UHGV virus genome: UHGV-0164601
From: a virus
Length of the DNA stretch: 40,804 nucleotides
Strand: one strand, 5' to 3'
In this document: piece by piece, positions 1 through 40,804 of the stretch
How positions within the stretch are numbered: position 1 is the stretch's first letter
Layout: each line of letters starts with the position of its first letter
The notes under the pieces: generated by a model
Told to the model about the DNA's origin: nothing
Seen by the model: the letters and a program-made list of their open reading frames with translations, nothing else
Databases searched by the model: none
Position numbers and translations under genes: made by a program

Positions 1-1251
1 GTGCTTACCGATACAAAATTAAAAAACCTCAAGCCGCAGGACAAACTGTACAAGGTCTCCGATCGTGACGGGCTGTATGTAGCTGTGCTTACGTCAGGCA
101 CGGTCTCATTTCGTTATGACTACCGTATCAACGGTCGCCGCGAAACACTGGTAATCGGGCAGTATGGGCGTGACGGTATCAGCCTGGCAGAAGCGCGGGA
201 AGAACTGATTGCTGCAAAGAAGCTGCTTAAAGCAGGCCAGTCACCGGCTGCGGCTAAACGTGACGGTATCAAAAAGATTCGTGGTGCCGAAACGTTTGCG
301 GTACATACCGACAGTTATATGAAACACGTCATCCTGGCTGAAAGTACCCGCGCAATGAAGCAGGCAGTGATCGACCGTGACATACTTCCGGTTCTTGGCA
401 ACAAAATGATGGCTGAAATTACCACATCGATGGTTCGTGATTTGTGTGACCGGATTGTCGAACGCGGTGGCCGGGCAACAGCAGTGCAGGCCAGGGAGAT
501 CATCAGCAGCGTATACCGTCACGCCAATGACCGTGGTCATGGTTTGTTTAATCCTGCGGCTGACATTAAGCCTTCGTCTATCGCCATATTTAAACCACGA
601 GAGCGAACACTGACACCAGAAGAAATTGGCCTGTTCTTCCGCACGTTGGATGCCATTGGTGCTATGGGCACTATGAAAATGGCTTTAAAACTGGTGCTTA
701 TCACTATGGTTCGTAAGGGCGAATTCACCAATGCAACGTGGGATGAAATAGATTTTAAAAAATGGACATGGACAATTCCTTCAGACCGCATGAAGGGAAG
801 CCGGGCGCATGTTATTTACCTGCCTAAACAGGCTCAGGATATATTGGTCGGGTTGCAGATGTGCGCTGGTGGAAGTGAATATCTGGTTCCTGGTCGTTAC
901 AATTTCCGGAAGCCATTATCTAATGCCGCGCTGAACTCTCTGATCGACAGAACGGTGAAAATAATAAATGAAGATGGTGAGCATATTCAGGATTTCACCG
1001 TACACGATATGCGCCGTACAGCCAGTACGTTGTTGCATGAGGCTGGTTATCCTTCAGACTGGATTGAAAAGGCTCTGGCACATGAGCAGAAAGGTGTGCG
1101 CGCCGTATATAACAAAGCGGAATACGCCAGACAGCGCGCCTACATGTTGCAGCAGTGGGCCGATATGATTGATTCCTGGATTAACGGGGAGCATACGGAT
1201 CTGATTCCGTTCTCCCCGTCGAAGTTTGAGAAGTGGATGGCGGGGGAATAA
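1..1251 (+). CDS. int: Tyrosine recombinase / phage integrase (P4/CP4-57-like); begins with GTG at window base 1, so the true N-terminus and the att site may lie just outside the window
   Basis: 416-aa ORF; N-terminal region LTDTKLKNLKP...DGLYVAVLTSGTVSFRY and C-terminal catalytic region VHDMRRTASTLLHEAGY with conserved Arg/His/Tyr typical of tyrosine integrases. Confidence 0.85.
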   Translation: MLTDTKLKNLKPQDKLYKVSDRDGLYVAVLTSGTVSFRYDYRINGRRETLVIGQYGRDGISLAEAREELIAAKKLLKAGQSPAAAKRDGIKKIRGAETFAVHTDSYMKHVILAESTRAMKQAVIDRDILPVLGNKMMAEITTSMVRDLCDRIVERGGRATAVQAREIISSVYRHANDRGHGLFNPAADIKPSSIAIFKPRERTLTPEEIGLFFRTLDAIGAMGTMKMALKLVLITMVRKGEFTNATWDEIDFKKWTWTIPSDRMKGSRAHVIYLPKQAQDILVGLQMCAGGSEYLVPGRYNFRKPLSNAALNSLIDRTVKIINEDGEHIQDFTVHDMRRTASTLLHEAGYPSDWIEKALAHEQKGVRAVYNKAEYARQRAYMLQQWADMIDSWINGEHTDLIPFSPSKFEKWMAGE

Positions 1252-1445
1252 CGTTTAATTATTCTGCTGATTTTCTTCCATCTCGGCTTCTGCTGCCAGT
1301 GATTCAATTTTATCTGTGAATATTGCTGACAGTGTTGCAAATTCAGCATCAGTGACAGCGGGAATTGGAACAAACCTGATCCCGCTGTGTGCAAGCATGT
1401 TTGCAGTTTCAAGGCATTTCCTTAAATCTGATGGTGATGCCCTGT

Positions 1446-2096
1446 TCATGCTGCACGCTCCCGCCCCTGGTTGTCTGTTGGTGACAGCGGAGCATTGCTG
1501 AATGCATTTGTTAATCTGGCAATATCCAACGCGTATCCAGGGTGTAGTTGCACTGCCGGGTCTTCGCACTGATTACCCCAAACATCGAAACCATGAGACG
1601 ACTGGCGGGCGAACAGTTCAATGCGAGAAACATCGCCTAACAATTGCACAAGTTTTTCACGAACGATATCTGGTTTTCTTGAATGCTCAAGCCGCGGTGC
1701 GGTAAATGACTGAACGATCCCTGCATTAATGCGCGTAGGTAGTTTTCCCTTTACTGCAAACAGGCAATCTTCACTATTGGCGCGAGTCATGTGACCCATA
1801 CCCATAACCAGTTTATCTGGTTGTCGACTACCACATTTTATCCACGTGAATCCCTTCATGGTCATCAGACGGAATCCCCAGGCCTCAACAACTTTTAGTG
1901 CTTCGAGTGGTTGTGTTGGCACCCACCACATGGCCAACAGACAGTTTTCATCGGCCAAATCCCACACAGGAAGGCGGCAGATATCCAGCACACTCATAAC
2001 CGGATATTTAAAACCGGCACCGCGATTACCATCTGCGGCTTTGTCCCGGTATACCCAGGGTGGATCTGCATAGATTAGTGTGTATTTCTTAGTCAT
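1446..2096 (-). CDS. MT-A70-family DNA N6-adenine methyltransferase (no cognate restriction gene seen)
   Basis: DPPW motif (LIYADPPWVY); start set at ATG 2096 (MTKKYTLIY) rather than the upstream GTG at 2108. Confidence 0.7.
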   Translation of the reverse strand: MTKKYTLIYADPPWVYRDKAADGNRGAGFKYPVMSVLDICRLPVWDLADENCLLAMWWVPTQPLEALKVVEAWGFRLMTMKGFTWIKCGSRQPDKLVMGMGHMTRANSEDCLFAVKGKLPTRINAGIVQSFTAPRLEHSRKPDIVREKLVQLLGDVSRIELFARQSSHGFDVWGNQCEDPAVQLHPGYALDIARLTNAFSNAPLSPTDNQGRERAA

Positions 2097-2340
2097 AAAC
2101 CACCCCACAACATCCTATGCCGCTATAGTCGCCACGGCGAAGGCCGTTACCTTTTGTGATACATTGGTCCCTGCGAACCGCGATCCTTGCACGCTCAACA
2201 TCACCAGAAGCAACATCCATACACTGAAGCCAAAGGTGAGCGGCAATGCGGAACTGCCCTTTTTTCTCTCTTTCAATCGCGCGTTTTTCGATCTCTATCG
2301 CCGCAGGAGTAACGGCGACAATCTTTGACGGACTGCGCAT
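2089..2340 (-). CDS. Hypothetical small protein (83 aa)
   Basis: ORF with AAGG 5 nt upstream of ATG at 2340; 8-nt overlap with the methyltransferase start; no recognisable domain. Confidence 0.3.
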   Translation of the reverse strand: MRSPSKIVAVTPAAIEIEKRAIEREKKGQFRIAAHLWLQCMDVASGDVERARIAVRRDQCITKGNGLRRGDYSGIGCCGVVYD

Positions 2341-2497
2341 TGAAACCTTGTTCATGTGATATTTTTCAAGTCGGCTTAACTTTCTCACTTAATCCAACCC
2401 TCTCTGAAAATTAATGCCAGCAGATAAAGCCATGCTGAAACAGAGGCCAGGAATAAGTACCATCCTGACCATTTGATCCAGTGCCTTAGCAGCGCAC

Positions 2498-2746
2498 TCA
2501 TGCAGCGTTGCTCACGGGACGATATACACGTTGCTGAACAGGAGGTTTTTTACCCTGGAACTCTGCCGGGCTTGCTGCCTGACGTTCATCAAGCCAACGC
2601 TCAACTTCGTCACGGTTCCATGCGCAGCGTTTGTCAGTGATATACCAGCGTTTAGGAAATTCCCCTGCGCGCTCCATACGGTCGATAGTGCTCCATGACA
2701 GTGGCACCACCGCCAGGAGTTCCTTCTTACCTAATGCACCTTTCAT
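2498..2746 (-). CDS. AlpA-family phage transcriptional regulator / excisionase-like protein
   Basis: 82-aa protein MKGALGKKELLAVVPLSWSTIDRMERAGEFPKRWYITDKRCAWNRDEVERWL, the typical AlpA/Xis-like winged-helix signature; lies in the integrase-proximal early operon. Confidence 0.7.
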   Translation of the reverse strand: MKGALGKKELLAVVPLSWSTIDRMERAGEFPKRWYITDKRCAWNRDEVERWLDERQAASPAEFQGKKPPVQQRVYRPVSNAA

Positions 2747-2795
2747 AAATACCTCTCTTGGTTGCAGTGCGGCGCGTGTGGCGCCGCGGTGGTGG

Positions 2796-3737
2796 TTACA
2801 TAGATGTTTCGTTTAATTCTTCCCGACGAACGCTGTAAACGTCGGTGGCTTTTGCCAGCAGTTCGTCATCATCTGAAAGTTTTTGTGCAATGTATTTGTA
2901 AGCCTTATCCAGTTCGGAGACAGTGCTGTAATTCATCGCTGCGCTGGTAAAGGCCATCAGCATTTCTTCTGGATCACGGCTATCCGCTTTACGCGTTTGC
3001 TCATCAGGCTTTTTCACTGGTTTAGCGTTGATCAGACTGTTCATTCCCGCAGCAGTGGTCGTTTGCGGAGTAATGTCTCGCTCAACGCGCGGTGCCGTTT
3101 CCTGTAATTCGTCTGGGGTGTAGACGCCCATGATTACGTCAGGACAGTGCAGGCGAGACCAGCGTTTTGTCGCAAGGTATGCGAGTTGTTGTTTCGGATC
3201 ACTGGCCCAAAGTGTGGAGTTTCTTACCTGTGCTTGAGACAGCATTAACTCAAGCACTCGAGGTTGATCCTCGCCCTTCATGGTTGCCCATACGCGAACA
3301 CCGCAGCCTTCTTCGTCTTTTAGAGTCCAGCCTGGTGCGATATATGGATTGCCGTTTTTGGATGTTTTCTCAACAAACTTACCGATCACGCGTTCCCACG
3401 GCCCGAACCACTCGTAGTTGATGCGATCTTTTGTTGGCGACATCGTTGAGATAACTGCGTTTACTAATTGGGCTTCATAACCTAGCGTGCCGTTCACAAC
3501 ATGGGTTTTCTGAGCCACGGCAAACGGGTTCATTCCCCACTGCGCAGCCTGCATTGCCACGGCCATGCAATCAGCTGGTTTCCCGGCGAGGTGCGCCGGT
3601 ACCGTTACGCGGCTTTGCGCCATTACCTCGGCGAATTTCATCAGTTGGTTCAAGCCGTCTGGGCTGAAAATAGTTGCAGCAGTTCCAGCGATTGCTGTGT
3701 CTACTGGTGCGTTGATGTTTGCGATGTCGTTGCTCAT
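2796..3737 (-). CDS. recT: RecT-family single-strand annealing recombinase
   Basis: RecT-like core (PADCMAVAMQAAQWGMNPF...VVNGTLGYEAQL); ATG 3737 overlaps the upstream exonuclease stop as ATGA (translational coupling). Confidence 0.8.
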   Translation of the reverse strand: MSNDIANINAPVDTAIAGTAATIFSPDGLNQLMKFAEVMAQSRVTVPAHLAGKPADCMAVAMQAAQWGMNPFAVAQKTHVVNGTLGYEAQLVNAVISTMSPTKDRINYEWFGPWERVIGKFVEKTSKNGNPYIAPGWTLKDEEGCGVRVWATMKGEDQPRVLELMLSQAQVRNSTLWASDPKQQLAYLATKRWSRLHCPDVIMGVYTPDELQETAPRVERDITPQTTTAAGMNSLINAKPVKKPDEQTRKADSRDPEEMLMAFTSAAMNYSTVSELDKAYKYIAQKLSDDDELLAKATDVYSVRREELNETSM

Positions 3738-4555
3738 ATGTACATATCCTGTTTGCGTGCCCACTCAGGGCGTTTAATGATTTCCACACCGCCCCATTCA
3801 TCATTGATGCGGCATTCGTGATAGGTATTCAGATCCCGGCGGAACAGAGCGTGCCCGGCATCGACATCCTGCGCATCCAGCTCGAACACGCGTACCGGAT
3901 ACCGACCACAATCAATGCTTTCGCTCACGGCAAGAAAGAAAAAACCATGCGGCTGACCAGTAACCCTCATTGCGCCTTCGCGGTACATTGCGTCCTGCAC
4001 GTGGTAGCGGAATTCCTCGATGTGGCGTGCAAAACGGTCCATATCTGCAACCTTTTTCACGTCGACGATCACGTTGTGCTCGTTCAGCCATTTGTCTGGA
4101 CGAATTCGGCACAACTCCCCCGTCTCTTCATCGTTCCAGTACATTGATGCTTCGCAGTAACCAGGTGCTTCCAGCATCCAGCGTGCCGCCGGGTGAGCCA
4201 TTGCGCTATCACGCATCAGCTCCAGTTTCCGCCACTGCTCGGCATCAAGTACCGTAATCCCCATATCCGCCACATCACGAAGAAATTCCTCTTCGTCAGC
4301 TTTACCTTGTTTCGTCCGACGATCGAATTTCGGTGAAACAATGAAGCGTTTGTCGAACTCTCCAGGCTCCAGAAGCAGACAGTGCAATGCGGTTCCCATA
4401 TCCAGTGCAGACTTTTTCTCTTCGTCTTCTGGTGCTGCCTGAACCCATTTAAGAAGCGCCGGATTCTTGGCAACCATGTCCAGTTGCGACTTACTCACGC
4501 CGTCACCGGCGTGGTAGTCTTCGTTGCTGATGTCGAAATAAATTCCCGGTTTCAT
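3734..4555 (-). CDS. Phage exonuclease (RecE-like PD-(D/E)XK nuclease), partner of RecT
   Basis: 273-aa ORF immediately upstream of and coupled to recT; D..VDVKK-type nuclease motif region; GAGGGA Shine-Dalgarno before ATG 4555. Confidence 0.65.
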   Translation of the reverse strand: MKPGIYFDISNEDYHAGDGVSKSQLDMVAKNPALLKWVQAAPEDEEKKSALDMGTALHCLLLEPGEFDKRFIVSPKFDRRTKQGKADEEEFLRDVADMGITVLDAEQWRKLELMRDSAMAHPAARWMLEAPGYCEASMYWNDEETGELCRIRPDKWLNEHNVIVDVKKVADMDRFARHIEEFRYHVQDAMYREGAMRVTGQPHGFFFLAVSESIDCGRYPVRVFELDAQDVDAGHALFRRDLNTYHECRINDEWGGVEIIKRPEWARKQDMYI

Positions 4556-4851
4556 GCCGCGTCCCTCTGCCCATCAAGCTGATCAGCCAGATCCCAGCGG
4601 GCGATAATTGCCATTGCCTCGCGCCGGTAGGCATCCATTAGTTCTTCGAACTCAGGGCTGTCTTTAGCGGCCTCCAGTACTTCCTGGCGAACGCCTTTAA
4701 CTGTTACAACGTCGAAAGTTGATGCCAGTTGATGAAGCCGGATACTCTCAATCAGTTCAACTTGTCGGTCATATAGCTGTTCTGACAGACGGTAGTCCTT
4801 GTCGAATGCCAGCATGATTTTTTGAAGATTTTTCTGCTGATTAACGTTCAT
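4552..4851 (-). CDS. Hypothetical early protein (99 aa)
   Basis: Start placed at internal ATG 4851, preceded by GGGAGGG; overlaps the exonuclease start by 4 nt. Confidence 0.45.
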   Translation of the reverse strand: MNVNQQKNLQKIMLAFDKDYRLSEQLYDRQVELIESIRLHQLASTFDVVTVKGVRQEVLEAAKDSPEFEELMDAYRREAMAIIARWDLADQLDGQRDAA

Positions 4852-4853
4852 TA

Positions 4854-5006
4854 TCAGCCCTCCCATATCTCGTTATCGTTGGCCACATCGCGAGCTTCTT
4901 TGCTGACGAAAGCCCACTTAATGCCTTCCTGTAAGGTGCGGAACTTCCAGCTCATGAATCCGCATGCAGTAACGCAGTACCAACCGTTGATGATTTTCCA
5001 CTGCAT
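4854..5006 (-). CDS. Hypothetical small protein (50 aa), first gene of the leftward early operon
   Basis: Not in the supplied ORF track (<60 aa); ATG 5006 preceded by GAGGT; stop TGA 4854-4856 sits 3 nt before the next gene start. Confidence 0.3.
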   Translation of the reverse strand: MQWKIINGWYCVTACGFMSWKFRTLQEGIKWAFVSKEARDVANDNEIWEG

Positions 5007-5025
5007 AACTTGTTACCTCGGTCTG

Positions 5026-5040
5026 TTACCGTTGAGGTAA
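5026..5040. promoter_or_regulatory. Operator-like palindrome TTACC-GTTGA-GGTAA overlapping the predicted start of the leftward early transcript
   Basis: Perfect 5-bp inverted half-sites with 5-bp spacer; same motif recurs at more than 10 operon starts. Confidence 0.55.
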
Positions 5041-5068
5041 TAATTATGCGTATATGGTTTGATGTCAA
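5041..5068 (-). promoter_or_regulatory. Candidate sigma70 promoter of the leftward early operon
   Basis: Perfect -35 TTGACA on the minus strand (5068..5063) with an AT-rich -10-like hexamer (CATAAT-like, about 5048..5043); bracketed by palindromes at 5026-5040 and 5088-5102. Confidence 0.45.
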
Positions 5069-5087
5069 TAGATATGAGTTAAAAAAA

Positions 5088-5102
5088 TTACCCGTTAGGT
5101 AA
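5088..5102. promoter_or_regulatory. Operator-like palindrome TTACC-CGTTA-GGTAA upstream of the early-left -35
   Basis: Perfect copy of the recurring 15-bp palindrome. Confidence 0.55.
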
Positions 5103-5112
5103 TCGAATAGGC

Positions 5113-5138
5113 AATAAAAAAGCCGCCATAAGGCGGCT
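5113..5138 (-). terminator. Rho-independent terminator after the repressor gene
   Basis: 7-bp GC stem (AGCCGCC/GGCGGCT), 4-nt loop, followed on the minus strand by TTTTTATT. Confidence 0.6.
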
Positions 5139-5159
5139 TACTTACTGAAAAATATGGTT

Positions 5160-5744
5160 TTATTGTTTGTTTTTTTCGTTCTGGTTGATGACAAATTCAA
5201 TGTAACTTTCGATCTTTGCTTTCTCGGTTTCGGGTAACAATGCGTAGCGCGAGCGATCATAGTTGATGGTCGCAGGGTCGTGCGGGTGAATCAGTAATTC
5301 ATAGCCGTGACGCCCGAATGCGGATGCAACATTCTCCAGGGTGGAAATGGAAACGCTGACCTCATTGTTTAACAGGCGGCTGATTGTCACCTGGGCGACG
5401 CCGGATGCGCGGTGAAGTTTTCCCTGTGTTGAAAGGTCGCGGCTTTCGCTCATCCAGCGTTCCAGGTTGTGAGCCGCCAGCTGGCCAATGTCGCTTGGGC
5501 CGACAGGCTGAAAACCTTCCTGAGAAAGCGAGCGATCGATATCAAGCCAGTTACGGGGTTTATTGGCGGCAGCTTCAATTTTTCGCGCAACCTGATCGCC
5601 GATAACCTTCTTACCAAGAGCCCAGCGGTTTACCAGATTTGCCTGAGTTCCAAGTTTTTCAGCCATCCGCGTCTGAACACCATTGAATTCACGGTCGATC
5701 AAGTCGTTGAGATTTTGCCTGCGGACGTCCTGGATACTTTTCAT
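5160..5744 (-). CDS. Prophage repressor, double helix-turn-helix, no LexA-like S24 peptidase domain
   Basis: N-terminal XRE-type HTH (QTRMAEKLGTQANLVNRWALGKKVIGDQVARKIE) and a second HTH-like segment (VAQVTISRLLNNEVSVSISTLENVASAFG); divergent from a Cro-like gene; no Ser-Lys autocleavage module seen. Confidence 0.65.
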   Translation of the reverse strand: MKSIQDVRRQNLNDLIDREFNGVQTRMAEKLGTQANLVNRWALGKKVIGDQVARKIEAAANKPRNWLDIDRSLSQEGFQPVGPSDIGQLAAHNLERWMSESRDLSTQGKLHRASGVAQVTISRLLNNEVSVSISTLENVASAFGRHGYELLIHPHDPATINYDRSRYALLPETEKAKIESYIEFVINQNEKNKQ

Positions 5745-5799
5745 TTTCTGGAAAATCGCCTCATATATGAATCAGTAGATGATTCAATTTAAAGCAATA

Positions 5800-5862
5800 T
5801 TACCCAACAGGTAAATGCACCTCATGGGTAACTATCCTTGATTTTTGTTACCTTATGGGTGA
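5800..5862. promoter_or_regulatory. Three tandem operator sites in the repressor/Cro-like intergenic region
   Basis: TTACC-CAACA-GGTAA (5800-5814), GCACC-TCATG-GGTAA (5817-5831), TTACC-TTATG-GGTGA (5848-5862). Confidence 0.6.
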
Positions 5863-5873
5863 ATATTTATTAT
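5845..5873 (+). promoter_or_regulatory. Candidate rightward early promoter (PR-like)
   Basis: -35 TTGTTA (5845-5850), 17-bp spacer, -10 TATTAT (5868-5873); the operator at 5848-5862 lies inside the spacer. Confidence 0.45.
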
Positions 5874-5898
5874 CTGAAATAAATATCAGGCAATAGCT

Positions 5899-6129
5899 AT
5901 GAGCGATAACGGACATTTCGATTTCAAAAAGCACTGGCTTGCACTTACTCCGGATGAGCGTGAAGCCTTCGCACAGGAAGCCGGAACGACGAGTCACTAT
6001 ATCCAGACTCACTTAACAGGTAAGCGCAAAATGCCAGGTAAAGTATTGATGAATGGGCTTTTTAAAGCCTGTAAAACAAGACAATGGCTGCGCTCAAAAG
6101 CAGAACTGGCATACTTCTTCTACTCATGA
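5899..6129 (+). CDS. Cro-like small HTH regulator
   Basis: 76-aa protein divergently transcribed from the repressor; HTH-like segment EAFAQEAGTTSHYIQTHLTGKRKMP; followed by a terminator. Confidence 0.5.
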   Translation: MSDNGHFDFKKHWLALTPDEREAFAQEAGTTSHYIQTHLTGKRKMPGKVLMNGLFKACKTRQWLRSKAELAYFFYS

Positions 6130-6150
6130 TATCCAGCTACAACCCTCTGT

Positions 6151-6174
6151 AGACCGCCATCCGGCGGTCTTTTA
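6151..6174 (+). terminator. Rho-independent terminator downstream of the Cro-like gene
   Basis: AGACCGCC-ATCC-GGCGGTCT hairpin followed by TTTT. Confidence 0.55.
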
Positions 6175-6184
6175 ATATCTATTA

Positions 6185-6199
6185 GCACCTTAAGGGTAA
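6185..6199. promoter_or_regulatory. Variant operator GCACC-TTAAG-GGTAA ahead of the replication operon
   Basis: One perfect GGTAA half-site and one GCACC half-site (same variant as 5817-5831); ATGTGGTT motif follows at 6211-6218. Confidence 0.4.
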
Positions 6200-6279
6200 T
6201 AAAAAACCAAATGTGGTTGATCTTTTTTTTGTGTCAGCACAAAATGACCGTAATCCCAATACTAATAACAGGGCTTACC

Positions 6280-6480
6280 ATGGAAATCATTACACGTATT
6301 GATGCCGCAAAGCGCGGACTTAAACGCTACTACACCGGAAAACCATGTAAGCACGGACATGACAGTGAACGCTGGGTTTACAACGGACACTGTGTTGAGT
6401 GCACCATGGAATCAAACCGTCGCATCAGGGCTGAGATTAAGCAGATCATGATTAATTCCTCCCCACAACATTCAAGCTGA
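6280..6480 (+). CDS. Hypothetical small Cys/His-rich protein (possible zinc-binding regulator)
   Basis: 66-aa frame MEIITRIDAAKRGLKRYYTGKPCKHGHDSERWVYNGHCVEC; start chosen at ATG 6280; the alternative ATG at 6211 lacks a Shine-Dalgarno. Confidence 0.35.
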   Translation: MEIITRIDAAKRGLKRYYTGKPCKHGHDSERWVYNGHCVECTMESNRRIRAEIKQIMINSSPQHSS

Positions 6481-6495
6481 TAGCGGAGATTAATC

Positions 6496-7311
6496 ATGAG
6501 CAGACATGCAACAGATTGGGCCTGGGAGACAGATCCAGGTAGCTCGTCATTAAAGCTCATACTGCTCTCGATGGCTGACAGAGCCGATGAATATAACCTC
6601 TGCTACCCCAGCATAGAACGCCTCGTTAAAGACACTTGCCTGAATAAAAAAACCGTGCAGGCCGGGCTTATATCGCTCATGAAAATGGGGCTTATTTCAG
6701 ATACCGGAGAGAGAAAGGGGGCGACGAAAAGAGTACGGGTTTTCTCTCTTAATATAACCAAAAACGGGAACATTAAAGGCAACCGGGAAGGGGGTAATGA
6801 ACCCGAAAACGGTAATGTTACCGGAAACGGGAATATACCCAAAAACGGGATGTTGAATGATCCCAAAAACGGGATGTTGAATGATCCCAAAAACGGGATC
6901 CAGAACCAGTCATATAACCAGTCATTTAACCAAGAGAGGGAGAGCAGGACAAAAAGCGGGGATTCTGTGCCTCATGACCCCGGCGCAAACAACGCCGTGA
7001 TGAATAACTTTGTTCCTCCTGGTGGGCCAGGGCAATTAGGCAAATTTGTCATGCATGAACAATGGCAGCCATCAGATGACTTTCTTCGGAAAAGCTCATT
7101 GCAGGGGATCTACCTGGACAGTCTGCCAACGGCACAGGAACTTGCAGAGTTCAGAATTTACTGGATGGCTGAGGGTAAGGCATACCATCAGGCACAGTGG
7201 GAGCAGAAGCTGGCAAGGCGGCTGCAGATTAGCAGACAGAAGCAATCAACATTACCTGATAACAACGTTCCGCACTGGAACAGCCCTGAAGCATGGGAGG
7301 ATTTCTTGTGA
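6496..7311 (+). CDS. Replication initiator, lambda O-like (winged-helix N-terminus, iteron-encoded low-complexity middle)
   Basis: N-terminal DWAWETD...LKLILLSMADRADEY...ERLVKDTCLNKKTVQAGLISLMKMGLIS; central NG-rich repeats encoded by the iteron array; followed by a P-like gene. Confidence 0.75.
   Translation: MSRHATDWAWETDPGSSSLKLILLSMADRADEYNLCYPSIERLVKDTCLNKKTVQAGLISLMKMGLISDTGERKGATKRVRVFSLNITKNGNIKGNREGGNEPENGNVTGNGNIPKNGMLNDPKNGMLNDPKNGIQNQSYNQSFNQERESRTKSGDSVPHDPGANNAVMNNFVPPGGPGQLGKFVMHEQWQPSDDFLRKSSLQGIYLDSLPTAQELAEFRIYWMAEGKAYHQAQWEQKLARRLQISRQKQSTLPDNNVPHWNSPEAWEDFL
6758..6900. repeat. Iteron array (candidate origin of replication) inside the O-like gene
   Basis: AAAACGGGA-type repeats at about 6758, 6801, 6821; two perfect 24-bp direct repeats CCCAAAAACGGGATGTTGAATGAT at 6838-6861 and 6862-6885; partial third copy 6886-6900. 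Confidence 0.6.
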
Positions 7312-8093
7312 ACAACGTTTTTACCGCGATACAAAACCGTGACGGAGAAGCCCTTTCTCGCATGTCAGGTTATGAGCATCAGTACGTCAACAATGACAAT
7401 GTGGTGAACATGTCAGCAGAGAGGCTTGTTGATGCTCTTTTCAAACAGCTGAAACAGCTGTTTCCGGCGGCAGTGGTAACCAACCTGAAGACGCCAGAGC
7501 AGGAAGTTGCTGCAAAACAGCAGTGGATTGCTGCGTTTGCCGAAGGTGGGATCCGAACCCGTGAACAGGTTTCTGCTGGTATGCGCCACGCCCGCGCCAG
7601 TGAATCTCCGTTCTGGCCGTCGCCAGGGCAATTTATCAAGTGGTGCAAAGACAGCAAGATGGTTCTTGGCGTCACCATTGACGATGTGATGGCGGAGTTT
7701 CACCGGTACAGCAAGGAAAAAAGTTTATATCCTGGTGGTCCCGAAAGATTCCCGTGGCGACATCCGGTTATGTACTGGGTCGTATGTGATACCCGCCGTG
7801 CAATGTATCAGCGCCAGCTTAGCGAGATTGAGGTTGAGAAACACGCGCGCAGGCTGCTCGATGATTGGGCGAAAAAGGTGGCTTCCGGACAGCAGATACC
7901 CGATCCGGTGATCAGCATACAGGCAAAGCCAGAACCCATGAGTACGCCTCCGGACACAGGGAGAGACGTTTACCATCCACCAGGGCGAAGTTTCGGGTGT
8001 ATGCCTAACGCCGCCACCCTGGGGGGAATAACACCGGCGCAGTGGCTGATGGAGGAATACAGGCGGGGAAAGGCGGCAGGATTTATCAAGTAA
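7308..8093 (+). CDS. Replication protein P-like (helicase loader)
   Basis: Segment QQWIAAFAEGGIRTREQVSAGMRHARASESPFWPSPGQFIKWC matches the conserved core of lambda P; start set at GTG 7308 (GGGAGG 7 nt upstream, GTGA overlap with O stop); ATG 7293 is the alternative. Confidence 0.75.
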   Translation: MNNVFTAIQNRDGEALSRMSGYEHQYVNNDNVVNMSAERLVDALFKQLKQLFPAAVVTNLKTPEQEVAAKQQWIAAFAEGGIRTREQVSAGMRHARASESPFWPSPGQFIKWCKDSKMVLGVTIDDVMAEFHRYSKEKSLYPGGPERFPWRHPVMYWVVCDTRRAMYQRQLSEIEVEKHARRLLDDWAKKVASGQQIPDPVISIQAKPEPMSTPPDTGRDVYHPPGRSFGCMPNAATLGGITPAQWLMEEYRRGKAAGFIK

Positions 8094-8098
8094 TACCA

Positions 8099-8118
8099 GC
8101 GCGATAGCGCATTTTTTT
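8099..8118 (+). terminator. Weak terminator-like hairpin plus T7 run after the P-like gene
   Basis: Short GCGC/GCGC stem followed by TTTTTTT. Confidence 0.3.
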
Positions 8119-8130
8119 ACGCCCACATGA

Positions 8131-8145
8131 TTACCTGATGGGTAA
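8131..8145. promoter_or_regulatory. Operator-like palindrome TTACC-TGATG-GGTAA
   Basis: Perfect copy; 34 bp upstream of the ATGTGGTT motif at 8180-8187. Confidence 0.5.
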
Positions 8146-8192
8146 TAAAATATTCTAGTATCTATTAATTTCATGTCTTATGTGGTTTTTAA

Positions 8193-8207
8193 TTACCTAA
8201 GGGGTAA
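8193..8207. promoter_or_regulatory. Operator-like palindrome TTACC-TAAGG-GGTAA overlapping the ribosome-binding site of the next gene
   Basis: Perfect copy ending 3 nt before ATG 8211; the AAGGGG centre doubles as the Shine-Dalgarno. Confidence 0.5.
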
Positions 8208-8210
8208 ATC

Positions 8211-8555
8211 ATGAGAAAACAGATACAGGCTCTTGGTCGGCTCAAAACAGGCCAGATGAACAAAACAGAATCTGCGTATTGCCAGCACCTTGAGCTGCGT
8301 AAACGTGCAGGGGAAATCGCATGGTATCGATTCGAGGGTATCAAGCTGCGGTTAGCTGACAACACGTTCTATACGCCAGATTTCGCTGTGATGCTCGCCA
8401 CCGGAGAGATGGAACTGCACGAAGTGAAAGGTTTCTGGACCGACGACGCCAGGGTGAAAACCAAAGTCGCCGCAGATCAGTATCCGTTCCGAATCATCGG
8501 GGTAACGGTTAAACCAAAGAAAGCAGGTGGTGGCTGGAACATCGAAGAGTTCTGA
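8211..8555 (+). CDS. DUF1064-like phage protein (putative nuclease-fold protein of replication/nin regions)
   Basis: 114 aa; pattern AYCQHLELRKRAGEIAWYRFEGIKLRL...YTPDFAVML...ELHEVKG resembles DUF1064 family members. Confidence 0.5.
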   Translation: MRKQIQALGRLKTGQMNKTESAYCQHLELRKRAGEIAWYRFEGIKLRLADNTFYTPDFAVMLATGEMELHEVKGFWTDDARVKTKVAADQYPFRIIGVTVKPKKAGGGWNIEEF

Positions 8556-8616
8556 ATCGACGATCTTTTTAGTTATCAATGTAATCAATAAGTTATGTGG
8601 ATAAGCGAGGGTAAAG

Positions 8617-9162
8617 ATGGAAAGTATGGCTGAAGGTATGATCAAAGATTTAGTGGCATCAGGGCATGCGTTAGCTGACGACATGACAGGCGCACCATCC
8701 GTGCTTGTTCGCTGTTTGGCAGCGCAACTGGAAGTTCAGTTGGTGCGTGCTAATGAGCTGGCCGAAGACCACCAGAGAGCGATTGAGTCAATTAAGCAGG
8801 CTGATGCAGCTGTTAAGTTGGCACACGAGAAGTTTTCGACGCTGGCAGCGGAGAATGCGGGGCTAAAGGCGATATGTGATGACCGTCGCAGATTCATCAT
8901 GAATGGGGTGCAGATGGGTTATATCAAGGTGCCAGCAGCGGAAACAGATCCAGACCTTGAGACAATTCGCATTGCTATATCACCACAAAAGCCCATTCCA
9001 GCCACCGATGCTTTCCTGACTGAAATTGAACGCAAAGCAATCCGAAAGTTCATTAACAGCATTGAACACATCCTGCGTGACAAGTTGTCACCGTATGACA
9101 CCGAAGAGATGCTTGAGACTATGCGCATTTTTCTGGAAGAACAGGGAGGCGAGCAAAAATGA
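8617..9162 (+). CDS. Hypothetical phage early protein (181 aa, coiled-coil-rich)
   Basis: GAGGG Shine-Dalgarno before ATG 8617; no recognisable domain. Confidence 0.5.
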   Translation: MESMAEGMIKDLVASGHALADDMTGAPSVLVRCLAAQLEVQLVRANELAEDHQRAIESIKQADAAVKLAHEKFSTLAAENAGLKAICDDRRRFIMNGVQMGYIKVPAAETDPDLETIRIAISPQKPIPATDAFLTEIERKAIRKFINSIEHILRDKLSPYDTEEMLETMRIFLEEQGGEQK

Positions 9163-9473
9163 CAATCACAAAACAACGAGTAGAAAAAATCATATATCGC
9201 CATGAAATGGGACTGAACAGCGATGTCACTGCCGAAGAGGTTTATGACCTGGCTGTACTGGCGCTGAATTTATCAAATATCGCAAACCTCAAGCGATACG
9301 AGCTTGATATGGGTGGTTGTGACTCGTGCGGTCAGGATTGTGGCGCTGACATGACAGAAGATTCTGATGGCGATTATGTCCTGTTTGATGACGTGGTTAA
9401 GTTGTTTGAGTTTGATACAACCACTCAGAAGATAGAAAGCCCAGCAAAGGAGGCAACCAGTGAGCAAGATTGA
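9159..9473 (+). CDS. Hypothetical phage early protein (104 aa)
   Basis: GGAGG before ATG 9159; ATGA overlap with upstream stop. Confidence 0.5.
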   Translation: MTITKQRVEKIIYRHEMGLNSDVTAEEVYDLAVLALNLSNIANLKRYELDMGGCDSCGQDCGADMTEDSDGDYVLFDDVVKLFEFDTTTQKIESPAKEATSEQD

Positions 9474-9903
9474 TTATCAAAAGCTTCGTGAAATCGCTGA
9501 AAAAACAAAAATTGCTGGTGAAGCACCTGTAATGCCTTTCGATCAGCGAATTAATGCGCTTAACGATTTTATGAAGCACTTTTCGCCAGATATCGCGCTG
9601 GTATTGTTGGATGAACGGGAAAGAAACCAGCAATACATCAAATCCCGCGACCAGGAGAACGAGGAAATTGCGCTAACGGTAGGGAAGCTGCGCGTTGAGC
9701 TTGAAGCAGAAAAACAGCGGGCAAAAGTTCTATTTATGGAAAATGCTCGGCTTAAGTCAGGCATAGCCGGTCTGATACACCTCGGTATTCGATATGCAGA
9801 TGTTGAGGTCATGAAAATTGCTGGAGATGCCCAGCTTTCTACCCCATGCACTGACAGCATCATAAACAGCATTGCAACAGGCATTCGCATCAAAGGAGAG
9901 TGA
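9460..9903 (+). CDS. Hypothetical phage early protein (147 aa, Ea22-like coiled coil)
   Basis: GTG 9460 preceded by AAGGAGG; overlaps the upstream gene by 14 nt. Confidence 0.5.
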   Translation: MSKIDYQKLREIAEKTKIAGEAPVMPFDQRINALNDFMKHFSPDIALVLLDERERNQQYIKSRDQENEEIALTVGKLRVELEAEKQRAKVLFMENARLKSGIAGLIHLGIRYADVEVMKIAGDAQLSTPCTDSIINSIATGIRIKGE

Positions 9904-9904
9904 T

Positions 9905-10192
9905 ATGGCAACTTTGCAGGAATTAATCGACCTGACGCCAGAACAGGAAAAAGCGTGGAATCGCCTTGTGAAGGCTGTAAAGGATTTCAGGGCAGCCGGA
10001 GGAAAGTTTTATAGCGTCCTGGACACGCTGAGCGCATACAACGGCGAGCACGTTGCCAGCATTGATAACGATAAGGGCTACCACACTGCAAGCGTCTATA
10101 TGCCTAGCATTGATGCGCCAGGGCTAACCAGTTGGGCTGATGATTGGCACGGCATCACGCTGAAAGATGGCGTTGAAGTGGATGAGGACTAA
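9905..10192 (+). CDS. Hypothetical protein (95 aa)
   Basis: Start placed at ATG 9905 (MATLQEL), 2 nt after the upstream stop, GGAGAG upstream. Confidence 0.45.
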   Translation: MATLQELIDLTPEQEKAWNRLVKAVKDFRAAGGKFYSVLDTLSAYNGEHVASIDNDKGYHTASVYMPSIDAPGLTSWADDWHGITLKDGVEVDED

Positions 10193-10195
10193 CAC

Positions 10196-11023
10196 ATGAC
10201 TACTTTCACCGACAAAGAACTAATTAAAGAAATCAGGGAGCGAATCGGCAGCCTGGACGTGCGAGACAATATTGAGCGCCGTGCTTATGAAATTGCGCTG
10301 GCATCGCTGGAAGCAGAGCCTGTTGGTGAGTTTTATGAATACAAACCGGGTGACTGGTATCAGCGTTCGGTCGGGGATAAAGCACCAAAGTGGGTGCCGT
10401 TATATGCTACTCCGCCAGTTCGGGAATTGCAGGCTGATGTCGCGCAAGCAATTGAAAATCTCAAGCAGAAGTTAGTGGAATGCAATCGCTATAACTACTG
10501 TGCAGATGCAGTTAAAGGCGTAGAGGATGCCTGCCACGCTGCCATGCTTCAGGGTATCCAACCTGTAAGCCAAACTTACAACTTGCCAGAATTAATCGAA
10601 GGGATGGAAGTTTCCATTGATGTAAGCACTTGTGATGCTGATTTAGGTAATCGCTATTTCGGCACCGTCACCGAGGCGTTAGAACTTGATACAGCCAAGA
10701 ATGGTTACATCCTCCTGGTTCAGGACGCAGAGCCAAACTTCGATGTAAATGGCAACTCTCCGGGAACTCCGGATGGTTGGGTCGTGGTGCCGAAGAGACT
10801 AACAGCCGAGAACGGCGCTAAGGGTGCGCTATCCGGTGAATTTTCAGAAACTACGTTTATCAGCTGCCCGGAATGCTTTGGCGATGATGATTGCGATACC
10901 TGTGACGGTAGCGGGCGGATTGAAATTAAAGTACCAGTCACGTGGACGACCATAAAATCCATCTGGGATAAAGGTATTGCGTATTTTGCAGCAGAACCGC
11001 CGCAGGAGGTTAACCGTGGCTAA
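10196..11023 (+). CDS. Hypothetical protein with C-terminal CxxC-x7-CxxC zinc-ribbon-like motif
   Basis: 275 aa; CPECFGDDDCDTCDGSGRIE near the C-terminus; GAGGA before ATG 10196. Confidence 0.5.
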   Translation: MTTFTDKELIKEIRERIGSLDVRDNIERRAYEIALASLEAEPVGEFYEYKPGDWYQRSVGDKAPKWVPLYATPPVRELQADVAQAIENLKQKLVECNRYNYCADAVKGVEDACHAAMLQGIQPVSQTYNLPELIEGMEVSIDVSTCDADLGNRYFGTVTEALELDTAKNGYILLVQDAEPNFDVNGNSPGTPDGWVVVPKRLTAENGAKGALSGEFSETTFISCPECFGDDDCDTCDGSGRIEIKVPVTWTTIKSIWDKGIAYFAAEPPQEVNRG

Positions 11024-11297
11024 CCTGCAACTTGCCGTCAAAGGTGAATACTTCGATGCCATGATTCGCGGAGAGAAAACGGAAGAGTATCGCCTGTGTA
11101 ATGACTACTGGAATAAGCGAATTATGTTCCGGGAGTATGACCGCCTGATTATCACAAAGGGATATCCGAAGCGCGACGATTCCAGCCGCAGAATTGATAT
11201 TCCGTATGACGGATATGAAATCAAGACAATCACACATCCGCACTTCGGTGATAAACCGGTAAAGGTGTTCGCGATAAAGGTAAATATTGATGGCTAA
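11016..11297 (+). CDS. ASCH-domain protein
   Basis: GTG 11016 preceded by AGGAGG; LAVKGEYFDAMIRGEKTEEYR is a typical ASCH beta-barrel opening. Confidence 0.5.
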   Translation: MANLQLAVKGEYFDAMIRGEKTEEYRLCNDYWNKRIMFREYDRLIITKGYPKRDDSSRRIDIPYDGYEIKTITHPHFGDKPVKVFAIKVNIDG

Positions 11298-11628
11298 ATC
11301 AGCAGCAGAGCGCAAAGCCGCTCAGAGAGCCAGACAAGCTGCATCTGGTGTGCGTAAGCTGGAGATTGTGCTTGATGCTCAGGAAATTGAAATGCTGGAG
11401 CGTAACTGTGCCACGCGTCGCCCCGGGCGTGCGCCTTACGAATTTGGTGAGTATATAGCGTTACTGATCCGCCAGGATGATGCACGCGTGCGCGGGCGTA
11501 TAAAATCGATCAGCAGAAAACGTTGCGGTAAGTGCGGCGAGAGAGTTCCAGTTAATTCATGCCCGTGTAATGGTGACTCGCAATGCTGGGTGACTAAAGG
11601 CTGGCATGAAACGAAATTAATAGTGTGA
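11290..11628 (+). CDS. Hypothetical basic protein with C-terminal Cys cluster (possible regulator)
   Basis: 112 aa; Lys/Arg-rich N-terminus and CGKCGERVPVNSCPCNGDSQC; last gene before the terminator preceding the terminase operon. Confidence 0.45.
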   Translation: MAKSAAERKAAQRARQAASGVRKLEIVLDAQEIEMLERNCATRRPGRAPYEFGEYIALLIRQDDARVRGRIKSISRKRCGKCGERVPVNSCPCNGDSQCWVTKGWHETKLIV

Positions 11629-11677
11629 CATGTCACGAGTAGATTATGCATGATGAATTTGATGGATTTTGAATACT

Positions 11678-11703
11678 GCCGCCAACTATGGCGGCTTTAT
11701 TTT
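11678..11703 (+). terminator. Rho-independent terminator between the nin-like operon and the terminase operon
   Basis: GCCGCC-AACTAT-GGCGGC hairpin followed by TTTATTTT. Confidence 0.6.
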
Positions 11704-11714
11704 GCATGGTACTA

Positions 11715-11729
11715 TTACCACAACGGTAA
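11715..11729. promoter_or_regulatory. Operator-like palindrome TTACC-ACAAC-GGTAA upstream of the small terminase gene
   Basis: Perfect copy; a variant TTACC-ACGGT-GGTTA follows at 11733-11747 overlapping the terS ribosome-binding site. Confidence 0.5.
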
Positions 11730-11746
11730 CAATTACCACGGTGGTT

Positions 11747-12343
11747 ATGATGCCTGCTGAACCTAAAACCTATAAACGCAAATCAACGCAATTTAAGCCG
11801 CTCACAGCAATGCAGGAGGCTTATTGCCAGTCATACATCAAAACGCCTGAAAACCAGACTCAGGCTGCGATTAACGCAGGATTCTCCCCAAATACAGCGG
11901 CAGTTAAAGCCAGTGTCATGATGCGCGATGAACGCATTCAGAAACGGATTGCCGAGTTGATGGAGGAGCGCAACAAACGAATGCGTGTCAGTGCTGATTA
12001 CGTTCTCATGCGCCTGGTGGAGATCGACCAGATGGACGTGATCGACATCCTCAACGACGATGGGAGCCTTAAACCAATCCGTGAGTGGCCGAAAATCTGG
12101 CGCACTACGCTTAGTGGCTTTGATCTGTCATCGACCATCATGAACATGAACGAGGATTCAATAGAGACAATCCTCAAAAAAATTAAATGGCCTGACAAGG
12201 TGAAGAACCTTGAGCTGATTGGTAAGCATGTTGATGTCAACGCATTCAAAGAACGTCTGGATGTTAATGTGAATGTGACAATTGCTGATCGCATAGCAGC
12301 AGCCAGGAAGCGACTCAAAGAACGTCAGGATGGTAATCAGTGA
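11747..12343 (+). CDS. Terminase small subunit (Terminase_2-like)
   Basis: YCQSYIKTP...TQAAINAGFSPNTAAVKASVMMRDERIQKRIAEL matches the small-terminase HTH pattern; start at ATG 11747 (GGTGG upstream); upstream TTG-initiated extension rejected. Confidence 0.7.
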   Translation: MMPAEPKTYKRKSTQFKPLTAMQEAYCQSYIKTPENQTQAAINAGFSPNTAAVKASVMMRDERIQKRIAELMEERNKRMRVSADYVLMRLVEIDQMDVIDILNDDGSLKPIREWPKIWRTTLSGFDLSSTIMNMNEDSIETILKKIKWPDKVKNLELIGKHVDVNAFKERLDVNVNVTIADRIAAARKRLKERQDGNQ

Positions 12344-13815
12344 CAGATACAGCGTTATCTCCTGAAGAGCAGTTAATCGAGGATATTGCAGGGTTCACTC
12401 ACGATCCGCTTGGCTATGCCCTCTATGCGTTCCCGTGGGGGGAAGATGGGACTGAACTGGCACATGCCACCGGTCCACGTCAGTGGCAGGCTGATGCGTT
12501 CCGAGAGATACGTGATCACCTGCAGAATCCAGAGACGCGCTATCAGCCGCTTATGCTGGCACGCGCTTCTGGTCACGGTATTGGTAAATCCGCATTCATC
12601 TCAATGCTGATCAACTGGGGCATGTCCACTTGCGAGGATTGTAAGGTCGTGGTGACCGCCAACACCGACAACCAGCTACGAACGAAGACCTGGCCGGAAA
12701 TTATCAAGTGGTCGAACCTTGCTATCACGAAAGACTGGTTCACCTGCACCGCTACCGCGATGTACAGCAATGATCCTGGGCACGACAAGCGGTGGCGCGC
12801 TGACGCAATCCCCTGGTCTGAGCACAACACTGAGGCGTTCGCCGGACTACACAACGAGCGCAAACGCATCATCGTGGTATTCGATGAAGCGTCGAACATT
12901 GCGGATCTGGTGTGGGAAGTTGCTGAGGGTGCGCTTACGGACGAAGACACTGAGATTATCTGGGTAGCGTTCGGAAACCCTACACGTAACACCGGACGTT
13001 TCCGCGAATGTTTCCGCAAATATAAACACCGCTGGAAAACTGCGCAGATTGACAGCCGGACGGTGGAAGGCACTAACAAACAGCAGTTGCAGAAATGGGT
13101 TGATGACTACGGGGAAGACAGCGACTTCGTTAAAATCCGTGTGCGCGGCATATTCCCTGATGCATCTGAATTGCAGTTTATCCCTACCGGTCTTACTGAC
13201 GAGGCAATGAAACGGGTGGTAACTGCTGCGCAGGTGGCACATGCTCCGGTGATAATCGGCGTTGACCCTGCATACTCCGGTGTTGATGACGCGGTGATAT
13301 ACCTGCGGCAGGGGCTGCACAGTAAGGTGCTGTGGACCGGCAACAAGACCACTGACGATCTGATTATGGCGAAGCGTATCGCTGACTTTGAAGACCAGTA
13401 TCAGGCTGACGCGGTGTTCATCGACTTCGGTTACGGTACCGGGCTGAAGTCAATCGGTGACGGTTGGGGGCGCACATGGCAACTTGTTCCGTTCGGTGGC
13501 GCGTCTACTGACCCGCAGATGCTCAACAAGCGTGGGGAGATGTTCAACTCATGCAAGACATGGCTGAGGCTGGGCGGCATGCTGGATGACCAGGAAACAG
13601 CGGACGACCTGTCGGCGGCAGAGTACAAAGTTCGAGTGGACGGTAAAATCGTTATCGAACCTAAGGAAGATATCAAGGAGCGGCTTGGGCGTTCTCCGGG
13701 TAAAGGCGATGCGCTACTGCTGACGTTTGCTTTCCCGGTCTCGAAACGCATAAATATACCAGGACAGCAAAGCCAGCAGGGAAGGGCCATAACGGATTAT
13801 GACCCTTATGCTTAA
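12340..13815 (+). CDS. Terminase large subunit
   Basis: 491 aa directly after terS with GTGA overlap; ATPase-like N-terminal half (GHGIGKSAF Walker-A-like) and nuclease-like C-terminal half. Confidence 0.75.
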   Translation: MTDTALSPEEQLIEDIAGFTHDPLGYALYAFPWGEDGTELAHATGPRQWQADAFREIRDHLQNPETRYQPLMLARASGHGIGKSAFISMLINWGMSTCEDCKVVVTANTDNQLRTKTWPEIIKWSNLAITKDWFTCTATAMYSNDPGHDKRWRADAIPWSEHNTEAFAGLHNERKRIIVVFDEASNIADLVWEVAEGALTDEDTEIIWVAFGNPTRNTGRFRECFRKYKHRWKTAQIDSRTVEGTNKQQLQKWVDDYGEDSDFVKIRVRGIFPDASELQFIPTGLTDEAMKRVVTAAQVAHAPVIIGVDPAYSGVDDAVIYLRQGLHSKVLWTGNKTTDDLIMAKRIADFEDQYQADAVFIDFGYGTGLKSIGDGWGRTWQLVPFGGASTDPQMLNKRGEMFNSCKTWLRLGGMLDDQETADDLSAAEYKVRVDGKIVIEPKEDIKERLGRSPGKGDALLLTFAFPVSKRINIPGQQSQQGRAITDYDPYA

Positions 13816-13855
13816 TCCGCTGGTGGGGATAATGTCGTTGATATCCTCTGATGAG

Positions 13856-13885
13856 GATAAAACAAAGCCAGCTCATCGGCTGGCT
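13856..13885 (-). terminator. Terminator for the minus-strand moron (hairpin also faces the terminase operon)
   Basis: AGCCAGC-TCATCG-GCTGGCT hairpin with a TTGTTTTAT run on the minus strand. Confidence 0.45.
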
Positions 13886-13905
13886 GTTTGTGACATGTCA
13901 CGGTG

Positions 13906-14325
13906 TTACTTAATGGCATTAAATCCAGCGTTGATGGATTCCGCAATATTGATGGCACTTGTTTTATCGAAGTGCCCATTCTGAATAAGCGCCGCATGCA
14001 GGCATTGTAACTTCATGTTGTATAAGTTTTCGCGCATGTAATCATCATCACTTTTTTCTTTGGCGTATACAGCGCGAGAAATATCAAACACATCGCCTTT
14101 TTCCATTTCAGAACGTTGTGCTGTTATCCAGTCATGGAACGTAACGCTAGTACCATGGTCTTCGCTAAGAGTTAACCCGGTCAGTCCCTCACTCTGAATT
14201 ACTTCGTAATGCATTTCATTACCAGCAAAAACGCCATAAAAAACGCAGTCTTCAGCCTGAACGATACGAGAATATTTTAATGGCCATTCATTTAGATACT
14301 TAGCCAACATATCAATTGTCTTCAT
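13906..14325 (-). CDS. Hypothetical moron protein (139 aa) between terminase and portal, antisense to the late genes
   Basis: AAGGTG Shine-Dalgarno before ATG 14325; no recognisable domain. Confidence 0.55.
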   Translation of the reverse strand: MKTIDMLAKYLNEWPLKYSRIVQAEDCVFYGVFAGNEMHYEVIQSEGLTGLTLSEDHGTSVTFHDWITAQRSEMEKGDVFDISRAVYAKEKSDDDYMRENLYNMKLQCLHAALIQNGHFDKTSAINIAESINAGFNAIK

Positions 14326-14336
14326 AATCTCACCTT

Positions 14337-14360
14337 AAAAAAATGCCCGGCGAACCGGGC
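14337..14360 (-). terminator. Terminator/attenuator-like hairpin immediately upstream of the moron ribosome-binding site
   Basis: GCCCGG-CGAA-CCGGGC hairpin followed on the minus strand by A+TTTTTTT, directly abutting the AAGGTG Shine-Dalgarno. Confidence 0.45.
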
Positions 14361-14437
14361 GAACTGGAAGCAATGAGTTATGCCTTCCGTGGCTGTACTG
14401 GTTTACAGCATGAAGTCATCGCAATGGCGTCCTGCTG

Positions 14438-14480
14438 TAAAAAGGGCGGTGATAGTCCTTCAAGGGAAACCATCACCGCC
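14438..14480 (-). terminator. Terminator downstream of the tRNA
   Basis: 9-bp stem GGCGGTGAT/ATCACCGCC with 18-nt loop, followed on the minus strand by CTTTTTA. Confidence 0.5.
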
Positions 14481-14523
14481 AAGCCCCTGGAACTTCTGGC
14501 ATCACGGTCCTTAGGCGTGATTC

Positions 14524-14600
14524 TGGCGTGGCATGCAGGATTCGAACCTGCGACCAACCGCTTAGAAGGCGGTTGCTCTGTCCAACTGAGCTAATGCCAC
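14524..14600 (-). tRNA. tRNA-Arg, anticodon UCU (decodes AGA), phage-internal
   Basis: 77-nt cloverleaf read from the reverse complement: acceptor GTGGCAT/ATGCCAC, D-arm GCTC/GAGC, anticodon stem ACCGC/GCGGT with loop CTTCTAA, T-arm GCAGG-TTCGAAT-CCTGC, discriminator G, encoded CCA. Confidence 0.85.
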
Positions 14601-14922
14601 AACGCTGAGAGCACTTAGCCTGTTAAGGCACCACACTTTGTCGCGGCTCCATAAATGCTCTCATCGTTGTACCCTCGTCTCTTCCGAGGCGTCACACCGA
14701 ATCGCCGGGATGGTGAATCCCCGTGCGCGGAATAAAACCGCTCGACTTGCACATTCCGGCTACCTGGTTCGTTTGCCCGAGCAAGGGAGGGTGCCCCTTA
14801 AACGTATCCAGACCGCTATCGTCGCATGTGCCATACGCCGTACTGCTCAAAATAAAAGCTCACTCCACCTGTTCAATTTAACGACAAGCCAGTCAGGTTA
14901 GTAACCGGAATGAACTCTTTAG

Positions 14923-14937
14923 TTACCTGAAAGGTAA
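14923..14937. promoter_or_regulatory. Operator-like palindrome TTACC-TGAAA-GGTAA upstream of the portal operon
   Basis: Perfect copy; 44 bp upstream of ATGTGGTT (14982-14989). Confidence 0.5.
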
Positions 14938-15027
14938 TAATTCGCGCGTTAAATGTCAACTATCTACGATAAATAAATCATATGTGGTTAAATTGGTAAT
15001 AATTTAATTGCGTACGGAGTCATTGAT

Positions 15028-15234
15028 ATGTGCATGGGTAGCTCACCATCAGTGCCTGCAACACCAGAAGTTCAGGCAGCACCACAGGAGCAGGATGCTG
15101 CCGTTGTTGATGCCCGCGACGAAGAAACACGTCGCCGTCGCGCTGCTGCTGGTCGTAGTTCTACGCTGCTTACCGGTTCTCAGGGCGACACATCAACCGC
15201 TAATACCAGCGGTAAAACGCTGCTTGGTCAGTAA
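15028..15234 (+). CDS. Hypothetical small protein (68 aa), first gene of the head operon
   Basis: GGAG 8 nt before ATG 15028; the same 12-mer CGGAGTCATTGA precedes the portal start; Ala/Gln/Ser/Thr-rich. Confidence 0.4.
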   Translation: MCMGSSPSVPATPEVQAAPQEQDAAVVDARDEETRRRRAAAGRSSTLLTGSQGDTSTANTSGKTLLGQ

Positions 15235-15248
15235 CCGGAGTCATTGAA

Positions 15249-16928
15249 ATGGCGGAAACAACTAAAGAGCGATTGAACAAACAGTTCGCACAACTTGAAA
15301 GCGAGCGTCAGTCGTTCGAGCCGCACTGGCGCGAGTTGAGTGATTACATCAACCCGCGTGGTTCCCGCTTTCTGACTTCTGAGGCCAACCGTAACGATCG
15401 GCGCAATACACGCATTATTGATTCGACCGGGACTATGGCGGCGCGCACTCTCGCCAGCGGCATGATGTCAGGCATCACAAGCCCCGCGCGTCCGTGGTTT
15501 CGCCTGGCTACGCCAGATCCTGAAATGATGGATTATGGCCCTGTTAAGTTGTGGCTTGAGGCAGTTCAGAACCGCATGAACGATATGTTCAATAAGTCGA
15601 ATCTCTACCAGTCTCTTCCGCAGTTATACGGAAGCCTCGGCACATACAGCACTGGTGCAATGGCAGTGCTGGAGGATGACGAGGACATCATTCGCACAAT
15701 GCCATTCCCGATAGGCAGTTACTACCTGGCTAACTCACCTCGTGGCAGTGTTGACACCTGTTTTCGCAAGTTCTCTATGACTGTTCGTCAGCTTGTTCAG
15801 GAGTTCGGGCTAAATAACGTCAGCGAATCCGTAAAAAGCATGTGGGAAAGCGGCACCTACGAGAAGTGGATCGAAGTGATGCATTCGGTTTACCCGAACA
15901 TTGACCGCGATACATCGAAGCTGGATAGCAAGAACAAGCCATTCAAATCGGTTTATTACGAGGTTGGTGGAGATAACGACAAGTTGTTGCGTGAGTCCGG
16001 ATTCGATGAGTTTCCAATTATGGCTCCGCGCTGGGAAGTTAACGGCGAAGATGTTTATGGATCATCATGCCCGGGTATGCTGGCGCTTGGACCTGTTAAG
16101 GCATTGCAGCTTCTCCAGAAGCGCAAGTCGCAGTTGATTGATAAAGCCACCAATCCGCCGATGGTTGCTCCGACTTCCCTCAAGAATCAGCGCGCCTCCC
16201 TTCTTCCTGGCGACATCACGTATATCGATCAGATTACTGGTCAGGATGGCTTCAGGCCTGCTTATCTGGTTAACCCCAGTACAGCAGATTTGGTGGCAGA
16301 CATTCAGGACACTCGTCAAATCATTAACAGCGCCTACTTTGTCGATCTGTTCATGATGTTGCAGAACATCAATACCCGCTCGATGCCTGTTGAAGCGGTG
16401 ATCGAAATGAAAGAAGAAAAACTTCTGATGTTGGGGCCGGTTCTGGAGCGTCTGAACGACGAATGTCTTAATCCTCTCATTGACCGCGCTTTCTCGATGA
16501 TGGTGCGCAAAAACATGCTGCCGCCACCGCCTGACGCGATGGAAGGCATGCCCCTGAAGGTCGAATACATTTCCGTCATGGCTCAGGCGCAGAAGTCTAT
16601 CGGCCTGTCCAGTCTGGCGTCCACGGTTAACTTCATTGGTCAACTTGCGCAAGCGAAACCAGAAGCTCTCGACAAACTCAACGTTGATCAGGCGATCGAT
16701 GCATTCGCTGATATGTCCGGAGTGTCTCCAACCGTCATTGTTCCGCAGGAACAGGTTGAGCAGGCTCGCCAGCAACGGGCACAGCAACAACAGCAGCAAC
16801 AAATGATGGCGATGGGGATGGCGGCGGCACAGGGGGCCAAGACGCTAAGCGAAGCTAAAACTTCGGATCCGAGTGTGTTGTCAGCTATGGCGAATGCAGT
16901 TAGTGGTCAGGGTGGGCAATCACAATGA
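15249..16928 (+). CDS. Portal (head-to-tail connector) protein, T7 gp8-like
   Basis: 559 aa; located between terminase and scaffold/capsid; Gln/Ala/Met-rich C-terminal tail (QQRAQQQQQQQMMAMGMAAAQGA) as in T7-type portals. Confidence 0.75.
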   Translation: MAETTKERLNKQFAQLESERQSFEPHWRELSDYINPRGSRFLTSEANRNDRRNTRIIDSTGTMAARTLASGMMSGITSPARPWFRLATPDPEMMDYGPVKLWLEAVQNRMNDMFNKSNLYQSLPQLYGSLGTYSTGAMAVLEDDEDIIRTMPFPIGSYYLANSPRGSVDTCFRKFSMTVRQLVQEFGLNNVSESVKSMWESGTYEKWIEVMHSVYPNIDRDTSKLDSKNKPFKSVYYEVGGDNDKLLRESGFDEFPIMAPRWEVNGEDVYGSSCPGMLALGPVKALQLLQKRKSQLIDKATNPPMVAPTSLKNQRASLLPGDITYIDQITGQDGFRPAYLVNPSTADLVADIQDTRQIINSAYFVDLFMMLQNINTRSMPVEAVIEMKEEKLLMLGPVLERLNDECLNPLIDRAFSMMVRKNMLPPPPDAMEGMPLKVEYISVMAQAQKSIGLSSLASTVNFIGQLAQAKPEALDKLNVDQAIDAFADMSGVSPTVIVPQEQVEQARQQRAQQQQQQQMMAMGMAAAQGAKTLSEAKTSDPSVLSAMANAVSGQGGQSQ

Positions 16929-17221
16929 CAGATTACGAAGACGATCAACTGAAAGAAGAAAACGCCCGTAAGCAACGTGACATGGCACAGCGTGAAATTG
17001 ATGACATTCGCTTTGTCATGAGCAGTGAACAGGGGCGTCGCGTTGTCTGGTCGGTGCTGGAGAAAGGCCGGGTGTTTTCCGCTATCTCTCCGATGGATGC
17101 TATGGCAATGGCATTTAATGAGGGGCAACGCAATCTGGCGCTGGAACTGTTTCAGCGCGTTATGGCGCATTGCCCTGAACAGTATTTGAAGATGGCCAAA
17201 GAGGCCAGTGAACAGGAGTGA
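16925..17221 (+). CDS. Hypothetical head-assembly protein (98 aa)
   Basis: ATGA-coupled to the portal stop; acidic protein. Confidence 0.5.
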   Translation: MTDYEDDQLKEENARKQRDMAQREIDDIRFVMSSEQGRRVVWSVLEKGRVFSAISPMDAMAMAFNEGQRNLALELFQRVMAHCPEQYLKMAKEASEQE

Positions 17222-17223
17222 TC

Positions 17224-17919
17224 ATGAGTTTATTTGAGCGTTTGCTGTATCGCCGTCTTTGCAATGAGCAACAAGTCGATGGTGGGGCAGCTCCGGCTGC
17301 GTCAGAACCGTCAGCGCATGCAGATGATAACCCTGCTCCAGTTGGTGATCCATCACAACAGGAAGGTGATAAGCCACAACCTGTTTCTGATGGCGATAAA
17401 CCTGCTGATGACAAAAAGCCTGAAAACGATAAGCAGGATGAAAAAAAGGGCGGCGATAAACCAGAGGGTGCGCCTGAGAAGTACGAGTTTCAGGCTGCCG
17501 AAGGCGTAGAGCTGGATACAGAAGCGTTGAAGGAATTCGAGCCGGTGGCGCGAGAACTAAACCTGACCAACGAGCAAGCGCAAAAGCTGGTTGATGCTTA
17601 TCCGAAGATTCTGGCAGGTGTTCAGCAGCGCCAGGCAGAAGCCTGGCAGAAAACAACCGAGCAGTGGGCTGCGGATGTAAAAGCTGACAAAGAAATCGGT
17701 GGCGACAAGTTGATTTCTAACCTTAGCGCCGCACAGCGTGCGCTTGACCAGTTCGGGACACCTGAACTCAAAGAATATCTGAACACCACCGGACTGGGTA
17801 ATCACCCTGACCTGGTCAAAACGTTCGTGAAAATCGGAAAGGCGATGTCTGAAGATGGCATGGTCACCGGTGGTAATGAAGGCCAGCGTAGTGCGGCCGA
17901 AGTGCTCTATGGCAAATAA
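17224..17919 (+). CDS. Scaffolding protein (putative)
   Basis: Highly acidic, Lys/Glu/Asp/Pro-rich low-complexity N-terminal half, located immediately upstream of the major capsid gene; start at ATG 17224 (AGGAG upstream). Confidence 0.6.
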   Translation: MSLFERLLYRRLCNEQQVDGGAAPAASEPSAHADDNPAPVGDPSQQEGDKPQPVSDGDKPADDKKPENDKQDEKKGGDKPEGAPEKYEFQAAEGVELDTEALKEFEPVARELNLTNEQAQKLVDAYPKILAGVQQRQAEAWQKTTEQWAADVKADKEIGGDKLISNLSAAQRALDQFGTPELKEYLNTTGLGNHPDLVKTFVKIGKAMSEDGMVTGGNEGQRSAAEVLYGK

Positions 17920-17933
17920 GAGAGGAAATGACA

Positions 17934-18920
17934 ATGGCTGTTAAAGGCTTAACTGCGCTAACGCTGGCTGACTGGGGTAAGCGCGTCGATCCAAACGGGA
18001 AAGTCGATAAGATTATCGAGCTTCTCGGTCAAACTAACCCGATCCTTCAGGATATGCCTTTTGTCGAAGGGAACCTTCCTACCGGACACCGAACCACCAT
18101 TCGTTCTGGTTTACCTTCAGCTACCTGGCGTTTGCTGAACTATGGCGTACAGCCAAGCAAATCAACCACAGTGCAGGTAACCGATTCCGTTGGCATGCTG
18201 GAAACCTATGCTGAAGTCGATAAGTCACTGGCTGATCTGAACGGCAATACCGCCGAATTCCGCCTGTCTGAAGACCGCGCATTTATTGAAGCGATGAATC
18301 AGCAGATGGCGCAGACGCTGTTTTATGGTGATTCCAGCGTTAACCCTCAGCAGTTTATGGGACTGTCCTCCCGCTATTCCAGCCTGTCTGCAGGTAATGC
18401 TCAGAACATCATTGATGCTGGTGGCACGGGCACAGATAACACCTCAATCTGGTTAGTGGTGTGGGGCGAAAACACCGTGCATGGCATCTTCCCGAAAGGG
18501 CAGAAGGCTGGCATTCAGATGGAAGATAAAGGCCAGGTGACACTGGAAGATGCTAATGGCGGCAAGTACGAAGGCTACCGTACCCATTACAAATGGGACA
18601 ACGGACTTGCTCTGCGTGACTGGCGTTATGTTGTTCGCATTGCAAACATCGATGTCAGCAATCTTTCAGAACCTTCCTCTGCCGCAAATATTGCGAAGTT
18701 GATGGTTAAAGCACTGCATCGCATTCCAAACCGTGGCATGGGTCGCCCGGTGTTCTACATGAACCGCACTGTAGGCCAGGCTCTTGATCTGCAGTCTCTG
18801 GAGAAAACATCTCTGGCGATTAGCGTAAAAGAGACTGAAGGCGAGTGGTGGACGTCATTCCGTGGTGTACCAATCCGTGAAACTGATGCGCTTCTGGAAA
18901 CAGAAGCCCGCGTGGTGTAA
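17934..18920 (+). CDS. Major capsid protein (putative)
   Basis: About 36-kDa protein directly after the scaffold gene in a T7-like gene order; start at ATG 17934 (GAGGA 7 nt upstream). Confidence 0.6.
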   Translation: MAVKGLTALTLADWGKRVDPNGKVDKIIELLGQTNPILQDMPFVEGNLPTGHRTTIRSGLPSATWRLLNYGVQPSKSTTVQVTDSVGMLETYAEVDKSLADLNGNTAEFRLSEDRAFIEAMNQQMAQTLFYGDSSVNPQQFMGLSSRYSSLSAGNAQNIIDAGGTGTDNTSIWLVVWGENTVHGIFPKGQKAGIQMEDKGQVTLEDANGGKYEGYRTHYKWDNGLALRDWRYVVRIANIDVSNLSEPSSAANIAKLMVKALHRIPNRGMGRPVFYMNRTVGQALDLQSLEKTSLAISVKETEGEWWTSFRGVPIRETDALLETEARVV

Positions 18921-18971
18921 CGCCTGTTATTAACCTGTGGGTCGTAACAGACCCACTAATGGAGAAAGAAG

Positions 18972-19409
18972 ATGATCACCGACAAACTGTTGATGTTCTC
19001 CGAAGCTCAGGCGGTTACGAATACCGCGGCTTCTACTGACGTAATCGATCTCGGTCCAATTGATGGAAACCGTCGCGATATCGGTGTGGGTTACCCGCTT
19101 GAGTTTTGGGTGCTGGTTAACGAAGCCGCCACGGCAAGTGGTGAGGCAACTGTAAACATCCAGTTGCAGACGAGTGAGAATAACAGCTCTTGGACCACTA
19201 TTTATGATAGTGGTGCGTTGGCAAAGGCCACCCTGACAGCAGGTAAGCGAGTTGTTTCTGCAAAGGTGCCAGCCGGTGTTCAGCGATATCTGCGTGTTAA
19301 CTACTCCGTCGCAACTGGCCCACTAACGGCCGGCAAATTCACTGCGGGTATCAGTCTGGATGTTGATGCCAATACGCCGTACCCGATCCGCTCAAAAGTA
19401 ACTGGTTAA
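18972..19409 (+). CDS. Hypothetical virion protein (145 aa; possible capsid decoration/accessory)
   Basis: Position directly after the capsid gene; Thr/Ala/Val-rich. Confidence 0.45.
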   Translation: MITDKLLMFSEAQAVTNTAASTDVIDLGPIDGNRRDIGVGYPLEFWVLVNEAATASGEATVNIQLQTSENNSSWTTIYDSGALAKATLTAGKRVVSAKVPAGVQRYLRVNYSVATGPLTAGKFTAGISLDVDANTPYPIRSKVTG

Positions 19410-19419
19410 GGTGATATCG

Positions 19420-19755
19420 ATGTCAGGTGAGAAACCAAGATACCGCGTTCTGCGCCTCTCTCATATCCATAACACACTGTGGCCGGAGGGGGCAGAAATC
19501 GAATACGAAGGTGAGCCTGGTAGCGCACTGGAACCTGTTAACGATGCAGCCAGACAGGCAAAAGCAAAGGTAGCAGGAAAGGTGTCTATGGCAGCAACCA
19601 GCACCAAAATCATCAACGATGTGTCAGATGATGGTGAACTGGATAAGCTCCGTGAAGAGTACGAATTGCTCTTTAACGAGAAGCCACACCATAACGCTAA
19701 AGCCGAAACGCTCCGAGAGAAGATCGCAGATAAGCGTAAAGAACTGGGCGTGTAA
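19420..19755 (+). CDS. Hypothetical protein (111 aa)
   Basis: AAGGTGA before ATG 19420; followed by a strong terminator. Confidence 0.45.
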   Translation: MSGEKPRYRVLRLSHIHNTLWPEGAEIEYEGEPGSALEPVNDAARQAKAKVAGKVSMAATSTKIINDVSDDGELDKLREEYELLFNEKPHHNAKAETLREKIADKRKELGV

Positions 19756-19771
19756 GCCTCGCGAATCCGAC

Positions 19772-19793
19772 AAGGGGCTTCGGCCCCTTTATT
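19772..19793 (+). terminator. Rho-independent terminator after the capsid gene block
   Basis: AAGGGGC-TTCG-GCCCCTT hairpin followed by TATT; the next gene's AGGAG Shine-Dalgarno begins 2 nt later. Confidence 0.6.
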
Positions 19794-19805
19794 GCAGGAG
19801 TGTAT

Positions 19806-20129
19806 ATGGAACTCGTAAACCTCAAAACCGGCACTGACAGCTACCAGGATGAGAGCGGAGAAACCAGAACTCGCGATGAATACCCGTGGGAGCTGTGCAT
19901 CACTCTTAATAACGACACATTGAATAAGCTGAAGGCGCAACCTCAGGGCGTCGGAACAGAAGTGATGATAACTGCAAAGGCTGTTATTCGAGGCCTGTCT
20001 GCCAGAGAAACTGACGATGGTGTTAATCGCAGCGCCGATCTGCAGATCACTGATATGGCGATCGCTCCTGTTTCCAGGGATGTAGAAAAATCAGCGGCTG
20101 AAACTCTGTACGGTAACGGAGGTGAGTGA
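19806..20129 (+). CDS. Hypothetical virion/assembly protein (107 aa)
   Basis: AGGAG 6 nt before ATG 19806. Confidence 0.5.
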   Translation: MELVNLKTGTDSYQDESGETRTRDEYPWELCITLNNDTLNKLKAQPQGVGTEVMITAKAVIRGLSARETDDGVNRSADLQITDMAIAPVSRDVEKSAAETLYGNGGE

Positions 20130-20734
20130 TGGCCTCTGTAGTAGAGATCTGTAATCGTGCGCTGTCCAATATTGGCAACAGCCGCAGTATTAACAGCCTG
20201 ACGGAAGCCAGCAAGGAAGCGGGGGAATGTTCGCTGCACTTTGAGGCCTGCCGTGATGCTGTTCTTTCTGATTTTGACTGGAACTTTGCTACCAAACGCG
20301 TGGCGCTTGCAGATACGAGCAATCCACCGCCTGACTGGGAATATGCGTACCAGTACCCGTCCGATTGTCTGCGCATTACTGAAATTATGCTTCCTGGTGT
20401 ACGCAATCCAACAGCAGCAATGCGCGTTCAGTACGAAGTTGGTGCAGACACCAACGGAACAGGAAAGTTGATCTACACAGACCAGCCGCAGGCATGGCTC
20501 AAGTATGTCTCTCGCGTTTCAGATGTGAACATGTTTGATGCCATTTTTATGGAGGCGTTGGCCTGGCGTCTTGCGGCAGCTATTAACATGGCGCTCACTG
20601 GGAATGCAGACCTCGGTACGTTTGCCCTCAATATGTACAATCGCGTGATTCTTAGTGCTGGCTCGCATAGCCAGAATGAATCACAGGAACCACAGCCACC
20701 GGTTGACGAGTTTACCATTGCGAGGTTGTCCTGA
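20129..20734 (+). CDS. Tail tubular protein A-like (T7 gp11 analogue), putative
   Basis: About 200 aa, precedes a large tail-tube B-like gene; GGAGGTGA before ATG 20129. Confidence 0.5.
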   Translation: MASVVEICNRALSNIGNSRSINSLTEASKEAGECSLHFEACRDAVLSDFDWNFATKRVALADTSNPPPDWEYAYQYPSDCLRITEIMLPGVRNPTAAMRVQYEVGADTNGTGKLIYTDQPQAWLKYVSRVSDVNMFDAIFMEALAWRLAAAINMALTGNADLGTFALNMYNRVILSAGSHSQNESQEPQPPVDEFTIARLS

Positions 20735-23199
20735 TGGCTATCAGTTGGATCCAGCCCAGCTTTGCCGGTGGTGAGATTGGACCGTCGTTGTACGGTCGTA
20801 TCGACATGGCGAAGTACCAGGTGGCATTGCGCAAGTGCGATAACTTTATCGTGCGGCAGTATGGCGGCGTTGAGAATCGACCTGGTACGCGTTTTGTCGG
20901 TGCCGCCAAATACCCAAATCGGAAATGCCGCCTGATCCCGTTCCAGTTCTCGACGGTTCAGACTTATGCTCTGGAGTTCGGACACCAGTACATGCGCGTT
21001 ATCAAAGATGGTGCGTTGGTGCTGAACAGCAGCAATGTTATTTATGAAATTGCCACGCCATATACTGAAGCCGATCTGTTCCGAATTAAATTCACGCAAA
21101 GCGCAGACGTGCTTACGCTGGTTCATCCGGCATACCCGCCGAAAGAGTTGCGCCGCTATGCGCATGACAACTGGCAACTGGTTGATGTGGTAACGAAGAA
21201 CGGGCCATTTGAAGATATCAATATTGACGAGTCAGTGACGGTTTATGCCAGCGCCAGCACCGGGACAATTACGTTAACGGCAAGCGCCTCAATTTTTGGC
21301 GCGGAGCAGGTAGGCAAATTGTTCTATCTGGAACAGCCTGCAGTGGATTCTGTGCCGGTATGGGAAACCAGTAAGAGTACGTCGATTGGCGATATTCGCC
21401 GTGCAGACAGTAACTACTATCGCGCCGTTACAGCAGGCAAAACAGGCACTTTGCGCCCTTCGCATACAGAAGGCACATCATGGGATGGCTGGGGCGGATC
21501 CGGTGATGATGATACCGGCATTGAGTGGGAGTATCTGCACAGTGGTTTTGGCATTGCCCGTATCTCTGCTGCAAATGGAACTACTGCAACTGCCGAGGTG
21601 ATTTCCTATATCCCTTCGCAGGTAGTTGGCGAGGATAATGCCAGCTATAAATGGGCTAAATATGCCTGGAACAGTATTAACGGTTATCCTGGCACTGTTG
21701 TTTATTATCAACAACGCCTTTACTTCGCCGCATCGACTGCGTTCCCTCAGACTATCTGGGCCAGCCGTACCGGGGATTATAAGGATTTTGGCAAAAGCAA
21801 TCCTACGCAGGATGACGACAGAATTATCTACACCTATGCCGGGCGTCAGGTTAATGAGATCCGTCACCTGATTGATGTTGGTTCGCTGGTGGCGCTGACT
21901 TCCGGAGGTGAGTACGTCATCACTGGCGACCAGAACAAAGTGCTTACCCCATCATCATTTGCATTCAGCTCTCAGGGATCAAATGGCTCGAGCAATGTCC
22001 CACCAATTGCCGTGGCGAATATTGCTCTGTTCGTCCAGGAGAAAGGCAGTGTTGTCCGTGATCTGGCCTACTCATTCGATGTTGACGGCTATCAGGGGAA
22101 CGACCTGACCATCCTTGCCAATCATCTTTTTCAGAAGCACAGCATTGTTGACTGGTGCTTCTCGATTGTCCCTTACTCCAGCGCCTTCTGCATTCGTGAT
22201 GACGGTAAATTACTGGTGATGACCTATTTGCGTGATCAGCAGGTTTTTGCATGGGCACCACAATCCAGTACCGGAAAATATGAAAGCACATGCAGTATCA
22301 GCGAAGGCAATGAAGATGCGGTGTATTTCGTCGTTAACCGAACCGTTAACGGGCAAACAGTGAGATACATAGAGCGACTGTCCAGCCGTTTATTTACCAG
22401 CGATGAAGATGCTTTCTTTGTTGATTCTGGCCTTAGCTATGATGGAAGAAATACGTCTGACAGAACGATGACCATCACTGGTGGTTCTGGTGAATGGGAT
22501 TACCGTGCGGAATATACAATCAGTGTTTCTGGTGGTGCGTACTTCACCAGTAGTGATGTCGGCGCGCAACTACAGTTCCCTTATACCGGAACTGATCCTG
22601 ATACTGAAGTGTCAAAAGAATTACGTTGCGACATTATTTCTGTAACCAGCAATACCGCTGTAGTGGTTCGTGCTAACAGGAACGTCCCGCCATCCCTCAG
22701 GAATGTGGCCACCACGAACTGGCAGATGGCGCGCCGGACATTTGGAGGCCTGTCTCATCTTGAAGGCCAGACCGTAAACATTCTCTCTGATGCGAACGTG
22801 GAACCACAGAAAGTGGTTTCCGGAGGTGCCGTCACGCTGGAATCACCTGGGGCTGTAGTGCACATCGGCCTGCCAATAACTGCTGAATTCGAAACACTGG
22901 ATATCAACATTAACGGACAGGAAACGCTGCTGGACAAAAAACAGGTGATCCCGTCCGTTACTCTGGTTGTGAATGCCAGTCGTGGCATCTGGGCGACTAC
23001 GCCCGGCGGTAAATGGTACGAATATCCACAGCGTGAATTCGAGTTCTACGATGATCCTGTTGATGACGCTACCGGAAAAGTAGAAGTGAAACTGGACAGT
23101 AACTGGGGCAAAAACGGACGTGTAAGAATCCGTCAGCTTGACCCGTTGCCGCTGTCTGTTCTTGCCGTTATTCCTCGTCTTACTGTTGGGGGATTCTGA
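20734..23199 (+). CDS. Tail tubular protein B-like (T7 gp12 analogue), putative
   Basis: 821-aa protein following the gp11-like gene with 1-nt stop/start overlap; Gly/Ser/Thr-rich beta-rich composition. Confidence 0.5.
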   Translation: MAISWIQPSFAGGEIGPSLYGRIDMAKYQVALRKCDNFIVRQYGGVENRPGTRFVGAAKYPNRKCRLIPFQFSTVQTYALEFGHQYMRVIKDGALVLNSSNVIYEIATPYTEADLFRIKFTQSADVLTLVHPAYPPKELRRYAHDNWQLVDVVTKNGPFEDINIDESVTVYASASTGTITLTASASIFGAEQVGKLFYLEQPAVDSVPVWETSKSTSIGDIRRADSNYYRAVTAGKTGTLRPSHTEGTSWDGWGGSGDDDTGIEWEYLHSGFGIARISAANGTTATAEVISYIPSQVVGEDNASYKWAKYAWNSINGYPGTVVYYQQRLYFAASTAFPQTIWASRTGDYKDFGKSNPTQDDDRIIYTYAGRQVNEIRHLIDVGSLVALTSGGEYVITGDQNKVLTPSSFAFSSQGSNGSSNVPPIAVANIALFVQEKGSVVRDLAYSFDVDGYQGNDLTILANHLFQKHSIVDWCFSIVPYSSAFCIRDDGKLLVMTYLRDQQVFAWAPQSSTGKYESTCSISEGNEDAVYFVVNRTVNGQTVRYIERLSSRLFTSDEDAFFVDSGLSYDGRNTSDRTMTITGGSGEWDYRAEYTISVSGGAYFTSSDVGAQLQFPYTGTDPDTEVSKELRCDIISVTSNTAVVVRANRNVPPSLRNVATTNWQMARRTFGGLSHLEGQTVNILSDANVEPQKVVSGGAVTLESPGAVVHIGLPITAEFETLDININGQETLLDKKQVIPSVTLVVNASRGIWATTPGGKWYEYPQREFEFYDDPVDDATGKVEVKLDSNWGKNGRVRIRQLDPLPLSVLAVIPRLTVGGF

Positions 23200-23663
23200 T
23201 GATCGATGTTCGAATTATTCCCGCCACCGAAGAGCATCTTCAGATGATTTTGCCGGATGTTCGTCAGGCTGATATTGACGAACTGTATGCGGTATCGCTG
23301 ATGACTACCGAAGATGCGCTGCGTGTTGGTCTTCGCACTGCGACTATGGCCTGGTCAGGGTTCGCGAACGGAGAACTGGTAACCATGTTTGGTGTATCTC
23401 CGGCGTCAATGATCGGTGGCAATGGTACACCCTGGCTGGTCGGAACCAGCCGTATTGAAAAATATCAGAAGACATTTCTTCGCCACTGCCGACCTGTATT
23501 GCAGCAGATGCTGGCAGTTTATCCGCGCCTGGAAAACTACGTCGACGAGCGAAACCATGTTGCCAAAGCATGGCTGCACTGGCTTGGATTCAGGCTTGAA
23601 GAAGCCGCGCCTTATGGTGCTCTTGGTCTTAATTTCCACAGATTTCACATGGAGAGAAAATAA
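23199..23663 (+). CDS. Hypothetical virion protein (154 aa)
   Basis: ATGA-coupled between the tail-tube B-like and internal core genes. Confidence 0.45.
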   Translation: MIDVRIIPATEEHLQMILPDVRQADIDELYAVSLMTTEDALRVGLRTATMAWSGFANGELVTMFGVSPASMIGGNGTPWLVGTSRIEKYQKTFLRHCRPVLQQMLAVYPRLENYVDERNHVAKAWLHWLGFRLEEAAPYGALGLNFHRFHMERK

Positions 23664-24241
23664 TGTGTAACCCAGCCATCGCTTTGGTTGCCGTCACAGT
23701 GGCATCCACAGCAGCGTCAATGTACAGCCAGAGCAAGCAGGCAAAATACCAGTCAGCCGTAGCTGATCGGAATGCTGAAATTGCTGAAGCTCAGGCACAG
23801 GATTCAATCAATCGTGGGAATATTGAAGCGGATCAGCGTCGTCGTGAAATGCGTCAACGCTCAGGCACTGCGGCGGCCACTATGGGGGCTACCGGTGCGG
23901 AATTAAGTAGCGGAACAGCTCTTGACGTTTTTGCGGATAATGCTCAGTTCGGCACTCTTGATGCGTTAACGACAGTGAATAATGCTCAGCGTGAGGCATA
24001 TGGGTATCAGGTTCAGGGAATGAATGCTCAGGCACAGGGGGCTGCTGCTCAGTCGGCTGCTAAATCATCGATGACCAGCACTTTGTTAACGGCACCACTA
24101 AAAGCATACGGTGCGTACCAGATGTTTGGTGGGACGTGGAGTCCGTTCTCTAAAGGAAGTACATCTAGTGGTGGGACGCCAATGTTATCTAACTCAGGTT
24201 TTATGAATTCTGACTCCAGATTCAAAATAGGAGGTTACTGA
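23663..24241 (+). CDS. Internal virion protein A-like (T7 gp14 analogue)
   Basis: 192 aa beginning MCNPAIALVAVTVASTAAS with an Ala/Gln-rich body, like the N-terminus of T7 gp14; first of three consecutive core genes. Confidence 0.6.
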   Translation: MCNPAIALVAVTVASTAASMYSQSKQAKYQSAVADRNAEIAEAQAQDSINRGNIEADQRRREMRQRSGTAAATMGATGAELSSGTALDVFADNAQFGTLDALTTVNNAQREAYGYQVQGMNAQAQGAAAQSAAKSSMTSTLLTAPLKAYGAYQMFGGTWSPFSKGSTSSGGTPMLSNSGFMNSDSRFKIGGY

Positions 24242-26988
24242 TGCCTGTTGTTCCTACTACATCCGGACGCCAGGTGCAAAGTCGTGGTGTGCAAACCGGT
24301 GGTTTTCAGACCTTCGATGTTCCTCAAGCAGGTCAGGTGCTGGCGAATGTCGCAGATCAGTATGCGGTGGCATATGGTGAAGCTAGGCAGAAAGCGAATG
24401 TTGCTATGGCCCAGGAGGCGTTACTGCAATTTAACCAATTTGCAGATGACCAGATTAACAACCCTGAAAATGGGCTGATTTCTAAACAGGGTAAAAACGC
24501 TCTTGGTCAGAGTGACGCTGTTATGAAAAATATGCAGGAAAGGGCTCAGGCATTATTAGGCTCAATTCCTGAAAGTGAGGAAAGGAATAAATTATCCTTT
24601 CAACTCCAGCAGTCTATGCAGTCTTATTACAATCAGGCACGTCGATATGAAGTTGGGCAGTTTCAGCAATTCCAAGATCAAACGTATTTGTCAGGAAATG
24701 CATTGGCTGTCACTCAGTCTGCGGGGCTATATAGCGATAACCAAGCATTTGTCGATTTAGCCAAGCAGCGATTTGAATCTATTGATCAATACGCTGATGC
24801 GCATGGGCTTCCTGATGAGTGGCGTGTTCAGCAGAAAACTCAGCTCAAGGAACAAATGGGGCAGCAAGCATGGATAGGAAATATCGCTCAAAAATACAAC
24901 GAGTTTCTTCAGGTTAATGGAGAGCCAGGGGATCTTGATGGTGTGAGTCGTGCAATATCACATGGTAATTCATTGGATGCTCGTGGTTTACGTAATAATA
25001 ACCCTGGCAATATTGAAGCGAGCAAATCTAACCCGTGGGAAGGTCAGATCGGTAGCGATGGACGTTTTGCAACGTTTGCTACCCCTGAGCATGGAATCCG
25101 CGCGTTGGGTAAAAATATGTTGTCTTACCAGCGTCAAGGCTATGACACCGTTAGCGAGATTGTTAATCGCTATGCTCCGGCTAGTGATGGTAATAATACT
25201 GATGCTTATATTAGGGCATTGTGTAGTGAGCTTGGTGTTGGGGAGAATGATCAGCTTGATATCTCTAACCCAAAGACACTAGCTGCTTTATGTGCTGGGA
25301 TTATTAAACACGAAAATGGCAGTATGCCTTATAGCACCGAACAGCTTGAAACTGGTATCTCGGCAGCCCTTGGTCTAACTAACCTTGATTCACCTAAGCG
25401 TTATACGGGCAATGCGGCATTTGACGCTATGAGCCCTCAAATGCAAATACAGGCATTGAGGCAGGCTAATGAGCTGAGAAATCAGTACCGCCAGCAGTAT
25501 GCGGACCAGCTTAGCACCGTAGTTAAAGATGCATATTCAGCCCTTGATGAAGGATTGAAACCTGAGAAGTTACCTTCTGAGGACGATTTTATCCGGGCCA
25601 ATGGTCCGCGCATTGGCGCTATGAAGTGGAAGGATATGCAGGCGCAGATACAATATGGAGGTGTCATTGGTGCCGCTAAAGACCTCACTCCAGAAGGACG
25701 ACAAGACATTCTTGAACGTTTACGTCCACAGGATCCAAACGCTCTTGGATTTGCAGCTAACCAGCAACGCTGGGAGAAAATGCAGGCCAAATTTAAAGAG
25801 ATGGATAGGGAGTGGGAGATTCAGCAGGGAAGAAACAGGTTCGTGTCTTCAATGCAAAATAACTTCCCGCTGGACCCTAACGACAAAAACAATCAGGCAG
25901 CGGTAGACCGTTATTTCGCGCAGGATATCGCGCCTTCGTTTTCCATATCTGATCCGCAGAGCATCAATACACTGGTCACCGTCACAACTAAAAGCGGCAT
26001 GATACCAACTCAGGTTAAAACAATGCTTAACAGTGGAGCAACATCAAGAGATCCTGCGCTGGTTGTCCCGATGGCAAAATTCTACGGTCAGTTATTCGAT
26101 AATAATCCGGCGGCAGCGGCAACACTTGATAAAAGTACGATGGCATTTTACGGCAAGGTTTACGATTATTCCCGCGCTGGCGTGCCGGAGGATAAGGCTG
26201 TTGATATGGCTTACAGCCAGGTGTTCCAACAGGATGACCGAATGAAACAGATGCTTTCCACTGCCATGCGAGACAAAAAATATGTCGCGGCGAGGGCAAC
26301 TGCTGCACAAAATAACGCCAGCAGTCTGACTTCCTTTGGTTCGTGGTCTCCGGATATTACCGATCCAGGAAAATCAAATGCGGCCTATCAGCGAGATTAC
26401 CAGACAATTTACGATGCTAACTTTGTACAGACAGGTGGCGATGCAGAACAGGCTGAGAAAATGACCAATGCCATGATCAGAACCACCTGGGGAGTTTCTA
26501 CAGTTAATGGCAAAGCAGAGGTTATGAAGTATGCACCTGAGGCATTGTACGGAGTAAATAATGGTGCTGGTAACTGGATACAGGGGCAGTGGGAGCAGGA
26601 AAAACGCGAGCTTAAATCAAAATCCTTTGGCGGTCCTCGCAGTGATACGGACTTAATACTTGTTTCTGATGGCCTTACGGCAAGGGATAGGAGTTATGCT
26701 GTTATGGTTTTACAGCCTGACGCAAACGGAGCGATAGAACCGAGAAATTATATTGGAGAAAATGGTCTCCCTGTTCGTTTCAAGCCGGATCAGCTGACAT
26801 CTCCAATGTACAGGCAAACCATTCAGTTCCAGCAACAGCGTGTTGATGAGGCTAGAGTGCGGAGAGAAGGCAATCCGCTGCCGCAGTTCAGCAATAAAGA
26901 TGGATATACTCCTCCAGATCTGACCAAACCATTCGGTTATGGTTCAGCCAATTACCTTCCGAGCAATATATACGCAGGGGGCAAATAA
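24241..26988 (+). CDS. Internal virion (core/ejection) protein B-like, 915 aa
   Basis: Second large core gene, translationally coupled; contains a conserved-looking central module NNPGNIEASKSNPWEGQIGSDGRFATFATPEHGIRALGKNML of unknown function. Confidence 0.5.
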   Translation: MPVVPTTSGRQVQSRGVQTGGFQTFDVPQAGQVLANVADQYAVAYGEARQKANVAMAQEALLQFNQFADDQINNPENGLISKQGKNALGQSDAVMKNMQERAQALLGSIPESEERNKLSFQLQQSMQSYYNQARRYEVGQFQQFQDQTYLSGNALAVTQSAGLYSDNQAFVDLAKQRFESIDQYADAHGLPDEWRVQQKTQLKEQMGQQAWIGNIAQKYNEFLQVNGEPGDLDGVSRAISHGNSLDARGLRNNNPGNIEASKSNPWEGQIGSDGRFATFATPEHGIRALGKNMLSYQRQGYDTVSEIVNRYAPASDGNNTDAYIRALCSELGVGENDQLDISNPKTLAALCAGIIKHENGSMPYSTEQLETGISAALGLTNLDSPKRYTGNAAFDAMSPQMQIQALRQANELRNQYRQQYADQLSTVVKDAYSALDEGLKPEKLPSEDDFIRANGPRIGAMKWKDMQAQIQYGGVIGAAKDLTPEGRQDILERLRPQDPNALGFAANQQRWEKMQAKFKEMDREWEIQQGRNRFVSSMQNNFPLDPNDKNNQAAVDRYFAQDIAPSFSISDPQSINTLVTVTTKSGMIPTQVKTMLNSGATSRDPALVVPMAKFYGQLFDNNPAAAATLDKSTMAFYGKVYDYSRAGVPEDKAVDMAYSQVFQQDDRMKQMLSTAMRDKKYVAARATAAQNNASSLTSFGSWSPDITDPGKSNAAYQRDYQTIYDANFVQTGGDAEQAEKMTNAMIRTTWGVSTVNGKAEVMKYAPEALYGVNNGAGNWIQGQWEQEKRELKSKSFGGPRSDTDLILVSDGLTARDRSYAVMVLQPDANGAIEPRNYIGENGLPVRFKPDQLTSPMYRQTIQFQQQRVDEARVRREGNPLPQFSNKDGYTPPDLTKPFGYGSANYLPSNIYAGGK

Positions 26989-29900
26989 TGCCGATATATG
27001 AACAGGATCCTAAAGAGTTGCTTGGCGAGGATATTCAGCAAATAGCAGCACCTGATGACAGTAATTTCTATATGGAAACACCTTCTTTGCTTTCTGCTGT
27101 GAACCCATTTACCAGTGATCAACGCGTTCAAAGGTCTAGACAAGCAGCATTTCGTATAGATAACACGCTGGGTAGCTTTATTGCCAGTGCTCCTTTCAGT
27201 CAGTTTGACAGGGTTGAAGGATATAACCCATTTGATAACGATGCAGCAGATATTAAAGGCTATGAAGATTTTGCAGATTCGTTTATCAACTCCGGTTCGC
27301 ATGAAGAAACAATGGCAATTAAACATCGAATCGATAAGCAAAGAACAGATAGAGAATATCTATCTGAAATGGGTGGTGCTGGTACTATTTCAAGCTTAGC
27401 AATGGGAATGATAGACCCGGTTAATGTGGCTGCAATGTTCATCCCTGTAGGGGCGGTAGCGCGTGGAGGAAGTATTGCTGAGACGGCAGGGCGTTTTGCC
27501 CTGGCGAATGCTGCTGGTGGGGGAGTATCAGAAGCCGCATTACAGGCCACTCAGGAAGCTCGCTCACCGATGGAGAGCGTATCGAACGTTGTTGTTGATG
27601 CTCTCGTTGGTGGGATCCTTGGTGCTGGTGCACAGCTACTTGCTGGACCTAGCGCGCGCGAGGCAGTGGTTAACTCAGTAGGTAATCATTTGCGAGGTAT
27701 GGATTCTCCTCAAAGCATTGGTGCAGCTCAGGTTTTCAATACCACACTCGATCAGGAACAGCTCGCTGGACTTGGACTTGCTAACAAAACGTTGAGTGTC
27801 ACTCCTGCTGGCCGCTTGGCGCAATCACCATCTCTTGTCTCCCGTCAGATTAACCAGCAGCTTGCCGAAAATAACTATTTCTTCGCCAAAAATGATGAGG
27901 GGTTGGCTACGTTTACGGCAGTCGAGACTAAGATTAAGCAATACGACGCCATGCTTTATAAGCAGATGGAAGCTACTCGTGATGCTTACCAGCAGTACAG
28001 CAAATCTGTCAGCGCCCGCGGCGTGAAGAGGATGAACTTTATTGATTTCAATGAAGCTGTTGGCATGGCTATGCGCCGTGGTGATCAGAGTGATATTCCT
28101 GAGGTTTCACAAGCAGCCGCCAGAATCCGCCCCATTTTTGAGACCACAAAAGCCCGTATGCAGGAATTGGGGATCCTTCCTGAGGATATCGATGTCGTGA
28201 CGGCGAAGAGTTATCTTCCCCGCATTTATAAGTTCGATAAGATACTTTCCGACCGCACTGAATTCAGAGGGCGAATTGCCAACTGGATACAAGGGATTAG
28301 TGCCAAAGGTGCTGACAAAGCAGGTCAGCGAATTGAAAAGATAAATTCATTGCTAAAAACTGCAGAGGAATCAGCACCGCGCGCTGATGCTCTCGCTAGT
28401 GAAATCGCTGAAGCGGAGAAATGGTCTGGTAAAAAAATTCTACTCATGGAAGAACTGGATAAACGAAATAAGCTTATATCTCAGGAGACTGACACACAGG
28501 CGCGTCTTACAAGAATAGAAAAAGAGTTGGCCGAGACTTCATCAGAAAAACTTCAGGCAAGAATGATGAAAGAAAGCTCTGACCTTAAAACACGCCTTGA
28601 TGATATAGCGCAGGCAAAGAGTGAGCTTCCTGTCTATCAGCGCCATATGGAGTTGCTGGATAATCCACGGAAATATCGTTCTGAGCTTCGCCGACTGCAA
28701 AAACGGGCAAATTCAACCACAAGGCTGAATGCAAGCCGCGAGCGAGCACTGAAGCAGATGGAGCCTCTATCCCGAGAGGAAGCAGAGGACGCTGCTGACG
28801 AGATCGTGAATAAAATAATAGGCGCACCTTCCGGGCTTGTACCAGCCGATATTATCCCAGAGAGACTCGTTGGTCGGGCTGGTTTCACTAAAAGCAGAAC
28901 GCTGCTTATTCCTGATGAGCGTATAGAAGATTTTCTTGAATCAGATGTTAACTACATCATGGAAAGTTATCTCCGGCAGGTGGCACCAGAAATTGAGCTG
29001 ACTGCGCAGTTTGGCCGTAAAGATATGGGGGAGCAAATCCGTCAGGTTAGTGAGGAATATACCCGGCTAATAAAAGAGGCTAAAACACCTAAACGACGTG
29101 CAGTTCTTGAGAAGCAACGGGAGGCTGATATTAGGGATATTACGGCTATGCGTGATCGACTGCTTGGTACTTACGGTGCACCTCAAGATCCACGCAGTTT
29201 CTTTGTTCGTGCCGGGCGAGTTGCTAGGAATATTAACTTCCTCCGTTTGCTTGGTGGAATGACTGTCTCCGCTGCAACTGATCTGATGCGACCGATGATG
29301 CAGCATGGCCTGAGAAAATCTCTCGGACCAATGGTAAGCATGCTTAAAAATATGGACTCAGTGAAAATTGCAACCAGGGATTTGCGAGAAATGGCAGTTG
29401 GGCTTGATTATGTCCTGTCTACGCGTACAAAGGCTATAGCGGATCTTACTGACCCCTATAGCCGGAGAAGCGCCGCTGAGCGAGGTCTGAACTGGATGAC
29501 GCAGAAATTCGGTAACTGGACGCTGATGAATCAGTGGAACAGCGCACTTAAATCATGGTCTGGGATGATAGTGCAGTCGAGGATACTTGACGCGGCTCGC
29601 CAAGTTTCTGCTGGTGGCACGCTCTCCAAAAGTGAAATGCGGAAGATGGCACAGGTCGGCATCAATGAAGATGTTCTGCGCCGAATCGGGGAGCAATTCG
29701 GGAAGCACGGAGAGGATATGGACGGGCTGTTAACCGGGCATAGTCATCTGTGGGATGACCGTTTCGCTAGAGAGATTTTCCAGTCTGCAGTGCTGAAAGA
29801 TGTAGACTCAGTGATTGTAACGCCTGGCGTAGGTGATACACCGCTGTTTTTTAGTAAAGAAGGCTGGAAGATGATCACGCAGTTCAAAACGTTTATCTTC

Positions 29901-30377
29901 GCACAGCATAACAGGGTGCTGGTATCTGGTATCCAGCAGGGCGATGCTGCATTCTATCTTGGTGCGCTTGGCACGATTGCGCTTGGCTCAATGGTCTATA
30001 TGATGAAACAGAAGTTAAGCGGTCGCGATATCGACTACAGCTGGAATAACCTTGTGAAAGAGGGGATCGACCGGGGCGGAATGCTTGGCTGGCTCTCTGA
30101 GCCGCTGAATACCGTTGAGAACATAAGCGGCGGTAGGTTTGGTCTTGGCGCGATGTTTGGTGCGCCTCCGGTATCAAGGTTTCAGAGTCGTAATGCTATT
30201 GGTGCTTTACTTGGTCCTACCTTTGATCTTGGCGGTGATGCCGCGACGGTTGCAAATGGTGTACTTAACGGAGAATTTGACAGCCAGCAAACCCACGCTG
30301 TCCGTAAAATGCTACCTTTTCAGAATCTGTGGGCGATATCACCATTACTAAATAAAGTTGAAGAGCAGATGAAATAG
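26988..30377 (+). CDS. Internal virion (core/ejection) protein D-like, 1129 aa
   Basis: Largest ORF of the structural module, immediately after the 915-aa core gene, as T7 gp16 follows gp15. Confidence 0.5.
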   Translation: MPIYEQDPKELLGEDIQQIAAPDDSNFYMETPSLLSAVNPFTSDQRVQRSRQAAFRIDNTLGSFIASAPFSQFDRVEGYNPFDNDAADIKGYEDFADSFINSGSHEETMAIKHRIDKQRTDREYLSEMGGAGTISSLAMGMIDPVNVAAMFIPVGAVARGGSIAETAGRFALANAAGGGVSEAALQATQEARSPMESVSNVVVDALVGGILGAGAQLLAGPSAREAVVNSVGNHLRGMDSPQSIGAAQVFNTTLDQEQLAGLGLANKTLSVTPAGRLAQSPSLVSRQINQQLAENNYFFAKNDEGLATFTAVETKIKQYDAMLYKQMEATRDAYQQYSKSVSARGVKRMNFIDFNEAVGMAMRRGDQSDIPEVSQAAARIRPIFETTKARMQELGILPEDIDVVTAKSYLPRIYKFDKILSDRTEFRGRIANWIQGISAKGADKAGQRIEKINSLLKTAEESAPRADALASEIAEAEKWSGKKILLMEELDKRNKLISQETDTQARLTRIEKELAETSSEKLQARMMKESSDLKTRLDDIAQAKSELPVYQRHMELLDNPRKYRSELRRLQKRANSTTRLNASRERALKQMEPLSREEAEDAADEIVNKIIGAPSGLVPADIIPERLVGRAGFTKSRTLLIPDERIEDFLESDVNYIMESYLRQVAPEIELTAQFGRKDMGEQIRQVSEEYTRLIKEAKTPKRRAVLEKQREADIRDITAMRDRLLGTYGAPQDPRSFFVRAGRVARNINFLRLLGGMTVSAATDLMRPMMQHGLRKSLGPMVSMLKNMDSVKIATRDLREMAVGLDYVLSTRTKAIADLTDPYSRRSAAERGLNWMTQKFGNWTLMNQWNSALKSWSGMIVQSRILDAARQVSAGGTLSKSEMRKMAQVGINEDVLRRIGEQFGKHGEDMDGLLTGHSHLWDDRFAREIFQSAVLKDVDSVIVTPGVGDTPLFFSKEGWKMITQFKTFIFAQHNRVLVSGIQQGDAAFYLGALGTIALGSMVYMMKQKLSGRDIDYSWNNLVKEGIDRGGMLGWLSEPLNTVENISGGRFGLGAMFGAPPVSRFQSRNAIGALLGPTFDLGGDAATVANGVLNGEFDSQQTHAVRKMLPFQNLWAISPLLNKVEEQMK

Positions 30378-30378
30378 G

Positions 30379-31230
30379 ATGAAAAAAATAAATTTGTTTT
30401 TTGGCATAGTGCTTTCAATAGTCTCTGTAAATCCTACAGCTGCCAGTTCATTGCAATGCAATAAGGATAACTTTGATGCATGCAAAACGTGCGAACAATT
30501 ATCAAAGGCTATCGACTTAAAAGAACCTAATCGTGGCGATTACTATAGAGGGGCTTTATGGAATGGGCTTTACGCCTCTTATGTAATTAATTGCCCTGTG
30601 GTTGCAGAGAAGTTACTGAGCCATGGTGCTATACCATCATATGGCGGATATATGGGGTCTATGGGGGCGGTTCTGACAGGAAAATGGCCTCATAACAATG
30701 AATCAATAAATCTTTCATGGGCAGATTTGCTTATAAAACATGGATTTGATGTTAATAGGCATACGGGGAATTATAAATCAGCTACTGAAGTATGGGCTAT
30801 AGATAAAAAACAGATTGAATATAAGTCAGTTTTTGACAAGTTAATTCAATCCAGCGAAGTAAAACCACTCGATCCTTCAAGAAATTTAGAATGGTGTGCG
30901 TCTGAAGGGTATCGCTCAGTTGTCGTTTATTCCCTTAACTCATGTATAGAAAATGCTATAAAACGTTTGGATGACGGTGTTTCTTCAGCGTCTGATATTT
31001 CATCAGCAGCCGTAAATTCCTGTACTAGCGATGTAGAAAATTTCAATAAGCATTTGGCATGCAAAGCAGCTGTTAAAGAAAACTCTGATAAAGAGAGAAG
31101 CAACGTTTACCAGTTATTAACCAGTGATAGTCAAATGAATAAAAATGTTATTGATATGCTGAAGGAAAGAAATATTGAAACGGTTCTTGAATTTAGAGCT
31201 GAAAATCGATCAGCGAAAACTGCACAGTGA
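30379..31230 (+). CDS. Secreted protein of unknown function (moron), possible ankyrin-like repeats
   Basis: Signal-peptide-like N-terminus MKKINLFFGIVLSIVSVNPTAASS; visibly AT-rich codon usage; LL.HGA / LLIKHGFDVNRHT ankyrin-like segments; own terminator. Confidence 0.55.
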   Translation: MKKINLFFGIVLSIVSVNPTAASSLQCNKDNFDACKTCEQLSKAIDLKEPNRGDYYRGALWNGLYASYVINCPVVAEKLLSHGAIPSYGGYMGSMGAVLTGKWPHNNESINLSWADLLIKHGFDVNRHTGNYKSATEVWAIDKKQIEYKSVFDKLIQSSEVKPLDPSRNLEWCASEGYRSVVVYSLNSCIENAIKRLDDGVSSASDISSAAVNSCTSDVENFNKHLACKAAVKENSDKERSNVYQLLTSDSQMNKNVIDMLKERNIETVLEFRAENRSAKTAQ

Positions 31231-31236
31231 TCAAAC

Positions 31237-31261
31237 AGGCCGCTTTCGCGGCCTTGTTTTT
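31237..31261 (+). terminator. Rho-independent terminator after the secreted-protein gene
   Basis: AGGCCGC-TTTC-GCGGCCT hairpin followed by TGTTTTT. Confidence 0.6.
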
Positions 31262-31300
31262 AACGAATGCCACCGCCGCCTGGGTGGGAATCCGCAGACA

Positions 31301-31323
31301 CAAAAAAGCCCGCGCCGCGGGCT
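31301..31323 (-). terminator. Rho-independent terminator of the minus-strand two-gene cassette
   Basis: GCCCGC-GCC-GCGGGC hairpin containing the stop codon, followed on the minus strand by TTTTTTGT. Confidence 0.5.
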
Positions 31324-31762
31324 ATTCTTCTTCATCATAAAAAAGCGGATTGTCGTTTCCATCTGATGAAAGGAAAGGTATGTGTTCTCTTGAAAATCCA
31401 ACAACGACAATTTCATTATCATTTTTTGCATAATGAATGCATTCATTAGAATGCATTCCGCCAGGGTTGAAATTTAAGTTAATGGTATAATTCTTAAATG
31501 TGTTTGGATACCATGTTGGCCCACAATGATAATGCCAATAATTCTCTTGCTCATAATTGTCTGAGCCGGGAATTTTATCATGGTTATCATCAACCCACGA
31601 TGGCTTGTTTTTTCCAACAAGCGCCCTTCCATTGGCAACATCTTCTAAAAACCTTTGTATGATTTTTATTTCATCGTCAGTAAGGAAAGGTCCGTCTACA
31701 GCGAAAGGGGTGTTGCTTTCCCCATTTAGAAAACTATTAGATATTCTAATGTTAAACTTCAA
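31322..31762 (-). CDS. Hypothetical protein (146 aa), distal gene of a two-gene moron cassette
   Basis: TTG start at 31762 with AGGAG 6 nt upstream; AT-rich; conserved-looking YWHYHCGP segment; acidic C-terminus FYDEEE; no family recognised. Confidence 0.5.
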   Translation of the reverse strand: MKFNIRISNSFLNGESNTPFAVDGPFLTDDEIKIIQRFLEDVANGRALVGKNKPSWVDDNHDKIPGSDNYEQENYWHYHCGPTWYPNTFKNYTINLNFNPGGMHSNECIHYAKNDNEIVVVGFSREHIPFLSSDGNDNPLFYDEEE

Positions 31763-31782
31763 GACAAACTCCTAATGTGCTT

Positions 31783-31950
31783 CTATTTGGAGCGAAATGC
31801 CGCCTTGAAGTCGCTGAAAGATGTTCCTGTCTGGTAAACCATATCCTTGTCGCGCTCTTTGCTTGCGCGGCCAAGCATAACTTTTCCAATGACATCCCAG
31901 CATTGCTTGGCTTGTTCATTGTGCTGAGTACGATTTTTCAACGCTGTCAT
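31783..31950 (-). CDS. Hypothetical small protein (55 aa), proximal gene of the two-gene cassette
   Basis: Not in the ORF track (<60 aa); ATG 31950 preceded by AGGAGG (31957-31962); MTALKNRTQHNEQAKQCWDVIGKVMLGRASKERDKDMVYQTGTSFSDFKAAFRSK. Confidence 0.45.
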   Translation of the reverse strand: MTALKNRTQHNEQAKQCWDVIGKVMLGRASKERDKDMVYQTGTSFSDFKAAFRSK

Positions 31951-31962
31951 ATCGCGCCTCCT

Positions 31963-31977
31963 TTACCTTTAAGGTAA
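31963..31977. promoter_or_regulatory. Operator-like palindrome TTACC-TTTAA-GGTAA between the predicted -10 and the ribosome-binding site of the cassette
   Basis: Perfect copy immediately upstream of the AGGAGG Shine-Dalgarno. Confidence 0.5.
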
Positions 31978-32005
31978 TAGTACGCTATTCACCCACAGTC
32001 TGCAA
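31977..32005 (-). promoter_or_regulatory. Candidate sigma70 promoter of the two-gene cassette
   Basis: Minus strand -35 TTGCAG (32005..32000), 17-bp spacer, -10 TACTAT (31982..31977). Confidence 0.4.
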
Positions 32006-32050
32006 TCTGTACAGAATTATTTAAAGGCACATCCCTGTGCCGCCGTTCTG

Positions 32051-32737
32051 TCAGAAGAACCCTGCCTTGTCGTTGATGTACTCCGCGTGCGTCTGGATAT
32101 CACGCAGGCATTTGCTCACACCGACGATGTAGCAGAACATGGTGGTCAGTTCCGCCGCCGCGCCCGATACATCATGCCCGTCGTCCTGCAACTGATTCAG
32201 CAGATTCATCAGCAATGAGTTCTCCGTCAGGCCGAGAACACCCGACGGCGAATGAATCAGACTGCGGTAGCCTGGCTTCAGTGGGGCACTGTAGGTTTTG
32301 TTCTCTATCTTCATCGCCTGCATTACTGCTGACGCCGTGGCGTTGGCTACCTGGTCGGCAACCATCTTTATGCGCTCTTCCTGCGGGAGCGAGTTTTTAA
32401 TGTAGCTTCCGGTGCGGCGGATCTGAGGAAGAACCTCACCTGTAACCCATTTGCGAAAGCGGTAGGGGATAGTGCCTGGTGTCACTGCGTCGCGGCAGCG
32501 GAGGATCAGTGTGTAGAGGCCTGACTCGTTGATAATATTGGTTTCGCCTTGACGGCCTAAGTTAAATTTAGCCCTTTCATCATCATCAAGAGATTTTATT
32601 GACATAGTGGGGTTTGTCAGTTGAAGAGCTTTAATAACGTCTTTGGCAACAAACCAAGGATTTCCATCAATAACAATGGCTCGAATGGTTGCTTCTGATT
32701 CAAAATGAAAAACAGATGGGGTTACGTTAGCAGTCAT
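32051..32737 (-). CDS. Phage antirepressor (BRO-N domain with KilA-C/Ant-type C-terminal domain)
   Basis: N-terminal FHFESEATIRAIVIDGNPWFVAKDVIKALQL...ESGLYTLILRCRDA is a typical BRO-N motif; start at ATG 32737 (AAGGTG upstream) rather than the ORF-track start 32890, which would run through the leader hairpin. Confidence 0.75.
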   Translation of the reverse strand: MTANVTPSVFHFESEATIRAIVIDGNPWFVAKDVIKALQLTNPTMSIKSLDDDERAKFNLGRQGETNIINESGLYTLILRCRDAVTPGTIPYRFRKWVTGEVLPQIRRTGSYIKNSLPQEERIKMVADQVANATASAVMQAMKIENKTYSAPLKPGYRSLIHSPSGVLGLTENSLLMNLLNQLQDDGHDVSGAAAELTTMFCYIVGVSKCLRDIQTHAEYINDKAGFF

Positions 32738-32890
32738 AGTGATCACCTTTGTAGTTAGGTTAATCACCACTACCGACGCCAATCGGTTGGTGGTGAACTG
32801 TGCAGGGTTGGCGTAACCGGCTACAAAGGACCCGGCGCACCTTTCGGTGCCCCCACACAGCCCACCATAGAATAGGTGCGCTTTACACAT

Positions 32891-32909
32891 AAAAAAACCG
32901 CTTATGCGG
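32891..32909 (-). terminator. Weak terminator/attenuator-like hairpin in the antirepressor leader
   Basis: CCGC-TTAT-GCGG hairpin followed on the minus strand by TTTTTTT. Confidence 0.3.
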
Positions 32910-32924
32910 CATATGTGCCTCTGT

Positions 32925-32976
32925 AGTAATCCGGGACGCCAATCCCGGCACTGGATTTTGCCAGTGCCCGATTACT
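32925..32976. other. Structured element (nested inverted repeats) upstream of the antirepressor; candidate leader RNA or small RNA
   Basis: AGTAATCCGGG...CCCGATTACT outer stem enclosing hairpins CCGGGA-CGCCAA-TCCCGG and CACTGG-ATTTTG-CCAGTG. Confidence 0.3.
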
Positions 32977-33003
32977 ATGGCACAAGAGGAGTGCAATGTA
33001 AAT

Positions 33004-33018
33004 TTACCGTAAAGGTAA
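33004..33018. promoter_or_regulatory. Operator-like palindrome TTACC-GTAAA-GGTAA
   Basis: Perfect copy in the divergent region between the antirepressor and the membrane zinc-ribbon gene. Confidence 0.5.
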
Positions 33019-33096
33019 TGATAAGCGCGAAGAAACATTAAAATCAACCGTATTTGGTTGATTGCGTTTAACGCTTGATCACCTGAAAGCAAGATA

Positions 33097-33111
33097 TTAC
33101 CTTTAAGGTAA
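33097..33111. promoter_or_regulatory. Operator-like palindrome TTACC-TTTAA-GGTAA
   Basis: Perfect copy 21 bp upstream of ATG 33132; identical sequence to the site at 31963-31977. Confidence 0.5.
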
Positions 33112-33131
33112 TGTTATTGTGAGGAAAAGCA

Positions 33132-33860
33132 ATGGAAGTTTTCTGGATAGTTGTTGGTGTGGTTGCGGTGATTATTTACGTTATCAACCAGAACAAGACT
33201 AAGATCTCTGATCGTACGGTCGTTAATCATAACAAAACGATAAAGACCGAAGATGGGGAGATAACGATTAATCGTACACAGGTGATAGAACACACCTCTA
33301 CTCAGTTTCAAAAAACTGGAGGTAATGCGCCTAATATTTCCGCACCTCCTGCTTATGATAGTGCGGTAATCCAGACATATTATAAACAGCAGGAGTTAGC
33401 AAAAGAGAGGCAACTGATTCAGCCAAAGCCGTTTACAGCTGAGATTCCACCTGGAGTGTCAACGCGTCCGGCATATCATGGAAGATTCCCTGGTGATGAC
33501 ATATCGTCTCAGTCATCTAAAAAAGCACCTCAGGCAATATCAGAGCCAGCAAGAATACCTTCTGTATCGCTGCCAAAAGAAGAATCAGCTAACAGAGTTT
33601 CAAGTGGTAGCAAGCAGTGCTTGCGATGCAGAATAAACCTTCCATATGAAAAATTCAGGAAATCGTCAAAAAATCCAGATGGATTGACTAAATGGTGTGC
33701 AAGGTGTCTCGATGGCCCAAAGAATACACGCCATATGAAGTGGTGCCCAATTTGTAATGTCCGCAGAAAACGAACCAGCTTTTACCCTAATAATCAAAAT
33801 GCGGACGGCTTAATGGCATGGTGCAAAACGTGCTGGGATGAGCACAAAGCGAAACGATAG
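33132..33860 (+). CDS. Membrane-anchored protein with duplicated CxxC-x22-WCxxC zinc-ribbon (rubredoxin-like) modules
   Basis: N-terminal hydrophobic helix FWIVVGVVAVIIYVI, Pro/Ser/Gln-rich linker, then CLRC...DGLTKWCARC and CPIC...DGLMAWCKTC repeats; GAGGA before ATG 33132. Confidence 0.6.
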   Translation: MEVFWIVVGVVAVIIYVINQNKTKISDRTVVNHNKTIKTEDGEITINRTQVIEHTSTQFQKTGGNAPNISAPPAYDSAVIQTYYKQQELAKERQLIQPKPFTAEIPPGVSTRPAYHGRFPGDDISSQSSKKAPQAISEPARIPSVSLPKEESANRVSSGSKQCLRCRINLPYEKFRKSSKNPDGLTKWCARCLDGPKNTRHMKWCPICNVRRKRTSFYPNNQNADGLMAWCKTCWDEHKAKR

Positions 33861-33884
33861 GCCGCTCTTGCGGCCTTTAAATTT
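33860..33884 (+). terminator. Rho-independent terminator after the zinc-ribbon gene
   Basis: GGCCGC-TCTT-GCGGCC hairpin followed by TTTAAATTT. Confidence 0.55.
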
Positions 33885-34140
33885 ACCGGGTTTGTTTTCG
33901 TAATTGTTCGGCACAATAGTCGAGATGTGTTTGCAGATCCCGCATAGACATCTGTGAGCTGGTGACGTAGTTAATCAGTGCAGTCAGTTCGGCAAGTGGG
34001 CCATCGACATTAAATCCATCCTTATCGAGATCCCGGAGTAATTTCATCAAGTGCGATCCCTCCACCAGTGACCTGACGCCTCCCGGCGTGTGAATCCTTT
34101 CGGTAAATCCGTCTTCCAGTGGATAGTGATACTGCTGCAT
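33883..34140 (-). CDS. Small antirepressor-like protein (85 aa), stand-alone paralog of the antirepressor C-terminal domain, with a LexA box in its promoter
   Basis: TPGGVRSLVEGSHLMKLLRDLDKDGFNVDGPLAELTALINYV...MRDLQTHLDY aligns with the C-terminus of the 32051-32737 protein (SPSGVLGLTENSLLMNLLNQLQDDGHDVSGAAAELTTMFCYI...LRDIQTHAEY); start at ATG 34140 with GGAG upstream. Confidence 0.55.
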   Translation of the reverse strand: MQQYHYPLEDGFTERIHTPGGVRSLVEGSHLMKLLRDLDKDGFNVDGPLAELTALINYVTSSQMSMRDLQTHLDYCAEQLRKQTR

Positions 34141-34159
34141 CTTATCTTCTCCATGCAAT

Positions 34160-34179
34160 AACTGTATATTTATACAGTA
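34160..34179. promoter_or_regulatory. LexA (SOS) box
   Basis: AACTGTATATTTATACAGTA: CTGT-N8-ACAG with an AT-only spacer, 18 of 20 matches to the E. coli consensus TACTGTATATATATACAGTA; 20 bp upstream of ATG 34140. Confidence 0.65.
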
Positions 34180-34216
34180 GCAAATAATTTGTTTGCTATC
34201 CAGCACGTTTTGCAAA

Positions 34217-34231
34217 TTACCCGAAAGGTAA
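34217..34231. promoter_or_regulatory. Operator-like palindrome TTACC-CGAAA-GGTAA
   Basis: Perfect copy between the SOS-box gene and the tailspike gene; 32 bp upstream of ATGTGGTT (34264-34271). Confidence 0.5.
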
Positions 34232-34335
34232 TATCTATTCATATTCACAGTATTTCTATCCATATGTGGTTTTTCAGGTAATAGAATAACCGGATATGCG
34301 GCGCAACGGGTGCTGCGACTATCTGGAGATTTAAC

Positions 34336-37311
34336 ATGACGGTCTCAACCGAAGTTGACCACAACGAATACACAGGTAACGGCGTTACGACATCATTTCC
34401 GTATACCTTTAGGGTTTTCAAGGAATCTGATCTGGCAGTACAGGTGGTTGACCTTGACGAAAATATCGCTGTGCTGGCTCTTGATACTGATTACACTGTC
34501 ACTGGGGCTGGTGGATATAATGGCGGTAATGTAATTCTGTCGAAGGCGTTAGCTAACGGTTATCAGATTTCTATATCACGAGAGCTACCGGTTACGCAGG
34601 AAACTGATCTGCGAAATCAGGGAAAGTTTTTCGCTGAGGTGCATGAAGACGCGTTAGATAAGCTGACGATGCTGATACAGCAAGTCCGCAGTTGGTTTAG
34701 CCTGGCGCTGCGCAAACCATCATTTGTGGCAAACTATTACGATGCTTTGAATAATTACATCCGCAATTTGCGCGATCCTTCCAAGCCTCAAGATGCAGCT
34801 ACAAAGAATTATGTTGATAATATTGTTAATGTGAATATTAACAGGACATTACGGGTTCCAGATAATTTTATTGAACCACTTCCTCCAGTTCATTTACTGG
34901 AAGAAACTGTCATTGGTATCGTCAATGGTAAACCTATAGGTGTACCTGTGCCTTCTGGCAGTGCCGCAGATGTTCTTCTGCAATTATCTAGCGCAGGAGA
35001 AGGAAAAGGTGATGCATTAATTGGTGTAAGGCAGCCATTTGCCGGGGCTGTAACTATAACTCAGCATGAAAACAATGCTCTTTTCTTAAATGTAAAACAA
35101 TTCGGAGCAATTGGGGATGGGAAATATCATCCATTATCTGAGAGGTTTTCTTCAATTTCTGAAGCAAAATCCTTATATCCTTTTGTTGACTCATTATCTC
35201 AGTCAATAGACTGGGCCGCGTGGCAAGCTGCCATTAACACAGGAAAGGTTATTTATGGTACTGATAATGCGTATGTAATAACGGATACGTTAACACCTGT
35301 TTCTGGTGGTGGGATAATTGGTCTTGGTGTGGGCAAATGGGTCTCTGGATATACTGCAACATTTGCTCCTGATATTACCACAGGGACCACATTCCTGATG
35401 TACGGGGTAGGAAATAAAAAATATACTGTAGATTGTGTTTCTAATATGGATGTTAGTGGTGGTGTGGTTTCTAATCCATCTTCCGAAGACCCGTATACAA
35501 CAACGGCACCTGCGTCATCATATGATTTATTGGATTTTACTAACGGTGATGCTAATGGGACTACAAGAGCCACGCTTAAACCATTCTCTGCCGCAATATT
35601 GATGCCTGAGACAGGATGTGTTCGCCTTGAGAACTTTCGTGTTGTTCCATATTTCAATGGGCTGGATGGTTATAAAGACATTGCAAATACCGGTCTTGGC
35701 GATGAGTGGGATGTAGGTATTTGGTCACGTGCGTCTTTTGGCAATGAATACCGCAATTTGCAGGTGGTTGGATACTGGCGCAAGACGGCACTTTTAAAAA
35801 CGAACATTCCTGTATCTGGCACGCTGGCCGCTCAGGGCGAGGATGAAAACTATTATCACTGTAGATTCCAGGGATTCAAGGGTATTTCGATCCGCGCCCA
35901 TGATGTATTCCGAATTACAGCGGTAACGTCCAGCACTATCGAAATCCCATGGTCAGCAAGCCACACCTTCGAAACGTCCGGGGTTTTAAGATCTGGAGGC
36001 AGGAATTTCACTTATTCAGGATTATCCGTATCCGGTGATAAGTTAGTATTTACTGGAGTGTCTAACGCTTCTGAGGCAACAGTAGGTTCTACTATACGGC
36101 GAAATGACATAGATAACTTTGGTATGGCGGGAACGCAATTTTTCGATTGCTACATTACCAGCCTGTATCACCACACACATCTGCTTGCCACATCGCAATA
36201 CCTGTCTCAGCCATTCAGCCGGCCATCAGAGTGTATGGAGGTTTCAGGGGAACCAGTTCGCGGTGTACAGGTACATGCGGGAACCATTCAGGGATGGGAT
36301 GATGTTCTTATTCATCTGCATGACTGTGGAAATATGAACTTTTACAGTACATATTTCGAAAGCCAGCAAGCATATGTAACTATAAATGGTGGTAATGCTA
36401 TTGGTTATGGAGCACGTATGATAGCTTCCCGGCAATCAACAAGCTCATTACCATATGCAGCAGGGAATACTCGAGTGCTTAGAATGGTCGGGTGCTCTGA
36501 AGGCAATGGCGTTGACTGGGGTCCTGTATTTAACAACTATACAGGAGGAAGATATAATTCTGGAGACGGTGTATTTAACCCCCGCGATGCATTTATAGAC
36601 CATAAATCTCTTCCTGAGCAGTCAGGAGGTGAGTCAAGACTCGTATCACAAAAAGGAAATGCCAGAGTAGTATGTGGTGTTGGTAAAACTGTACTGCTTG
36701 GACCAACGTCAGGAGATTGTAATTTACAGAGCAATACTGGAAGTTTAAATATTAGAAGTGGGATAAGAGTAAGAATCGGTCACGCTGATGGAACAGACTG
36801 GTGGTTGGCAGATGCTAATAAAATAGCTCCTGTTGATGATAATGTTAAAGCTATTGGACAGCCATCAAACAGATGCTCTGTTATCTATGCAGGAACCGGG
36901 TCAATCAATACGTCAGATGAAACTCTTAAAACAAGATATGATATTCTTAATGCAGAGCGTAATGCCGCTATTGAAATAAAGTCAGTCATCTATAAATTTA
37001 AATTTAATGACTCAATTAATCACAAAGGAATTGAGTCGTCCAGGTATCATTTTGGCGTTGGCGCTCAAACCGTAGGGGATATTCTTAGAAAGCATGGTTT
37101 AAACCCTGAGCAATATGCTTTTTGGTGTTACGATGAATGGCCTGACGTATGGGATGAAGAGGTGATAACTGAAGAGAGCACAGATCCTGATACAGGTGAG
37201 AAAATTTATTCTCAATATAAAACAGGAGATATGATTCTTGTAAAAAAAGCAGGAGGACGCTACGGAATTCGTTATGACGAATTAGCCATGTTTATATTAA
37301 TGTCAATGTAA
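34336..37311 (+). CDS. Tailspike / tail fibre with central beta-helix (depolymerase-like) domain and C-terminal intramolecular chaperone (peptidase S74-like) domain
   Basis: N-terminal virion-attachment-like region (NEYTGNGVTTSFPYTF); pectate-lyase-type motif LNVKQFGAIGDGKYHP; C-terminal SDETLKTRYDILNAERNAAIEIKSV... resembling self-cleaving chaperone domains; GGAG before ATG 34336. Confidence 0.7.
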   Translation: MTVSTEVDHNEYTGNGVTTSFPYTFRVFKESDLAVQVVDLDENIAVLALDTDYTVTGAGGYNGGNVILSKALANGYQISISRELPVTQETDLRNQGKFFAEVHEDALDKLTMLIQQVRSWFSLALRKPSFVANYYDALNNYIRNLRDPSKPQDAATKNYVDNIVNVNINRTLRVPDNFIEPLPPVHLLEETVIGIVNGKPIGVPVPSGSAADVLLQLSSAGEGKGDALIGVRQPFAGAVTITQHENNALFLNVKQFGAIGDGKYHPLSERFSSISEAKSLYPFVDSLSQSIDWAAWQAAINTGKVIYGTDNAYVITDTLTPVSGGGIIGLGVGKWVSGYTATFAPDITTGTTFLMYGVGNKKYTVDCVSNMDVSGGVVSNPSSEDPYTTTAPASSYDLLDFTNGDANGTTRATLKPFSAAILMPETGCVRLENFRVVPYFNGLDGYKDIANTGLGDEWDVGIWSRASFGNEYRNLQVVGYWRKTALLKTNIPVSGTLAAQGEDENYYHCRFQGFKGISIRAHDVFRITAVTSSTIEIPWSASHTFETSGVLRSGGRNFTYSGLSVSGDKLVFTGVSNASEATVGSTIRRNDIDNFGMAGTQFFDCYITSLYHHTHLLATSQYLSQPFSRPSECMEVSGEPVRGVQVHAGTIQGWDDVLIHLHDCGNMNFYSTYFESQQAYVTINGGNAIGYGARMIASRQSTSSLPYAAGNTRVLRMVGCSEGNGVDWGPVFNNYTGGRYNSGDGVFNPRDAFIDHKSLPEQSGGESRLVSQKGNARVVCGVGKTVLLGPTSGDCNLQSNTGSLNIRSGIRVRIGHADGTDWWLADANKIAPVDDNVKAIGQPSNRCSVIYAGTGSINTSDETLKTRYDILNAERNAAIEIKSVIYKFKFNDSINHKGIESSRYHFGVGAQTVGDILRKHGLNPEQYAFWCYDEWPDVWDEEVITEESTDPDTGEKIYSQYKTGDMILVKKAGGRYGIRYDELAMFILMSM

Positions 37312-37323
37312 TAATAAATGCAA

Positions 37324-37355
37324 TAACCCCGAATAAAACAGCGGGGTTATTGTTA
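37324..37355 (+). terminator. Rho-independent terminator after the tailspike gene
   Basis: TAACCCCG-(10-nt loop)-CGGGGTTA hairpin followed by TTGTTATT. Confidence 0.6.
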
Positions 37356-37717
37356 TTATAATAATGCTCTTAACTTCTTAAATGATATTTATATGCACTT
37401 AGATTATTAAATCTATATTATGCCTGTTATTTATGTGTTCTGTTATATGTTTTGCAGGCACTGTTGGCAGCATTAAAGGAAATTGTATTTATGGCGAAAT
37501 AGCTGGTATCGTGTTTTTATTGTGCGTAAAAATAACAGACTGCATATATTATTGTATAAAGTTTTGGAAATGAAAACACTCAAACTTACCGCTGTGGATA
37601 TGTTTTGACCATCGCGAATTGGATTGGTAATATTGGGTAACAAAAAACCATAAATGGTTTATCATGCGTAATGCTTTACTGTTCAGGAGGTAGTTATGCA
37701 TATAAACGGTGGAAAAC

Positions 37718-38122
37718 ATGTCAGCTCAACTAACCAGTGAAACTTTAAATCAGTGGCTTAGCATGAGTTCTTTGGCGGCAGTGATAGCAGGAGTTCCTCC
37801 TGAGGTTGCTTTGGGGTCTTTGGCTGGGGCGGTGATTTTTGTTACCTCTGCGGTAGAGTATCCCATTCGTCGTCGCGTGCTCTTGTCGATGCTTAGCTTT
37901 CTCTGCGGACTTCTATTCTACAAACCAGCAGCATCAATTCTTATCGGCATAGCCAGCCTGATCCCTACAATCACACAGGATTCTTTCGAGAAAGGGATTG
38001 TTTTCTCTGCCGGTGCATTTGTGTCAGCAATCGTCGCTGTGCGAATTGGGATCTGGCTCTATCACCGTTCCGATAATCCACGCGAGTTAATTCCGGGGAG
38101 AAAAGACGATGGTAACTCATGA
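37718..38122 (+). CDS. Holin-like membrane protein (putative)
   Basis: About 135 aa with 3-4 predicted transmembrane helices, first gene of the lysis cassette; possible dual start (GTG 37709, ATG 37718). Confidence 0.5.
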   Translation: MSAQLTSETLNQWLSMSSLAAVIAGVPPEVALGSLAGAVIFVTSAVEYPIRRRVLLSMLSFLCGLLFYKPAASILIGIASLIPTITQDSFEKGIVFSAGAFVSAIVAVRIGIWLYHRSDNPRELIPGRKDDGNS

Positions 38123-38417
38123 GCTTTTTTTGCTTATCACCAATGCGGTTATTTGCGCCGGTATAGCAGTTCGAGTTGCCACATTTCGGAGAAACGGTTC
38201 TCAACACAGGCGATGGGGTGGGTGGCTTGCTTATTTCCTGATTGTTGCTGCGGCCAGCATTCCAGTTCGTGTCGCTTATGCAATCTGGTTACGCACGCCA
38301 ATGGTTGTGGATTTATCTGAGGTCATTATCAACGCTGTCATGCTTGCTGCAGTCATTAAAACGCGCGGTAACGTAGTTCAGATTTTCAAAATAACGAGGT
38401 CTAAACATGGAGATTAA
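38109..38417 (+). CDS. Second small membrane lysis protein (holin/antiholin-like, putative)
   Basis: 102 aa, three hydrophobic helices, ATG 38109 overlapping the upstream gene; directly precedes the endolysin. Confidence 0.45.
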
Positions 38418-39036
38418 ACAATTCCAGCGAGCTGCTGGTATCAGCGAGGAACTGGCCGCTCGCTGGTTCTCGCATATAACTTCTGCGATGAAAGAGTTTG
38501 GTATCAGCAAACCAGAAGATCAGGCAATGTTTATTGCTCAGGTCGGGCATGAGTCTGGAGGCTTCACCCGGTTGCAGGAAAATTTCAACTACAGCGTAAC
38601 CGGATTGGCTAACTTCGTTCGGGCTGGGCGTCTCACTCAGGGGCAGGCTAATGCACTTGGTCGCCGTGCTGGTGAACCACCATTGCCACTCGAGCGCCAG
38701 CGCGCGATCGCAAATCTGGTGTACAGCAAACGCATGGGGAACAATGCCCCTGGTGATGGCTGGAATTACCGTGGGCGCGGGCTTATCCAGATTACCGGTT
38801 TGAATAACTATCGTGACTGTGGAAACGGTCTGAAAGTTGACCTGCTGGAGAATCCTGAACTGTTGGCGCAGGACGAATACGCGGCTCGTAGCGCGGCGTG
38901 GTTCTTCTCCAGCAAAGGTTGCATGAAGTATACCGGAGATATTGCACGTGTAACTCTGCTTATCAATGGTGGCCGGAACGGCATTGATGACCGGCGCGCG
39001 CGATACATCACTGCCAGTAAGGTGCTGGCGGTATGA
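38407..39036 (+). CDS. Endolysin, glycoside hydrolase family 19 (chitinase-like lysozyme)
   Basis: GH19 signatures [12 protein letters not shown] and [16 protein letters not shown]; position between the membrane lysis proteins and the spanins. Confidence 0.8.
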
Positions 39037-39515
39037 TCTGGGCATTCGCAAAAGCATACTGGAAACAGTTGGTTATCATGGCGATGCTTGCTGTTCTGGT
39101 CATATCAGGAGTTGTAGCCTGGAATGCACACGGCAGTCGTCAGTACGATGCCGGGTATGCGCAGGCGAAGGAAGACCGCAAAGCTGAAGATGAGATAGTT
39201 CGTCAGCACTACGAACAGGAGAAATCGATCAATGAACGTGAAGCGCAGCAGAGGATCGACCAGGCGCGCAATGATTCTCTTGATGCTGCCGCTCGCGCTG
39301 GCCGGTTGCAGCAACAACTCTTTGCCATCCGTGAGCAGCTCAGGCAGTATAACGCCATTGTCGGCGCTGGGACGTCAGCCGCAGACACCGGAGTTTTGCT
39401 TGCCGACGTGCTCAGCAAATCTCTCGAGAGAAACAGACAACTGGCAGAGTATGCTGACCGGGCAGCCGAAGCCGGAAGAGTCTGCGAAAAACAATACGAC
39501 ACCCTGACCAGATAG
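39033..39515 (+). CDS. Rz-like inner-membrane spanin (i-spanin)
   Basis: N-terminal transmembrane helix ([18 protein letters not shown]) then Gln/Arg/Glu-rich coiled coil; ATGA-coupled to the endolysin stop. Confidence 0.65.
39271..39507 (+). CDS. Rz1-like outer-membrane lipoprotein spanin (o-spanin), fully embedded in the +1 frame of the Rz-like gene
   Basis: [13 protein letters not shown] lipobox signal followed by a Pro/Ser-rich short mature peptide, entirely inside 39033-39515. Confidence 0.5.
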   Translation: MILLMLPLALAGCSNNSLPSVSSSGSITPLSALGRQPQTPEFCLPTCSANLSRETDNWQSMLTGQPKPEESAKNNTTP

Positions 39516-39665
39516 CATGGCATTTTTCATGGTACTGATTTCCGGTGACGGTATATAAAACGGTACTAGAAAAATGAAGTTTTGGAAAAATGTTATCACT
39601 CAATTGGTTATGATTGTCGTAAATAATTGAGTGGGAATGATTTGAACCCTGTACTATGAATGAAC

Positions 39666-39695
39666 AAAACCCTCTGTTACTACAGAGGGTTTTTT
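39666..39695. terminator. Bidirectional rho-independent terminator near the probable right prophage boundary
   Basis: CCCTCTGT-TACT-ACAGAGGG hairpin flanked by AAAA upstream and TTTTTT downstream. Confidence 0.65.
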
Positions 39696-39733
39696 ATACT
39701 CACGAATCATAGGCTTGAAGTTACTGACATCGC

Positions 39734-40273
39734 TTAGTTAAACCAGCTGTCCGATTTGTTCTCTTCTGCTTTACCCACGCTTTTCATCAGATCGCGACCG
39801 CCTTCAGTCATATTTCTGTTTGCGTCAGCTTCAGATTGCACCACATCGGTTTGCGCAGCTTTGTGCTTCAGTTCCTGATCGATAAATTCGTTTTCGCGCT
39901 TAACGCGGGCTTCTTCTTTCGCCAGCGCCAGTTTTTGCTTCTGAATCTCTAAGCTACGTAGCTCATCTTCATAACTTTGATCGCGTTTTTTGTCCGCAGT
40001 GGCTTCGGCGTCCAGTTTATCCTGACGAGCTTTCTTATTCGCTGCTGCCGTTGCCGCTCTTTTATTAGCCGCGGCCTGGGCGTTTGCGCGACGTTGCTTC
40101 TCTTGCTGGATTTCCCTGTTGCGCTCCGCGACCCATTCGTCATGCTGCCTTTGCTCTTCATTTTTACCTTGCTGTTCCGCTTCTGCGACAGCCGAGAGTT
40201 GATCCTGCAATGATGAGGCGATAGCCGGATAGCTTAAGGAGGCTAAGATGGCGCAAAGAAAAACTTTCTTCAT
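39734..40273 (-). CDS. Periplasmic Lys/Ala/Glu/Gln-rich coiled-coil protein with signal peptide (host-like)
   Basis: MKKVFLCAILASLSYPAIASS signal peptide followed by charged coiled-coil-like sequence; lies beyond the lysis cassette and terminator. Confidence 0.5.
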   Translation of the reverse strand: MKKVFLCAILASLSYPAIASSLQDQLSAVAEAEQQGKNEEQRQHDEWVAERNREIQQEKQRRANAQAAANKRAATAAANKKARQDKLDAEATADKKRDQSYEDELRSLEIQKQKLALAKEEARVKRENEFIDQELKHKAAQTDVVQSEADANRNMTEGGRDLMKSVGKAEENKSDSWFN

Positions 40274-40288
40274 GACTCCTCCTGATTA

Positions 40289-40804
40289 TTAGCTCTTTTC
40301 AGGACATTTGGTATTTGGCTGAATACGCGTTTCGTTATACGTCGTGGTAATAACAACGGCTAAACCTGTCGTAAACTGGCACTCTTTACCCACCTGGGTG
40401 GAGGTATACACTTTGGTGCCTTCCTTATATGTTAAAGAAACACCTTCCACTAAGGTTTTATCATTCACCATAGAACCCGCTGCTGCGCCAACAGCTCCGC
40501 CGCCAACTGCACCTGCTGTCGTTCCGGAATTGCTGCCAGACCCGACGTTGTGGCCGATAACACCGCCAGCGACAGCGCCAATAAGCGCGCCGAAGGCTTG
40601 TGCGTTCCGTTTATTTTGGGCGTTGTCTACGGCAACTTTTGCGGGAAGAATGGAAATAATATTAACGGTTTTAGTTTCTTGTTTGGTATTCAGTTGATCG
40701 GTTTGATAAACATCGGCGGCATGATCATCAGCATTTGACTGGCATCCTGCCAGAGTAAATGACGCTAACATTGCCACAGGCAGAAGACATTTTTTTAATT
40801 TCAT
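40289..40804 (-). CDS. Outer-membrane lipoprotein with glycine-zipper domain (SlyB/Pcp-like), host-like
   Basis: Lipobox LAGC after MKLKKCLLPVAMLASFT; Gly/Ala zipper GALIGAVAGGVIGHNVGSG...GAVGGGAVGAAAGS; start codon at the window edge. Confidence 0.55.
   Translation of the reverse strand: MKLKKCLLPVAMLASFTLAGCQSNADDHAADVYQTDQLNTKQETKTVNIISILPAKVAVDNAQNKRNAQAFGALIGAVAGGVIGHNVGSGSNSGTTAGAVGGGAVGAAAGSMVNDKTLVEGVSLTYKEGTKVYTSTQVGKECQFTTGLAVVITTTYNETRIQPNTKCPEKS

Follow-up and report, generated by a model that had tools for sequence, protein, structure and literature searches.

Dispersed palindromes as probable operators of the Rep repressor in an E. coli Uetakevirus prophage

The window analysed here (the whole 40,804-nucleotide stretch of UHGV virus genome UHGV-0164601) is a Uetakevirus prophage of the E. 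coli phiV10/epsilon15 type, and the TTACC-N5-GGTAA palindromes that it carries are, with a probability of about 0.8 as judged from sequence comparison, operators of the prophage's own repressor Rep, which would make this the E. coli counterpart of the epsilon15/SPC32H Rep/Ant system (Table 1). All 11 perfect copies lie at the coordinates given in the original prediction; the number expected from dinucleotide shuffles is 0.01 on average, with none of 100 shuffles reaching 11. TTACC-N5-GGTAA is the sole over-represented palindrome of the 5-Nx-5 form in the window (at most three copies of any palindrome in the shuffles). A pattern scan that included the coding regions found the perfect copies confined to intergenic DNA. 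On a gene map transferred from phiV10/TL-2011b, such DNA makes up 7.5% of the window, all 11 sites are wholly intergenic (P ~4e-13), and a site is present in 10 of the 18 gaps between genes that measure 40 bp or more. Four one-mismatch variants had also been proposed, of which those at 5848 and 11733 hold and those at 5817 and 6185 have two mismatches each; a further one-mismatch copy, missing from the original prediction, is found within coding sequence at 37842 and is no more than chance would give (0.63 expected). The extended operator consensus is A-TTACC-(A/T-rich 5)-GGTAA-T, with A or T as the central base in 98% of symmetrised sites, and operator spacings are quantised (62 bp 11 times, 18 bp seven times and 48 bp four times). 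The palindrome set is a real and orderly layout, but one previously annotated for the phage genus.

Table 1. Operators and associated features, in window coordinates.
Feature	Position	Strand	Remarks
OL1, perfect operator	5026..5040		spans about −7 to +8 of leftward early promoter PL
OL2, perfect operator	5088..5102		62 bp (centre to centre) upstream of OL1, just past rep terminator 5120-5139
rep, 194-aa repressor	5160..5744	−	100% identity to phiV10 gp40; full-length match to SPC32H Rep
OR-a, perfect operator	5800..5814		closest to rep start
OR-b, two-mismatch operator	5817..5831		GCACC...GGTAA; 17 bp from OR-a
OR-c, one-mismatch operator	5848..5862		fills spacer of rightward promoter PR, −35 TTGATT 5838-5843
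cro-like small regulator, 76 aa	5899..6129	+	divergent from rep; phrog_35 'transcriptional repressor', E 5.6e-13
Two-mismatch operator	6185..6199		past terminator 6151-6170, ahead of replication operon; left half GCACC
Perfect operator	8131..8145		past replication-operon terminator, ahead of DUF1064/nin-like operon
Perfect operator	8193..8207		62 bp from 8131; ends 3 nt short of ATG at 8211
Perfect operator, terminase promoter	11715..11729		directly past terminator 11678-11695
One-mismatch operator	11733..11747		18 bp downstream of 11715; overlaps terS ribosome-binding site
Perfect operator	14923..14937		upstream of gp3-like gene and portal/head operon
Perfect operator, two-gene accessory cassette	31963..31977		genes 31783-31950 and 31322-31762, both minus strand
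Perfect operator	33004..33018		upstream of isrK-like RNA/C4 antisense RNA/Bro-N antirepressor module
Perfect operator	33097..33111		upstream of zinc-ribbon gene 33132-33860 (+); 93 bp from 33004
ant, 85-aa small antirepressor	33883..34140	−	phrog_450; 85% identity to SPC32H Ant, 99% to phiV10 p24
LexA box CTGT-N8-ACAG upstream of ant	34162..34177		read from sequence; kept in phiV10, epsilon15, SPC32H
Perfect operator, ant/tailspike divergent region	34217..34231		candidate tailspike promoter spacer
Possible degenerate operator (tentative), 2 mismatches	37586..37600		gap upstream of lysis cassette

The palindrome occurs at matching syntenic places in phiV10, TL-2011b, epsilon15, SPC32H, a Serratia prophage (L007) and a metagenomic relative (L009). 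In the window, TL-2011b, the Serratia prophage and the metagenomic contig it ranks first among palindromes (6-11 perfect copies each), and phiV10, epsilon15 and SPC32H hold 8-11 perfect copies each. Motif scans found no copies in two relatives with the portal gene but without Rep, nor in an Stx-phage fragment carrying the C4/isrK module; judged by these scans, the motif travels with Rep. Seven sites in the epsilon15 record (GenBank AY150271.2), including those before terS, the portal operon, the tailspike gene, PL and the nin-like region, are labelled 'protein_bind: repressor', and all seven overlap perfect TTACC-N5-GGTAA copies in our scan, out of 11 such copies in that genome. The regulon-wide layout, which the original prediction held to be atypical, is not new, and the 'protein_bind' features may themselves be predictions. 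The epsilon15 repressor sites were reportedly treated by Kropinski et al. in 2007, and the Rep/Ant immunity of SPC32H is said to have been described by Kim and Ryu in 2013 and Kim et al. in 2016. The window is like epsilon15 in having a homologous repressor and the palindrome before terS, the portal operon, the tailspike/ant region, PL and the nin-like unit; it differs in adding accessory-cassette operators at 31963, 33004 and 33097, absent from epsilon15, in having two OL sites where epsilon15 has three, and in its weaker OR-b and OR-c. The sites at 14923 and 34217 have annotated repressor-binding equivalents in epsilon15 (2931-2947 and 19895-19911, respectively), OR-b aligns with a perfect TTACC site in epsilon15/SPC32H, its GCACC variant being found also in the Serratia and metagenomic relatives, and the phiV10 equivalent of 6185, at 33112, has one mismatch. 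In the gap equivalent to 37586, where the alignment is poor, relatives have a site that is perfect or one base off.

Rep aligns end to end with SPC32H Rep (PDB 5D50; E 4e-42) and comprises an N-terminal HTH DNA-binding domain, a second HTH-like domain and a C-terminal tetramerisation/Ant-binding region; overall it is 42% identical to the epsilon15 repressor and 41% to SPC32H Rep. Across 14 homologues, with identities as low as 41%, the recognition-helix segment Q34-ANLVNRW41 hardly varies, which accounts for one operator sequence being used across hosts. SPC32H Rep contacts palindromic DNA in tetrameric form and Ant breaks this tetramer (PMC9638917); the tetramerisation domain of this Rep resembles DNA-looping domains (PMC9986798). 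The original view of the sites as protein operators with the 194-aa double-HTH repressor as the best candidate binder is well supported. The binder was envisaged there as dimeric; the SPC32H homologue is described as a tetramer and not a simple dimer when on DNA (PMC9638917). The biochemistry of E. coli Rep is limited to over-expression: the identical ZX5/phiV10 repressor, when over-expressed, abolished free phage, lowered holin transcription by 99.97% and likewise shut down endolysin transcription (PMC9782041), although this shutdown may be an indirect effect.

Promoter-like matches in the promoter scans are overall not above chance, and promoter geometry is kept across lineages at PL, terS and PR. 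At PL, TTGACA(5068-5063)-17-AATTAT(5045-5040) is kept in five lineages and the final T of the −10 is operator base 1; similarly, the extended −10 of the terminase promoter, TGgTACTAT (11707-11715), ends at operator base 1, with TGnTA(C/G)TAT kept in the window, epsilon15, SPC32H and the metagenomic relative, and TGtTATGAT, shifted by 1 nt, in the Serratia prophage. A candidate promoter TTGCAG(32005-32000)-17-TACTAT(31982-31977), placed by eye and unlisted in the promoter scan, ends on the 31963 operator. A repressing position is well supported at four places, namely PL, PR, the 31963 cassette and the terminase promoter, where the operator overlaps the spacer, −10 or start. It needs qualifying at 5800 and 33004, each within 1-2 bp of a candidate −35 (2 bp for OR-a, from a by-eye TTGCTT for leftward rep transcription), a placement that would suit an activating or autoregulatory site just as well. 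For the portal, tailspike, lysis, nin-like and replication units it is not established, because better −10-like hexamers and a second conserved palindrome, AACC-N6-GGTT, which lies 20-53 bp from several operators, are found 20-53 bp downstream of the operator. The 34217 operator fills the 16-bp spacer of a candidate TTGCAA(34210-34215)...TATCTA(34232-34237), with hexamers placed by eye.

Several sites lack a convincing overlapping promoter, and the dispersed sites could mainly be roadblocks or insulators, with Rep past terminators or in 5′ leaders stopping read-through as at the 'stoperators' of mycobacteriophage L5. The operators at 5088, 6185, 8131 and 11715 lie directly past terminators, and those at 8193, 11733 and 31963 are in the leader, on or beside the ribosome-binding site (the true terS start probably lies near 11749). 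We consider this unlikely, given that the operator overlaps conserved −10 or spacer elements at PL, terS, PR and 31963 and that palindromic sites are without the orientation dependence that defines stoperators; stopping read-through may, moreover, be an extra role of Rep and not an alternative.

Operators of Rep would also govern accessory genes. At 33004, a candidate leftward promoter TTGATT-18-TATCAT ends at 33018, and a second candidate, TTTACA-17-CATAGT, has its predicted start at the isrK 5′ end (32967); the operator is centred 44 bp upstream of this Rfam-defined end. TL-2011b carries the 33004/33097 pair at equal spacing. Behind the isrK-like and C4 RNAs lies the second antirepressor of the window, a Bro-N protein with its C-terminus in Ant's PHROG. 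The unit of isrK-like RNA, C4 RNA and antirepressor gene headed by 33004 resembles P1 immI (c4 antisense RNA, icd, ant) and the Gifsy-type isrK locus, and Stx phages share the RNA part but not the operator-bearing upstream DNA. The immI-like RNA module is apparently wired into the resident Rep regulon.

Another phage regulator, for example the cro-like protein or a 113-aa regulator encoded at 11287-11628, just upstream of terS, might be the main binder of the dispersed copies and leave Rep only OL/OR. Synteny with the motif is as good for these two genes as for rep (the cro-like gene matches phiV10 p41 and epsilon15 gp39), both fall in 'transcription regulation' PHROGs, and in lambdoid switches Cro shares the operators of CI. 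With recognition helix and motif both invariant, computation cannot separate Rep from syntenic regulators such as the cro-like protein. Such a division is nevertheless quite improbable: there is no sequence distinction between dispersed and OL/OR copies, the epsilon15 authors assign the sites to the repressor, a lytic-phase protein on the terS start site would block the late genes, and Rep is the family's demonstrated binder of palindromic DNA (PMC9638917). Still less probable is that the palindrome acts in RNA, as a small hairpin attenuating translation or stabilising transcripts or as a weak terminator. The 21-nt segments do fold (−3.3 to −7.2 kcal/mol) and the 3′ arm, the right half of the operator, holds the Shine-Dalgarno sequence at 8193 and 11733, but the hairpins are weak and without T-runs, the stem keeps one sequence throughout the five lineages (45 sites), compensatory changes being absent and the centre simply A/T-rich, and the sites occur in both transcriptional orientations and also upstream of predicted start sites. 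Hardly any weight can be given to readings in which the palindrome is bound by a host transcription factor, serves as a target of restriction-modification or methylation, or is a repeat that is mobile or arose by chance: the motif is common to Escherichia, Salmonella and Serratia phages, whose hosts share many regulators, but no enterobacterial regulator is known to us that recognises it, a target of restriction or methylation should not be limited to 7.5% of the DNA, the shuffles exclude chance, the unrepeated flanks speak against a mobile element, and the Stx-phage fragment with the same RNA module is without the motif.

With Rep as the binder, a pair of N-terminal HTH domains would read one A-TTACC-N5-GGTAA-T dyad, and the tetramer, with two such pairs, would clamp two dyads, which would explain why, at PL and at the nin-like unit, operators recur in pairs 62 bp (~six helical turns) apart. 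In the lysogen, Rep would cover the start or the spacer at PL, PR, the terminase promoter and one or more accessory-gene promoters, and would also lie where the replication, nin-like, portal, tailspike/ant and immI-like units begin, or close by; since each unit begins past a terminator, every unit would be held off separately and not via a cascade. Upon DNA damage, LexA would leave the ant promoter and Ant would dismantle the Rep tetramer, releasing all units. Direct repression of late promoters by Rep, Rep binding at each site in this phage and looping are what we infer from this arrangement.

Among known systems, that of SPC32H (PDB 5D50, 5D4Z) is close: its Rep is homologous over the full length, its Ant is 85% identical, the LexA box at ant is conserved and the operator set matches, although its Rep is only 41% identical overall and the window also has the Bro-N antirepressor. 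As in lambda CI/Cro, divergent rep and cro-like genes surround a tripartite OR, OL lies at the early-left promoter and palindromic operators are read by HTH domains; unlike in lambda, the operators extend beyond OL/OR, Rep is inactivated by an antirepressor, no LexA-like autocleavage domain was found in it (only HTH Pfam families), and no N/Q-type cascade is evident. P1 C1 and L5 gp71 are, like Rep, single immunity repressors with at least 10 genome-wide sites that control many units directly. Their sites are asymmetric and bound by monomers, and the stoperators of L5 work in a single orientation, inside transcribed regions. In the window, by contrast, an unrelated repressor would read sites that are symmetric dyads and often come in phased pairs.

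The genome-wide operator layout is already known for the genus, though unannotated in E. coli. What is added here are the quantised spacings (62, 18 and 48 bp), the operators on accessory cassettes, the second conserved palindrome AACC-N6-GGTT, and a conserved promoter arrangement, seen at PL, at the terminase promoter and at a moron promoter, whereby the last base of the −10 is also operator base 1.

An exhaustive scan of both strands recovered 11 perfect copies of TTACC-N5-GGTAA in the window, the same 11 that had been picked out in the original prediction, against a mean of 0.01 in dinucleotide-shuffled sequence. When all palindromes of the 5-Nx-5 form were enumerated, this was the sole over-represented one (11 copies versus at most three for any palindrome in the shuffles). 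All 11 are intergenic (P ~4e-13), as had been claimed, on a gene map carried over from phiV10 and TL-2011b in which intergenic DNA makes up 7.5% of the window; they are spread over eight separate intergenic regions, and of the 18 such regions measuring 40 bp or more, 10 contain a copy with two or fewer mismatches. Permitting one mismatch in the window scan added the sites at 5848 and 11733 (sites are named by their first coordinate), while a one-mismatch copy at 37842, in a coding region, is at chance level (0.63 expected). Two of the four one-mismatch variants proposed earlier, 5848 and 11733, are thus retained, whereas 5817 and 6185 carry two mismatches each, with the left half GCACC in both. 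A reading of the palindrome as an RNA hairpin or terminator is weak, since the stems reach only -3.3 to -7.2 kcal/mol, T-runs are absent and the stem is invariant rather than covarying.

The window is a prophage of genus Uetakevirus (phiV10/epsilon15-like podophages). Its early region is ~97-98% identical to the E. coli phages PAS61, phiv142-3, phiV10 and TL-2011b, and 540 of 5,426 complete E. coli genomes contain the immunity region. The attachment core ATTGAGTGGGAATGATT has been published (PMC9782041), and its location in the window (see the table) places the right prophage end there, leaving the last 1.2 kb as flank. Two minus-strand genes lie in this flanking DNA, both also inside the TL-2011b record. 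A tRNA-Arg gene (anticodon TCT) is located between the terminase and portal modules, matched in position by a tRNA-Arg of SPC32H.

Coordinates of the features discussed, in the window and in related phages
Feature	Genome	Coordinates	Strand	Remarks
Rep gene	window	5160-5744	-	194 aa
Operator OL1	window	5026-5040		at PL
Operator OL2	window	5088-5102		at PL
Operators at Shine-Dalgarno sequences	window	8193-8207, 11733-11747, 31963-31977
terS ORF from first start	window	11669-12343
terS, GenBank annotation	phiV10	41-715
Attachment core	window	39626-39642
Flanking genes	window	39734-40273, 40289-40804	-	flanking DNA 39643-40804
tRNA-Arg gene	window	14524-14600	-
ant	window	33883-34140	-
LexA box	window	34162-34177		upstream of ant
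C4 antisense RNA	window	32786-32872	-	Rfam 79.5 bits
isrK RNA	window	32891-32967	-	Rfam 76.8 bits
Bro-N antirepressor gene	window	32051-32737	-
Rep operator of YafO-family cassette	TL-2011b	33333-33347		perfect
AACC-N6-GGTT, perfect	window	6205-6218, 33046-33059, 37646-37659
AACC-N6-GGTT, one mismatch	window	14976-14989, 34258-34271
AACC-N6-GGTT, weaker	window	8174-8187, 5046-5059
protein_bind (AY150271.2)	epsilon15	12-27		before terS
protein_bind (AY150271.2)	epsilon15	2931-2947		before portal operon
protein_bind (AY150271.2)	epsilon15	19895-19911		ant/tailspike region
protein_bind (AY150271.2)	epsilon15	32479, 32554, 32616		at PL
protein_bind (AY150271.2)	epsilon15	35906		nin-like unit

A motif search in related prophages gave perfect copies at syntenic places in epsilon15 (11), phiV10 (8), SPC32H (10) and TL-2011b (10). 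Across 45 sites from five lineages the consensus is A-TTACC-(A/T-rich)-GGTAA-T, and dyads of the form A-TTACC-N5-GGTAA-T are present at the early-left (OL) and OR sites and also head the terS, portal, tailspike/ant and nin-like units. Kropinski et al. reportedly described a 17-bp consensus of the ATTACC-N5-GGTAAT type in 2007. TTACC-N5-GGTAA is also the top palindrome in a Serratia prophage (Rep 53% identical; seven perfect copies in 20 kb) and in a metagenomic contig (Rep 56% identical; six in 16 kb), where the copies are located at OL, OR, terS and the portal operon. No copy was found in Sodalis phiSG1 or Vibrio 1.021.C, both of which have the portal gene in common and no Rep homologue, or in an Stx-phage fragment with the C4/isrK RNA module. 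Being a degraded mosaic, Sodalis phiSG1 was dropped as a module-swap control and serves only as a negative one. In the epsilon15 GenBank record (AY150271.2), seven protein_bind features bear the label repressor/lysogeny, and all seven overlap a perfect TTACC-N5-GGTAA. Operator sites are annotated in none of the E. coli phage records inspected, and literature text searches for the operator motif gave no relevant match. The atypical, regulon-wide architecture of the original prediction is thus real as a distribution of sites, but for this genus it was already recorded in the epsilon15 entry.

Rep, the 194-aa double-HTH repressor proposed earlier as the binder, is 100% identical to phiV10 gp40, and its residues 1-190 align to SPC32H Rep (PDB 5D50_A, E 4e-42, phmmer against PDB). 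By homology, its N-terminus holds an HTH DNA-binding domain and its C-terminus, which aligns to the part of SPC32H Rep that mediates tetramerisation, a tetramerisation/Ant-binding region. The SPC32H protein is a tetramer when bound to palindromic DNA, with DNA-binding domains paired from different dimers, and the tetrameric antirepressor Ant breaks the complex (PMC9638917); the domain through which this Rep tetramerises is similar to DNA-looping domains (PMC9986798). Furthermore, the ZX5 repressor, reported to be identical to phiV10 gp40, abolished free phage when over-expressed and lowered holin transcription by 99.97% (PMC9782041). Every testable defining feature of the epsilon15/SPC32H Rep system was found in the window. 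The presumed recognition helix, Q34-ANLVNRW41, hardly varies among 14 homologues down to 41% identity, so that one operator would serve phages of three host genera; because helix and operator are both invariant over this range, covariation cannot separate Rep from other syntenic regulators. The identification of the palindromes as Rep operators, as judged from homology to a palindrome-binding Rep and from the co-occurrence of motif and Rep, is well supported.

Cross-lineage alignments show real promoters at several of these putative operators. The early-left promoter PL reads TTGACA-17-(A/G)ATTAT in five of five lineages, and the first base of OL1 is the last T of its -10 hexamer, OL1 spanning about -7 to +8; OL2 lies 62 bp upstream of OL1. 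A conserved terminator immediately precedes the terminase unit, whose conserved extended -10, TGnTA(C/G)TAT (TGtTATGAT in Serratia), ends on an operator, with a second operator 18 bp downstream over the ribosome-binding site. The same design is seen at the 31963 accessory cassette, with a candidate TTGCAG-17-TACTAT whose hexamers were placed by eye and had been missed by the promoter scan. At the rightward promoter PR, the operator fills the spacer behind a conserved TTGATT. Total promoter-like matches in the sigma-70 scan were at or below chance, and we therefore used only matches with cross-lineage conservation; no promoter could be placed for the replication, nin-like, portal, tailspike and lysis units. 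Most units are preceded by a terminator, and each would therefore need a promoter of its own, in keeping with one operator set per unit.

A repressing position had been proposed for the palindromes, and the overlaps at PL, terminase, 31963 and PR agree with this, whereas 5800 (by the rep gene) and 33004 each lie 1-2 bp from a candidate -35 hexamer and not on a start site. This placement could reflect activation or autoregulation. The centre of the 33004 operator is 44 bp upstream of the isrK 5' end as defined by Rfam. For the late promoters, we infer that Rep would act as a direct repressor. Operator spacings are quantised across genomes (62 bp in 11 cases, 18 bp in seven and 48 bp in four, as well as 75/76 and 93 bp), 62 bp centre-to-centre corresponding to about six helical turns, and a single Rep tetramer may bridge the 62-bp operator pairs.

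The operators at 8193, 11733 and 31963 lie on or adjoin the Shine-Dalgarno sequence of the downstream gene, and in the first two of these the GG of the GGTAA/GGTTA half-site belongs to it. If transcribed, the dyad could pair and mask the Shine-Dalgarno sequence. The terS ORF taken from its first start, like the phiV10 GenBank annotation, spans both terminase operators; terS of epsilon15, SPC32H and RefSeq TL-2011b starts just past the second, and the true start in the window is therefore probably near 11749.

A second conserved dyad, AACC-N6-GGTT, often ATGTGGTT on the plus strand, is intergenic in all its copies and is kept at syntenic places in phiV10, epsilon15, SPC32H and TL-2011b. Its centre lies 19.5, about 41-43 or about 52 bp from that of a Rep dyad (range 19.5-52.5), approximately whole helical turns, which would put the two on roughly the same helical face. 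In the portal, tailspike and lysis units a -10-like hexamer follows it at a distance of 7 nt, so the Rep operator may sit well upstream of the start sites of those units, and AACC-N6-GGTT may mark activator-dependent middle or late promoters. Two candidate binders, a 113-aa regulator and the cro-like protein, had no match in Pfam, NCBIfam or PDB. The reading of ATGTGGTT as the start of a mini-ORF was ruled out, the Serratia relative having ATA at the same position.

Ant, the small antirepressor, is 85% identical to SPC32H Ant and is encoded divergently from the tailspike gene. A perfect LexA box, CTGT-N8-ACAG (CTGTATATTTATACAG), lies upstream of ant and is kept in phiV10, epsilon15 and SPC32H; Kim and Ryu are said to have found in 2013 that ant is under LexA control and that induction is mediated by Ant. 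The 33004 operator is separated from the Bro-N antirepressor gene by the C4 antisense and isrK RNAs, and the 33004 unit resembles the P1 immI module; Stx phages have only its RNA part in common, not the operator-bearing upstream DNA. Residues 145-226 of the Bro-N protein, its C-terminal part, belong to phrog_450, the family of the LexA-controlled Ant, and the prophage therefore has two Ant-domain proteins that are controlled differently. TL-2011b has a cassette for a YafO-family toxin with a perfect Rep operator at its head, by prediction another accessory module wired to the Rep operator.

In lambda, CI operators are confined to OL/OR and late genes are reached via a cascade, unlike the 11 perfect sites in eight regions here; CI also has a LexA-like (S24) autocleaving C-terminal domain, whereas Rep homologues match HTH Pfam families only, with only weak HTH-type matches in NCBIfam. 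The operators of P1 C1 and mycobacteriophage L5 gp71 are also spread over the whole genome, and at least 10 dispersed repressor sites are likewise found in the window. Those repressors bind, as monomers, asymmetric sites that are orientation-dependent, whereas the Uetakevirus sites are symmetric, perfect dyads and the repressor is tetrameric and antirepressor-controlled. Rep is predicted from sequence to be a functionally CI-like immunity repressor with genome-wide operators.

We tentatively propose, at a probability of roughly 0.3, that Uetakevirus uses a single-layer lytic programme, in which one antirepressor-sensitive tetrameric repressor would directly clamp every unit, including those of the late genes, by means of helically phased pairs of operators. 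Acquired cassettes would be wired in by gaining an operator, and AACC-N6-GGTT would mark a partner regulator that controls timing once repression is lifted. The additions made here are incremental (the phasing, -10 hexamers that as a rule end on the operator, the accessory-cassette operators and the second dyad), and they leave the current understanding of phage regulation unchanged. The operator, repressor and antirepressor form a compact, well-phased set that is directly testable. Identification of the Rep operators provides a ready transcription-unit map for an E. coli prophage type that is very common, and it predicts that accessory genes, namely the two-gene cassette, the Bro-N antirepressor module and the zinc-ribbon gene as well as the YafO toxin cassette of TL-2011b, would be silent in the lysogen.

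Follow-up and report, generated by a model that had tools for sequence, protein, structure and literature searches.

Three conserved operators in a phiV10/epsilon15-type prophage point to an immunity switch resembling Rep/Ant of Salmonella phage SPC32H

The Rep/Ant switch of Salmonella phage SPC32H was reportedly described by Kim and Ryu in 2013 and by Kim et al. in 2016 (PDB 5D4Z, 5D50), and Kim and Ryu are said to have found that a single mutation of the LexA box makes Ant constitutive in SPC32N. According to two reviews, the SPC32H repressor is inactivated by a LexA-controlled antirepressor and not by cleavage (PMC7380047, PMC9638917), with Ant being made after LexA cleavage (PMC7380047) and breaking the tetramer in which Rep binds DNA (PMC9638917). 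A 2023 structural paper gives the domain architecture of Rep as DBD-MDD-TetDloop and states that the way in which tetrameric Rep represses is not extensively characterised (PMC9986798). In ZX5, overexpression experiments have revealed that ORF21 favours lysogeny and ORF4 favours lysis (PMC9782041).

Here, we analysed a window of 40,804 nucleotides (UHGV virus genome UHGV-0164601; the whole stretch of DNA) and focused on the intergenic region 5745-5898. As the original prediction had proposed, the ORF calls place this region between a divergent repressor gene starting at 5744 and a Cro-like gene starting at 5899:

5160-5744, minus strand: rep, an ORF for a 194-aa prophage repressor
5120-5139, minus strand: terminator-like hairpin after rep (scan), at a place where a terminator is annotated in phiV10
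5899-6129, plus strand: Cro-position gene for a 76-aa HTH protein
6151-6170, plus strand: terminator-like hairpin after the Cro-like gene (scan), an annotated terminator in phiV10

The region very probably serves a phiV10/epsilon15-type prophage (genus Uetakevirus) as its primary immunity switch, similar to the SPC32H Rep/Ant system. It is 97.9-99.4% identical to phiV10, EC.W1-9, and PAS61; the immunity region is 98% identical in phiV10 and vB_EcoP_ZX5, and the att core ATTGAGTGGGAATGATT is common to this prophage and phiV10/ZX5 (PMC9782041). The element was found in 561 of 5426 complete E. coli genomes (~10%).

The likeness to SPC32H covers the genus-level genome layout, homology of Rep over its full length, an Ant of ~87% identity, a LexA box in the corresponding position before ant, three operators that share half-sites, 17 + 30/31-bp spacing and a TTGATT -35, and operator pairs 62 bp apart both at OL and after the replication genes. 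The two systems differ in several respects. Identity to the crystallised Rep of SPC32H is only ~42%, the operator centres (5 bp) read CAACA/TCATG/TTATG here versus ATAAA/ATAAT/AAAAA in SPC32H, and the O2-O3 spacing is 31 bp here versus 30 bp. In addition, the AT inverted repeat that follows O3 is confined to the phiV10 clade, and the Bro-N-Ant fusion with its isrK/C4 leader is present here and has no counterpart in SPC32H.

We found three operators exactly where the original prediction had placed them:

5800-5814: operator O1, TTACCCAACAGGTAA, 0 mismatches to TTACC-N5-GGTAA, overlapping the candidate leftward rep promoter
5817-5831: operator O2, GCACCTCATGGGTAA, 2 mismatches to TTACC-N5-GGTAA
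5848-5862: operator O3, TTACCTTATGGGTGA, 1 mismatch to TTACC-N5-GGTAA

Measured from centre to centre, O2 is 17 bp from O1 and 31 bp from O3. Such sites are far more frequent than chance would give, as the whole window holds 38 at up to two mismatches versus 11.3 expected, and three fall in 5745-5898, where the expectation per 154 bp is ~0.04. All three operators keep their position in eight phage/prophage lineages from seven genera, with the 17 + 30/31-bp spacing retained and the ACC/GGT cores of O2 invariant, and by these sequence comparisons we take them to be genuine, conserved operators. The operator layout is not shared by distant relatives matching the N-terminal domain only (Paraburkholderia, Hydrogenovibrio, and Thiomicrospira).

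The promoters around these operators are candidates, whose hexamers are weak matches to the consensus:

5838-5867, plus strand: conserved PR candidate, -35 TTGATT (5838-5843), 17/18-nt spacer, -10 GAATAT/AATATT (5861-5867)
5845-5873, plus strand: PR candidate of the original prediction, TTGTTA (5845-5850), 17-nt spacer, TATTAT (5868-5873), 9/12 (scan)
5786-5815, minus strand: candidate rep (PRM-like) promoter, TTTACC (5815..5810), 18-nt spacer, TAAATT (5791..5786), 8/12 (script scan)

The TTGTTA/TATTAT pair and its 17-nt spacer are indeed present, but the conserved element is TTGATT, which is invariant as a -35 in 8/8 lineages from seven genera; the SPC32H clade carries TTGATT-16-AATAAT (9/12) as the equivalent of PR. 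Among the eight lineages compared, the TTGTTA/TATTAT pair is confined to the window, phiV10, and Tyrion, and its -10 has changed to TGTTAT in the Superficieibacter and Erwinia prophages and is missing from the SPC32H clade. Operator O3, which had been placed within the 17-nt spacer, occupies 12 of the 17 spacer positions but also the last 3 nt of the TTGTTA -35. It lies in the rightward promoter spacer under either choice of hexamers, and with these candidate hexamers, it covers the core of the rightward promoter. On the other strand, O1 lies over the -35 and spacer of the candidate rep promoter and O2 is centred near -45; the hexamers are the same in 4/8 lineages, and 5786-5815 would presumably serve as a PRM-like promoter for rep. 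Promoter-like matches are not enriched in the region, with 3 found versus 3.1 in shuffles. The octamer ATGTGGTT was also considered as a promoter element; it has 4 copies versus 1.6 expected, a count that is not significant.

A further element follows O3:

5863-5871 + 5878-5886: AT-only inverted repeat with perfect 9-bp arms, ATATTTATT-N6-AATAAATAT

This repeat had been described as lying between the -10 and the Cro-like start and as a possible site of a second regulator. It is perfect at the predicted coordinates, but because its left arm overlaps the proposed -10 (5868-5873), it is partly outside the interval between the -10 and the start codon; it also overlaps the likely transcription start. 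That the repeat is the operator of a second regulator, such as the Cro-like protein, is unlikely, since it overlaps the -10 and its symmetry decays in relatives: arm complementarity is 8/9 and 7/9 in Superficieibacter and Erwinia prophages, with changes that are uncompensated, although the repeat is intact in Tyrion despite a region identity of only 77%. A 9-bp inverted repeat of such kind arises in 1.2% of region shuffles and this one is unique in the window even allowing 3 mismatches, and its position over the PR -10/start region would suit a repressor; however, the surroundings are conserved as a block and not as a symmetric pair, which is expected of promoter and leader sequence. A role as a Cro site is also unlikely, given that the SPC32H clade has no such repeat although its Cro-like HTH is invariant. 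An RNA hairpin was rejected, as the RNA is not unusually stable (z -1.25) and the repeat is mostly upstream of any plausible start site, and so was a LexA box (CTG-N10-CAG, 5874-5889), which a scan for the LexA consensus did not return even with 7 mismatches allowed.

The same operators recur across the genome, where the window holds 11 perfect copies of TTACC-N5-GGTAA versus 0.01 expected, all of them intergenic and often paired at distances of 31/62/93 bp. The copies outside 5745-5898, together with the promoter at OL and one imperfect site, are as follows:

5026-5040: OL1, perfect operator, centred on the predicted leftward promoter start
5040-5068, minus strand: PL-like promoter, TTGACA-17-AATTAT, 10/12 (scan)
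5088-5102: OL2, a perfect copy that lies upstream of the PL -35 at a distance of 62 bp from OL1
6185-6199: operator-like site with 2 mismatches, before the next rightward gene
8131-8145: perfect operator that opens a 62-bp pair behind the replication genes
8193-8207: perfect operator, second of this pair, overlapping the ribosome-binding site of the DUF1064 gene
11715-11747: perfect operator and, 18 bp from it, a second site with 1 mismatch, both immediately before the small terminase gene
14923-14937: perfect operator upstream of the portal/head operon
31963-31977: perfect operator in the gap that separates the Bro-N-Ant stop from a small leftward gene
33004-33018: perfect operator immediately next to the -35 in the candidate isrK promoter (promoter read by eye, RNA start from the Rfam match)
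33097-33111: perfect operator 93 bp from the copy at 33004-33018, just upstream of the rightward gene at 33132
34217-34231: perfect Rep-type operator in the ant/tailspike intergenic region

Many of these copies are kept in relatives. The OL pair is spaced 62 bp (once 63 bp) in 9/10 related genomes, with Scandinavium showing 80/20/41, and the pair after the replication genes is kept in SPC32H, phiV10, Tyrion, and three prophages. The site at 6185-6199 has a match at the same place with 1 mismatch in phiV10 and Tyrion, and the operator at 34217-34231 is conserved in all four phages, namely, the one in the window, SPC32H, phiV10, and Tyrion. Judging from their positions, pairs at 31/62/93 bp would be compatible with binding by a tetramer.

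As far as the sequence can tell, TTACC-N5-GGTAA may be read by Rep, by the Cro-like protein, or by both, as the recognition regions of both proteins are conserved across clades (NLVNRW in Rep, AGTTSHYIQ.HLT in the Cro-like HTH), the latter in the very clades that share the operator half-sites. The 76-aa protein matches PHROG 35 'transcriptional repressor' (E 5.6e-13) and is 76% identical to SPC32H_042, and searches of Pfam and NCBIfam gave no match to it. Its AF2 single-sequence model has five helices (pLDDT 81.6), with YdaS and the 434 repressor DBD as the nearest folds (TM 0.56-0.62, all E>1). We consider it very unlikely that the sites are read mainly by a regulator other than Rep, with the protein in the Cro position and the PHROG 536 regulator encoded before terminase as candidates. 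A late regulator would be expected upstream of the terminase, portal, lysis, and tailspike genes, and sites do occur there; the invariance of the Cro-like HTH agrees with another reader as well. However, NLVNRW of Rep is equally invariant, and rep has clusters of two or three sites on either side that cover the PR- and PL-like promoters, a pattern that marks a maintenance repressor. Moreover, the identical repressor, ZX5 ORF21, when overexpressed, abolished free phage and reduced lysis-gene transcripts by at least 99.97% (PMC9782041). Operators shared by Rep and Cro, as in lambda, would fit both sets of facts.

The repressor itself is 100% identical to phiV10 p40 and to the ZX5 repressor ORF21. 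In phmmer searches, residues 1-190/194 of Rep aligned to residues 2-197 of SPC32H Rep (PDB 5D50_A, E 4e-42), and the structure of a C-terminal fragment, 5D4Z, was matched as well. Pfam assigned HTH_3 to residues 106-147 and a weak YdaS-type HTH to residues 21-61, and the C-terminal motif Y-D..Y..LP..EK.KI is invariant across clades. Two HTH units had been predicted and two HTH stretches exist, but the second one corresponds to the Rep dimerisation domain and is not a DNA reader (PMC9986798). By this homology, Rep is composed of an N-terminal HTH domain for DNA binding, a middle HTH_3-like dimerisation domain, and a C-terminal domain for tetramerisation and Ant binding. The prediction that Rep lacks an autocleavage domain was borne out, as an HMM search of the 194-aa protein gave no Peptidase_S24 (PF00717) match at E<=1 and its homologue is the full-length SPC32H Rep.

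The region is similar to lambda OR in having three palindromic operators between a repressor gene and a divergent Cro-position gene. One operator falls within PR, another covers the candidate repressor promoter, and the middle one is centred at about -45 relative to the candidate rep start, as OR2 is at PRM. It differs from lambda OR in its spacings (17 and 31 bp versus 23-24 bp), in its predicted tetrameric repressor with a different oligomerisation domain, and in predicted induction by an antirepressor in place of an S24 autocleavage domain. A classical lambda-type switch, which would be induced when the repressor cleaves itself under RecA stimulation and in which antirepressors are accessory, draws on the resemblance of this tripartite operator to lambda OR, but it is extremely improbable and, judged by predicted domains, refuted at that level, because neither Peptidase_S24 nor any LexA, CI, or UmuD structure (among PDB matches) was found for Rep at E<=1, the alignment of residues 1-190/194 to SPC32H Rep leaves no room for a cleavage domain, and the SPC32H system is classed with antirepressor-induced prophages in the review literature (PMC7380047).

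Two antirepressor-type genes had been predicted in place of cleavage, and both are present:

33883-34140, minus strand: ant, an 85-aa antirepressor
34160-34179: LexA box, AACTGTATATTTATACAGTA, upstream of ant at 19 bp from its start codon
32051-32743, minus strand: Bro-N-Ant, a second antirepressor with a Bro-N domain fused to a C-terminal Ant-like domain
32786-32967, minus strand: Bro-N-Ant leader, with an isrK-family sRNA (32891-32967) and a C4 antisense RNA (32786-32872)

The small Ant matches PDB 5D50_E 'Anti-repressor protein' (E 1.4e-46), with 72/83 aligned residues identical, and its gene lies beside the tailspike gene, the same position as the SPC32H ant. The box at 34160-34179 has 2 mismatches to the 20-mer LexA consensus; no other site in the window comes this close, and the box is shared by SPC32H, phiV10, and Tyrion. 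Co-repression of ant by Rep through the operator at 34217 was considered and is doubtful, as this operator is upstream of the likely ant -35 and mutation of the LexA box alone reportedly suffices in SPC32N. The cognate Ant, the predicted LexA box, the missing S24 domain, and the reviews on SPC32H (PMC7380047, PMC9638917) all argue for induction through an antirepressor, as was originally suggested. An uncleavable repressor with an antirepressor gene behind a LexA box is also found in the Gifsy prophages and in coliphage 186 with Tum, according to a review (PMC7380047), although the protein families differ.

The second antirepressor contains Bro-N (PF02498, E 7.8e-20, Pfam) in the ORF 32051-32890, matches 5D50_E at its C-terminus (E 2.7e-13), and belongs to PHROG 130 'anti-repressor Ant' (E 2.7e-56). 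It is 82% identical to ZX5 ORF4, a Bro-N antirepressor whose overexpression lowered the prophage titre 1000-fold (PMC9782041). A LexA consensus scan found no LexA box before this gene, and both RNAs of the leader matched Rfam families over their full length (isrK, 76.8 bits, threshold 50; C4, 79.5 bits, threshold 45). Antirepressor leaders containing a C4 antisense RNA and an isrK-family sRNA that has its own terminator are also known from Gifsy-1 isrK-orf45-anrP and P1 immI (c4-icd-ant) (PMC4825925). In contrast to these, the leader here precedes a Bro-N-Ant fusion, the promoter region is flanked by two Rep-type operators, and the regulation is putative.

Taken together, we propose that Rep would read the 15-bp palindromes TTACC-N5-GGTAA through its N-terminal HTH domain and would dimerise through its middle domain and tetramerise through its C-terminal domain, so that each tetramer would carry two DNA-reading pairs. 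At OR, O3 in the spacer of the rightward promoter would block this promoter, O1 would lie over the candidate rep promoter, and O2, at 31 bp or some three helical turns from O3, would sit in between. At OL, the two sites 62 bp apart would bracket the leftward promoter. As Rep has no LexA-like peptidase domain, cleavage would not be expected; instead, DNA damage would inactivate the host LexA and free the LexA box before ant, and Ant would then bind the C-terminal domains of Rep, break the tetramer, and release the DNA.

There is nothing new in such a switch, the mechanism of which is already known from the same-genus Salmonella phage SPC32H; the original reading is correct, yet because the antirepressor mechanism is established for this relative, it is ordinary rather than novel and carries little weight as a discovery. 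Its practical value is a precise annotation for phiV10-like prophages, including the O157 typing phages: the phiV10/ZX5 records and the ZX5 paper (PMC9782041) leave the operators, the small Ant as inducer, and the LexA box unannotated, and the gain consists of operator coordinates with their consensus, the conserved -35, the small Ant with its LexA box, and the putatively RNA-controlled second antirepressor.

Operators accompany almost all transcription units: besides OL and OR, they occur at the operon after the replication genes, at terminase, the portal operon, and the tailspike, and at each of the two antirepressor loci. We tentatively suggest, as a possibility with the odds against it, that Rep is a genome-wide repressor rather than a two-operator switch, whose tetramer clamps phased pairs and which receives two antirepressor inputs. 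If this is true, one Rep tetramer on a helically phased pair at 31/62/93 bp could enclose a promoter in a tiny loop, and the inputs would be the LexA-gated Ant and the Bro-N-Ant fusion, the latter with an isrK/C4 leader and Rep operators but no LexA box, which could add positive feedback once Rep begins failing. The phased operator pairs would thus offer a concrete, testable handle on repression by tetrameric Rep.

The window is an integrated podophage of the phiV10/epsilon15 type, genus Uetakevirus, as judged from a near-identical switch region, its gene order, and its attachment core. Over the 1.4 kb around the switch, identity is 97.9–99.4% to Escherichia phages EC.W1-9, PAS61, and phiV10 and 77% to Enterobacter phage Tyrion; of 5426 complete E. 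coli genomes, 561 carry this region, nearly always in the chromosome. An integrase gene (position 1) is followed by early, packaging, structural, and lysis genes and by the att core ATTGAGTGGGAATGATT (39626-39642), which marks the prophage end and equals the attP reported for phiV10 and vB_EcoP_ZX5 (PMC9782041). Past the core, 39734-40804 is presumably host DNA, with genes for a DUF5384 protein and a glycine-zipper/TraT-like lipoprotein. A tRNA gene lies at 14527-14600 (−; Rfam, 73.3 bits), and Salmonella phage SPC32H has a tRNA-Arg in the same region. The system is the known Uetakevirus Rep/Ant (repressor/antirepressor) switch in a prophage type that is already well sampled. The original prediction, three operators with a non-cleavable repressor induced through an antirepressor, is supported as a whole, with corrections to the promoter hexamers, to what the second HTH-like domain does, and to the reading of an AT-only repeat.

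The repressor gene rep (5160-5744, −, 194 aa) diverges from the gene in the Cro position (5899-6129, +, 76 aa) across a gap of 154 bp. Rep has the same sequence as phiV10 p40 and the ZX5 repressor (100% identity) and shares 75–78% identity with the Enterobacter phage repressors and about 42% with their epsilon15 and SPC32H counterparts. No Pfam match to Peptidase_S24 was found in Rep at E ≤ 1, and residues 1-190 align with the SPC32H repressor (PDB 5D50 chain A, E 4e-42), which therefore leaves no space for a cleavage domain; the predicted lack of a LexA-like peptidase domain thus holds. The C-terminal half also aligns with the fragment structure 5D4Z. Pfam detects HTH_3 in two stretches (best 106-147) and a weak YdaS-type HTH at 21-61, which agrees with two HTH units, but the second is, by analogy, the dimerisation domain, because a 2023 structural paper on SPC32H Rep (PMC9986798) assigns DNA binding to the N-terminal domain, dimerisation to the middle one, and both tetramerisation and Ant binding to the C-terminal one. 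The SPC32H Rep tetramer binds DNA with two DNA-reading pairs derived from different dimers, and tetrameric Ant binds two Rep dimers, breaking the Rep tetramer (PMC9638917). When the identical repressor was overexpressed in ZX5, free phage was abolished and holin and endolysin transcripts were cut by 99.97% or more (PMC9782041).

We found all three predicted operators, O1 (5800-5814), O2 (5817-5831), and O3 (5848-5862), exactly where they had been placed, with 0, 2, and 1 mismatches to TTACC-N5-GGTAA. Three such sites (≤2 mismatches) in the 154-bp gap compare with about 0.04 expected; the window holds 38 at this threshold (11.3 expected) and 11 perfect ones (0.01 expected). The intergenic region was aligned across eight lineages from seven genera: the window, Tyrion, SPC32H, Klebsiella phage BUCT711, and prophages of Superficieibacter, Erwinia dacicola, Citrobacter, and Scandinavium. 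All eight have three operators with invariant ACC/GGT cores, spaced 17 bp and then 30 bp (SPC32H clade) or 31 bp (phiV10 clade).

The predicted rightward promoter PR, TTGTTA-17-TATTAT (5845-5873), matches at 9/12, and promoter-like matches are no commoner here than in shuffled sequence. Its hexamers are limited to the window phage, phiV10, and Tyrion, and in the Superficieibacter and Erwinia prophages the −10 becomes TGTTAT, losing the key A. By comparison, TTGATT just upstream of O3 (5838-5843) is invariant in the eight lineages; with it as −35, the phiV10 clade would have GAATAT or AATATT (5861-5867; 17- or 18-nt spacer) as −10 and the SPC32H clade AATAAT (16-nt spacer, 9/12). The conserved TTGATT promoter is the better guess for PR. 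O3 lies over the core promoter with either set, so that the functional point stands. On the opposite strand, TTTACC-18-TAAATT (5815..5786), found in four of the eight lineages, is a weak candidate rep promoter. O1 would then cover both its −35 and its spacer, with O2 centred near −45, a placement that would recall OR3 and OR2 at lambda PRM. Directly 3' of the Cro-position gene are a terminator-like hairpin and then an operator-like site (6151-6199). PR may thus drive little beyond the Cro-position gene, barring read-through, unlike the long PR operon of lambda.

The Cro-position protein has no match in Pfam or NCBIfam and matches PHROG 35 ‘transcriptional repressor’ (E 5.6e-13). Its single-sequence AlphaFold model has five helices (pLDDT 81.6) and, among solved folds, comes closest to those of prophage YdaS and of the DNA-binding domain of the 434 repressor (TM 0.56–0.62, all E > 1). 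The label ‘Cro-like’ is reasonable but not proven.

The AT-only inverted repeat (5863-5871/5878-5886), proposed as a second regulator's site, is indeed perfect, but its left arm overlaps the proposed −10. Such a repeat arises in 1.2% of region shuffles; this one has no second copy in the window even with 3 mismatches allowed, and it is intact in Tyrion. However, complementarity falls to 8/9 in Superficieibacter and 7/9 in the Erwinia prophage with no compensating changes, and the intergenic alignment shows no such repeat in the SPC32H clade. If the Cro-position protein read it, the repeat should be common to both clades, since the window and SPC32H proteins are 76% identical with an invariant HTH (AGTTSHYIQ.HLT); yet the SPC32H clade is without it. 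A second regulator's site is thus improbable. The simplest reading is promoter and leader sequence that is symmetric by chance, because the phiV10 clade conserves the entire stretch running from O3 up to the start codon. An RNA hairpin (stability not unusual, z −1.25; mostly upstream of any plausible start site) and a LexA site (not LexA-like) were rejected.

Both antirepressor-type genes predicted for this phage are present, namely ant and a Bro-N domain fused to an Ant-like C-terminus (Bro-N-Ant).

Antirepressor loci
33883-34140 (−): ant, 85 aa when started at the in-frame ATG 34140
34160-34179: LexA box AACTGTATATTTATACAGTA, 19 bp upstream of the ant start codon, 2 mismatches to the 20-mer consensus
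32051-32743 (−): Bro-N-Ant gene; Bro-N domain, C-terminal domain homologous to Ant (E 2.7e-13)
32891-32967 (−): isrK-family sRNA in the Bro-N-Ant leader; Rfam, full length, above gathering score, own terminator
32786-32872 (−): C4 antisense RNA in the same leader; Rfam, full length, above gathering score

Ant aligns with 5D50 chain E (‘Anti-repressor protein’; E 1.4e-46) over 83 residues, 72 of them identical, and its gene adjoins the tailspike gene, as in SPC32H. The LexA box is the sole strong one in the window and aligns with corresponding boxes in SPC32H, phiV10, and Tyrion. In 2013, Kim and Ryu reportedly saw that Rep stays uncleaved during SOS and that one point mutation in the LexA box made the sibling phage SPC32N constitutively lytic. 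A review counts SPC32H with the prophages whose antirepressor is made once LexA is cleaved and then inactivates the repressor (PMC7380047).

No LexA box was found at the Bro-N-Ant locus. A candidate isrK promoter read from the sequence, TTTACA-17-CATAGT, ends 7 nt ahead of the Rfam isrK start, and the operator at 33004 abuts its −35. A long ORF (32051-32890) extends in frame from immediately past the isrK terminator into the Bro-N gene. P1 immI shares the layout of this isrK/C4 leader. Gifsy-1 isrK-orf45-anrP has it too (PMC4825925). The Bro-N-Ant protein is 82% identical to ZX5 ORF4, whose overexpression lowered prophage titre 1000-fold (PMC9782041). Between the two antirepressor loci, a 242-aa protein (33132-33860, +; PHROG 6762) has a cysteine-rich C-terminus and weak endonuclease VII/Lar-like matches; a perfect operator sits just upstream of its ribosome-binding site.

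All 11 perfect operators are intergenic, ahead of nearly every transcription unit, and most have positional counterparts in SPC32H, phiV10, and Tyrion, and also in prophages of other genera.

Operators and operator-like sites
5026, 5088: left operator (OL) pair, 62 bp apart, flanking a leftward promoter TTGACA-17-AATTAT
5800 (perfect), 5817 and 5848 (imperfect): right operator, rep-cro gap
6185: operator-like site after the Cro-gene terminator, 2 mismatches
8131, 8193: pair after the replication genes, 62 bp apart
11715, 11733 (1 mismatch): upstream of the small terminase
14923: upstream of the portal operon
31963, 33004, 33097: Bro-N-Ant locus, 33004-33097 being 93 bp
34217: ant/tailspike gap

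Within 8193-8213, the second post-replication operator overlaps the ribosome-binding site AAGGGG of a DUF1064 gene and stops 4 nt short of the ATG. The annotated or longest small terminase ORF starts at TTG 11669 and would include both operator sites; ATG 11747, directly after them, is the more likely start, and in SPC32H the operator is upstream of the annotated start. The octamer ATGTGGTT has four intergenic copies (6211, 8180, 14982, 34264; +), each lying 26–59 bp past a Rep-type operator and ahead of a rightward gene; in three, a T-rich stretch and GGTAAT come next. The octamer may act in middle or late promoters, the count alone (4 against 1.6 expected) not being significant.

The OL pair keeps its 62 bp (63 bp once) in nine of ten related genomes, the exception being the Scandinavium prophage (sites 80, 20, and 41 bp apart), and the post-replication pair is 62 bp apart in all seven genomes with that region available. 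At about 10.3 bp per turn, pair spacings of 31, 62, and 93 bp make three, six, and nine turns, and the phased pairs would fit a Rep tetramer holding two sites on one helix face with its two DNA-reading pairs. Only these phased genome-wide operators and the RNA-gated second antirepressor might extend what is known of the system.

Follow-up and report, generated by a model that had tools for sequence, protein, structure and literature searches.

A conserved 14-bp dyad in the promoters of a Uetakevirus prophage, and its possible role as an auxiliary site for the Rep repressor

What kind of signal is the 8-mer ATGTGGTT, which recurs in front of several operons of a 40,804-nt viral genome (UHGV-0164601; the window, meaning the whole stretch analysed)? 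The window is a phiV10/epsilon15-like (Uetakevirus) prophage, and the original prediction read the 8-mer as a possible phage-specific promoter or activator site paired with an operator half-site. Its copies at 6211, 8180, 14982 and 34264 are exact and all lie on the plus strand, and a half-site does follow three of them after 5 nt (TTACC at 8193, GGTAA at 14995 and 34277), but at the SPN1S tailspike site this gap is 4 nt.

The GGTAA/TTACC beside the 8-mer is the known Rep operator TTACC-N5-GGTAA, with 14 sites against 0.63 expected; equivalent sites are annotated 'protein_bind repressor' in the epsilon15 record NC_004775. The Rep of the window is a homologue of SPC32H Rep (PDB 5D50 match, E 4e-42), which is a tetramer when bound to DNA (PMC9638917) and has a looping-type tetramerisation domain, a fold common to Rep and Rco (PMC9986798). 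In the close relative ZX5, lysis-gene transcripts fall by more than 99.9% upon Rep overexpression (PMC9782041). The relatives compared carry three Rep types with a mutual identity of only 42-45%, and the window also has a P1-type immI module, consisting of C4 RNA, isrK and a Bro-N antirepressor.

A 14-bp dyad at seven promoters

The enrichment of the 8-mer depends on the background considered. Over the whole window, 4 copies compare with 1.63 expected, a count reached by 11 of 100 shuffles and thus not significant. All four, however, lie in intergenic DNA (2877 bp, 7% of the window), where 0.097 are expected and none of 2000 region-wise dinucleotide shuffles matched the count. The whole-window figure is what would favour a chance recurrence, and three copies can also be read as short leader peptides of 5-6 codons ending in the TAA of the half-site (ATG TGG TTA AAT TGG TAA, MWLNW-stop; ATG TGG TTT TTC AGG TAA, MWFFR-stop). 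We give such readings hardly any credence: there is conservation at orthologous sites, the ATG is lost in relatives (ATATGG, ACGG, AAGG), and no copy is preceded by a Shine-Dalgarno sequence. The phiV10 homologue has its annotated start at the equivalent of window position 6280, so that the ATG at 6211 is no start codon. For practical purposes, the intergenic enrichment and the relatives' sequences refute them.

Comparison with relatives shows that the recognised unit is not ATGTGGTT itself. Rather, the 8-mer is the right arm plus the variable centre of a 14-bp imperfect dyad with consensus AACCATATNTGGTT, here called the box. Position 9 (the G of ATGTGG) is free and accepts any base: at the replication-operon site, compared across 79 close relatives, AACCAAAT is followed by C (55), A (18), G (4) or T (2) and then by TGGTT, and position 9 of the PL box is T, C or A across 78 close relatives. 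C4 and TGGTT are invariant across the window's copies, and GGTT across all genomes. The four copies of the original list are real, but three copies of the same element had been overlooked, giving seven, at the PL, replication, nin, portal, immI/ant, tailspike and lysis promoters (Table 1). Strict matches number five distinct ones in the window against 0.048 expected; intergenic DNA holds 7 relaxed matches (0.26 expected) and 5 strict ones (0.004 expected).

Table 1. Box copies, Rep operators and associated elements, in order of position
Feature	Position	Strand	Sequence	Setting
PL operator, promoter-proximal	5026..5040		TTACCGTTGAGGTAA	Rep operator; 19.5 bp from box, centre to centre
PL box	5046..5059		ATGCGTATATGGTT	Spacer positions 4-17 of leftward promoter TTGACA(5068-5063)-17-AATTAT(5045-5040); promoter scan
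PL partner operator	5088-5102			62 bp from operator 5026..5040
Operator-like site	6185-6199		GCACCTTAAGGGTAA	5 nt before box D
Possible weak replication promoter	6196-6201, 6219-6224		GTAATA-17-GATCTT	
Box D	6205..6218		AACCAAATGTGGTT	Contains the 8-mer of 6211; upstream of p42/replication operon
nin partner operator	8131-8145			62 bp upstream of 8193..8207
Box A	8174..8187		TGTCTTATGTGGTT	nin-promoter spacer; -35 TTAATT 8165-8170, -10 TTTAAT 8188-8193; by reading
nin operator	8193..8207		TTACCTAAGGGGTAA	Rep operator; covers about -8 to +8 and ribosome-binding site
Rep operator 14923-14937 and leftward promoter	14923..14959	-		TTGACA (reverse complement 14954-14959)-17-TACCTT
Box B	14976..14989		AATCATATGTGGTT	Upstream of gp3/portal; at -35 position of a -35-less promoter
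Isolated Rep half-site	14995..15003	+	GGTAAT	Overlaps likely extended -10 (TGG-TAATAA-T) of portal promoter
immI box	33046..33059		AACCGTATTTGGTT; extended dyad CAATCAACC-N6-GGTTGATTG	Between Rep operators 33004-33018 and 33097-33111
ant gene	33883-34140			LexA-boxed
Box C	34258..34271		ATCCATATGTGGTT	Upstream of tailspike gene; Rep operator 34217-34231 lies 40.5 bp upstream
Isolated Rep half-site	34277..34287	+	GGTAAT	Overlaps tailspike -10 candidates TAATAG (34279-34284) and TAGAAT (34282-34287)
Lysis half-sites	37626-37630, 37636-37640		GGTAA	
Box E	37646..37659		AACCATAAATGGTT	Lysis-operon spacer, GTAACA(37637-37642)-17-TATCAT(37660-37665); promoter scan

The box is kept at orthologous promoters of phiV10, SPN1S, epsilon15, Tyrion, 65FD and Klebsiella BUCT711 (identity 85-94%). 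Specifically, the portal site reads CATATGTGGTTAAATTGGTAATAATTTAATT in six genomes with coding DNA approximately 78% identical to the window, and differs by a few bases in BUCT711. Conservation is best for D, E, B and C, where no canonical operator covers -10/+1; the box is weakest or absent where one does, at PL and nin in a Cronobacter prophage. The terS, PR and 31945 promoters are Rep-controlled yet have no box, and attP has no conserved one, which counts against an AlpA/Xis-like protein as the binder. The genome records of relatives that we examined carry no annotation of the box, and we found no description of it in the searchable literature, whose reach did not extend to the key papers PMC2698709, PMC3807360 and PMC4983836.

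Position in the promoters and spacing to the operators

The box is associated with promoters and physically paired with the half-site, as had been proposed, but it does not define a novel promoter class: the PL, nin and lysis promoters are ordinary ones of sigma70 type, with the box at positions 4-17 of their 17-bp spacer. At portal and tailspike the box stands in place of the -35, so that an activator site may be present there. The portal extended -10 was assigned by reading; the simple promoter scan did not report it. The immI copy overlaps the -35 of a leftward TTGATT-18-TATCAT promoter for isrK/C4/ant. Early and late promoters carry the box alike, which makes it a poor fit to a simple late-promoter consensus.

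The restriction to rightward operons does not hold either, since the leftward PL also has the element. There its spacer positions are those seen at nin and lysis, but it is turned round with respect to transcription, which fits a symmetric protein site and not an RNA-polymerase element. Of two further likenesses in the original prediction, the 28-nt stretches at the portal and tailspike sites, described as nearly identical, match at 20 of 28 positions. TATCTA does lie 15 nt upstream of the 8-mer at 8159 and 14961, but its portal copy is not kept in relatives; at nin and PL it directly borders the -35 hexamer (TATCTA/TTAATT and TATCTA/TTGACA).

This flank is among the observations suggesting that the box might have no dedicated protein and be promoter sequence by descent, from duplicated promoter-operator cassettes, kept for promoter strength through the composition of the spacer or -35 region. 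In the same direction, the box is precisely the 14 bases preceding the -10 at four promoters, and GGGTAA(T/C)AAAAAACCA...GGTT is common to the window's D and E. We nevertheless consider shared descent quite unlikely, given the inversion at PL, the different register at portal and tailspike, and a Cronobacter PL that works with an unrelated spacer. The dyad symmetry, the free position 9 within invariant flanks, and operator spacers that keep their length without their sequence are signatures of a protein site.

Centre to centre, the operators lie 19.5, 40.5, 42.5, 43.5 or 52.5 bp from the box, approximately 2, 4 or 5 helical turns, and these distances do not vary among the diverged genomes in which the site was located, up to seven in number. 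The DNA in between keeps its exact length (26, 29 or 38 nt), while its sequence is 46-49% identical at tailspike and lysis (minimum 23%) and 73% at portal. In most relatives the lysis promoter has only the distal operator and the box. The conserved distances could, however, equally be explained by operator-to-promoter geometry. The leftward promoter at 14923..14959 is aimed at tRNA-Arg and the p03 homologue; its TACCTT lies within the operator, and its 17-nt spacing is retained in six genomes despite differing spacer sequences.

The GGTAA/TTACC flanking the box does fit the definition of the Rep operator (17-mer ATTACC-N5-GGTAAT), but the box itself does not, having 6 nt and not 5 between the cores; the left half of copy B (AATCA), read as an operator, matches at 1 of 5 positions. 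A sigma70 -35 or -10 is rejected because the register changes between the spacer and -35-region copies and the orientation is inverted at PL. In addition, a hexamer that ends with the AT of ATGTGG carries C at -11. Sigma54 promoters have GG and GC dinucleotides 12 nt apart (TGGCAC-N5-TTGC); in TGGTTAAATTGGTAA two GG stand 9 nt apart and there is no GC. A transcribed RNA hairpin or intrinsic terminator, with a GC-rich stem and a U run after it, is likewise rejected: the box could form stems of just 4-5 pairs, rich in AT, and at PL, nin and lysis it precedes the start site. A terminator-like flag was raised for the immI copy only.

Candidate proteins for the box

The box is most likely a second putative protein-binding site of the phage lysogeny switch. 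That a protein binds it, that this protein is Rep or associated with Rep, and that the effect is repression, we infer from the arrangement of the sites. Our leading explanation, to which we give a little less than even weight, is that the box serves the looping Rep tetramer, or a partner, as an auxiliary site for occupying core promoters. It would then be a putative protein-binding site inside the core of most Rep-controlled Uetakevirus promoters, acting jointly with the canonical operators: a Rep tetramer on an operator some 2, 4 or 5 helical turns off would reach the box directly or via a partner protein, and occupancy would block the -35/spacer region and keep the promoter shut in the lysogen. 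The effect would carry the greatest weight where no canonical operator covers -10/+1, at the replication, lysis, portal and tailspike promoters.

Against direct binding by Rep, the box has AACCA/TGGTT arms and separates its ACC and GGT cores by 6 nt, whereas the operator has TTACC/GGTAA arms and a separation of 5 nt. Moreover, a repressor from Pseudomonas whose N-terminal domain is Rep-like works with TTACC-N4-GGTAA and lacks the box, which ties this domain to TTACC/GGTAA and leaves a reading of the box by it unsupported. With its distinct and well-conserved consensus, the box resembles a site for another protein or domain more than it does a weak operator copy. Conceivably, though on the unlikely side, there are two codes, TTACC-N5-GGTAA for the Rep N-terminal domain and the AACCATATNTGGTT dyad for a different DNA-binding surface. 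One option for the latter is the HTH_3 domain inside the Rep tetramer, which has until now been seen as structural; the other is a small regulator of its own, for instance the Cys/His-rich gp40/p42. In either case, the helical phasing between the two codes would set lysogenic lock versus lytic-growth timing of the promoter.

Possible, but doubtful, is a separate phage-encoded regulator that times expression, activating the -35-less portal and tailspike promoters (box centred near -27) and damping or modifying those with a spacer box. Analogues would be the inverted-repeat box of P1 Lpa-dependent late promoters and the Q-binding element between -35 and -10. Four proteins are candidates for this role: the Cro-like p41 (5899-6129), whose helix-turn-helix is weakly similar to that of the Rep N-terminal domain, the small Cys/His-rich p42 (6280-6480), a PerC-like protein (2089-2388) and the gp49-like p55 (11287-11628). 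In favour, the box follows a conserved consensus that is not that of the Rep operator, and the portal and tailspike promoters combine a missing -35 with only moderate -10 hexamers. In P1, all late promoters have a 9-bp inverted repeat for Lpa, and lpa precedes pacA in the gene table (PMC10695390); p55, with its Cys-rich C-terminus, lies directly upstream of terS in a parallel position. The portal and tailspike promoters loosely fit the architecture of an Lpa-type late promoter, in which a -10 hexamer is joined by a conserved inverted repeat in place of the -35. However, the box is also present at the early PL, nin, replication and immI promoters and absent from terS/terL. A tblastn search with p55 found no P1 record at E <= 1e-3, and Pectobacterium phage ZF40 has a p55 homologue 67% identical, yet its intergenic regions are all free of the box. 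Nor would an independent regulator be expected to show strict phasing to Rep operators.

A host protein, such as a DNA-bending or global regulator (IHF, Fis) or DnaA, might instead aid short Rep loops at the box. A bend would help operator pairs merely 62 bp apart, predicted IHF sites adjoin several operators in the epsilon15 record, and TGTGGTTAA in copy B matches 8 of 9 positions of TGTGGATAA, the complement of the DnaA-box consensus TTATCCACA. We regard this as very improbable. The IHF annotations of epsilon15 do not coincide with the box, and WATCAANNNNTTR fits neither strand of the four copies checked by reading (B, D, PL and immI), the nearest fits needing a 6-nt gap or lacking TTR. The DnaA match is confined to the portal copy, TGTGG is not conserved (relatives show TATGG, TACGG and TAAGG instead), and the box is off-centre within the 62-bp interval.

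Relation to known switches and implications

The window shares phage group, promoters and operator with the epsilon15/SPC32H group (Rep, Ant, TTACC-N5-GGTAA), and its box differs from that operator in its AACCA/TGGTT arms and one more base between the cores. As in P1, where C1 operators are dispersed over the genome, a single repressor is predicted to act directly on many separate transcription units; the short inverted repeat inside core promoters and the small candidate regulator gene immediately preceding the terminase genes also recall P1. Unlike in P1, no Lpa homologue was detected for p55, the box is present at early promoters, and its sequence is unrelated as far as known. Helically phased primary and auxiliary sites with an oligomeric repressor are found for lambda CI (OR1-OR2, OL-OR) and for Rco of pLS20, but here the distances are short (19.5 to 52.5 bp) and the putative auxiliary site has its own consensus and is not a weaker operator copy. 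The Q-binding element of lambda PR' is a protein site between -35 and -10, and the box is similarly placed within the spacers of the PL, nin, replication and lysis promoters, with a small Cys-rich protein encoded upstream of the late genes; unlike that element, it is present at many promoters including PL. Pfam gave no Q homology, and a pause element was not found.

In SPC32H/epsilon15-type phages, the Rep-Ant switch serves as a structural model of how a repressor binds in a 'noncanonical' manner and how an antirepressor drives induction; phiV10 and its relatives find use as phages for reporter assays and typing of E. coli O157 and Salmonella. Structural, tailspike and lysis promoters are silenced though they have no full operator over the core, and a phase-locked box would explain how. 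It would also provide a concrete DNA target for studying the engagement of two sites by a single Rep tetramer. Should another protein be the binder, the box marks a timing regulator of this phage group. On either reading, it names bases to mutate when engineering these phages.

The recurring 8-mer and the dyad around it

The original prediction placed the 8-mer ATGTGGTT in front of four rightward operons, and we recover its four copies, all on the plus strand, at 6211, 8180, 14982 and 34264. Over the whole window the 8-mer is not enriched (four copies against 1.63 expected, a count reached by 11 of 100 shuffles), but all four copies are intergenic, and intergenic DNA makes up 2877 bp, or 7%, of the window. 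There, 0.097 copies are expected and none of 2000 region-wise dinucleotide shuffles reaches four, so that significance arises only when the intergenic location is counted. The half-sites (GGTAA or TTACC) 5 nt downstream are present as described, as is TATCTA at 8159 and 14961; the near identity claimed for two 28-nt stretches was overstated, since they match at 20 of 28 positions. The annotated phiV10 homologue begins at the equivalent of position 6280, which excludes the ATG at 6211 as a start codon. From this annotation and the changes of the ATG in relatives we reject a leader peptide or start codon as the meaning of the 8-mer, and chance recurrence or a leader peptide together retain a negligible probability.

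The four regions were aligned with phiV10, SPN1S, epsilon15 and Tyrion, and 65FD and Klebsiella BUCT711 were scanned afterwards. What is conserved is an imperfect dyad of 14 bp, here called the box, with consensus AACCATATNTGGTT. C at position 4 and TGGTT at positions 10-14 are invariant in all seven window copies, while the left arm is weaker (AACCA, ATCCA, AATCA, ATGCG, TGTCT). The TG of ATGTGG varies, orthologous copies reading ATATGG, ATACGG or ATAAGG. Position 9 also varies among close IMG/VR relatives with identical Rep: C 55, A 18, G 4 and T 2 for the replication-operon copy (79 relatives), and T 35, C 30 and A 13 for the PL copy. A search for related loci by Rep alignment gave near-identical Rep loci only, and is informative solely for this variation.

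In the whole window five distinct sites are strict matches, with at least 12 of 13 consensus bases (0.048 expected); intergenic DNA alone holds five (0.004 expected). Scanning contigs with TGGTT-N5-TTACC-N5-GGTAA gave almost only chance matches among those listed, with one true relative, in Citrobacter braakii. A text search with the box sequence returned unrelated primers only; the box carries no annotation in the phage records examined, and the searchable literature gave no description of it, though an earlier one is possible.

Boxes and neighbouring features in the window, with centre-to-centre distances from box to canonical operator
Feature	Position (nt)	Strand	Description	Distance (bp)
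Adenine methyltransferase gene	1446-2108		phage's own	
Operator pair, PL	5026/5088		start positions	
Box PL	5046-5059		early left promoter	19.5 (proximal), 42.5 (distal)
rep	5160-5744	minus	repressor gene; matches solved SPC32H Rep (PDB 5D50, E 4e-42)	
Box D	6205-6218		replication operon promoter	19.5
GATC	6219-6222		Dam site	
Replication-initiator gene	6496-7311			
Repeats	6750-6902		five to six copies, ~24 nt	
Operator pair, nin	8131/8193		start positions	
Box A	8174-8187		nin promoter	19.5 (proximal), 42.5 (distal)
Operators at terS	11715-11752		starts at 11715 and 11733	
tRNA-Arg(TCT)	within 14524-14960	minus		
Box B	14976-14989		gp3/portal promoter	52.5
Inverted repeat	14988-15007		portal promoter	
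Bro-N antirepressor ORF	32051-32890			
C4 antisense RNA	32786-32872	minus	Rfam, 79.5 bits	
isrK	32891-32967	minus	Rfam, 76.8 bits	
Operators flanking immI	33004 and 33097			
Box immI	33046-33059		immI/ant region promoter	41.5
ant	33883-34140	minus	85-aa Ant homologue, PHROG 450	
LexA box	34162-34177		CTGTATATTTATACAG	
Box C	34258-34271		tailspike promoter	40.5
Box E	37646-37659		lysis promoter	43.5

The prophage and its repressor-operator system

By its sequence the window is a Uetakevirus prophage beginning at int. The assignment rests on sequence identity in the portal region (98-99% with the Escherichia phages HEMP4, phiV10 and TL-2011b and their relatives, ~78% with SPN1S and SPC32H of Salmonella) and on the phiV10/epsilon15 gene order: int, early-left operon, rep, cro-like, replication, nin-like, terS/terL, portal to virion genes, ant, tailspike, lysis.

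Allowing up to one mismatch, TTACC-N5-GGTAA is found at 14 sites in the window, where 0.63 are expected. At the equivalent positions the epsilon15 RefSeq record annotates repressor binding, namely before terS, gp3/portal and the tail fibre gene, at PL and in the nin region; the half-site partner of the 8-mer is this known repressor operator. The SPC32H Rep forms a tetramer on DNA that is dismantled by the antirepressor Ant (PMC9638917), and the fold of the Rep tetramerisation domain is one employed in DNA looping (PMC9986798). Rep contains two HTH-like regions, matching Pfam YdaS-like (residues 21-61) and HTH_3 (residues 106-147). A Pseudomonas phage repressor that shares just the Rep N-terminal domain has its gene flanked by TTACC-N4-GGTAA sites, which ties the half-site to this type of domain.

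At PL and nin the operators are paired exactly 62 bp apart, start to start (5113/5175 and 8289/8351 in the further locus L213), in all genomes examined, including the distant Cronobacter prophage, which suggests a very short Rep-mediated loop or a wrapped complex. Integrase expression may also be under Rep control: an operator-like TTACCTTAAAGGTAT lies ~45 nt upstream of int, inside attP between GGTGACGGTA/TACCGTCA repeats (26870-26884 in phiV10, L001; 26882-26896 in epsilon15, L003), beyond the window, which starts at int itself.

Two adjacent operators, 18 bp apart, lie inside terS as annotated in phiV10 (TTG at 11669), and epsilon15 terS begins right after them; translation here probably begins at one of two in-frame ATGs, 11747 or 11750, which an extended -10 (TGGTACTAT) closely precedes. 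For the operator at 14923 the more probable role is control of the leftward promoter embedded in it, which points toward tRNA-Arg: TTGACA (the reverse complement of a conserved TGTCAA block)-17-TACCTT, with its 17-nt spacing kept in six genomes that differ in spacer sequence. The ~320 nt between this promoter and the tRNA gene gave no Rfam match; in the epsilon15 record an RNase III site is predicted for the corresponding stretch.

C4 and isrK lie directly upstream of the Bro-N gene, and in sequence this set is a P1/P7-type immI module; Rep operators flank it. With the SPC32H-type small Ant, the phage therefore has two different antirepressor systems. The LexA box, 22 nt upstream of ant, matches CTGT-N8-ACAG, and its placement agrees with the control of ant by LexA described for SPC32H; the extension of ant to 34263 in a mechanical ORF list is probably too long. 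Inside the replication-initiator gene, the ~24-nt repeats (GAATGATCCCAAAAACGGGATGTT), 18-45 nt apart, look like origin iterons, as in lambda O.

Position of the box in promoters and its distance to the operator

In a consensus scan the box occupies spacer positions 4-17 exactly at PL (minus strand, TTGACA-17-AATTAT) and at the lysis promoter (GTAACA-17-TATCAT). By reading, it has the same register at nin (TTAATT-17-TTTAAT; TTGATT in phiV10, TTGAAA-17-TTAAAT in epsilon15) and, with a weaker promoter fit, at the replication operon (GTAATA-17-GATCTT). Eight aligned lysis regions have an invariant TTTATnnTG directly after the box, which supplies a TATnnT -10. At PL and nin the canonical operator starts at the last -10 base and spans about -8 to +8, with the second operator 62 bp upstream. 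Such a common register bears on the idea that the box is promoter sequence shared by descent, which we consider improbable: the box at the leftward PL is inverted relative to transcription when compared with nin and yet sits in the same register, favouring a symmetric protein site over an RNA-polymerase recognition element.

The portal and tailspike boxes take the expected place of the -35, and 4-5 nt beyond each lies a lone half-site, GGTAAT, which overlaps the only plausible -10 (TGG-TAATAA-T and TAATAG/TAGAAT, respectively). A simple scan reported no sigma70 promoter at either box; both operons need promoters of their own, being preceded by terminators and by genes of opposite orientation. 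Transcription start sites are predicted near 5033 (minus strand), 8200, 15010, 34290-34293 and 37672. Leftward promoters at these two boxes were discarded, the hexamers being poor and unconserved.

Two local features are noted here. At the portal promoter GGTAAT lies within a perfect 7-bp inverted repeat, TTAAATT-GGTAAT-AATTTAA, kept in six of the seven genomes compared (the right arm differs in BUCT711) and absent at the tailspike copy. In all relatives examined a GATC stands immediately behind the box of the replication operon (TGGTTGATCTTTT) and overlaps the sole -10 candidate, GATCTT; the phage has its own adenine methyltransferase gene.

Each box keeps a constant distance to its nearest canonical operator in every genome where the site was identified, and these distances correspond to about 2, 4 and 5 helical turns. 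The intervening DNA has diverged in sequence but not in length: for tailspike (26 nt, seven genomes) spacer identity averages 46%, with a minimum of 23%, against 85% for the box; for lysis (29 nt, five genomes) the values are 49% and 90%, and for portal (38 nt, seven genomes) 73% and 94%. These spacers are the strongest evidence for joint action of box and Rep operator. Occupation of the box by a host factor we regard as quite improbable. The box is best conserved where the core promoter contains no canonical operator (D, E, B and C). In the distant Cronobacter prophage the box is missing from the PL spacer, degenerate at nin and intact at the replication operon.

Candidate proteins at the box

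We tentatively favour the reading in which the box would belong to the Rep repression complex as an auxiliary element. A Rep tetramer would be anchored on the phased canonical operator, a second DNA-binding pair or another surface of the tetramer, or a partner protein, would contact the box, and this contact would block the -35/spacer region. Overexpression of Rep in ZX5 lowered holin and endolysin transcripts by more than 99.9% (PMC9782041), which is consistent with such a complex but may have come about indirectly. What chiefly speaks against this reading is the box's own well-kept consensus, together with one extra base between its core triplets. The main alternative, a separate phage regulator resembling the P1 Lpa box (PMC10695390) or a Q-binding element, is less likely.

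Among candidate binders, the gp49-like p55, which precedes terS, is weakened by Pectobacterium phage ZF40, which encodes a homologue of 67% identity and has no box; against an AlpA/Xis-like protein speaks the absence of a conserved box from attP. Weak similarity links the Cro-like protein to the first HTH-like region of Rep. A search for a Cro-like gene without Rep gave none: the 48 Cro clusters are all at least 64% identical to that of the window, and the Cronobacter homologue, the most distant with full-length coverage inspected, has the same synteny, beside a Rep-type gene. No heteroimmune relatives with covariation of box and operator were found; all three Rep types, 42-45% identical, have the same operator and box, and the heteroimmune comparison is therefore uninformative.

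The operator system of these phages was already known.

What the first reader, a model, noticed from the sequence alone, without database searches (positions are those of the whole stretch)
6758..6900. Iteron array inside the O-like replication gene
Six AAAACGGGA-type repeats including two perfect 24-bp tandem copies (6838-6861, 6862-6885) lie inside the coding sequence of the O-like initiator, where they encode an Asn/Gly-rich linker. This matches the lambdoid arrangement in which the origin is within the initiator gene.
Basis: partly seen in the sequence, partly recalled or inferred. Interest (0 to 1): 0.4.

Follow-up and report, generated by a model that had tools for sequence, protein, structure and literature searches.

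The report
Phage replication-origin repeats inside initiator gene
Six copies of a short palindromic DNA site sit inside the replication-initiator gene of a common phiV10-like E. coli prophage and are almost certainly the initiator's own binding sites at the phage replication origin, the well-known lambda-style layout in a different initiator family.

Summary
CCNRAAACGGNA occurs six times at 6758-6898 (0.2 expected per window). This includes a perfect 24-bp unit x2.6 at 6838-6899. All copies lie inside the 271-aa initiator ORF 6496-7311.

The window is a phiV10-like (Uetakevirus) temperate E. coli phage. The initiator has a confident N-terminal winged helix (Pfam HTH_36), a disordered linker and a DnaT-like C-terminal domain. 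A lambda-P-like helicase-loader gene follows it. The repeats encode the start of the linker.

The main evidence is comparative:
- Initiators sharing this N-terminal domain carry 3-10 copies of the same 14-16-bp dyad, T(C/A)CC(A/G)AAWWYGG(G/T)A, at the same gene position. They come from phages and prophages of many bacterial genera.
- The copies often sit in different reading frames, so the DNA is what is conserved, not the peptide.
- More distant initiators carry other dyads at the same position.
- The C-terminal domain and loader type swap independently of the N-domain and its repeats.

There are three caveats. The protein is not a lambda-O family member by sequence. There is no lambda-grade AT-rich block (60% against 78-80% AT). 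Nothing has been tested experimentally.

A second conserved element, (G/T)AAC 9-13-mers at 6902-6939, follows the last iteron. Verdict: new member of a known kind, moderate-to-low interest.

The parts
6496..7311 (+). Replication initiator gene (271 aa). N-terminal winged helix at aa 1-88, disordered linker at aa ~90-190, DnaT-like C-terminal domain at aa ~180-265.
   Evidence: ORF. Pfam HTH_36 aa 18-67 (E 1.8e-10) and DnaT C-terminal domain aa 184-252 (E 1.2e-15). phrog_1032 'replication initiation protein', E 9e-109, full length. AlphaFold2 pLDDT is above 90 for aa 1-88 and 30-45 for aa 90-190. The C-terminus matches E. coli DnaT structures at E 1e-19 to 1e-21.
6755..6770 (.). Iteron 1 (TAACCAAAAACGGGAA), the promoter-proximal, imperfect dyad.
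6779..6794 (.). Possible degenerate iteron remnant (GCAACCGGGAAGGGGG), 24 nt after iteron 1. It matches 7 of 12 core positions by my count. Weak.
   Evidence: inference
6800..6815 (.). Iteron 2 (AACCCGAAAACGGTAA)
6818..6833 (.). Iteron 3 (TTACCGGAAACGGGAA)
6836..6851 (.). Iteron 4 (TACCCAAAAACGGGAT)
6860..6875 (.). Iteron 5 (ATCCCAAAAACGGGAT), a perfect 5+5 dyad preceded by a GATC site.
6884..6899 (.). Iteron 6 (ATCCCAAAAACGGGAT), a perfect dyad flanked by GATC on both sides.
6902..6939 (.). Second repeat element: AGAACCAGTCATAT AACCAGTCATTT AACCAAGAGAGG, (G/T)AAC-initiated 12-mers. Proposed unwinding or single-strand-binding element of the origin (inferred).
   Evidence: TRF 12-bp x2.4. A like element follows the last iteron in most diverse homologues, in varying reading frames. 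phiV10 has one extra unit.
6739..6778 (.). Least stable 40 nt within +/-150 nt of the array (70% AT), overlapping iteron 1. Alternative or weak unwinding candidate.
   Evidence: top 2.2% of 40-nt windows in the window
7293..8093 (+). Lambda-P-like helicase-loader gene. The start annotated in phiV10 corresponds to GTG at 7308, which overlaps the initiator stop codon.
   Evidence: Pfam Phage_lambda_P E 1.5e-56. phrog_109 'P-like helicase loader'. phiV10 annotation..
5845..5873 (+). Candidate early rightward promoter, between the divergent repressor gene (5160-5744, -) and the cro/cII-like ORF (5899-6129, +). It would drive transcription through the origin.
   Evidence: Consensus match only; gene layout.

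Best explanation
The array is the initiator-binding (iteron) half of the phage's origin of replication, embedded in the initiator's own gene.

**Proposed sequence of events**
1. Early rightward transcription makes the initiator and the P-like loader.
2. Initiator dimers use the N-terminal winged helix to bind the six 16-bp dyad sites T(C/A)CC(A/G)AAAACGG(G/T)A. The sites are spaced 45/18/18/24/24 bp. Together they build an O-some-like nucleoprotein complex on DNA that carries an A-tract in every site.
3. The flanking DNA opens. The most likely place is the (G/T)AAC 12-mer repeats at 6902-6939, immediately after the last iteron.
4. The flexible linker lets the DnaT-like C-terminal domain hold single-stranded DNA and/or recruit the P-like loader carrying host DnaB.

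**Shown here**
- The repeats, their dyad symmetry and their position in the gene.
- The domain architecture of the initiator.
- Conservation of the motif at the DNA level, and its co-inheritance with the N-terminal domain.

**Inferred by analogy with lambda and P22**
- Binding of the initiator to the repeats.
- Strand opening and its location.
- Helicase loading at this site.
For: **1. Non-random array.** Six copies within 141 bp, against 0.2 expected per 40.8 kb. It is the strongest tandem-repeat cluster in the window.

**2. Position.** The array encodes aa 87-135. That lies between a confident winged helix (pLDDT above 90, aa 1-88) and a low-confidence linker. The gene is followed by a lambda-P-like loader gene.

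**3. Selection on the DNA.**
- In homologues with 43-87% N-domain identity, the same core CC[AG]A[AT][AT]N[CT]GG occurs 3-10 times at gene nt ~260-520. These homologues include Edwardsiella Edno5, Vibrio Her, Acinetobacter phages, PPompW, Burkholderia Bcep176, EBPR podovirus 1 and 27 of 65 species-level prophage loci.
- Motif density is 10.9 and 6.7 per kb in the linker, against 0.07-0.08 per kb-strand outside.
- Copies are spaced 17, 22, 23, 25 or 34 nt, so one DNA motif is read in two or three frames. In Vibrio salinus L134, CCAAAAACGG is read as PKNG, PKTE and SQKR. Of the 27 loci with at least 3 copies, 15 use more than one frame.
- The spacing plan 45/17/17/24/24 recurs across genera. The window has 45/18/18/24/24.

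**4. Co-variation and modularity.**
- More distant HTH_36 initiators have other dyad repeats at the same position. Examples are phi2, Asa56, Min27, IMG/VR loci L124-L132, an Acinetobacter clade, Halodesulfovibrio and Sphingobium.
- The N-domain plus iterons is joined to different C-termini and partners: a DnaT-like domain with P here, a lambda-O C-terminus with P in Edno5, and another C-terminus with a DnaB-like helicase in Acinetobacter phages.
- Conversely, Tyrion and a Klebsiella prophage keep this C-terminus and P but have another N-domain and lack the motif.

**5. Codon use in the array.** Pro is CCC in 4 of 4 cases (8% genome-wide). The core Gly is GGG in 5 of 6 cases (18% genome-wide).

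**6. Natural control.** The domesticated cellular homologue DopC has the same HTH_36 + DnaT_C architecture next to a P-like gene. It is reported to have no iteron-like sequences (PMC5509034). The protein therefore does not need the repeats.

**7. Precedent.** Lambda has 4 iterons, Stx phages have 6, and P22 has its origin in the middle of the initiator gene (PMC7466680).
Against: - There is no experimental mapping of an origin in this phage group in the searched literature.
- There is no lambda-grade AT-rich unwinding block. The best 40 nt after iteron 6 is 60% AT (dG -48.7), against 77.5% and 80% (dG about -43) in lambda and P22. The window holds several far more AT-rich stretches elsewhere, for example 8142-8181 and about 37350-37450.
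- In this window all six copies are in one frame. The last two units are identical over 24 bp. Copy number varies from 4 to 9 among near-identical prophages. Within this lineage alone, recent slippage of a coding repeat would look the same.
- Homology of the N-domain to lambda O is not demonstrable here.
- Structural neighbours are only generic winged-helix proteins.
Confidence: 0.82

Rival explanations
1. The repeats are only a slippage-prone, low-complexity coding repeat that makes a flexible Asn/Gly-rich linker. They have no function as DNA.
For: - All six copies are in one frame, and two 24-bp units are identical.
- Copy number of the 18-, 24- and 12-bp units varies, always in frame, among 78 near-identical prophages and phage records.
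- The region is predicted to be disordered.
Against: - The same DNA motif is kept in two or three reading frames in many homologues.
- Each unit has dyad symmetry.
- Rare codons are fixed in the cores.
- The motif changes with the N-terminal domain, not with the linker or the C-terminus.
- DopC has the same architecture and is reported without repeats (PMC5509034).
Confidence: 0.06
2. The dyads are real initiator-binding sites, but their role is regulatory: autoregulation of the replication operon, copy-number control or incompatibility by titration, or a roadblock to transcription. DNA synthesis starts somewhere else in the genome.
For: - There is no strong AT-rich block next to the array.
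- Much more AT-rich intergenic DNA lies 1.2 kb downstream, at 8142-8181.
- In Stx phages some iterons are bound only weakly yet are still needed (PMC7466680).
Against: - A second conserved DNA element sits directly after the last iteron across the whole superfamily.
- In Edno5 that element occupies the place of lambda's AT-rich region, between the last iteron and a stretch homologous to the right-hand part of lambda ori.
- No other repeat cluster exists in the window.
- No DnaA box lies near any candidate site. The only one in the window is at 8596.
Confidence: 0.08
3. The repeats act at the RNA level, or for a host factor, rather than for the phage initiator. Examples are mRNA hairpins affecting translation or stability, or clustered GATC sites for Dam/SeqA.
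For: - RNA folding of 6750-6940 is somewhat more stable than shuffles (z = -2.49; 3 of 200 shuffles fold as well).
- Three GATC sites lie within 38 bp at 6859-6897. This is the second-tightest GATC triplet in the window.
- There are weak terminator-like hairpins on the - strand.
Against: - The excess RNA stability is what any array of palindromic sites gives.
- No Rfam family matches.
- Most homologues with the same dyads lack GATC in them, for example Her, EBPR1 and Bcep176.
- The motif tracks the phage-encoded DNA-binding domain across hosts from Escherichia to Burkholderia.
Confidence: 0.03

Closest known systems
Lambda origin (ori-lambda) inside gene O, and the 6-iteron origins of Stx phages
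   Same: - Direct repeats of a 16-19-bp site with internal dyad symmetry and a central A-tract. Lambda has ATCCCTCAAAACGAGGGA; here the site is ATCCCAAAAACGGGAT.
- The repeats lie in the middle of the initiator gene, in the linker-coding segment.
- A P-type helicase-loader gene is next, with overlapping stop and start.
- Iteron number varies between relatives: 4 against 6 in lambda and Stx phages, 4-9 here.
   Different: - The initiator does not match Pfam Phage_rep_O or the lambda-O C-terminal domain. It is HTH_36 plus a DnaT C-terminal domain.
- There is no 40-bp block of about 78% AT. The position is taken by (G/T)AAC 12-mers at 60% AT.
- Spacing is 18/24 bp rather than about 20-24 bp.
P22 origin inside gene 18 (annotated rep_origin 32840-32984)
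   Same: Repeats (TCGGTAAAAC-type) lie in the middle of a 271-aa initiator gene. They are followed by a region with short direct repeats (ACAAAAGACAATA x2).
   Different: - P22's partner is a DnaB-like helicase (gp12), not a P-like loader.
- There is no significant protein similarity (E 0.21).
- P22 has an 80% AT block.
DopC/DopE of Cellvibrionales and Oceanospirillales (Brezellec et al. 2017, PMC5509034) and E. coli DnaT
   Same: - The same protein architecture: HTH_36 N-terminus plus DnaT C-terminal domain, encoded next to a lambda-P-like gene.
- The C-terminal 85 aa are about 50% identical to E. coli DnaT by my count on the printed alignment (E 1e-19 to 1e-21).
   Different: - DopC is a resident cellular gene reported to lack iterons and origin function.
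- The gene here is a prophage gene, present in 424 of 5426 complete E. coli genomes, and carries a full iteron array.
Iteron plasmids (pPS10/RepA, R6K/pi, RK2/TrfA, F/RepE)
   Same: Winged-helix initiators bind arrays of direct repeats next to an unwinding element. That element contains short repeats (13-mers), some of which are bound as single strands by the Rep protein (PMC4081077 abstract).
   Different: - Plasmid iterons lie outside the rep gene.
- Plasmid Rep proteins have two WH domains (Rep_3). No such Pfam match was found here.
- Plasmid origins usually carry DnaA boxes, and none lies near this array.

Membership tests
Lambdoid in-gene iteron origin (ori-lambda / P22 ori class) | Four or more direct repeats of a ~16-19-bp site with internal dyad symmetry | tested here: met
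   Six copies, with perfect 5+5 dyads in the last two; 0.2 copies expected by chance.
Lambdoid in-gene iteron origin (ori-lambda / P22 ori class) | The array lies inside the initiator gene, in the segment coding the linker between the DNA-binding and partner-binding domains | tested here: met
   The array encodes aa 87-135. HTH_36 spans aa 18-67 and the DnaT C-terminal domain spans aa 184-252. pLDDT is above 90 up to aa 88 and below 50 for aa 95-210.
Lambdoid in-gene iteron origin (ori-lambda / P22 ori class) | The initiator gene is followed directly by the helicase-loader or helicase gene | tested here: met
   ORF 7293/7308-8093 matches Phage_lambda_P at E 1.5e-56.
Lambdoid in-gene iteron origin (ori-lambda / P22 ori class) | A strongly AT-rich (~75-80% AT, ~40 bp) unwinding region flanks the last iteron | tested here: not met
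   60% AT (dG -48.7) after iteron 6 and 67.5-70% before iteron 1, against 77.5% in lambda and 80% in P22 (dG about -43).
Lambdoid in-gene iteron origin (ori-lambda / P22 ori class) | The repeats are conserved as DNA and co-vary with the initiator's DNA-binding domain (origin specificity module) | tested here: met
   The same dyad occurs in two or three frames in homologues. Other dyads occur in more distant ones. C-termini and loaders swap independently.
Lambdoid in-gene iteron origin (ori-lambda / P22 ori class) | The initiator binds the repeats, and the fragment supports initiator/loader-dependent replication | not testable with these tools
   Needs EMSA or footprinting and a minimal-replicon assay.
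Lambda O protein family (Pfam Phage_rep_O N-terminus + lambda-O C-terminal domain) | Significant sequence match to the lambda O N-terminal domain | tested here: not met
   No Pfam hit other than HTH_36 and DnaT. BLASTP E 0.07. hhalign probability 3.8%. A paper reports an HHpred link between the lambda O N-terminus and HTH_36 (PMC5509034); this was not reproduced here.
Lambda O protein family (Pfam Phage_rep_O N-terminus + lambda-O C-terminal domain) | Lambda-O-type C-terminal (P-binding) domain | tested here: not met
   The C-terminus is DnaT-like. Edno5 shows what a lambda-O C-terminus on this N-domain looks like.
HTH_36 + DnaT_C initiators paired with P-like loaders (PHROG 1032; DopC-like architecture) | N-terminal HTH_36 winged helix | tested here: met
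   PF13730 E 1.8e-10. The model shows a winged helix with pLDDT above 90. Foldseek neighbours are all winged-helix proteins.
HTH_36 + DnaT_C initiators paired with P-like loaders (PHROG 1032; DopC-like architecture) | C-terminal DnaT-type three-helix domain | tested here: met
   PF17948 E 1.2e-15. PDB DnaT chains at E 1e-19 to 1e-21.
HTH_36 + DnaT_C initiators paired with P-like loaders (PHROG 1032; DopC-like architecture) | Full-length match to the phage family and an adjacent P-like gene | tested here: met
   phrog_1032 E 9e-109 over aa 1-269; phrog_109 for the next gene.
Plasmid iteron replicons (Rep_3 / RepA-pi-TrfA type) | Two-winged-helix Rep_3-type initiator with iterons outside the gene, plus DnaA boxes | tested here: not met
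   No Rep_3 match. The iterons are inside the gene. The only DnaA box in the window is at 8596.

The most novel reading that the evidence does not exclude
The array may be one instance of an origin design that, as far as my searches show, has not been described as such. It would be shared by HTH_36-type phage initiators across Gamma- and Betaproteobacteria and seen in a few Alphaproteobacteria and Desulfovibrionales.

The design has three features:
- A set of dyad iterons with a fixed spacing plan: about 45, 17-18, 17-18, then 22-24, 22-24 bp.
- Immediately after the last iteron, 2-5 (G/T)AAC-initiated 9-13-mers that are not particularly AT-rich.
- These short repeats stay the same even where the iterons have changed completely.

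In this reading the (G/T)AAC repeats, not an AT-rich block, are the unwinding or helicase-entry element. They would be recognised as single strands by a conserved part of the initiator or by the host helicase machinery.
Probability: 0.35. Interest if true: 0.5.

Novelty: new member of a known kind. Interest (0 to 1): 0.33.

Why it matters
**Annotation.** The result gives a concrete, testable origin (6755-6939) for the phiV10/Uetakevirus-type prophages. These sit in about 8% of complete E. coli genomes. Public annotation calls the initiator only 'primosomal protein' or 'DnaT-like ssDNA-binding protein', and no origin feature appears in the phiV10 stretch I inspected.

**Prediction rule.** The N-terminal winged helix, its dyad iterons and a (G/T)AAC repeat element travel together as one module. 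That module recombines with different helicase-recruiting C-termini. This lets origins and their specificity be predicted from sequence in many phages.

**Practical uses.** phiV10 is used as a reporter and engineering chassis for O157 detection (PMC7552063, title and abstract only). Knowing the cis-acting origin, and that recoding this stretch of the gene is risky, is useful there. The array is also a hotspot of length variation and assembly breaks.

**Limit.** None of this overturns anything. It extends the lambda paradigm.

Tried and rejected
- **Homology to lambda O or P22 gp18.** BLASTP and profile-against-sequence hhalign were not significant. I therefore do not file the protein in the lambda O family.
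- **AT-rich unwinding element.** Nearest-neighbour stability and AT profiles show only a modest minimum at 6739-6778 and 60% AT downstream. The lambda-like DUE expectation was not met.
- **GC skew.** The cumulative minimum is at about 4-6 kb, but it coincides with the switch in transcription direction, so it says nothing about the origin.
- **DnaA boxes.** None lies near the array.
- **Known RNA families.** None matches. RNA folding gives z = -2.49, as expected for palindromic sites.
- **Structure search.** Only generic winged-helix neighbours were found (best E 1.8e-3), so there is no specific initiator relative.
- **Literature.** I found no paper in the library on an origin in phiV10 or epsilon15, and none containing the iteron sequence CCAAAAACGGGA.
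- **Collection scans that gave little.**
  - The first related-loci run with the 9-sequence alignment failed because no conserved stretch was found.
  - The scan with 4 sequences returned only near-identical prophages. These were useful for copy-number variation but not for diversity.
  - The EBPR query returned one locus.
- **Full-length protein search.** It listed only near-identical E. coli proteins.
Full report
**1. What is in the sequence**

- Tandem Repeats Finder finds three adjacent arrays. They are an 18-bp unit x3.1 at 6793-6848, a perfect 24-bp unit x2.6 at 6838-6899, and a 12-bp unit AACCAGTCATAT x2.4 at 6904-6932.
- These are three of only six tandem-repeat rows in the whole 40.8-kb window, and they include the top score.
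- The shared core CCNRAAACGGNA occurs at 6758, 6803, 6821, 6839, 6863 and 6887, all on the + strand. One stray copy is at 3350 on the - strand. Shuffles give 0.2 per window.
- Each unit is a 16-bp dyad. The last two are perfect: ATCCC-AAAAAC-GGGAT at 6860-6875 and 6884-6899.
- Start-to-start spacing is 45, 18, 18, 24 and 24 bp. A degenerate copy may lie at 6779-6794.

**2. Context**

The window is a phiV10-like (Uetakevirus) temperate E. coli phage. Positions 6400-8100 are 97.5-99.2% identical to eight full-length phage records, including phiV10, EC.W1-9, phiv142-3 and PAS61.

The repeats lie in ORF 6496-7311, which encodes 271 aa.
- Pfam gives HTH_36 at aa 18-67 and the DnaT C-terminal DNA-binding domain at aa 184-252. 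PHROGs gives phrog_1032 'replication initiation protein', full length, E 9e-109.
- The C-terminal 85 residues are about 50% identical to E. coli DnaT structures by my count on the printed alignment (E 1e-19 to 1e-21).
- The next ORF (7293/7308-8093) is a lambda-P-like helicase loader (PF06992, E 1.5e-56).
- Upstream lie a divergent two-HTH repressor gene (5160-5744, -), a cro/cII-like ORF and a small ORF of unknown function. This is a lambdoid early-right layout.
- An AlphaFold2 model built from 100 sequences gives pLDDT above 90 for aa 1-88, which form a helical bundle plus a beta-hairpin wing. It gives pLDDT 30-45 for aa 90-190.
- Foldseek finds only winged-helix DNA-binding proteins: MarR, Fur, ArsR and staphylococcal RepA_N.

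The repeats (aa 87-135) therefore encode the first part of a disordered interdomain linker.

**3. Is the repeat selected as DNA or as peptide?**

Within this lineage the question cannot be settled.
- All six copies share one reading frame.
- Among 78 near-identical IMG/VR prophages and the phage records, the 18-, 24- and 12-bp units expand and contract in frame. Core copies range from 4 to 9, the 24-bp unit from 1 to 5, and the 12-bp unit from 1 to 3. This is what slippage in any coding repeat would give.
- Codon use leans towards DNA-level constraint. Pro is CCC in 4 of 4 cases, against 8% genome-wide. The core Gly is GGG in 5 of 6 cases, against 18%.

The stronger evidence comes from more distant relatives of the N-terminal domain (tblastn, 124 phage records).
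- Eight phages carry 3-6 copies of the same dyad, T(C/A)CC(A/G)AA(A/T)(A/T)(C/T)GG(G/T)A, at gene nt ~260-460. They are Edwardsiella Edno5, Vibrio Her, Acinetobacter Acb75, LZ35 and Ab105, PPompW, Burkholderia Bcep176 and EBPR podovirus 1. Their N-domains are 42-57% identical to the window's.
- Spacings of 17, 22, 25 and 34 nt put the copies into different reading frames.
- In 65 species-level prophage loci from bacterial genomes, 27 have at least 3 strict-core copies in the linker. Of these, 15 use more than one frame.
- In Vibrio salinus (L134), CCAAAAACGG is translated as PKNG, PKTE and SQKR.
- Motif density is 6.7-10.9 per kb in the linker, against 0.07-0.08 per kb-strand in the flanks.
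- The spacing plan is itself conserved. Acinetobacter has 45/17/17/24/24, Vibrio and Acinetobacter loci have 17/17/24/24, and the window has 45/18/18/24/24. The window's 24-bp spacing is therefore architecture, not just a recent duplication.

**4. Co-variation and modularity**

Loci that lack the strict core have variant or different dyads at the same position, often with the same spacing.
- An Acinetobacter clade has GTCCCAACAATGGGAC.
- Halodesulfovibrio has GTCCCAAAAGTGGGAC.
- Sphingobium has TCGGAAAAATCCGA.
- phi2, L126 and L131 have CACCCCCGCAG...CTGC, with up to 11 copies.
- L124 has CCCTTGTCA-N4-TGACAAGG.
- Min27 has GGTGGGGCAGGAGCTGCCC.

The N-domain plus iterons is joined to different C-termini and partners.
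- Here it is a DnaT-like domain with a P-like loader.
- In Edno5 it is a lambda-O C-terminus with P.
- In Acinetobacter phages it is another domain with a DnaB-like helicase.
- Conversely, Enterobacter phage Tyrion and a Klebsiella prophage keep this C-terminus and P (78-81% nt identity from 7265 onward) but have an unrelated N-domain and none of these dyads.

Brezellec et al. 2017 describe the cellular, domesticated DopC. It has the same HTH_36 + DnaT_C architecture next to a P-like DopE gene. They report no iteron-like sequences in it (PMC5509034). The protein architecture therefore does not require the repeats. All of this is the behaviour of an origin-specificity module, as in lambda, 434, phi80 and P22. 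The comparison with those phages rests on established knowledge, and on PMC7466680.

**5. Where would the DNA open?**

- The least stable 40 nt after iteron 6 is 60% AT (dG -48.7 kcal/mol).
- The least stable 40 nt before iteron 1 is 67.5-70% AT. This ranks in the top 2.2% of windows in this genome.
- Lambda and P22 have 77.5% and 80% AT (about -43 kcal/mol).

A second conserved DNA element follows the last iteron instead. It consists of 2-5 direct repeats of 9-13 nt starting (G/T)AAC.
- In the window it reads AGAACCAGTCATAT AACCAGTCATTT AACCAAGAGAGG (6902-6939).
- It recurs in Her, Bcep176, EBPR1, phi2, Min27, L124, L126, L132 and others, again in varying frames (QNQS against EPVI).
- It persists where the iterons are completely different.
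- In 11 of 15 diverse loci (my reading), the densest [GT]AAC[CA] 50-nt window of the ~3-kb locus is in this region.
- In Edno5 the element lies between the last iteron and a stretch homologous to the right-hand part of lambda ori. Edno5 has TCCGAGAATTCTAACGAATCCTCAGAC and lambda has TCAGAGAATTCTGGCGAATCCTCTGAC. That is the position of lambda's AT-rich region.

I therefore infer that this is the unwinding or helicase-entry element. This step is an inference.

**6. Mechanism proposed**
1. The initiator and loader are expressed from the early rightward operon.
2. Winged-helix dimers bind the six dyads.
3. An O-some-like complex forms, helped by the A-tract in each site.
4. The DNA opens at 6902-6939.
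5. The DnaT-like C-domain engages single-stranded DNA and/or the loader-DnaB complex.

One further observation supports initiator-loader contact. An alternative initiator C-terminal tail (...DWHNTDWIDEVWDEINSRTS, which resembles lambda O's ...TNTDWIYGVDL) always comes with an alternative N-terminal ~100 aa of the P-like protein.

**7. Rivals**
- A purely peptide-level repeat is contradicted by the cross-frame conservation.
- A regulatory-only role for real binding sites cannot be excluded without origin mapping.
- An RNA-level or host-factor role has little support. There is no Rfam match. Folding gives z = -2.49, as expected for palindromes. The GATC sites are not conserved in homologues.
- No DnaA box is nearby. 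GC skew is confounded by transcription direction.

**8. Novelty and score**

An origin with iterons inside the initiator gene is textbook for lambda and P22. The architecture HTH_36 + DnaT_C next to P is published (PMC5509034). I found no paper in the searched library that maps or describes an origin for phiV10 or epsilon15-like phages, or that contains this iteron sequence. The phiV10 stretch I inspected carries no origin feature.

This is a new member of a known kind. It is common, being present in 424 of 5426 complete E. coli genomes, and unsurprising to a specialist. The one modestly new point is the conserved spacing plan plus the (G/T)AAC repeat element across a broad initiator superfamily. 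Interest: 0.33.

Noticed in passing
window 6902-6939; also L009 ~1970-2005, L013 ~1935-1975, L017 ~1850-1900, L015 ~1860-1925, L124/L126/L132: Short direct repeats starting (G/T)AAC, 9-13 nt and 2-5 copies, follow the last iteron in most HTH_36-type initiator genes. They are present even where the iterons differ completely, and they are read in different frames. They take the place of lambda's AT-rich region.
   Followed up: partly
L035, L032, L036 vs L020 (IMG/VR relatives); window 7230-7600: Near-identical initiators come with two alternative C-terminal tails...PHWNSPEAWEDFL as in the window, or ...DWHNTDWIDEVWDEINSRTS, which resembles the lambda O C-terminus. The second tail always goes with a different N-terminal ~100 aa of the P-like loader. 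This suggests that these two segments are the interacting surfaces and are exchanged together.
   Followed up: partly
window 6859-6897: Three GATC (Dam) sites lie within 38 bp, flanking iterons 5 and 6. This is the second-tightest GATC triplet in the window. Edno5 has the same arrangement. The unrelated Tyrion-type initiator has GGATCAG x3 in its linker (L004 ~2160-2185). This might point to Dam/SeqA control, which I did not test.
   Followed up: no
L004 1780-2547 and L005 1778-2545 (Enterobacter phage Tyrion, Klebsiella prophage ST512-KPC3phi13.3): These Uetakevirus-type replication modules keep the DnaT-like C-terminus and the P-like loader. Their N-terminal domain is unrelated (MARIRTIKPEFW...). 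Apart from a 7-bp GGATCAG x3 run, their binding sites were not identified.
   Followed up: no
L002 (Escherichia phage BP9, PP488543.1, 134.3-137.0 kb) and H1 (phage PH444, PP350014.1): A 138-kb record classified as Vequintavirus and a 115-kb unannotated record each contain this temperate-phage replication module at 97.5-99.2% identity. These records may be chimeric or co-assembled.
   Followed up: no
L003 (Escherichia phage YDC107_2, CP025713.1): Single-base indels in the A-runs of the iterons split the initiator gene into fragments in this record. These are probably homopolymer sequencing errors. Many database proteins of this family are 'partial' or end within the repeat region, so the array may be an assembly and annotation trouble spot.
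   Followed up: partly
window 6211-6480: A small ORF (89 aa from the first ATG; phrog_1081, unknown function) lies between the cro/cII-like gene and the initiator. It has a Cys/His-rich stretch, CKHGHDSERWVYNGHCVEC. It is conserved in phiV10 (p42) and epsilon15 (p40).
   Followed up: no
window 8142-8181 and ~37350-37450: These are the most AT-rich, least stable stretches of the window (82-85% AT). The first lies in the intergenic gap just after the P-like gene, next to a - strand promoter-like site. It is not linked to any repeats.
   Followed up: no
window 3350-3361 (- strand): A single stray match to the iteron core (CCAAAAACGGCA) lies far from the array. It is within chance expectation for one copy.
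   Followed up: no

Follow-up and report, generated by a model that had tools for sequence, protein, structure and literature searches.

A small gene on the minus strand of certain prophages stands behind two predicted terminators and has no promoter match of its own. How could such a gene be transcribed, and what occupies the long stretch in front of the tRNA gene that precedes it? The DNA examined here, the virus genome UHGV-0164601 (40,804 nucleotides; hereafter the window), is a prophage of the epsilon15/phiV10 type (Uetakevirus). The unit in question lies between TerL (12340-13815, plus strand) and gp3/portal (from 15028, plus strand) and is antisense to both, in agreement with a first-pass annotation which had been made from the sequence alone. 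In the minus-strand direction it consists of a candidate promoter with operator, a structured RNA, a tRNA, terminator T1, an invariant block, terminator T2, an exchangeable (cargo) gene and terminator T3 (Table 1). A cassette with this tRNA, both terminators and a gene lacking its own promoter has been seen before in phiV10-type prophages, and by themselves these components are ordinary for this known group of phages. The new and most unusual part is a conserved and unannotated RNA, with a structure predicted from comparison with relatives, in the stretch 14601-14937. This stretch had been passed over as an empty spacer; it holds a candidate promoter, an operator and the structured RNA, the latter supported by covariation.

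Table 1. Features of the minus-strand cassette, in the order of its presumed transcription (positions refer to the window).
Feature	Position	Strand	Basis and remarks
Candidate sigma-70 promoter, TTGACA (14959-14954), 17-nt spacer, TACCTT (14936-14931)	14931-14959	-	sequence reading
Palindromic operator TTACCTGAAAGGTAA	14923-14937		overlaps -10 region and predicted start
Structured RNA (predicted), ~243 nt, nine helices	14601-14843	-	ends at first base of tRNA
tRNA-Arg(UCU), 77 nt, encoded CCA	14524-14600	-	ARAGORN and Rfam
Small hairpin ATCACGCCTAAGGACCGTGAT	14501-14521	-	directly 3' of tRNA; sequence conserved with or without tRNA
Terminator T1 (predicted), 14-bp stem (14480-14445), then CTTTTT	14438-14480	-	terminator scan, folding energy
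Invariant block TTTACAGCAGGACGCCATTGCGATGACTTCATGCTGTAAACC	14400-14441	-	between T1 and T2; includes CTGT half-site of LexA-like motif
Terminator T2 (predicted), GCCCGG-TTCG-CCGGGC (14360-14345), A, T7 (14343-14337)	14337-14360	-	terminator scan, energy
Cargo gene, 139 aa, phrog_4846	13906-14325 (with AAGGTGAG to 14336)	-	ORF; promoter-less
Perfect palindrome GTGACATGTCAC	13890-13901		downstream boundary of cargo
Terminator T3 (predicted), stem 13885-13866	13858-13885		ends cargo gene; just after TerL, opposite strand

Candidate promoter, operator and tRNA

For the cassette a single promoter candidate was found, at 14959-14931, and transcription from it would be expected to start near 14924. 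Its -35 hexamer, the spacing and TACCTT are conserved in relatives from E. coli, Salmonella and Klebsiella. The -10 hexamer matches the consensus at only three of six positions and was for this reason not listed by the strict consensus scan, a circumstance which counts against the model of the cassette as a whole that is given below. The operator motif TTACC-N5-GGTAA has 14 copies in the window versus 0.63 expected; such sites flank the gene of an HTH repressor (5160-5744), and the epsilon15 site homologous to the one in the cassette is annotated as a repressor binding site. Judging from these sites, the cassette is probably kept off in the lysogen by the phage repressor and would be on in lytic growth.

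The tRNA had been described as a canonical, phage-internal tRNA-Arg(UCU), and this was borne out. ARAGORN placed the anticodon tct at position 35 of the gene, covariance scoring with the Rfam tRNA model (RF00005) gave 73.3 bits against a gathering score of 29 (E 1.8e-15), and the 3' CCA is present at 14526-14524. Between TerL and gp3/portal, the records of O157 typing phages 9 and 10, phiv142-3, SPN9TCW and SPC32H have an annotated tRNA-Arg, as do many E. coli prophages in RefSeq; phiV10 and PAS61 also encode a tRNA-Arg according to ARAGORN. Gene and place are identical to those in phiV10-/SPN1S-type uetakeviruses, from which the tRNA itself does not differ, and tRNAs for rare codons are carried by temperate coliphages in general, as they are here. 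Some records, e.g., that of phiV10, annotate a spurious antisense ORF across the tRNA (phiV10p04, phrog_4647; 83 aa, plus strand). In loci without the tRNA, the slot is filled by a tRNA-like domain closed by GUUGUGGUG/CACCACAAC. The small hairpin which follows has an unexceptional folding energy (z -0.1).

A comparison of AGA and AGG frequencies between phage and host had been proposed together with the first reading of the tRNA. The phage genes contain 7.5 AGA and 5.5 AGG per 1000 codons and are thus enriched with respect to E. coli K-12, which has about 2 and 1.2-1.6 per 1000 codons, respectively. None of ten genes picked from the interval 11669-19409 (from TerS up to the ORF that ends at 19409) contains AGA, and the genes for tail, injection and tailspike proteins contain 5-13 AGA each. 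On these codon counts, the tRNA would serve to decode AGA in the early genes and in those for tail, injection and tailspike proteins, which are rich in AGA. Its main role could instead be counter-defence, i.e., replacement of, or decoy for, a host tRNA-Arg cut by anticodon nucleases. The exchangeable slot of the same cassette carries Tad2-like and Acb2/Tad1-like anti-defence genes in relatives (see below), and the tRNA, found in 64 of 96 distinct related cassettes, is optional, as is often the case with accessory counter-defences. Such a role appears improbable nevertheless, since the clear enrichment of AGA and AGG suffices to account for a tRNA which reads AGA. In addition, the anticodon loop, which we take to be identical to that of the E. 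coli argU tRNA, would offer no escape from a nuclease recognising that loop, and we know of no defence system which targets tRNA-Arg(UCU).

A structured RNA next to tRNA genes

When the 340-nt leader was folded as a single sequence, the result was unexceptional (z -1.4); the structure emerged only through comparison with relatives. An alignment of 23 diverse sequences (alignment A2) was analysed with RNAalifold, which predicted 48 base pairs, 20 of them with compensatory (double) changes, versus 1-8 in slid controls; 98.5% of the cells were paired, versus 33-48% in the slid controls, and none of 500 shuffles reached the observed values. On this covariation, which goes beyond that of the controls, the segment 14601-14843 is a new family of structured RNA, as far as a fold can be predicted from aligned sequences. 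The loops UAUGGCACAUG, GUAGCCGGAAUGUGCAAG and GAAGAGA are invariant, and some of the variable arms carry T-loop-like hairpins. A loop-loop pairing GCACAU/AUGUGC inside the RNA was considered and found unsupported, since hardly any variation occurs in either segment and the two variants observed are not compensatory.

For the family search an nhmmer profile of the RNA was used, which scored 143 bits on the window. Rfam models did not match the RNA in the window at E<=1, nor in eight other loci at E<=0.5, only tRNAs being found. Among 96 distinct related cassettes, the full-length RNA was present in 92, more often than the tRNA and more often than a cargo gene without promoter (71 cassettes); it is the most constant component of the cassette. 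An association between its presence and the type of cargo promoter was not seen, since the RNA is nearly universal in these cassettes.

The RNA is not confined to uetakeviruses. It was found in 1840 of 5426 complete E. coli genomes (about a third), in prophages and in P1-type plasmids, and also in Stx-converting phages; yet this widespread element is absent from Rfam, was never annotated among the RefSeq matches listed, and a text search of the literature with its signature sequences returned no relevant paper. In lambdoid phages it lies immediately downstream of the cI repressor gene. A position between an early promoter and downstream terminators was seen in the window, in mEp460, Stx2a_WGPS2 and 716R3, and in several prophages. 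In mEp460 the RNA is preceded by operator-like repeats that recur in the cro-cI region; behind it come a T1-like terminator and early genes without promoter match, and no N-like ORF lies in between. The copy of phage P1 belongs to the ban operon, whose annotated promoters lie ~2.4 kb upstream of it, and a tRNA directly precedes it. The Klebsiella myophage KpV79 has a shorter version, which forms a stand-alone unit of promoter, RNA and U11 terminator antisense to tail genes, and in the Lastavirus SopranoGao the RNA is found downstream of the lysis genes. The RNA always has a tRNA or tRNA-like domain as its neighbour, and behind the module a T1-like terminator is seen in the lambdoid contexts as well as in most contexts examined.

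Tandem terminators and the exchangeable gene

The two hairpins downstream of the tRNA had been proposed as terminators, and both are present, with folding energies of -22.8 kcal/mol (z -5.0) for T1 and -12.7 kcal/mol (z -3.3) for T2. The T1 stem is retained with different sequences in other lineages; the T2 stem shows a compensatory change from GCCCGG/CCGGGC to GCCCAC/GTGGGC, i.e., GG/CC to AC/GU, in 7 of 31 representative sequences. Thus, by comparison of relatives, T1 and T2 behave as predicted terminators under selection. T3 was also matched by the terminator scan (-12.8 kcal/mol, z -3.7), and the phiV10 record has an annotated rho-independent terminator at the equivalent position behind TerL. 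The loop of T1 contains a sigma-32-like match, CCCTTGAA-N12-CCCTTTTTA, which was dropped, because its TTGAA part is missing from Klebsiella-type and BUCT711-type sequences.

Between T1 and T2, the block 14400-14441 is the longest invariant stretch among eight uetakeviruses from GenBank. It forms a weak hairpin only (z -1.7), with one covarying pair. Coding readings of the region between T1 and T2 were discarded for both strands, since indels of 4 nt and 33 nt break any frame, and consensus sequences for a sigma-54 promoter, an RfaH ops site and an IHF site, when compared by eye, did not fit the block. Its conservation, the highest of the region across four host genera, could mean that the cargo gene is driven from the block or from a part of it, either by an unconventional promoter or by a start that depends on an activator, so that read-through would be unneeded. 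It begins with TTTACA, which matches the -35 consensus at five of six positions, and is retained whatever lies upstream (a tRNA, no tRNA or a different T1). We consider such a start unlikely: a -10-like hexamer was not found 15-19 nt from TTTACA or TTGCGA, the promoter scan of this strand had no match in the block, and a transcript from here would still have to cross T2. Moreover, the block is equally conserved where the cargo gene has its own promoter after T2.

The T-run of T2 directly abuts the ribosome-binding site AAGGTGAG (14336-14329) of the cargo gene, which starts with ATG at 14325, and the promoter scan found nothing directly upstream of the gene. The same junction occurs in 71 of the 96 cassettes; in the other 25, a recognisable promoter with operator, of the type GTGAC-N-TTACC-N5-GGTATAAT, is inserted exactly between the T-run and the ribosome-binding site. 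A promoter at this junction can thus be recognised when it is there, and the window has none. This pattern suggests that the cargo gene of the majority depends on transcription through T2, and since most genes in the slot lack a promoter, read-through into them is likely. The earlier statement that T2 leaves no room for a promoter and that the gene may depend on read-through was therefore a sound one.

The same annotation had proposed an attenuator-like leader. In this case T2 would act as attenuator, with read-through set by an alternative RNA structure, and the element CTGT-N8-ACAG at 14393-14408 would couple the gene to the SOS response as a LexA site. The core of the motif is present and T2 does abut the ribosome-binding site, but the comparison of relatives largely refutes the proposal, which we regard as most improbable. 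The window contains three CTGT-N8-ACAG sites versus 0.65 expected, and three of 100 shuffles reach this number, which is close to chance; the spacer AAACCAGT is not AT-rich, about 12 of 20 positions match the consensus TACTGTATATATATACAGTA, and the ACAG half is absent from epsilon15/SPN9TCW-type (Salmonella) and Klebsiella-type sequences. A near-perfect LexA box is found elsewhere in the phage, at 34162-34177. Covariation comparison revealed no alternative antiterminator helix conserved in the relatives, and in phage PAS61 a deletion has removed the 33 nt that directly precede T2, T2 itself being retained. As a leader peptide, a 13-codon ORF from a conserved ATG came into question; across the relatives it keeps neither its length nor its Shine-Dalgarno sequence.

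The 139-aa ORF is present at the position given by the first-pass annotation and has 105 homologues, with a full-length match to phrog_4846. Its C-terminal ~49 aa are common to other cargo proteins, including 123-aa proteins and the product of a gene annotated in phage Tyrion. No match was obtained in Pfam, NCBIfam, PADLOC or PDB sequences. The AF2 model is of low confidence (pLDDT 67, pTM 0.36), and a Foldseek search of PDB with this model gave no match at E<0.9. T2 is the upstream boundary of cargo exchange. The palindrome which marks the downstream boundary is retained beside T3 in the 'empty' slots of relatives, and has a second exact copy at 11625-11636, upstream of terS.

At exactly this slot, relatives carry genes for three Tad2-like proteins (E 1e-23 to 4e-26), for one protein with an Acb2/Tad1 hairpin domain (E 4e-17) and for gp49/66 family proteins. 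Small accessory genes are thus exchanged at this slot, and several of them are anti-defence genes, which makes the 139-aa protein a candidate of that kind and the region after T2 a place to look for new counter-defence genes, this protein family included. Unlike the sponge proteins of related loci, however, the protein of the window shows no similarity to Tad2 or Acb2/Tad1; alignment of its family with the Acb2-like cargo protein by hhalign gave a probability of 0.07%, and similarity to any anti-defence family was not detected, which speaks against an anti-defence role.

The gene had been called a moron, a term which implies an own promoter and expression in the prophage. As with the morons of Hendrix and colleagues, a small variable gene stands between conserved late genes, is followed directly by a terminator, here T3, and is exchanged between phages. 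In contrast to morons, the cargo gene of the window has no promoter of its own. Expression in the prophage is doubtful, since the only upstream promoter candidate carries a repressor-type operator; with this, and with the anti-defence genes which relatives have in the slot, the term does not fit.

Proposed working of the cassette and possible functions of the RNA

With slightly more confidence than doubt, we propose that the whole is an accessory cassette which sits in a Uetakevirus prophage as an insertion between terminase and portal genes, is controlled by the phage repressor and gives a transcript of RNA and tRNA with partial read-through into the cargo gene. The repressor would switch it off in the lysogen, and lytic growth would switch it on. 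From the operator-covered promoter near 14959-14931, the structured RNA and then tRNA-Arg(UCU) would be transcribed; cleavage by RNase P at the 5' end of the tRNA could free the structured RNA as a separate molecule. Most transcripts would probably stop at T1 or T2. Those which read through would carry the cargo gene, to be translated from the ribosome-binding site abutting the U-run of T2, and T3 would end the unit. Epsilon15 has lost most of the structured RNA and the entire tRNA; it retains T1, T2 and a promoter-less cargo gene despite this loss, which is at odds with the model as a whole.

Sponge proteins are presumably required in large amounts, and leakage alone through two strong terminators in tandem can hardly account for their supply, which suggests active antitermination or an unseen promoter. 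Antitermination could be provided by the structured RNA itself, acting in cis as a processive antiterminator in the manner of HK022 put, i.e., the nascent RNA would bind the polymerase and enable it to pass T1 and T2 as well as the equivalent terminators of lambdoid phages. The promoter-less genes behind the terminators would in this case have the operator-controlled promoter as their sole source of transcripts. The put RNA of HK022 needs no protein factor and has the same position; like it and the putL-like RNA of HK639, the new RNA is found in lambdoid phages downstream of a repressor-controlled early promoter (PMC9378689), and likewise upstream of intrinsic terminators and promoter-less genes with no N-like gene between. 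Its place after cI and before a T1-like terminator in lambdoid phages, and before two terminators and promoter-less anti-defence genes in the cassette, is as such an activity would require.

We nevertheless find this function rather doubtful. The put RNA has about 70 nt and two stem-loops, whereas the new RNA, with about 243 nt and nine helices, is about 3.5 times larger; in sequence it is unrelated to put or to the putL-like RNA, and its nhmmer profile had no match in HK022 (20-32 kb) or in HK639, including the annotated putL-like RNA. Nothing is present downstream of the stand-alone unit of KpV79 that could be antiterminated, the P1 copy is remote from the annotated ban promoters and directly follows a tRNA, and epsilon15 keeps terminators and cargo gene without most of the RNA. 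The further step, that the RNA is the founder of a widespread class of protein-independent antiterminators, the counterpart of put in many lambdoid phages without N and the switch of the uetakevirus cassette, we judge somewhat less probable still. If it were true, the RNA would let an early, repressor-controlled promoter of uetakeviruses express the tRNA and anti-defence genes behind tandem terminators. Because of its position after the repressor gene and before terminators, with no N-like gene there, an old question, how such lambdoid phages pass their early terminators, becomes testable.

Alternatively, the RNA could be a self-contained gene for a stable RNA which acts in trans, comparable to ROOL and GOLLD, or a tRNA-like decoy; to this we would give nearly, if not quite, an even chance. 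T1 would then simply be the terminator of the RNA, and the cargo gene would be reached by ordinary leakage or from an unrecognised promoter. The stand-alone unit of KpV79, the copy of SopranoGao downstream of lysis genes, the T1-like terminator after the module in most contexts examined, the constant tRNA or tRNA-like neighbour and the T-loop-like hairpins in some variable arms are all consistent with such a gene. Less easily reconciled with it is the early-left transcription of lambdoid phages past T1, which would be left unexplained, the only operator-bearing promoter being upstream of the RNA. In either case, the linkage to a tRNA or tRNA-like domain inside a cassette which trades anti-defence genes makes the RNA a candidate for a new RNA-based phage function.

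Both ROOL and GOLLD are RNAs of phages with tRNAs in their vicinity. In some cases tRNAs lie within the linker of GOLLD, an RNA whose expression rises during lysis and of which many members exceed 800 nt (PMC12286853). The new RNA is likewise a phage-encoded structured RNA adjacent to tRNA genes. Similar to the tRNAs embedded in GOLLD, the tRNA here takes the place of a domain of the RNA, internal or terminal. The new RNA does not match the Rfam models of ROOL or GOLLD and is far shorter than GOLLD, which counts against the comparison with them; the hosts in which it occurs are Enterobacteriaceae.

Cassette between terminase and portal genes

The region matched epsilon15/phiV10-type podophages of the genus Uetakevirus by Megablast (best matches: HEMP4, PAS61, phiV10, TL-2011b and the O157 typing phages 9 and 10), as well as many E. 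coli prophages. The cassette occupies the 1.2 kb separating TerL from gp3, and its entire content reads on the minus strand; TerL, gp3 and the portal gene are on the plus strand. The unit of tRNA and gene is thus located between terminase and portal genes and antisense to both, as the first-pass annotation had proposed; that annotation was right in most respects. Its parts follow each other as candidate promoter with operator, structured RNA, tRNA, terminator T1, an invariant block, terminator T2, an exchangeable cargo gene and terminator T3.

Features of the cassette and related sites (window coordinates)
Feature	Position	Strand	Remarks
Integrase	window start		
HTH repressor gene	5160-5744		
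TerS	11669-12343	+	
TerL	12340-13815	+	
T3, stem	13885-13866		z -3.7
139-aa ORF (cargo)	13906-14325	-	phrog_4846
83-aa ORF	14343-14594	+	antisense to tRNA and T1-T2 region
T2, stem	14360-14345		then A and T7; -12.7 kcal/mol, z -3.3
CTGT-N8-ACAG	14393-14408		
Invariant block, 42 nt	14441-14400		
T1, stem	14480-14445		then CTTTTT; -22.8 kcal/mol, z -5.0
tRNA-Arg(tct)	14524-14600	-	CCA encoded
Structured RNA, core	14843-14601	-	from covariation alignment
Palindrome around cassette -10	14923-14937		perfect TTACC-N5-GGTAA
Candidate cassette promoter	TTGACA 14959-14954, TACCTT 14936-14931	-	17-nt spacer
gp3-like gene	15028-15234	+	
Portal gene	15249-16928	+	
TTACC-N5-GGTAA, up to 1 mismatch	5026, 5088, 5800, 5848, 8131, 8193, 11715, 11733, 14923, 31963, 33004, 33097, 34217, 37842		
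GTGACATGTCAC, 12-bp palindrome	11625-11636, 13890-13901		exact copies
LexA box AACTGTATATTTATACAGTAG	34162-34177		near-perfect

The tRNA-Arg was recovered by ARAGORN and scored 73.3 bits with the Rfam tRNA model (gathering score 29). It is annotated at the same place in several GenBank phages and RefSeq prophages; ARAGORN found it in phiV10 and PAS61, and detected none in epsilon15 or Tyrion. Neither the tRNA nor the cassette is new. In phiV10 and some other records the 83-aa antisense ORF (phiV10p04, with its own PHROG, phrog_4647) is annotated across the tRNA instead, which is almost certainly a mis-annotation propagated in public records.

Codon usage was biased: in forty ORFs, hand-picked from the ORF list of the window, AGA and AGG occurred 7.5 and 5.5 times per 1000 codons, compared with about 2 and about 1.2-1.6, respectively, in E. 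coli K-12. AGA was absent from all ten genes picked in 11669-19409 (TerS to the ORF ending at 19409); tail, injection and tailspike genes (compared stretch 19411-37311) contained 5-13 AGA each. These counts are consistent with a supply role of tRNA-Arg(UCU).

Structured RNA upstream of the tRNA

When the 340 nt from promoter to tRNA were aligned across relatives, invariant blocks alternated with segments of variable length and sequence, which nevertheless kept their pairing. An 18-mer from one invariant block, used as query on species-representative genomes, yielded 27 contigs, including Kosakonia, Phytobacter, Citrobacter, Kluyvera, Klebsiella, Erwinia, Buttiauxella and Pseudescherichia; four of them look like chance matches. 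From an alignment of 23 diverse sequences RNAalifold obtained 48 pairs in nine helices, 20 pairs having compensatory double changes. In a pair-count test, 98.5% of cells were paired versus 33-48% with partners slid by 1-3 columns, where double-change pairs dropped to 1-8, and none of 500 shuffles reached the observed values. The structure is under selection. The single-sequence fold of the leader was not exceptional. No Rfam family matched the RNA in the window and eight other loci, and text searches of the literature with two of its signature sequences gave no relevant paper. The new element is the RNA family, which is well supported as a structure by these comparisons. The earlier reading of an attenuator ahead of the 139-aa gene did not hold.

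The RNA closes with the helix CAAC...GUUG, which extends as far as the first base of the tRNA. Loci without a called tRNA carry GUUGUGGUGAAU, followed by 80-250 variable nt, often with T-arm-like hairpins (e.g., GGUUCGAYUCC), and then CCACCACAAC. Where the tRNA has its acceptor stem, these ends pair in a closing stem whose inner pairs vary among loci while pairing is kept; the tRNA therefore takes the slot that otherwise belongs to a tRNA-like domain. Since the RNA was of full length in 92 of 96 distinct cassettes of this type and the tRNA was present in 64, the RNA is the constant element and the tRNA an option. Prophages of Erwinia dacicola and Pseudescherichia have a tandem second copy of the last RNA module, CAACAGGTAAGAGCATT...AGTGCTCTTTCCGTTGTGGTGAA, enclosing a T-arm-like hairpin.

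Candidate promoter, operator sites and terminators

The candidate promoter of the cassette has a weak -10 and was not listed by a strict promoter scan; its arrangement is kept in relatives from E. coli, Salmonella and Klebsiella. Its -10 is enclosed by the palindrome TTACC-N5-GGTAA, a motif over-represented in the window (14 copies with up to one mismatch, 0.63 expected). Copies flank the HTH repressor gene, and further ones precede TerS, the tRNA cassette, a Bro-N antirepressor-like gene and the tailspike region; the homologous site in the epsilon15 record is annotated as repressor binding site. We infer that the cassette is probably repressed in the lysogen. Because operator copies precede so many genes, a single repressor may control many operons directly, much like C1 in P1.

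A LexA site had been suggested between T1 and T2, a reading that fails as well. CTGT-N8-ACAG is present there, but its spacer is not AT-rich, its second half is absent in Salmonella-type and Klebsiella-type sequences, and three such motifs in the window (0.65 expected) were equalled in 3 of 100 shuffles. The near-perfect LexA box lies elsewhere and closely precedes a short ORF on the minus strand with a likely start near 34139, and one operator copy is close by (34217); this ORF is a candidate for an SOS-controlled antirepressor or induction gene.

Both terminators noticed previously, T1 and T2, were found to be real and are under selection. Immediately after the T-run of T2 come AAGGTGAG and the start codon (ATG) of the 139-aa ORF, which leaves no room for a promoter, so that the earlier suggestion of read-through is reasonable. 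Across four host genera no part of the region is better conserved than the 42-nt block, which showed neither a promoter match nor a conserved reading frame; the one hairpin it forms is weak, with a single covarying pair. PAS61 has lost the 33 nt following the block, and in the lambdoid counterpart the position of the block is taken by a long hairpin. In an IMG/VR relative the loop of T1 reads GTCCTTCAAGGGAAAC for GTTTCCCTTGAAGGAC with an unchanged stem, as if flipped within the hairpin.

Cargo genes and possible action of the RNA

Similarity to Klebsiella phages H21 and H24 starts at about 14336, just below the T-run of T2, and the genes downstream differ between phages. The ribosome-binding site adjoins the T-run in 71 of 96 cassettes, including that of the window; in the other 25 a promoter, GTGAC-N-TTACC-N5-GGTATAAT, with the same operator, is inserted at this junction. 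Pfam identified, as alternative cargo, three different Tad2-like proteins (E 1e-23 to 4e-26), one Acb2/Tad1 hairpin-domain protein (E 4e-17) and the gp49/Sf6 gp66 family; the four anti-defence genes among these all belong to the type lacking a promoter. In Enterobacteriaceae the 139-aa ORF has 105 homologues. Its product matched no known family, and its AF2 model, of low confidence (pLDDT >80 only in a C-terminal helical hairpin), gave no fold match. About 49 C-terminal residues are common to other cargo proteins, and from its position alone the protein is a counter-defence candidate.

Blastn detected the RNA in 139 phage records, the main cases being confirmed by an nhmmer profile. The RNA is also present in 1840 of 5426 complete E. 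coli genomes, at most four copies per genome, and 554 of these places are on plasmids; no annotated feature lay under any match listed in these genomes. Lambdoid carriers are mEp460, mEp390, 2H10, 716R3, Stx2a_WGPS2 and Stx2c phages. In the members examined, as in several prophages, the RNA lies directly downstream of the cI repressor gene. In mEp460, operator-like repeats TTGC-N7-GCAA, common to the cro-cI region, occur just upstream of the RNA, which is followed by a tRNA-like domain, a T1-like terminator, a hairpin with 25-nt arms and the early genes; neither a promoter match nor an N-like ORF was found between RNA and early genes. No sequence relation exists to HK022 put or to the annotated putL-like RNA of HK639.

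One derepressible promoter would produce RNA and tRNA, RNase P would cut at their junction and release the RNA, T1 or T2 would stop most transcripts, and the cargo gene would be expressed from read-through transcripts. This read-through may be passive, or the RNA might promote it by antitermination in cis, as its location at the PL leader of lambdoid phages would suggest, together with anti-defence genes that lie behind a pair of terminators. Antitermination is the less likely reading, and three other observations argue for an independent RNA acting in trans. In Klebsiella myophage KpV79 (about 2455-2715) a shorter version of the RNA makes up a unit by itself, antisense to baseplate/tail-fibre genes (promoter TTGACA-17-AATTAT, about 190 nt of RNA, GCCCCGG-UCC-CCGGGGC, U11). 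P1 and P7 carry the RNA within the C1-controlled ban operon, where tRNA-Ile and ban are its neighbours (P1, NC_005856, 71023-71195; family match of 106 bits, between trnI and ban). Epsilon15 retains only about the first 52 positions. Action in trans is a serious, if still tentative, possibility, against which the lambdoid position and the genes behind T1 and T2 have to be set.

At the epsilon15 locus (2552-2771), a natural deletion has removed the tRNA completely and the RNA for the most part; T1, T2, the invariant block and a cargo gene lacking a promoter (gp50) are retained. An "RNaseIII" feature of the record covers part of the remnant. In P1 a short ORF follows the RNA, its stop codon overlapping the start of ban (TAATG). 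In Lastavirus SopranoGao the RNA is downstream of the lysis genes.

The two GTGACATGTCAC palindromes bracket the terS-terL pair and may represent a recombination boundary or a binding site. The first copy is followed by GAATTTGATGGATTTTGA, resembling a remnant ORF, MKYEFDGF, which in relatives with "empty" cargo slots adjoins the second copy.

Follow-up and report, generated by a model that had tools for sequence, protein, structure and literature searches.

Gene content of the structural block

Positions 15249 to 30377 were analyzed within a window comprising the 40,804-nucleotide virus genome UHGV-0164601. All ORFs named in the original prediction were found on the plus strand at their predicted coordinates. 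For the portal, the capsid protein and the gp14 family, the assignments are well above what chance would give. Five further genes, missing from that list, lie within the block and encode the Bbp19-like, Bbp16-like, 114-aa gp9-like, gp10 capsid staple and 154-aa gp13-like proteins. The features of the block and its surroundings are as follows.

1-1251: integrase, P4-type tyrosine integrase (Pfam match)
5160-5744, minus strand: HTH repressor (Pfam match)
6496-8093: DnaT-like and lambda-P-like replication proteins (Pfam matches)
11669..13815, plus strand: small (224 aa) and large (491 aa) terminase subunits, TerS and TerL, upstream of the portal gene
15028..15234, plus strand: 68-aa epsilon15 gp3-like small protein, directly upstream of the portal gene
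15249..16928, plus strand: portal protein, T7 gp8-type, 559 aa (PF12236, E = 9.4e-188)
16925..17221, plus strand: Bbp19-like protein, 98 aa (PF25181, E = 2.8e-17; phrog_528)
17218..17919, plus strand: 233-aa scaffold candidate between the portal and capsid genes (by position and composition)
17928..18920, plus strand: major capsid protein, 330 aa, epsilon15 gp7/BPP-1 type HK97 fold (PF20911 GP7, E = 2.1e-149)
18972..19409, plus strand: Bbp16-like capsid cement-type protein, 145 aa (PF21190, E = 5.6e-49)
19411..19755, plus strand: epsilon15 gp9-like protein, 114 aa (phrog_590, E = 3.9e-61)
19800..20129, plus strand: capsid staple protein, epsilon15 gp10 type, 109 aa (PF21628 Gp10-like, E = 1.2e-50)
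20126..20734, plus strand: tail adaptor, 202 aa, tubular tail protein A position, T7 gp11 analogue
20734..23199, plus strand: tail nozzle, 821 aa, tubular tail protein B, T7 gp12 analogue
23199..23663, plus strand: internal virion protein (IVP) A, T7 gp13-like, 154 aa (phrog_308, E = 1.8e-62)
23663..24241, plus strand: IVP-B, T7 gp14 family, 192 aa (PF24072, E = 9.4e-9)
24241..26988, plus strand: IVP-C candidate by T7 gp15 position and fold, 915 aa
26988..30377, plus strand: IVP-D, T7 gp16 homologue without the N-terminal SLT domain, 1129 aa
30379..31230, plus strand: 283-aa protein with a signal-peptide-like N-terminus, candidate accessory gene, last gene of the late operon
31237..31254, plus strand: terminator-like hairpin ending the late structural operon (7-bp stem with 6 GC pairs, then a T-run)
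34336..37311, plus strand: tailspike, 991 aa, epsilon15/phiV10-type N-terminal virion-attachment region, different receptor-binding part

The block belongs to an epsilon15/phiV10-type prophage

The best matches were the phages EC.W1-9, TL-2011b, phiV10, ZX5, PAS61 and epsilon15, so the earlier guess of an epsilon15-like temperate podophage was correct. Since all of these are short-tailed temperate phages of the Uetakevirus type, and the structural proteins likewise had their best matches there, the siphovirus or myovirus best hits named as evidence against the original prediction were not obtained. At both the nucleotide and the protein level, the structural operon is collinear with those of phiV10 and epsilon15; the gene order from terminase to IVP-B is shared, and the integrase, repressor and lysis genes are of the same type. 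Across 14327-24147, nucleotide identity is ~96-96.5% to phiV10 and, over most genes, 74-81% to epsilon15. For the portal, adaptor and nozzle proteins, identity is ~99% to phiV10 and 80-88% to epsilon15. Compared with 32.5 kb of phiV10 sequence, the modules at 8.6-11.6 kb, 24.2-32 kb and 34.8-37.6 kb had no match. The capsid genes are also of the epsilon15 type, with a GP7-family capsid protein and a gp10 staple protein. The predicted temperate context was upheld by the integrase, the HTH repressor, the DnaT-like and lambda-P-like proteins and the location of TerS/TerL upstream of the portal gene; together with an insertion next to guaA, this is a Uetakevirus-like backbone. The integrase arm is ~98-99% identical to phiV10 and EC.W1-9 (99.5% for the integrase-to-repressor arm of EC.W1-9).

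The same block occurs in the chromosome of E. coli SCU-101 (98.7% identity over 100% of 15249-30377), with guaA and yfgI flanking the prophage, and in phage EC.W1-9 (PP445227; 96.7% identity across 98%). EC.W1-9, whose virions are short-tailed with a 60-nm head, is plaque-forming. EC.W1-9 and matching E. coli prophages (such as SCU-101 and strain 702/18) have the structural operon described here, including the 915-, 1129- and 283-aa genes, at 97-100% identity over 20129-31298; differences lie in several early genes and in the receptor-binding part of the tailspike. Approximately 119 of 5,426 complete E. coli genomes hold prophages 98-100% identical to the block; related structural genes occur in ~10% of complete genomes and the exact core cassette in ~2%. 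We conclude that the block is very probably the late operon for virion assembly in a Uetakevirus-like temperate podophage of the epsilon15/phiV10 type, which looks intact, resides as an E. coli prophage near guaA and has tail and injection proteins distantly related to those of T7. The phage type is common and already described; its injection-protein genes are present here in one of several exchangeable versions. The outcome is mainly a confirmed annotation of a widespread prophage type. EC.W1-9, a near-identical phage put forward for therapy, is temperate.

It is improbable that the block is instead a defective remnant whose structural genes no longer yield particles. The gp14-family gene of SCU-101 shifts frame after codon 164, which indicates that such prophages accumulate lesions. 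In the prophage studied here, however, all ORFs of the module are full length, identity to the plaque-forming EC.W1-9 is 97-99% from the adaptor gene to the operon end, and the module is accompanied by integrase, repressor, replication, terminase, tailspike and lysis genes.

Head and tail genes

The portal protein and T7 gp8 match PF12236 end to end (E = 2.8e-113 for T7 gp8). Furthermore, the portal matched PDB entry 8ck0_A ("Portal protein"; E = 2.3e-179), and it is 98.9% identical to its phiV10 and 80.5% identical to its epsilon15 counterpart. The capsid protein matched 3j4u_A of BPP-1 (E = 9.5e-129) and 3j40_A, epsilon15 gp7 (E = 2e-85), but not the T7 capsid family PF21703; it is 99.7% identical to the phiV10 protein and only 43% identical to that of epsilon15. 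PGAP labels a 94-98% identical homologue of the 145-aa protein "Bbp16 family capsid cement protein" and names the 109-aa protein "capsid staple protein". The 114-aa gp9-like protein is 99% identical to phiV10 gp12.

The 233-aa protein had been predicted to be a scaffold, and by position and composition it stays a candidate. Similarity to T7 gp9 was not detected (hhalign probability, 0.2%), and the database label is "protease" (phrog_458; E = 3e-109). This protein has no Pfam or NCBIfam domain and is 73% identical to epsilon15 gp6.

The adaptor matched phrog_394 "tail protein" (E = 8e-87), phrog_9239 "tail tubular protein" (E = 1e-17) and PDB entry 8ck1_E "Connector Protein" (E = 2.9e-26), and is 84% identical to epsilon15 gp11. 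The nozzle, 88% identical to epsilon15 gp12, matched phrog_376 and PDB entry 8ck1_A "Tail Nozzle" (E = 4.8e-218). Epsilon15 gp11 and gp12 are reported homologues of T7 gp11 and gp12: according to the RefSeq note, HHpred linked gp11 to 3j4b_A, tail tubular protein A of T7, and gp12 matches the T7 gp12 profile with E<1e-10 (PMC4819975). In our own comparisons, neither protein matched PF17212 (gp11-type) or PF25675 (gp12-type) in Pfam, and hhalign, including adaptor against T7 gp11, was negative with shallow three-sequence profiles.

Four internal virion proteins follow the nozzle gene

The original prediction had counted three internal core proteins (192, 915 and 1129 aa); we found four, the additional one being the 154-aa protein. 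This protein is 62% identical to epsilon15 gp13 and shares phrog_308 with T7 gp13 (E = 1.1e-42). The 192-aa protein scored 35.9 bits against PF24072 T7_gp14 (gathering cutoff, 27), and its PGAP name is "virion core protein, T7 gp14 family". In line with the suggested T7 gp14-like start, the protein begins MCNPAIALVAV and contains 18% Ala, compared to MCWAAAIPIA and 17% Ala in T7 gp14, and both have a hydrophobic N-terminal segment.

The 1129-aa protein matched phrog_342 (E = 2.7e-235) at profile positions 192-1227, and T7 gp16 matched the same profile at positions 4-1227. A profile of its family (150 members) aligned with T7 gp16 by hhalign with 98% probability (E = 1.7e-13; 425 columns), while controls remained below 1.5%. 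Its hydrophobic segments are collinear with those of T7 gp16, the two N-terminal ones being offset by ~+190 aa. The AF2 model of this protein was poor (pLDDT, 49.8).

For the 915-aa protein, the AF2 model (mean pLDDT, 80.5) suggests a gp15-like fold. The first three Foldseek PDB ranks were all T7 gp15 (7k5c_A, with E = 1.7e-4, then 6yt5_A and 7eyb_A; E = 1.7e-4 to 5e-3), with low global TM-scores of 0.14-0.20. Matches in BFVD included Autographiviridae IVP-C proteins, with E values down to ~1e-6. Profile comparison at the sequence level gave no significant match to T7 gp15 (probability, 1-4%). Over residues 1-516, the protein shares 44% identity with epsilon15 gp15, and a muralytic domain of the Enc34/PHA02564 type is inserted at about aa 247-399 (9vvp_L, E = 3.9e-35; 7q47_A, E = 2.8e-15; PMC8943055). 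If true, the Foldseek match would supply the IVP-C homologue that sequence methods left unconfirmed in this phage group. The current labels "DUF919 family protein" (1129 aa) and "hypothetical protein" (915 aa) can give way to annotations as internal virion (ejection) proteins, gp16-like for the former and gp15-like for the latter.

By analogy to T7 and epsilon15, the 192-, 915- and 1129-aa proteins are probably located inside the virion and ejected. It is very unlikely that the 915- and 1129-aa proteins are instead permanent outer parts of a tail hub or tail tube. Older epsilon15 genetics, that of Guichard 2013, reportedly assigned gp15 and gp17 to the tail tube or hub and not to the core. Early epsilon15 work left core versus hub undecided for these two proteins, and a later paper, citing Guichard 2013, still counts gp15 and gp17/16 in the "packaging/injection device" (PMC12391199). 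However, the adaptor and nozzle slots are already taken by the 202- and 821-aa proteins with their 8ck1 matches, and in T7 both gp16, the homologue of the 1129-aa protein, and gp15, which the 915-aa model resembles, belong to the internal core. Moreover, the epsilon15 core stack exits the capsid upon infection, forming a periplasm-spanning tube (PMC12391199; PMC8954989).

The core genes form a mosaic cassette

The epsilon15-like assignment holds for the phage as a whole but not for the 915/1129-aa pair, an alternative cassette starting at ~23.7 kb. The arrangement of epsilon15 and phiV10 comprises three large proteins, gp15, gp16 and gp17 in epsilon15, of about 840, 600 and 820-920 aa (837/600/824 aa in phiV10; 842/634/918 aa in epsilon15); here there are two. 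The phiV10 and epsilon15 proteins resemble the 915-aa protein only in its first ~500 aa (44-45%), and BLAST found no match for the 1129-aa protein in either phage. Its family profile matched phiV10 gp20 with 98% probability. A homologue of phiV10 gp19/epsilon15 gp16 is absent from this core.

TL-2011b also has a two-protein core, consisting of gp37 (905 aa; 29% identical to the 915-aa protein) and gp38 (1004 aa; 32-42% identical to the 1129-aa protein). It represents a different cassette allele, with nucleotide similarity stopping at 24437. At least five cassettes were found behind near-identical nozzle genes: the phiV10, epsilon15, TL-2011b and 915 + 1129 types and a further three-protein type. 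The nozzle genes upstream of alternative cassettes are mostly 99-100% identical, with a minority at 82-88%.

The gp14-like gene is itself mosaic. Only 57-70% identity to EC.W1-9 and phiV10 was detected at 23690-24090, and 96-100% identity to EC.W1-9 from 24092 onward. Its C-terminal ~50 codons appear to travel with the downstream cassette, which would suggest a coadapted gp14-gp15 interface. We consider it possible, if rather doubtful, that in epsilon15/phiV10-type prophages of E. coli the genes for ejection proteins act as a swappable cassette with which the gp14 end travels. Exchange of cassettes might result from selection imposed by the host envelope or by defenses sensing ejected proteins, and the polymorphic cassette offers a natural experiment on the coevolution of ejectosome parts. 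The T7-like layout of epsilon15-like phages has already been published (Hardies 2016), and the cassette is a modest addition to it.

The relationship to T7 is limited to portal, tail tube and core

The proposed T7-like head-tail layout held for the portal and most of the core, and probably for the tail tube and the gp15 position; the T7 relationship is limited to these parts and does not extend to the capsid protein, scaffold and terminase. As in T7, the order is portal ... adaptor, nozzle, IVP-A, IVP-B, IVP-C and IVP-D: a gp8-type portal gene is present, gp13 and gp14 homologues directly follow the nozzle gene, and there is a gp16 homologue. Homology to T7 was detected for portal, gp13, gp14 and gp16, and for gp15 it is suggested at the fold level. 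None of the proteins had direct BLAST-level similarity to T7 proteins, and none matched the Pfam families of the T7 capsid, scaffold, tube, nozzle and gp13 proteins.

Unlike in T7, the capsid protein and scaffold come from other families, no T7-type pair of capsid protein (PF21703) and scaffold (PF05396) being found, and there are extra capsid accessory genes. The terminase genes lie upstream of the portal gene, which is the lambdoid/P22 order. TerS matched PF03592 (E = 1.4e-29), no Pfam match was obtained for TerL at E<=0.001, and the two subunits are 98-99% identical to phiV10 gp1 and gp2. Furthermore, the gp16 homologue lacks the SLT domain, and a muralytic domain of another type, Enc34/PHA02564, is found in the gp15-position protein. 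In SP6, K1E and K1-5, muralytic activity is likewise on the gp15-position protein and not on gp16 (PMC8954989), a parallel that is architectural only. The phage also differs from T7 in being temperate with a lambdoid early region and in having no phage RNA polymerase. The Autographiviridae single-subunit enzyme is absent, the only ORFs of >560 aa being those for the nozzle, the two core proteins and the tailspike; the lytic lifestyle of that family does not apply, given the integrase and repressor.

A P22-like (Lederbergvirus) identity, to which a temperate enterobacterial podovirus with terminase-first order, tailspike and ejection proteins could point, as could the IVP-A and IVP-B homologues of P22, was refuted: the nucleotide and protein best matches are all epsilon15/phiV10-group phages with no P22-group record among the phage matches, the portal shares PF12236 with T7 gp8, and the capsid protein belongs to the epsilon15 GP7 family with a gp10 staple and has epsilon15-type PDB matches.

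Proposed assembly and ejection

As judged by homology to solved or characterized proteins, the block encodes a gp8-type dodecameric portal, an epsilon15/BPP-1-type HK97-fold capsid protein with gp10 "staple" and Bbp16-like accessory proteins, and a short tail consisting of the adaptor and nozzle. If T7 and epsilon15 are a guide, the 192-, 915- and 1129-aa proteins would be packaged inside the head as a core on the portal. Once the tailspike engages the O-antigen, they would exit via the nozzle and assemble a conduit across the envelope. In this conduit, the gp14-like protein may be placed at the outer membrane, the 915-aa protein may bridge the periplasm, its Enc34-type domain cutting peptidoglycan, and the 1129-aa protein may reach the inner membrane via its hydrophobic segments. 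The core genes are very probably a recombinational cassette, with a two-protein version from ~23.7 kb where phiV10/epsilon15 have three large proteins.

Genes flanking the block

The 68-aa protein upstream of the portal gene matched phrog_831 (E = 2.4e-36) and is identical (100%) to phiV10 gp6 and 88% identical to epsilon15 gp3. Its N-terminus is similar to that of T7 gp6.7 (MCMGSSPS/MCFSPKIK), with no significant hhalign result. Over its N-terminal 160-230 aa, the tailspike shares 70-76% identity with the tailspikes epsilon15 gp20 and phiV10 gp25, and a weak, subthreshold Peptidase_S74 chaperone match (22.0 bits at a cutoff of 22) was seen at its C-terminus. The 283-aa protein had phrog_6118 as its sole match, with none in Pfam, PADLOC or PDB, and its residues 4-22 are hydrophobic. 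Its gene lies in a low-GC stretch (GC, ~0.41), is present in 5 of 7 IMG/VR loci with the same cassette, and is followed directly 3' of its stop codon by the terminator-like hairpin.

Layout of the virion module and its relatives

The original prediction placed a T7-type virion core module at 15249-30377 in an integrase-bearing prophage, and this interval on the + strand was found to begin exactly at the start codon of the portal gene and to end with the stop codon of the ORF for the 1129-aa protein. The ORFs are uninterrupted on the + strand from 15028 to 31230, and the three core proteins indeed have the predicted sizes (192, 915 and 1129 aa). The expected surroundings, namely integrase, repressor, replication genes and a terminase before the portal gene, were also all present.

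Features surrounding the module
1-1251, integrase, upstream
5160-5744, - strand, HTH repressor, upstream
Upstream of the module, DnaT-like/HTH_36 initiator and lambda-P homolog
11669-13815, TerS and TerL, ahead of the module
14524-14600, - strand, tRNA-Arg (anticodon TCT), between the terminase and portal genes, together with a minus-strand ORF
30379-31230, 283-aa ORF after the 1129-aa gene, last gene of the late operon
31237-31254, strong terminator-like hairpin after the 283-aa ORF
Last ORFs of the window, yfgI and yfgH counterparts

Megablast revealed one phage, Escherichia phage EC.W1-9 (PP445227), which covers 98% of the 15.1-kb block at 96.7% identity. The first ~57% of the block was matched by ~20 phages of the epsilon15/phiV10 group, among them TL-2011b, HEMP4, PAS61, phiv142-3, ZX5, phiV10, O157 typing phages 9/10, Tyrion, PAT1 and epsilon15. 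Furthermore, the block was matched in 564 of 5,426 complete Escherichia coli genomes (full-length in 117). The prophage of E. coli SCU-101, located between guaA and yfgI, shares the gene order of the window and matches the block with 98.7% identity and 100% coverage. We conclude that the element is a common, already known temperate podophage type. The large terminase subunit (12340-13815) is 98% identical to phiV10 gp2 and had no Pfam-A match at E ≤ 0.001. SCU-101 and Klebsiella phage ST512-KPC3phi13.3 likewise carry the tRNA-Arg (TCT).

According to the EC.W1-9 preprint, this phage forms plaques, combines a head of 60 nm with a very short tail, and was placed in Uetakevirus by its authors; it is also said to lack an integrase and to be safe for therapy. 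The GenBank record (PP445227) annotates an integrase at 34301-35551, and the entire arm from integrase to repressor shares 99.5% identity with window positions 1-6316, which occur in prophage form in E. coli chromosomes.

Head and tail proteins and the extent of T7 likeness

Proteins encoded in the module, with length and supporting matches
Portal, 559 aa: PF12236, E = 9e-188; PDB 8ck0_A, E = 2e-179
Bbp19-like protein, 98 aa: Pfam and PHROG
Scaffold candidate, 233 aa: phrog_458; position between the portal and capsid genes
Capsid protein, 330 aa: PF20911; BPP-1 PDB 3j4u, E = 1e-128; epsilon15 gp7 3j40, E = 2e-85
Bbp16-like cement-type protein, 145 aa: Pfam
gp9-like protein, 114 aa: PHROG
gp10 capsid staple, 109 aa: PF21628
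Adaptor, 202 aa: PDB 8ck1_E "Connector Protein," E = 3e-26
Nozzle, 821 aa: PDB 8ck1_A "Tail Nozzle," E = 5e-218
Four internal virion proteins: 154, 192, 915 and 1129 aa

An NCBIfam search of ten proteins returned a family for none. The "protease" label of the 233-aa protein was inherited through databases (phrog_458); a protease domain was not recognizable in Pfam and NCBIfam, and hhalign found no similarity to T7 gp9. Based on its position, we infer that it is a scaffold candidate. The adaptor and nozzle were assigned because of the named chains of 8ck1, a RefSeq HHpred note on epsilon15 gp11, and the work of Hardies et al. 2016 (PMC4819975), in which the epsilon15 gp12 and T7 gp12 groups gave a strong HMM-HMM match (E<1e-10) and the two phages share a "transient tail homology group."

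No protein of the module gave a significant match when searched by BLAST against the genome and proteins of T7, and the T7 relationship therefore rests on profiles and folds. With shallow profiles of three to five sequences, hhalign against T7 gp8/9/10/11/12/13/14/15 yielded 21.6% probability for the portal, 15.6% for gp13 and <5% for the others. End-to-end matches to PF12236 were obtained for both T7 gp8 and the window portal, and PHROG 308 is common to the 154-aa protein and T7 gp13. Window proteins did not match the Pfam models of the T7 tube, nozzle and gp13 proteins. In contrast to the window capsid protein (PF20911), that of T7 belongs to PF21703; T7 has no counterpart to the scaffold candidate or the capsid accessory proteins, and its terminase differs in position and type. 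Thus, of a T7-like head-tail layout, the portal, gp13, gp14 and gp16 parts hold through shared families or profiles and the gp15 part probably does, but the capsid protein, scaffold and terminase do not fit. With these corrections the interpretation is supported, but it is already published: epsilon15 is listed among phages with gp14/15/16-type ejection proteins (Cingolani-group review, PMC8954989).

The 68-aa epsilon15 gp3-like protein encoded directly before the portal gene (15028-15234) begins with MCMGSSPS, and T7 gp6.7 begins with MCFSPKIK. T7 gp6.7 is a small ejected virion protein, and its gene is found a short distance before that of the T7 portal. The likeness is confined to the first ~10 residues (hhalign probability 0.8%, not significant), and the match was rejected.

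Internal virion proteins

The 192-aa protein exceeds the Pfam T7_gp14 gathering threshold and resembles T7 gp14 in its MC-plus-hydrophobic N terminus and Ala-rich composition; a PDB sequence search gave no match.

PHROG 342 is shared by T7 gp16 and the 1129-aa protein, the latter beginning at profile position 192, just beyond the SLT domain. Its family comprises 4,683 clusters at 50% identity, and a profile of the window protein plus 149 representatives was aligned with the single T7 gp16 sequence. This 150-member profile gave an hhalign probability of 98% (E = 1.7e-13; 425 columns; residues 653 to ~1110 versus gp16 795-1295) and was needed for this result, since a shallow 13-sequence alignment reached only 26%. 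The controls, six further proteins of T7 and four of epsilon15/phiV10, all scored 1.4% or less. Relative to T7 gp16, hydrophobic segments one and two lie ~190 residues closer to the N terminus, a shift equal in length to the absent SLT domain; the C-terminal segment lies ~145-200 residues closer. The AF2 model had a pLDDT of 49.8. BLAST matched the protein in neither phiV10 nor epsilon15, but the family profile matched phiV10 gp20 with 98% probability. A fusion origin, with the N-terminal half corresponding to the phiV10 middle protein gp19, was rejected (hhalign probability 0.4%). The PGAP name "DUF919 family protein" on 26988-30377 reflects a 46-residue coiled-coil match to a baculovirus family (23.4 bits; cutoff, 21), and precomputed PF08393 (dynein) matches on homologs look like the same type of artifact.

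The 915-aa protein occupies the gp15 position. Sequence profiles against T7 gp15 gave probabilities of 1-4%, which are not significant, and three separate attempts aligned one stretch (~580-810 versus gp15 450-660). The AF2 model was good (pLDDT 80.5), and Foldseek against 350,542 PDB chains ranked three independent T7 gp15 structures first to third (E = 1.7e-4, 1.9e-3 and 5.2e-3), the first being the only match with E ≤ 0.001. A BFVD search with the model returned Autographiviridae IVP-C proteins, the equivalents of T7 gp15, from JG068, RSB3, LKA1 ("lysozyme") and RPSC1 ("internal virion protein C"). Global TM-scores against T7 gp15 were low (0.14-0.20), as expected for long helical proteins, which are known to change conformation. 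Because of these scores, we consider the gp15-related fold of the model as probable.

[quoted passage not shown] Since the Gp28 chain of 9vvp is a close homolog of T7 gp15 (E = 3e-211), 9vvp is probably a T7-like core with Gp29 as its gp16-position protein. The 7q47 family, PHA02564, has a lysozyme-like fold and was proposed by its authors to be an N-acetylglucosaminidase (PMC8943055); the inherited label "lytic transglycosylase" may therefore be imprecise. A muralytic domain can shift from gp16 to gp15, for example in K1E and K1-5 (PMC8954989).

Polymorphism of the core cassette

Instead of the two large core proteins of the window (915 and 1129 aa, plus the 283-aa protein), phiV10 has three (837/600/824 aa), as does epsilon15 (842/634/918 aa). 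TL-2011b has the two-protein format, but its allele is divergent (29-42% amino acid identity). The likeness of the 915-aa protein to epsilon15 gp15 and phiV10 gp18 is confined to its first ~500 residues (44-45%). Apart from EC.W1-9 and the E. coli prophages, the 915/1129 genes have their closest relatives in Klebsiella prophage-like phages, with 81% nucleotide identity over 24411-30376.

Behind near-identical nozzle genes in IMG/VR loci, we found at least five alternative core gene sets. The survey covered 80 loci with a nozzle gene 82-100% identical to that of the window, and thus close relatives only.

Core gene sets behind the nozzle gene (approximate numbers of loci, n = 80)
phiV10-type: 35-40
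TL-2011b-type: 10
epsilon15-type: 8-9
Window-type: 7, 5 of them also with the 283-aa gene
Further three-protein type: 6

The further three-protein set, exemplified by locus L009 (12472-20350; ORFs of 181, up to 898, 565 and 850 aa), is unlike those of phiV10, epsilon15 and TL-2011b, with only ~24% identity to phiV10 gp20. The window-type cassette was detected in 119 of the 5,426 complete E. coli genomes, and strain 702/18 showed 100% identity across its 6.1 kb.

The gp14-like gene (23663-24241) is mosaic. The ~96-100% nucleotide identity to phiV10 extends to ~23,690, falls to 57-70% inside the gene and stops at 24,147. Similarly, positions 23690-24090 are just 57-70% identical to EC.W1-9, phiV10 and TL-2011b. 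In EC.W1-9, the gene combines a phiV10-like central part with window-type C-terminal ~50 codons and is followed by window-type genes. Because EC.W1-9 regains 96-100% identity from 24092, the final ~50 codons move together with the downstream 915/1129 cassette, which suggests that the gp14 C terminus may be coadapted to the gp15-position protein. In SCU-101, the homolog (annotated length, 168 aa) shifts its reading frame beyond codon 164. For a known element, the polymorphism of the cassette and the gp15 link at the level of fold are minor new findings.

Proposed role in DNA ejection

Cryo-EM and tomography revealed that the epsilon15 core exits the head and makes a periplasmic tube (PMC8954989, PMC12391199). 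Beyond the homologies demonstrated here, a mechanism can be proposed by analogy to T7 and epsilon15. Assembly would be nucleated by the portal on the scaffold, gp10 staples would stabilize the capsid, and the adaptor and nozzle would close the portal, on which the internal proteins would stack inside the head. Tailspike binding would trigger their ejection. The gp14-like protein would then localize to the outer membrane, the 915-aa protein would span the periplasm and cut murein locally, and the 1129-aa protein would enter the inner membrane through its hydrophobic segments, so that the three might jointly form the DNA conduit.

Accessory gene and tailspike region

The 283-aa gene lies in a low-GC stretch (~0.41) and encodes a protein with a signal-peptide-like N terminus. 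The protein matches PHROG 6118 (function unknown) alone, with no match in Pfam, PADLOC or a PDB sequence search; PADLOC on eight accessory ORFs revealed no defense system. In the Klebsiella relative, an unrelated 204-aa ORF takes its position. The gene looks like an accessory "moron" gene.

Between the tailspike and lysis genes (region including 37311-37709) there is no O-antigen-modifying gene, in contrast to phiV10 (oac) and epsilon15 (gp21/22). The tailspike (34336-37311) has a weak, subthreshold C-terminal match to the S74 chaperone. Its N-terminal 160-230 residues are 70-76% identical to epsilon15/phiV10, and the remainder differs.
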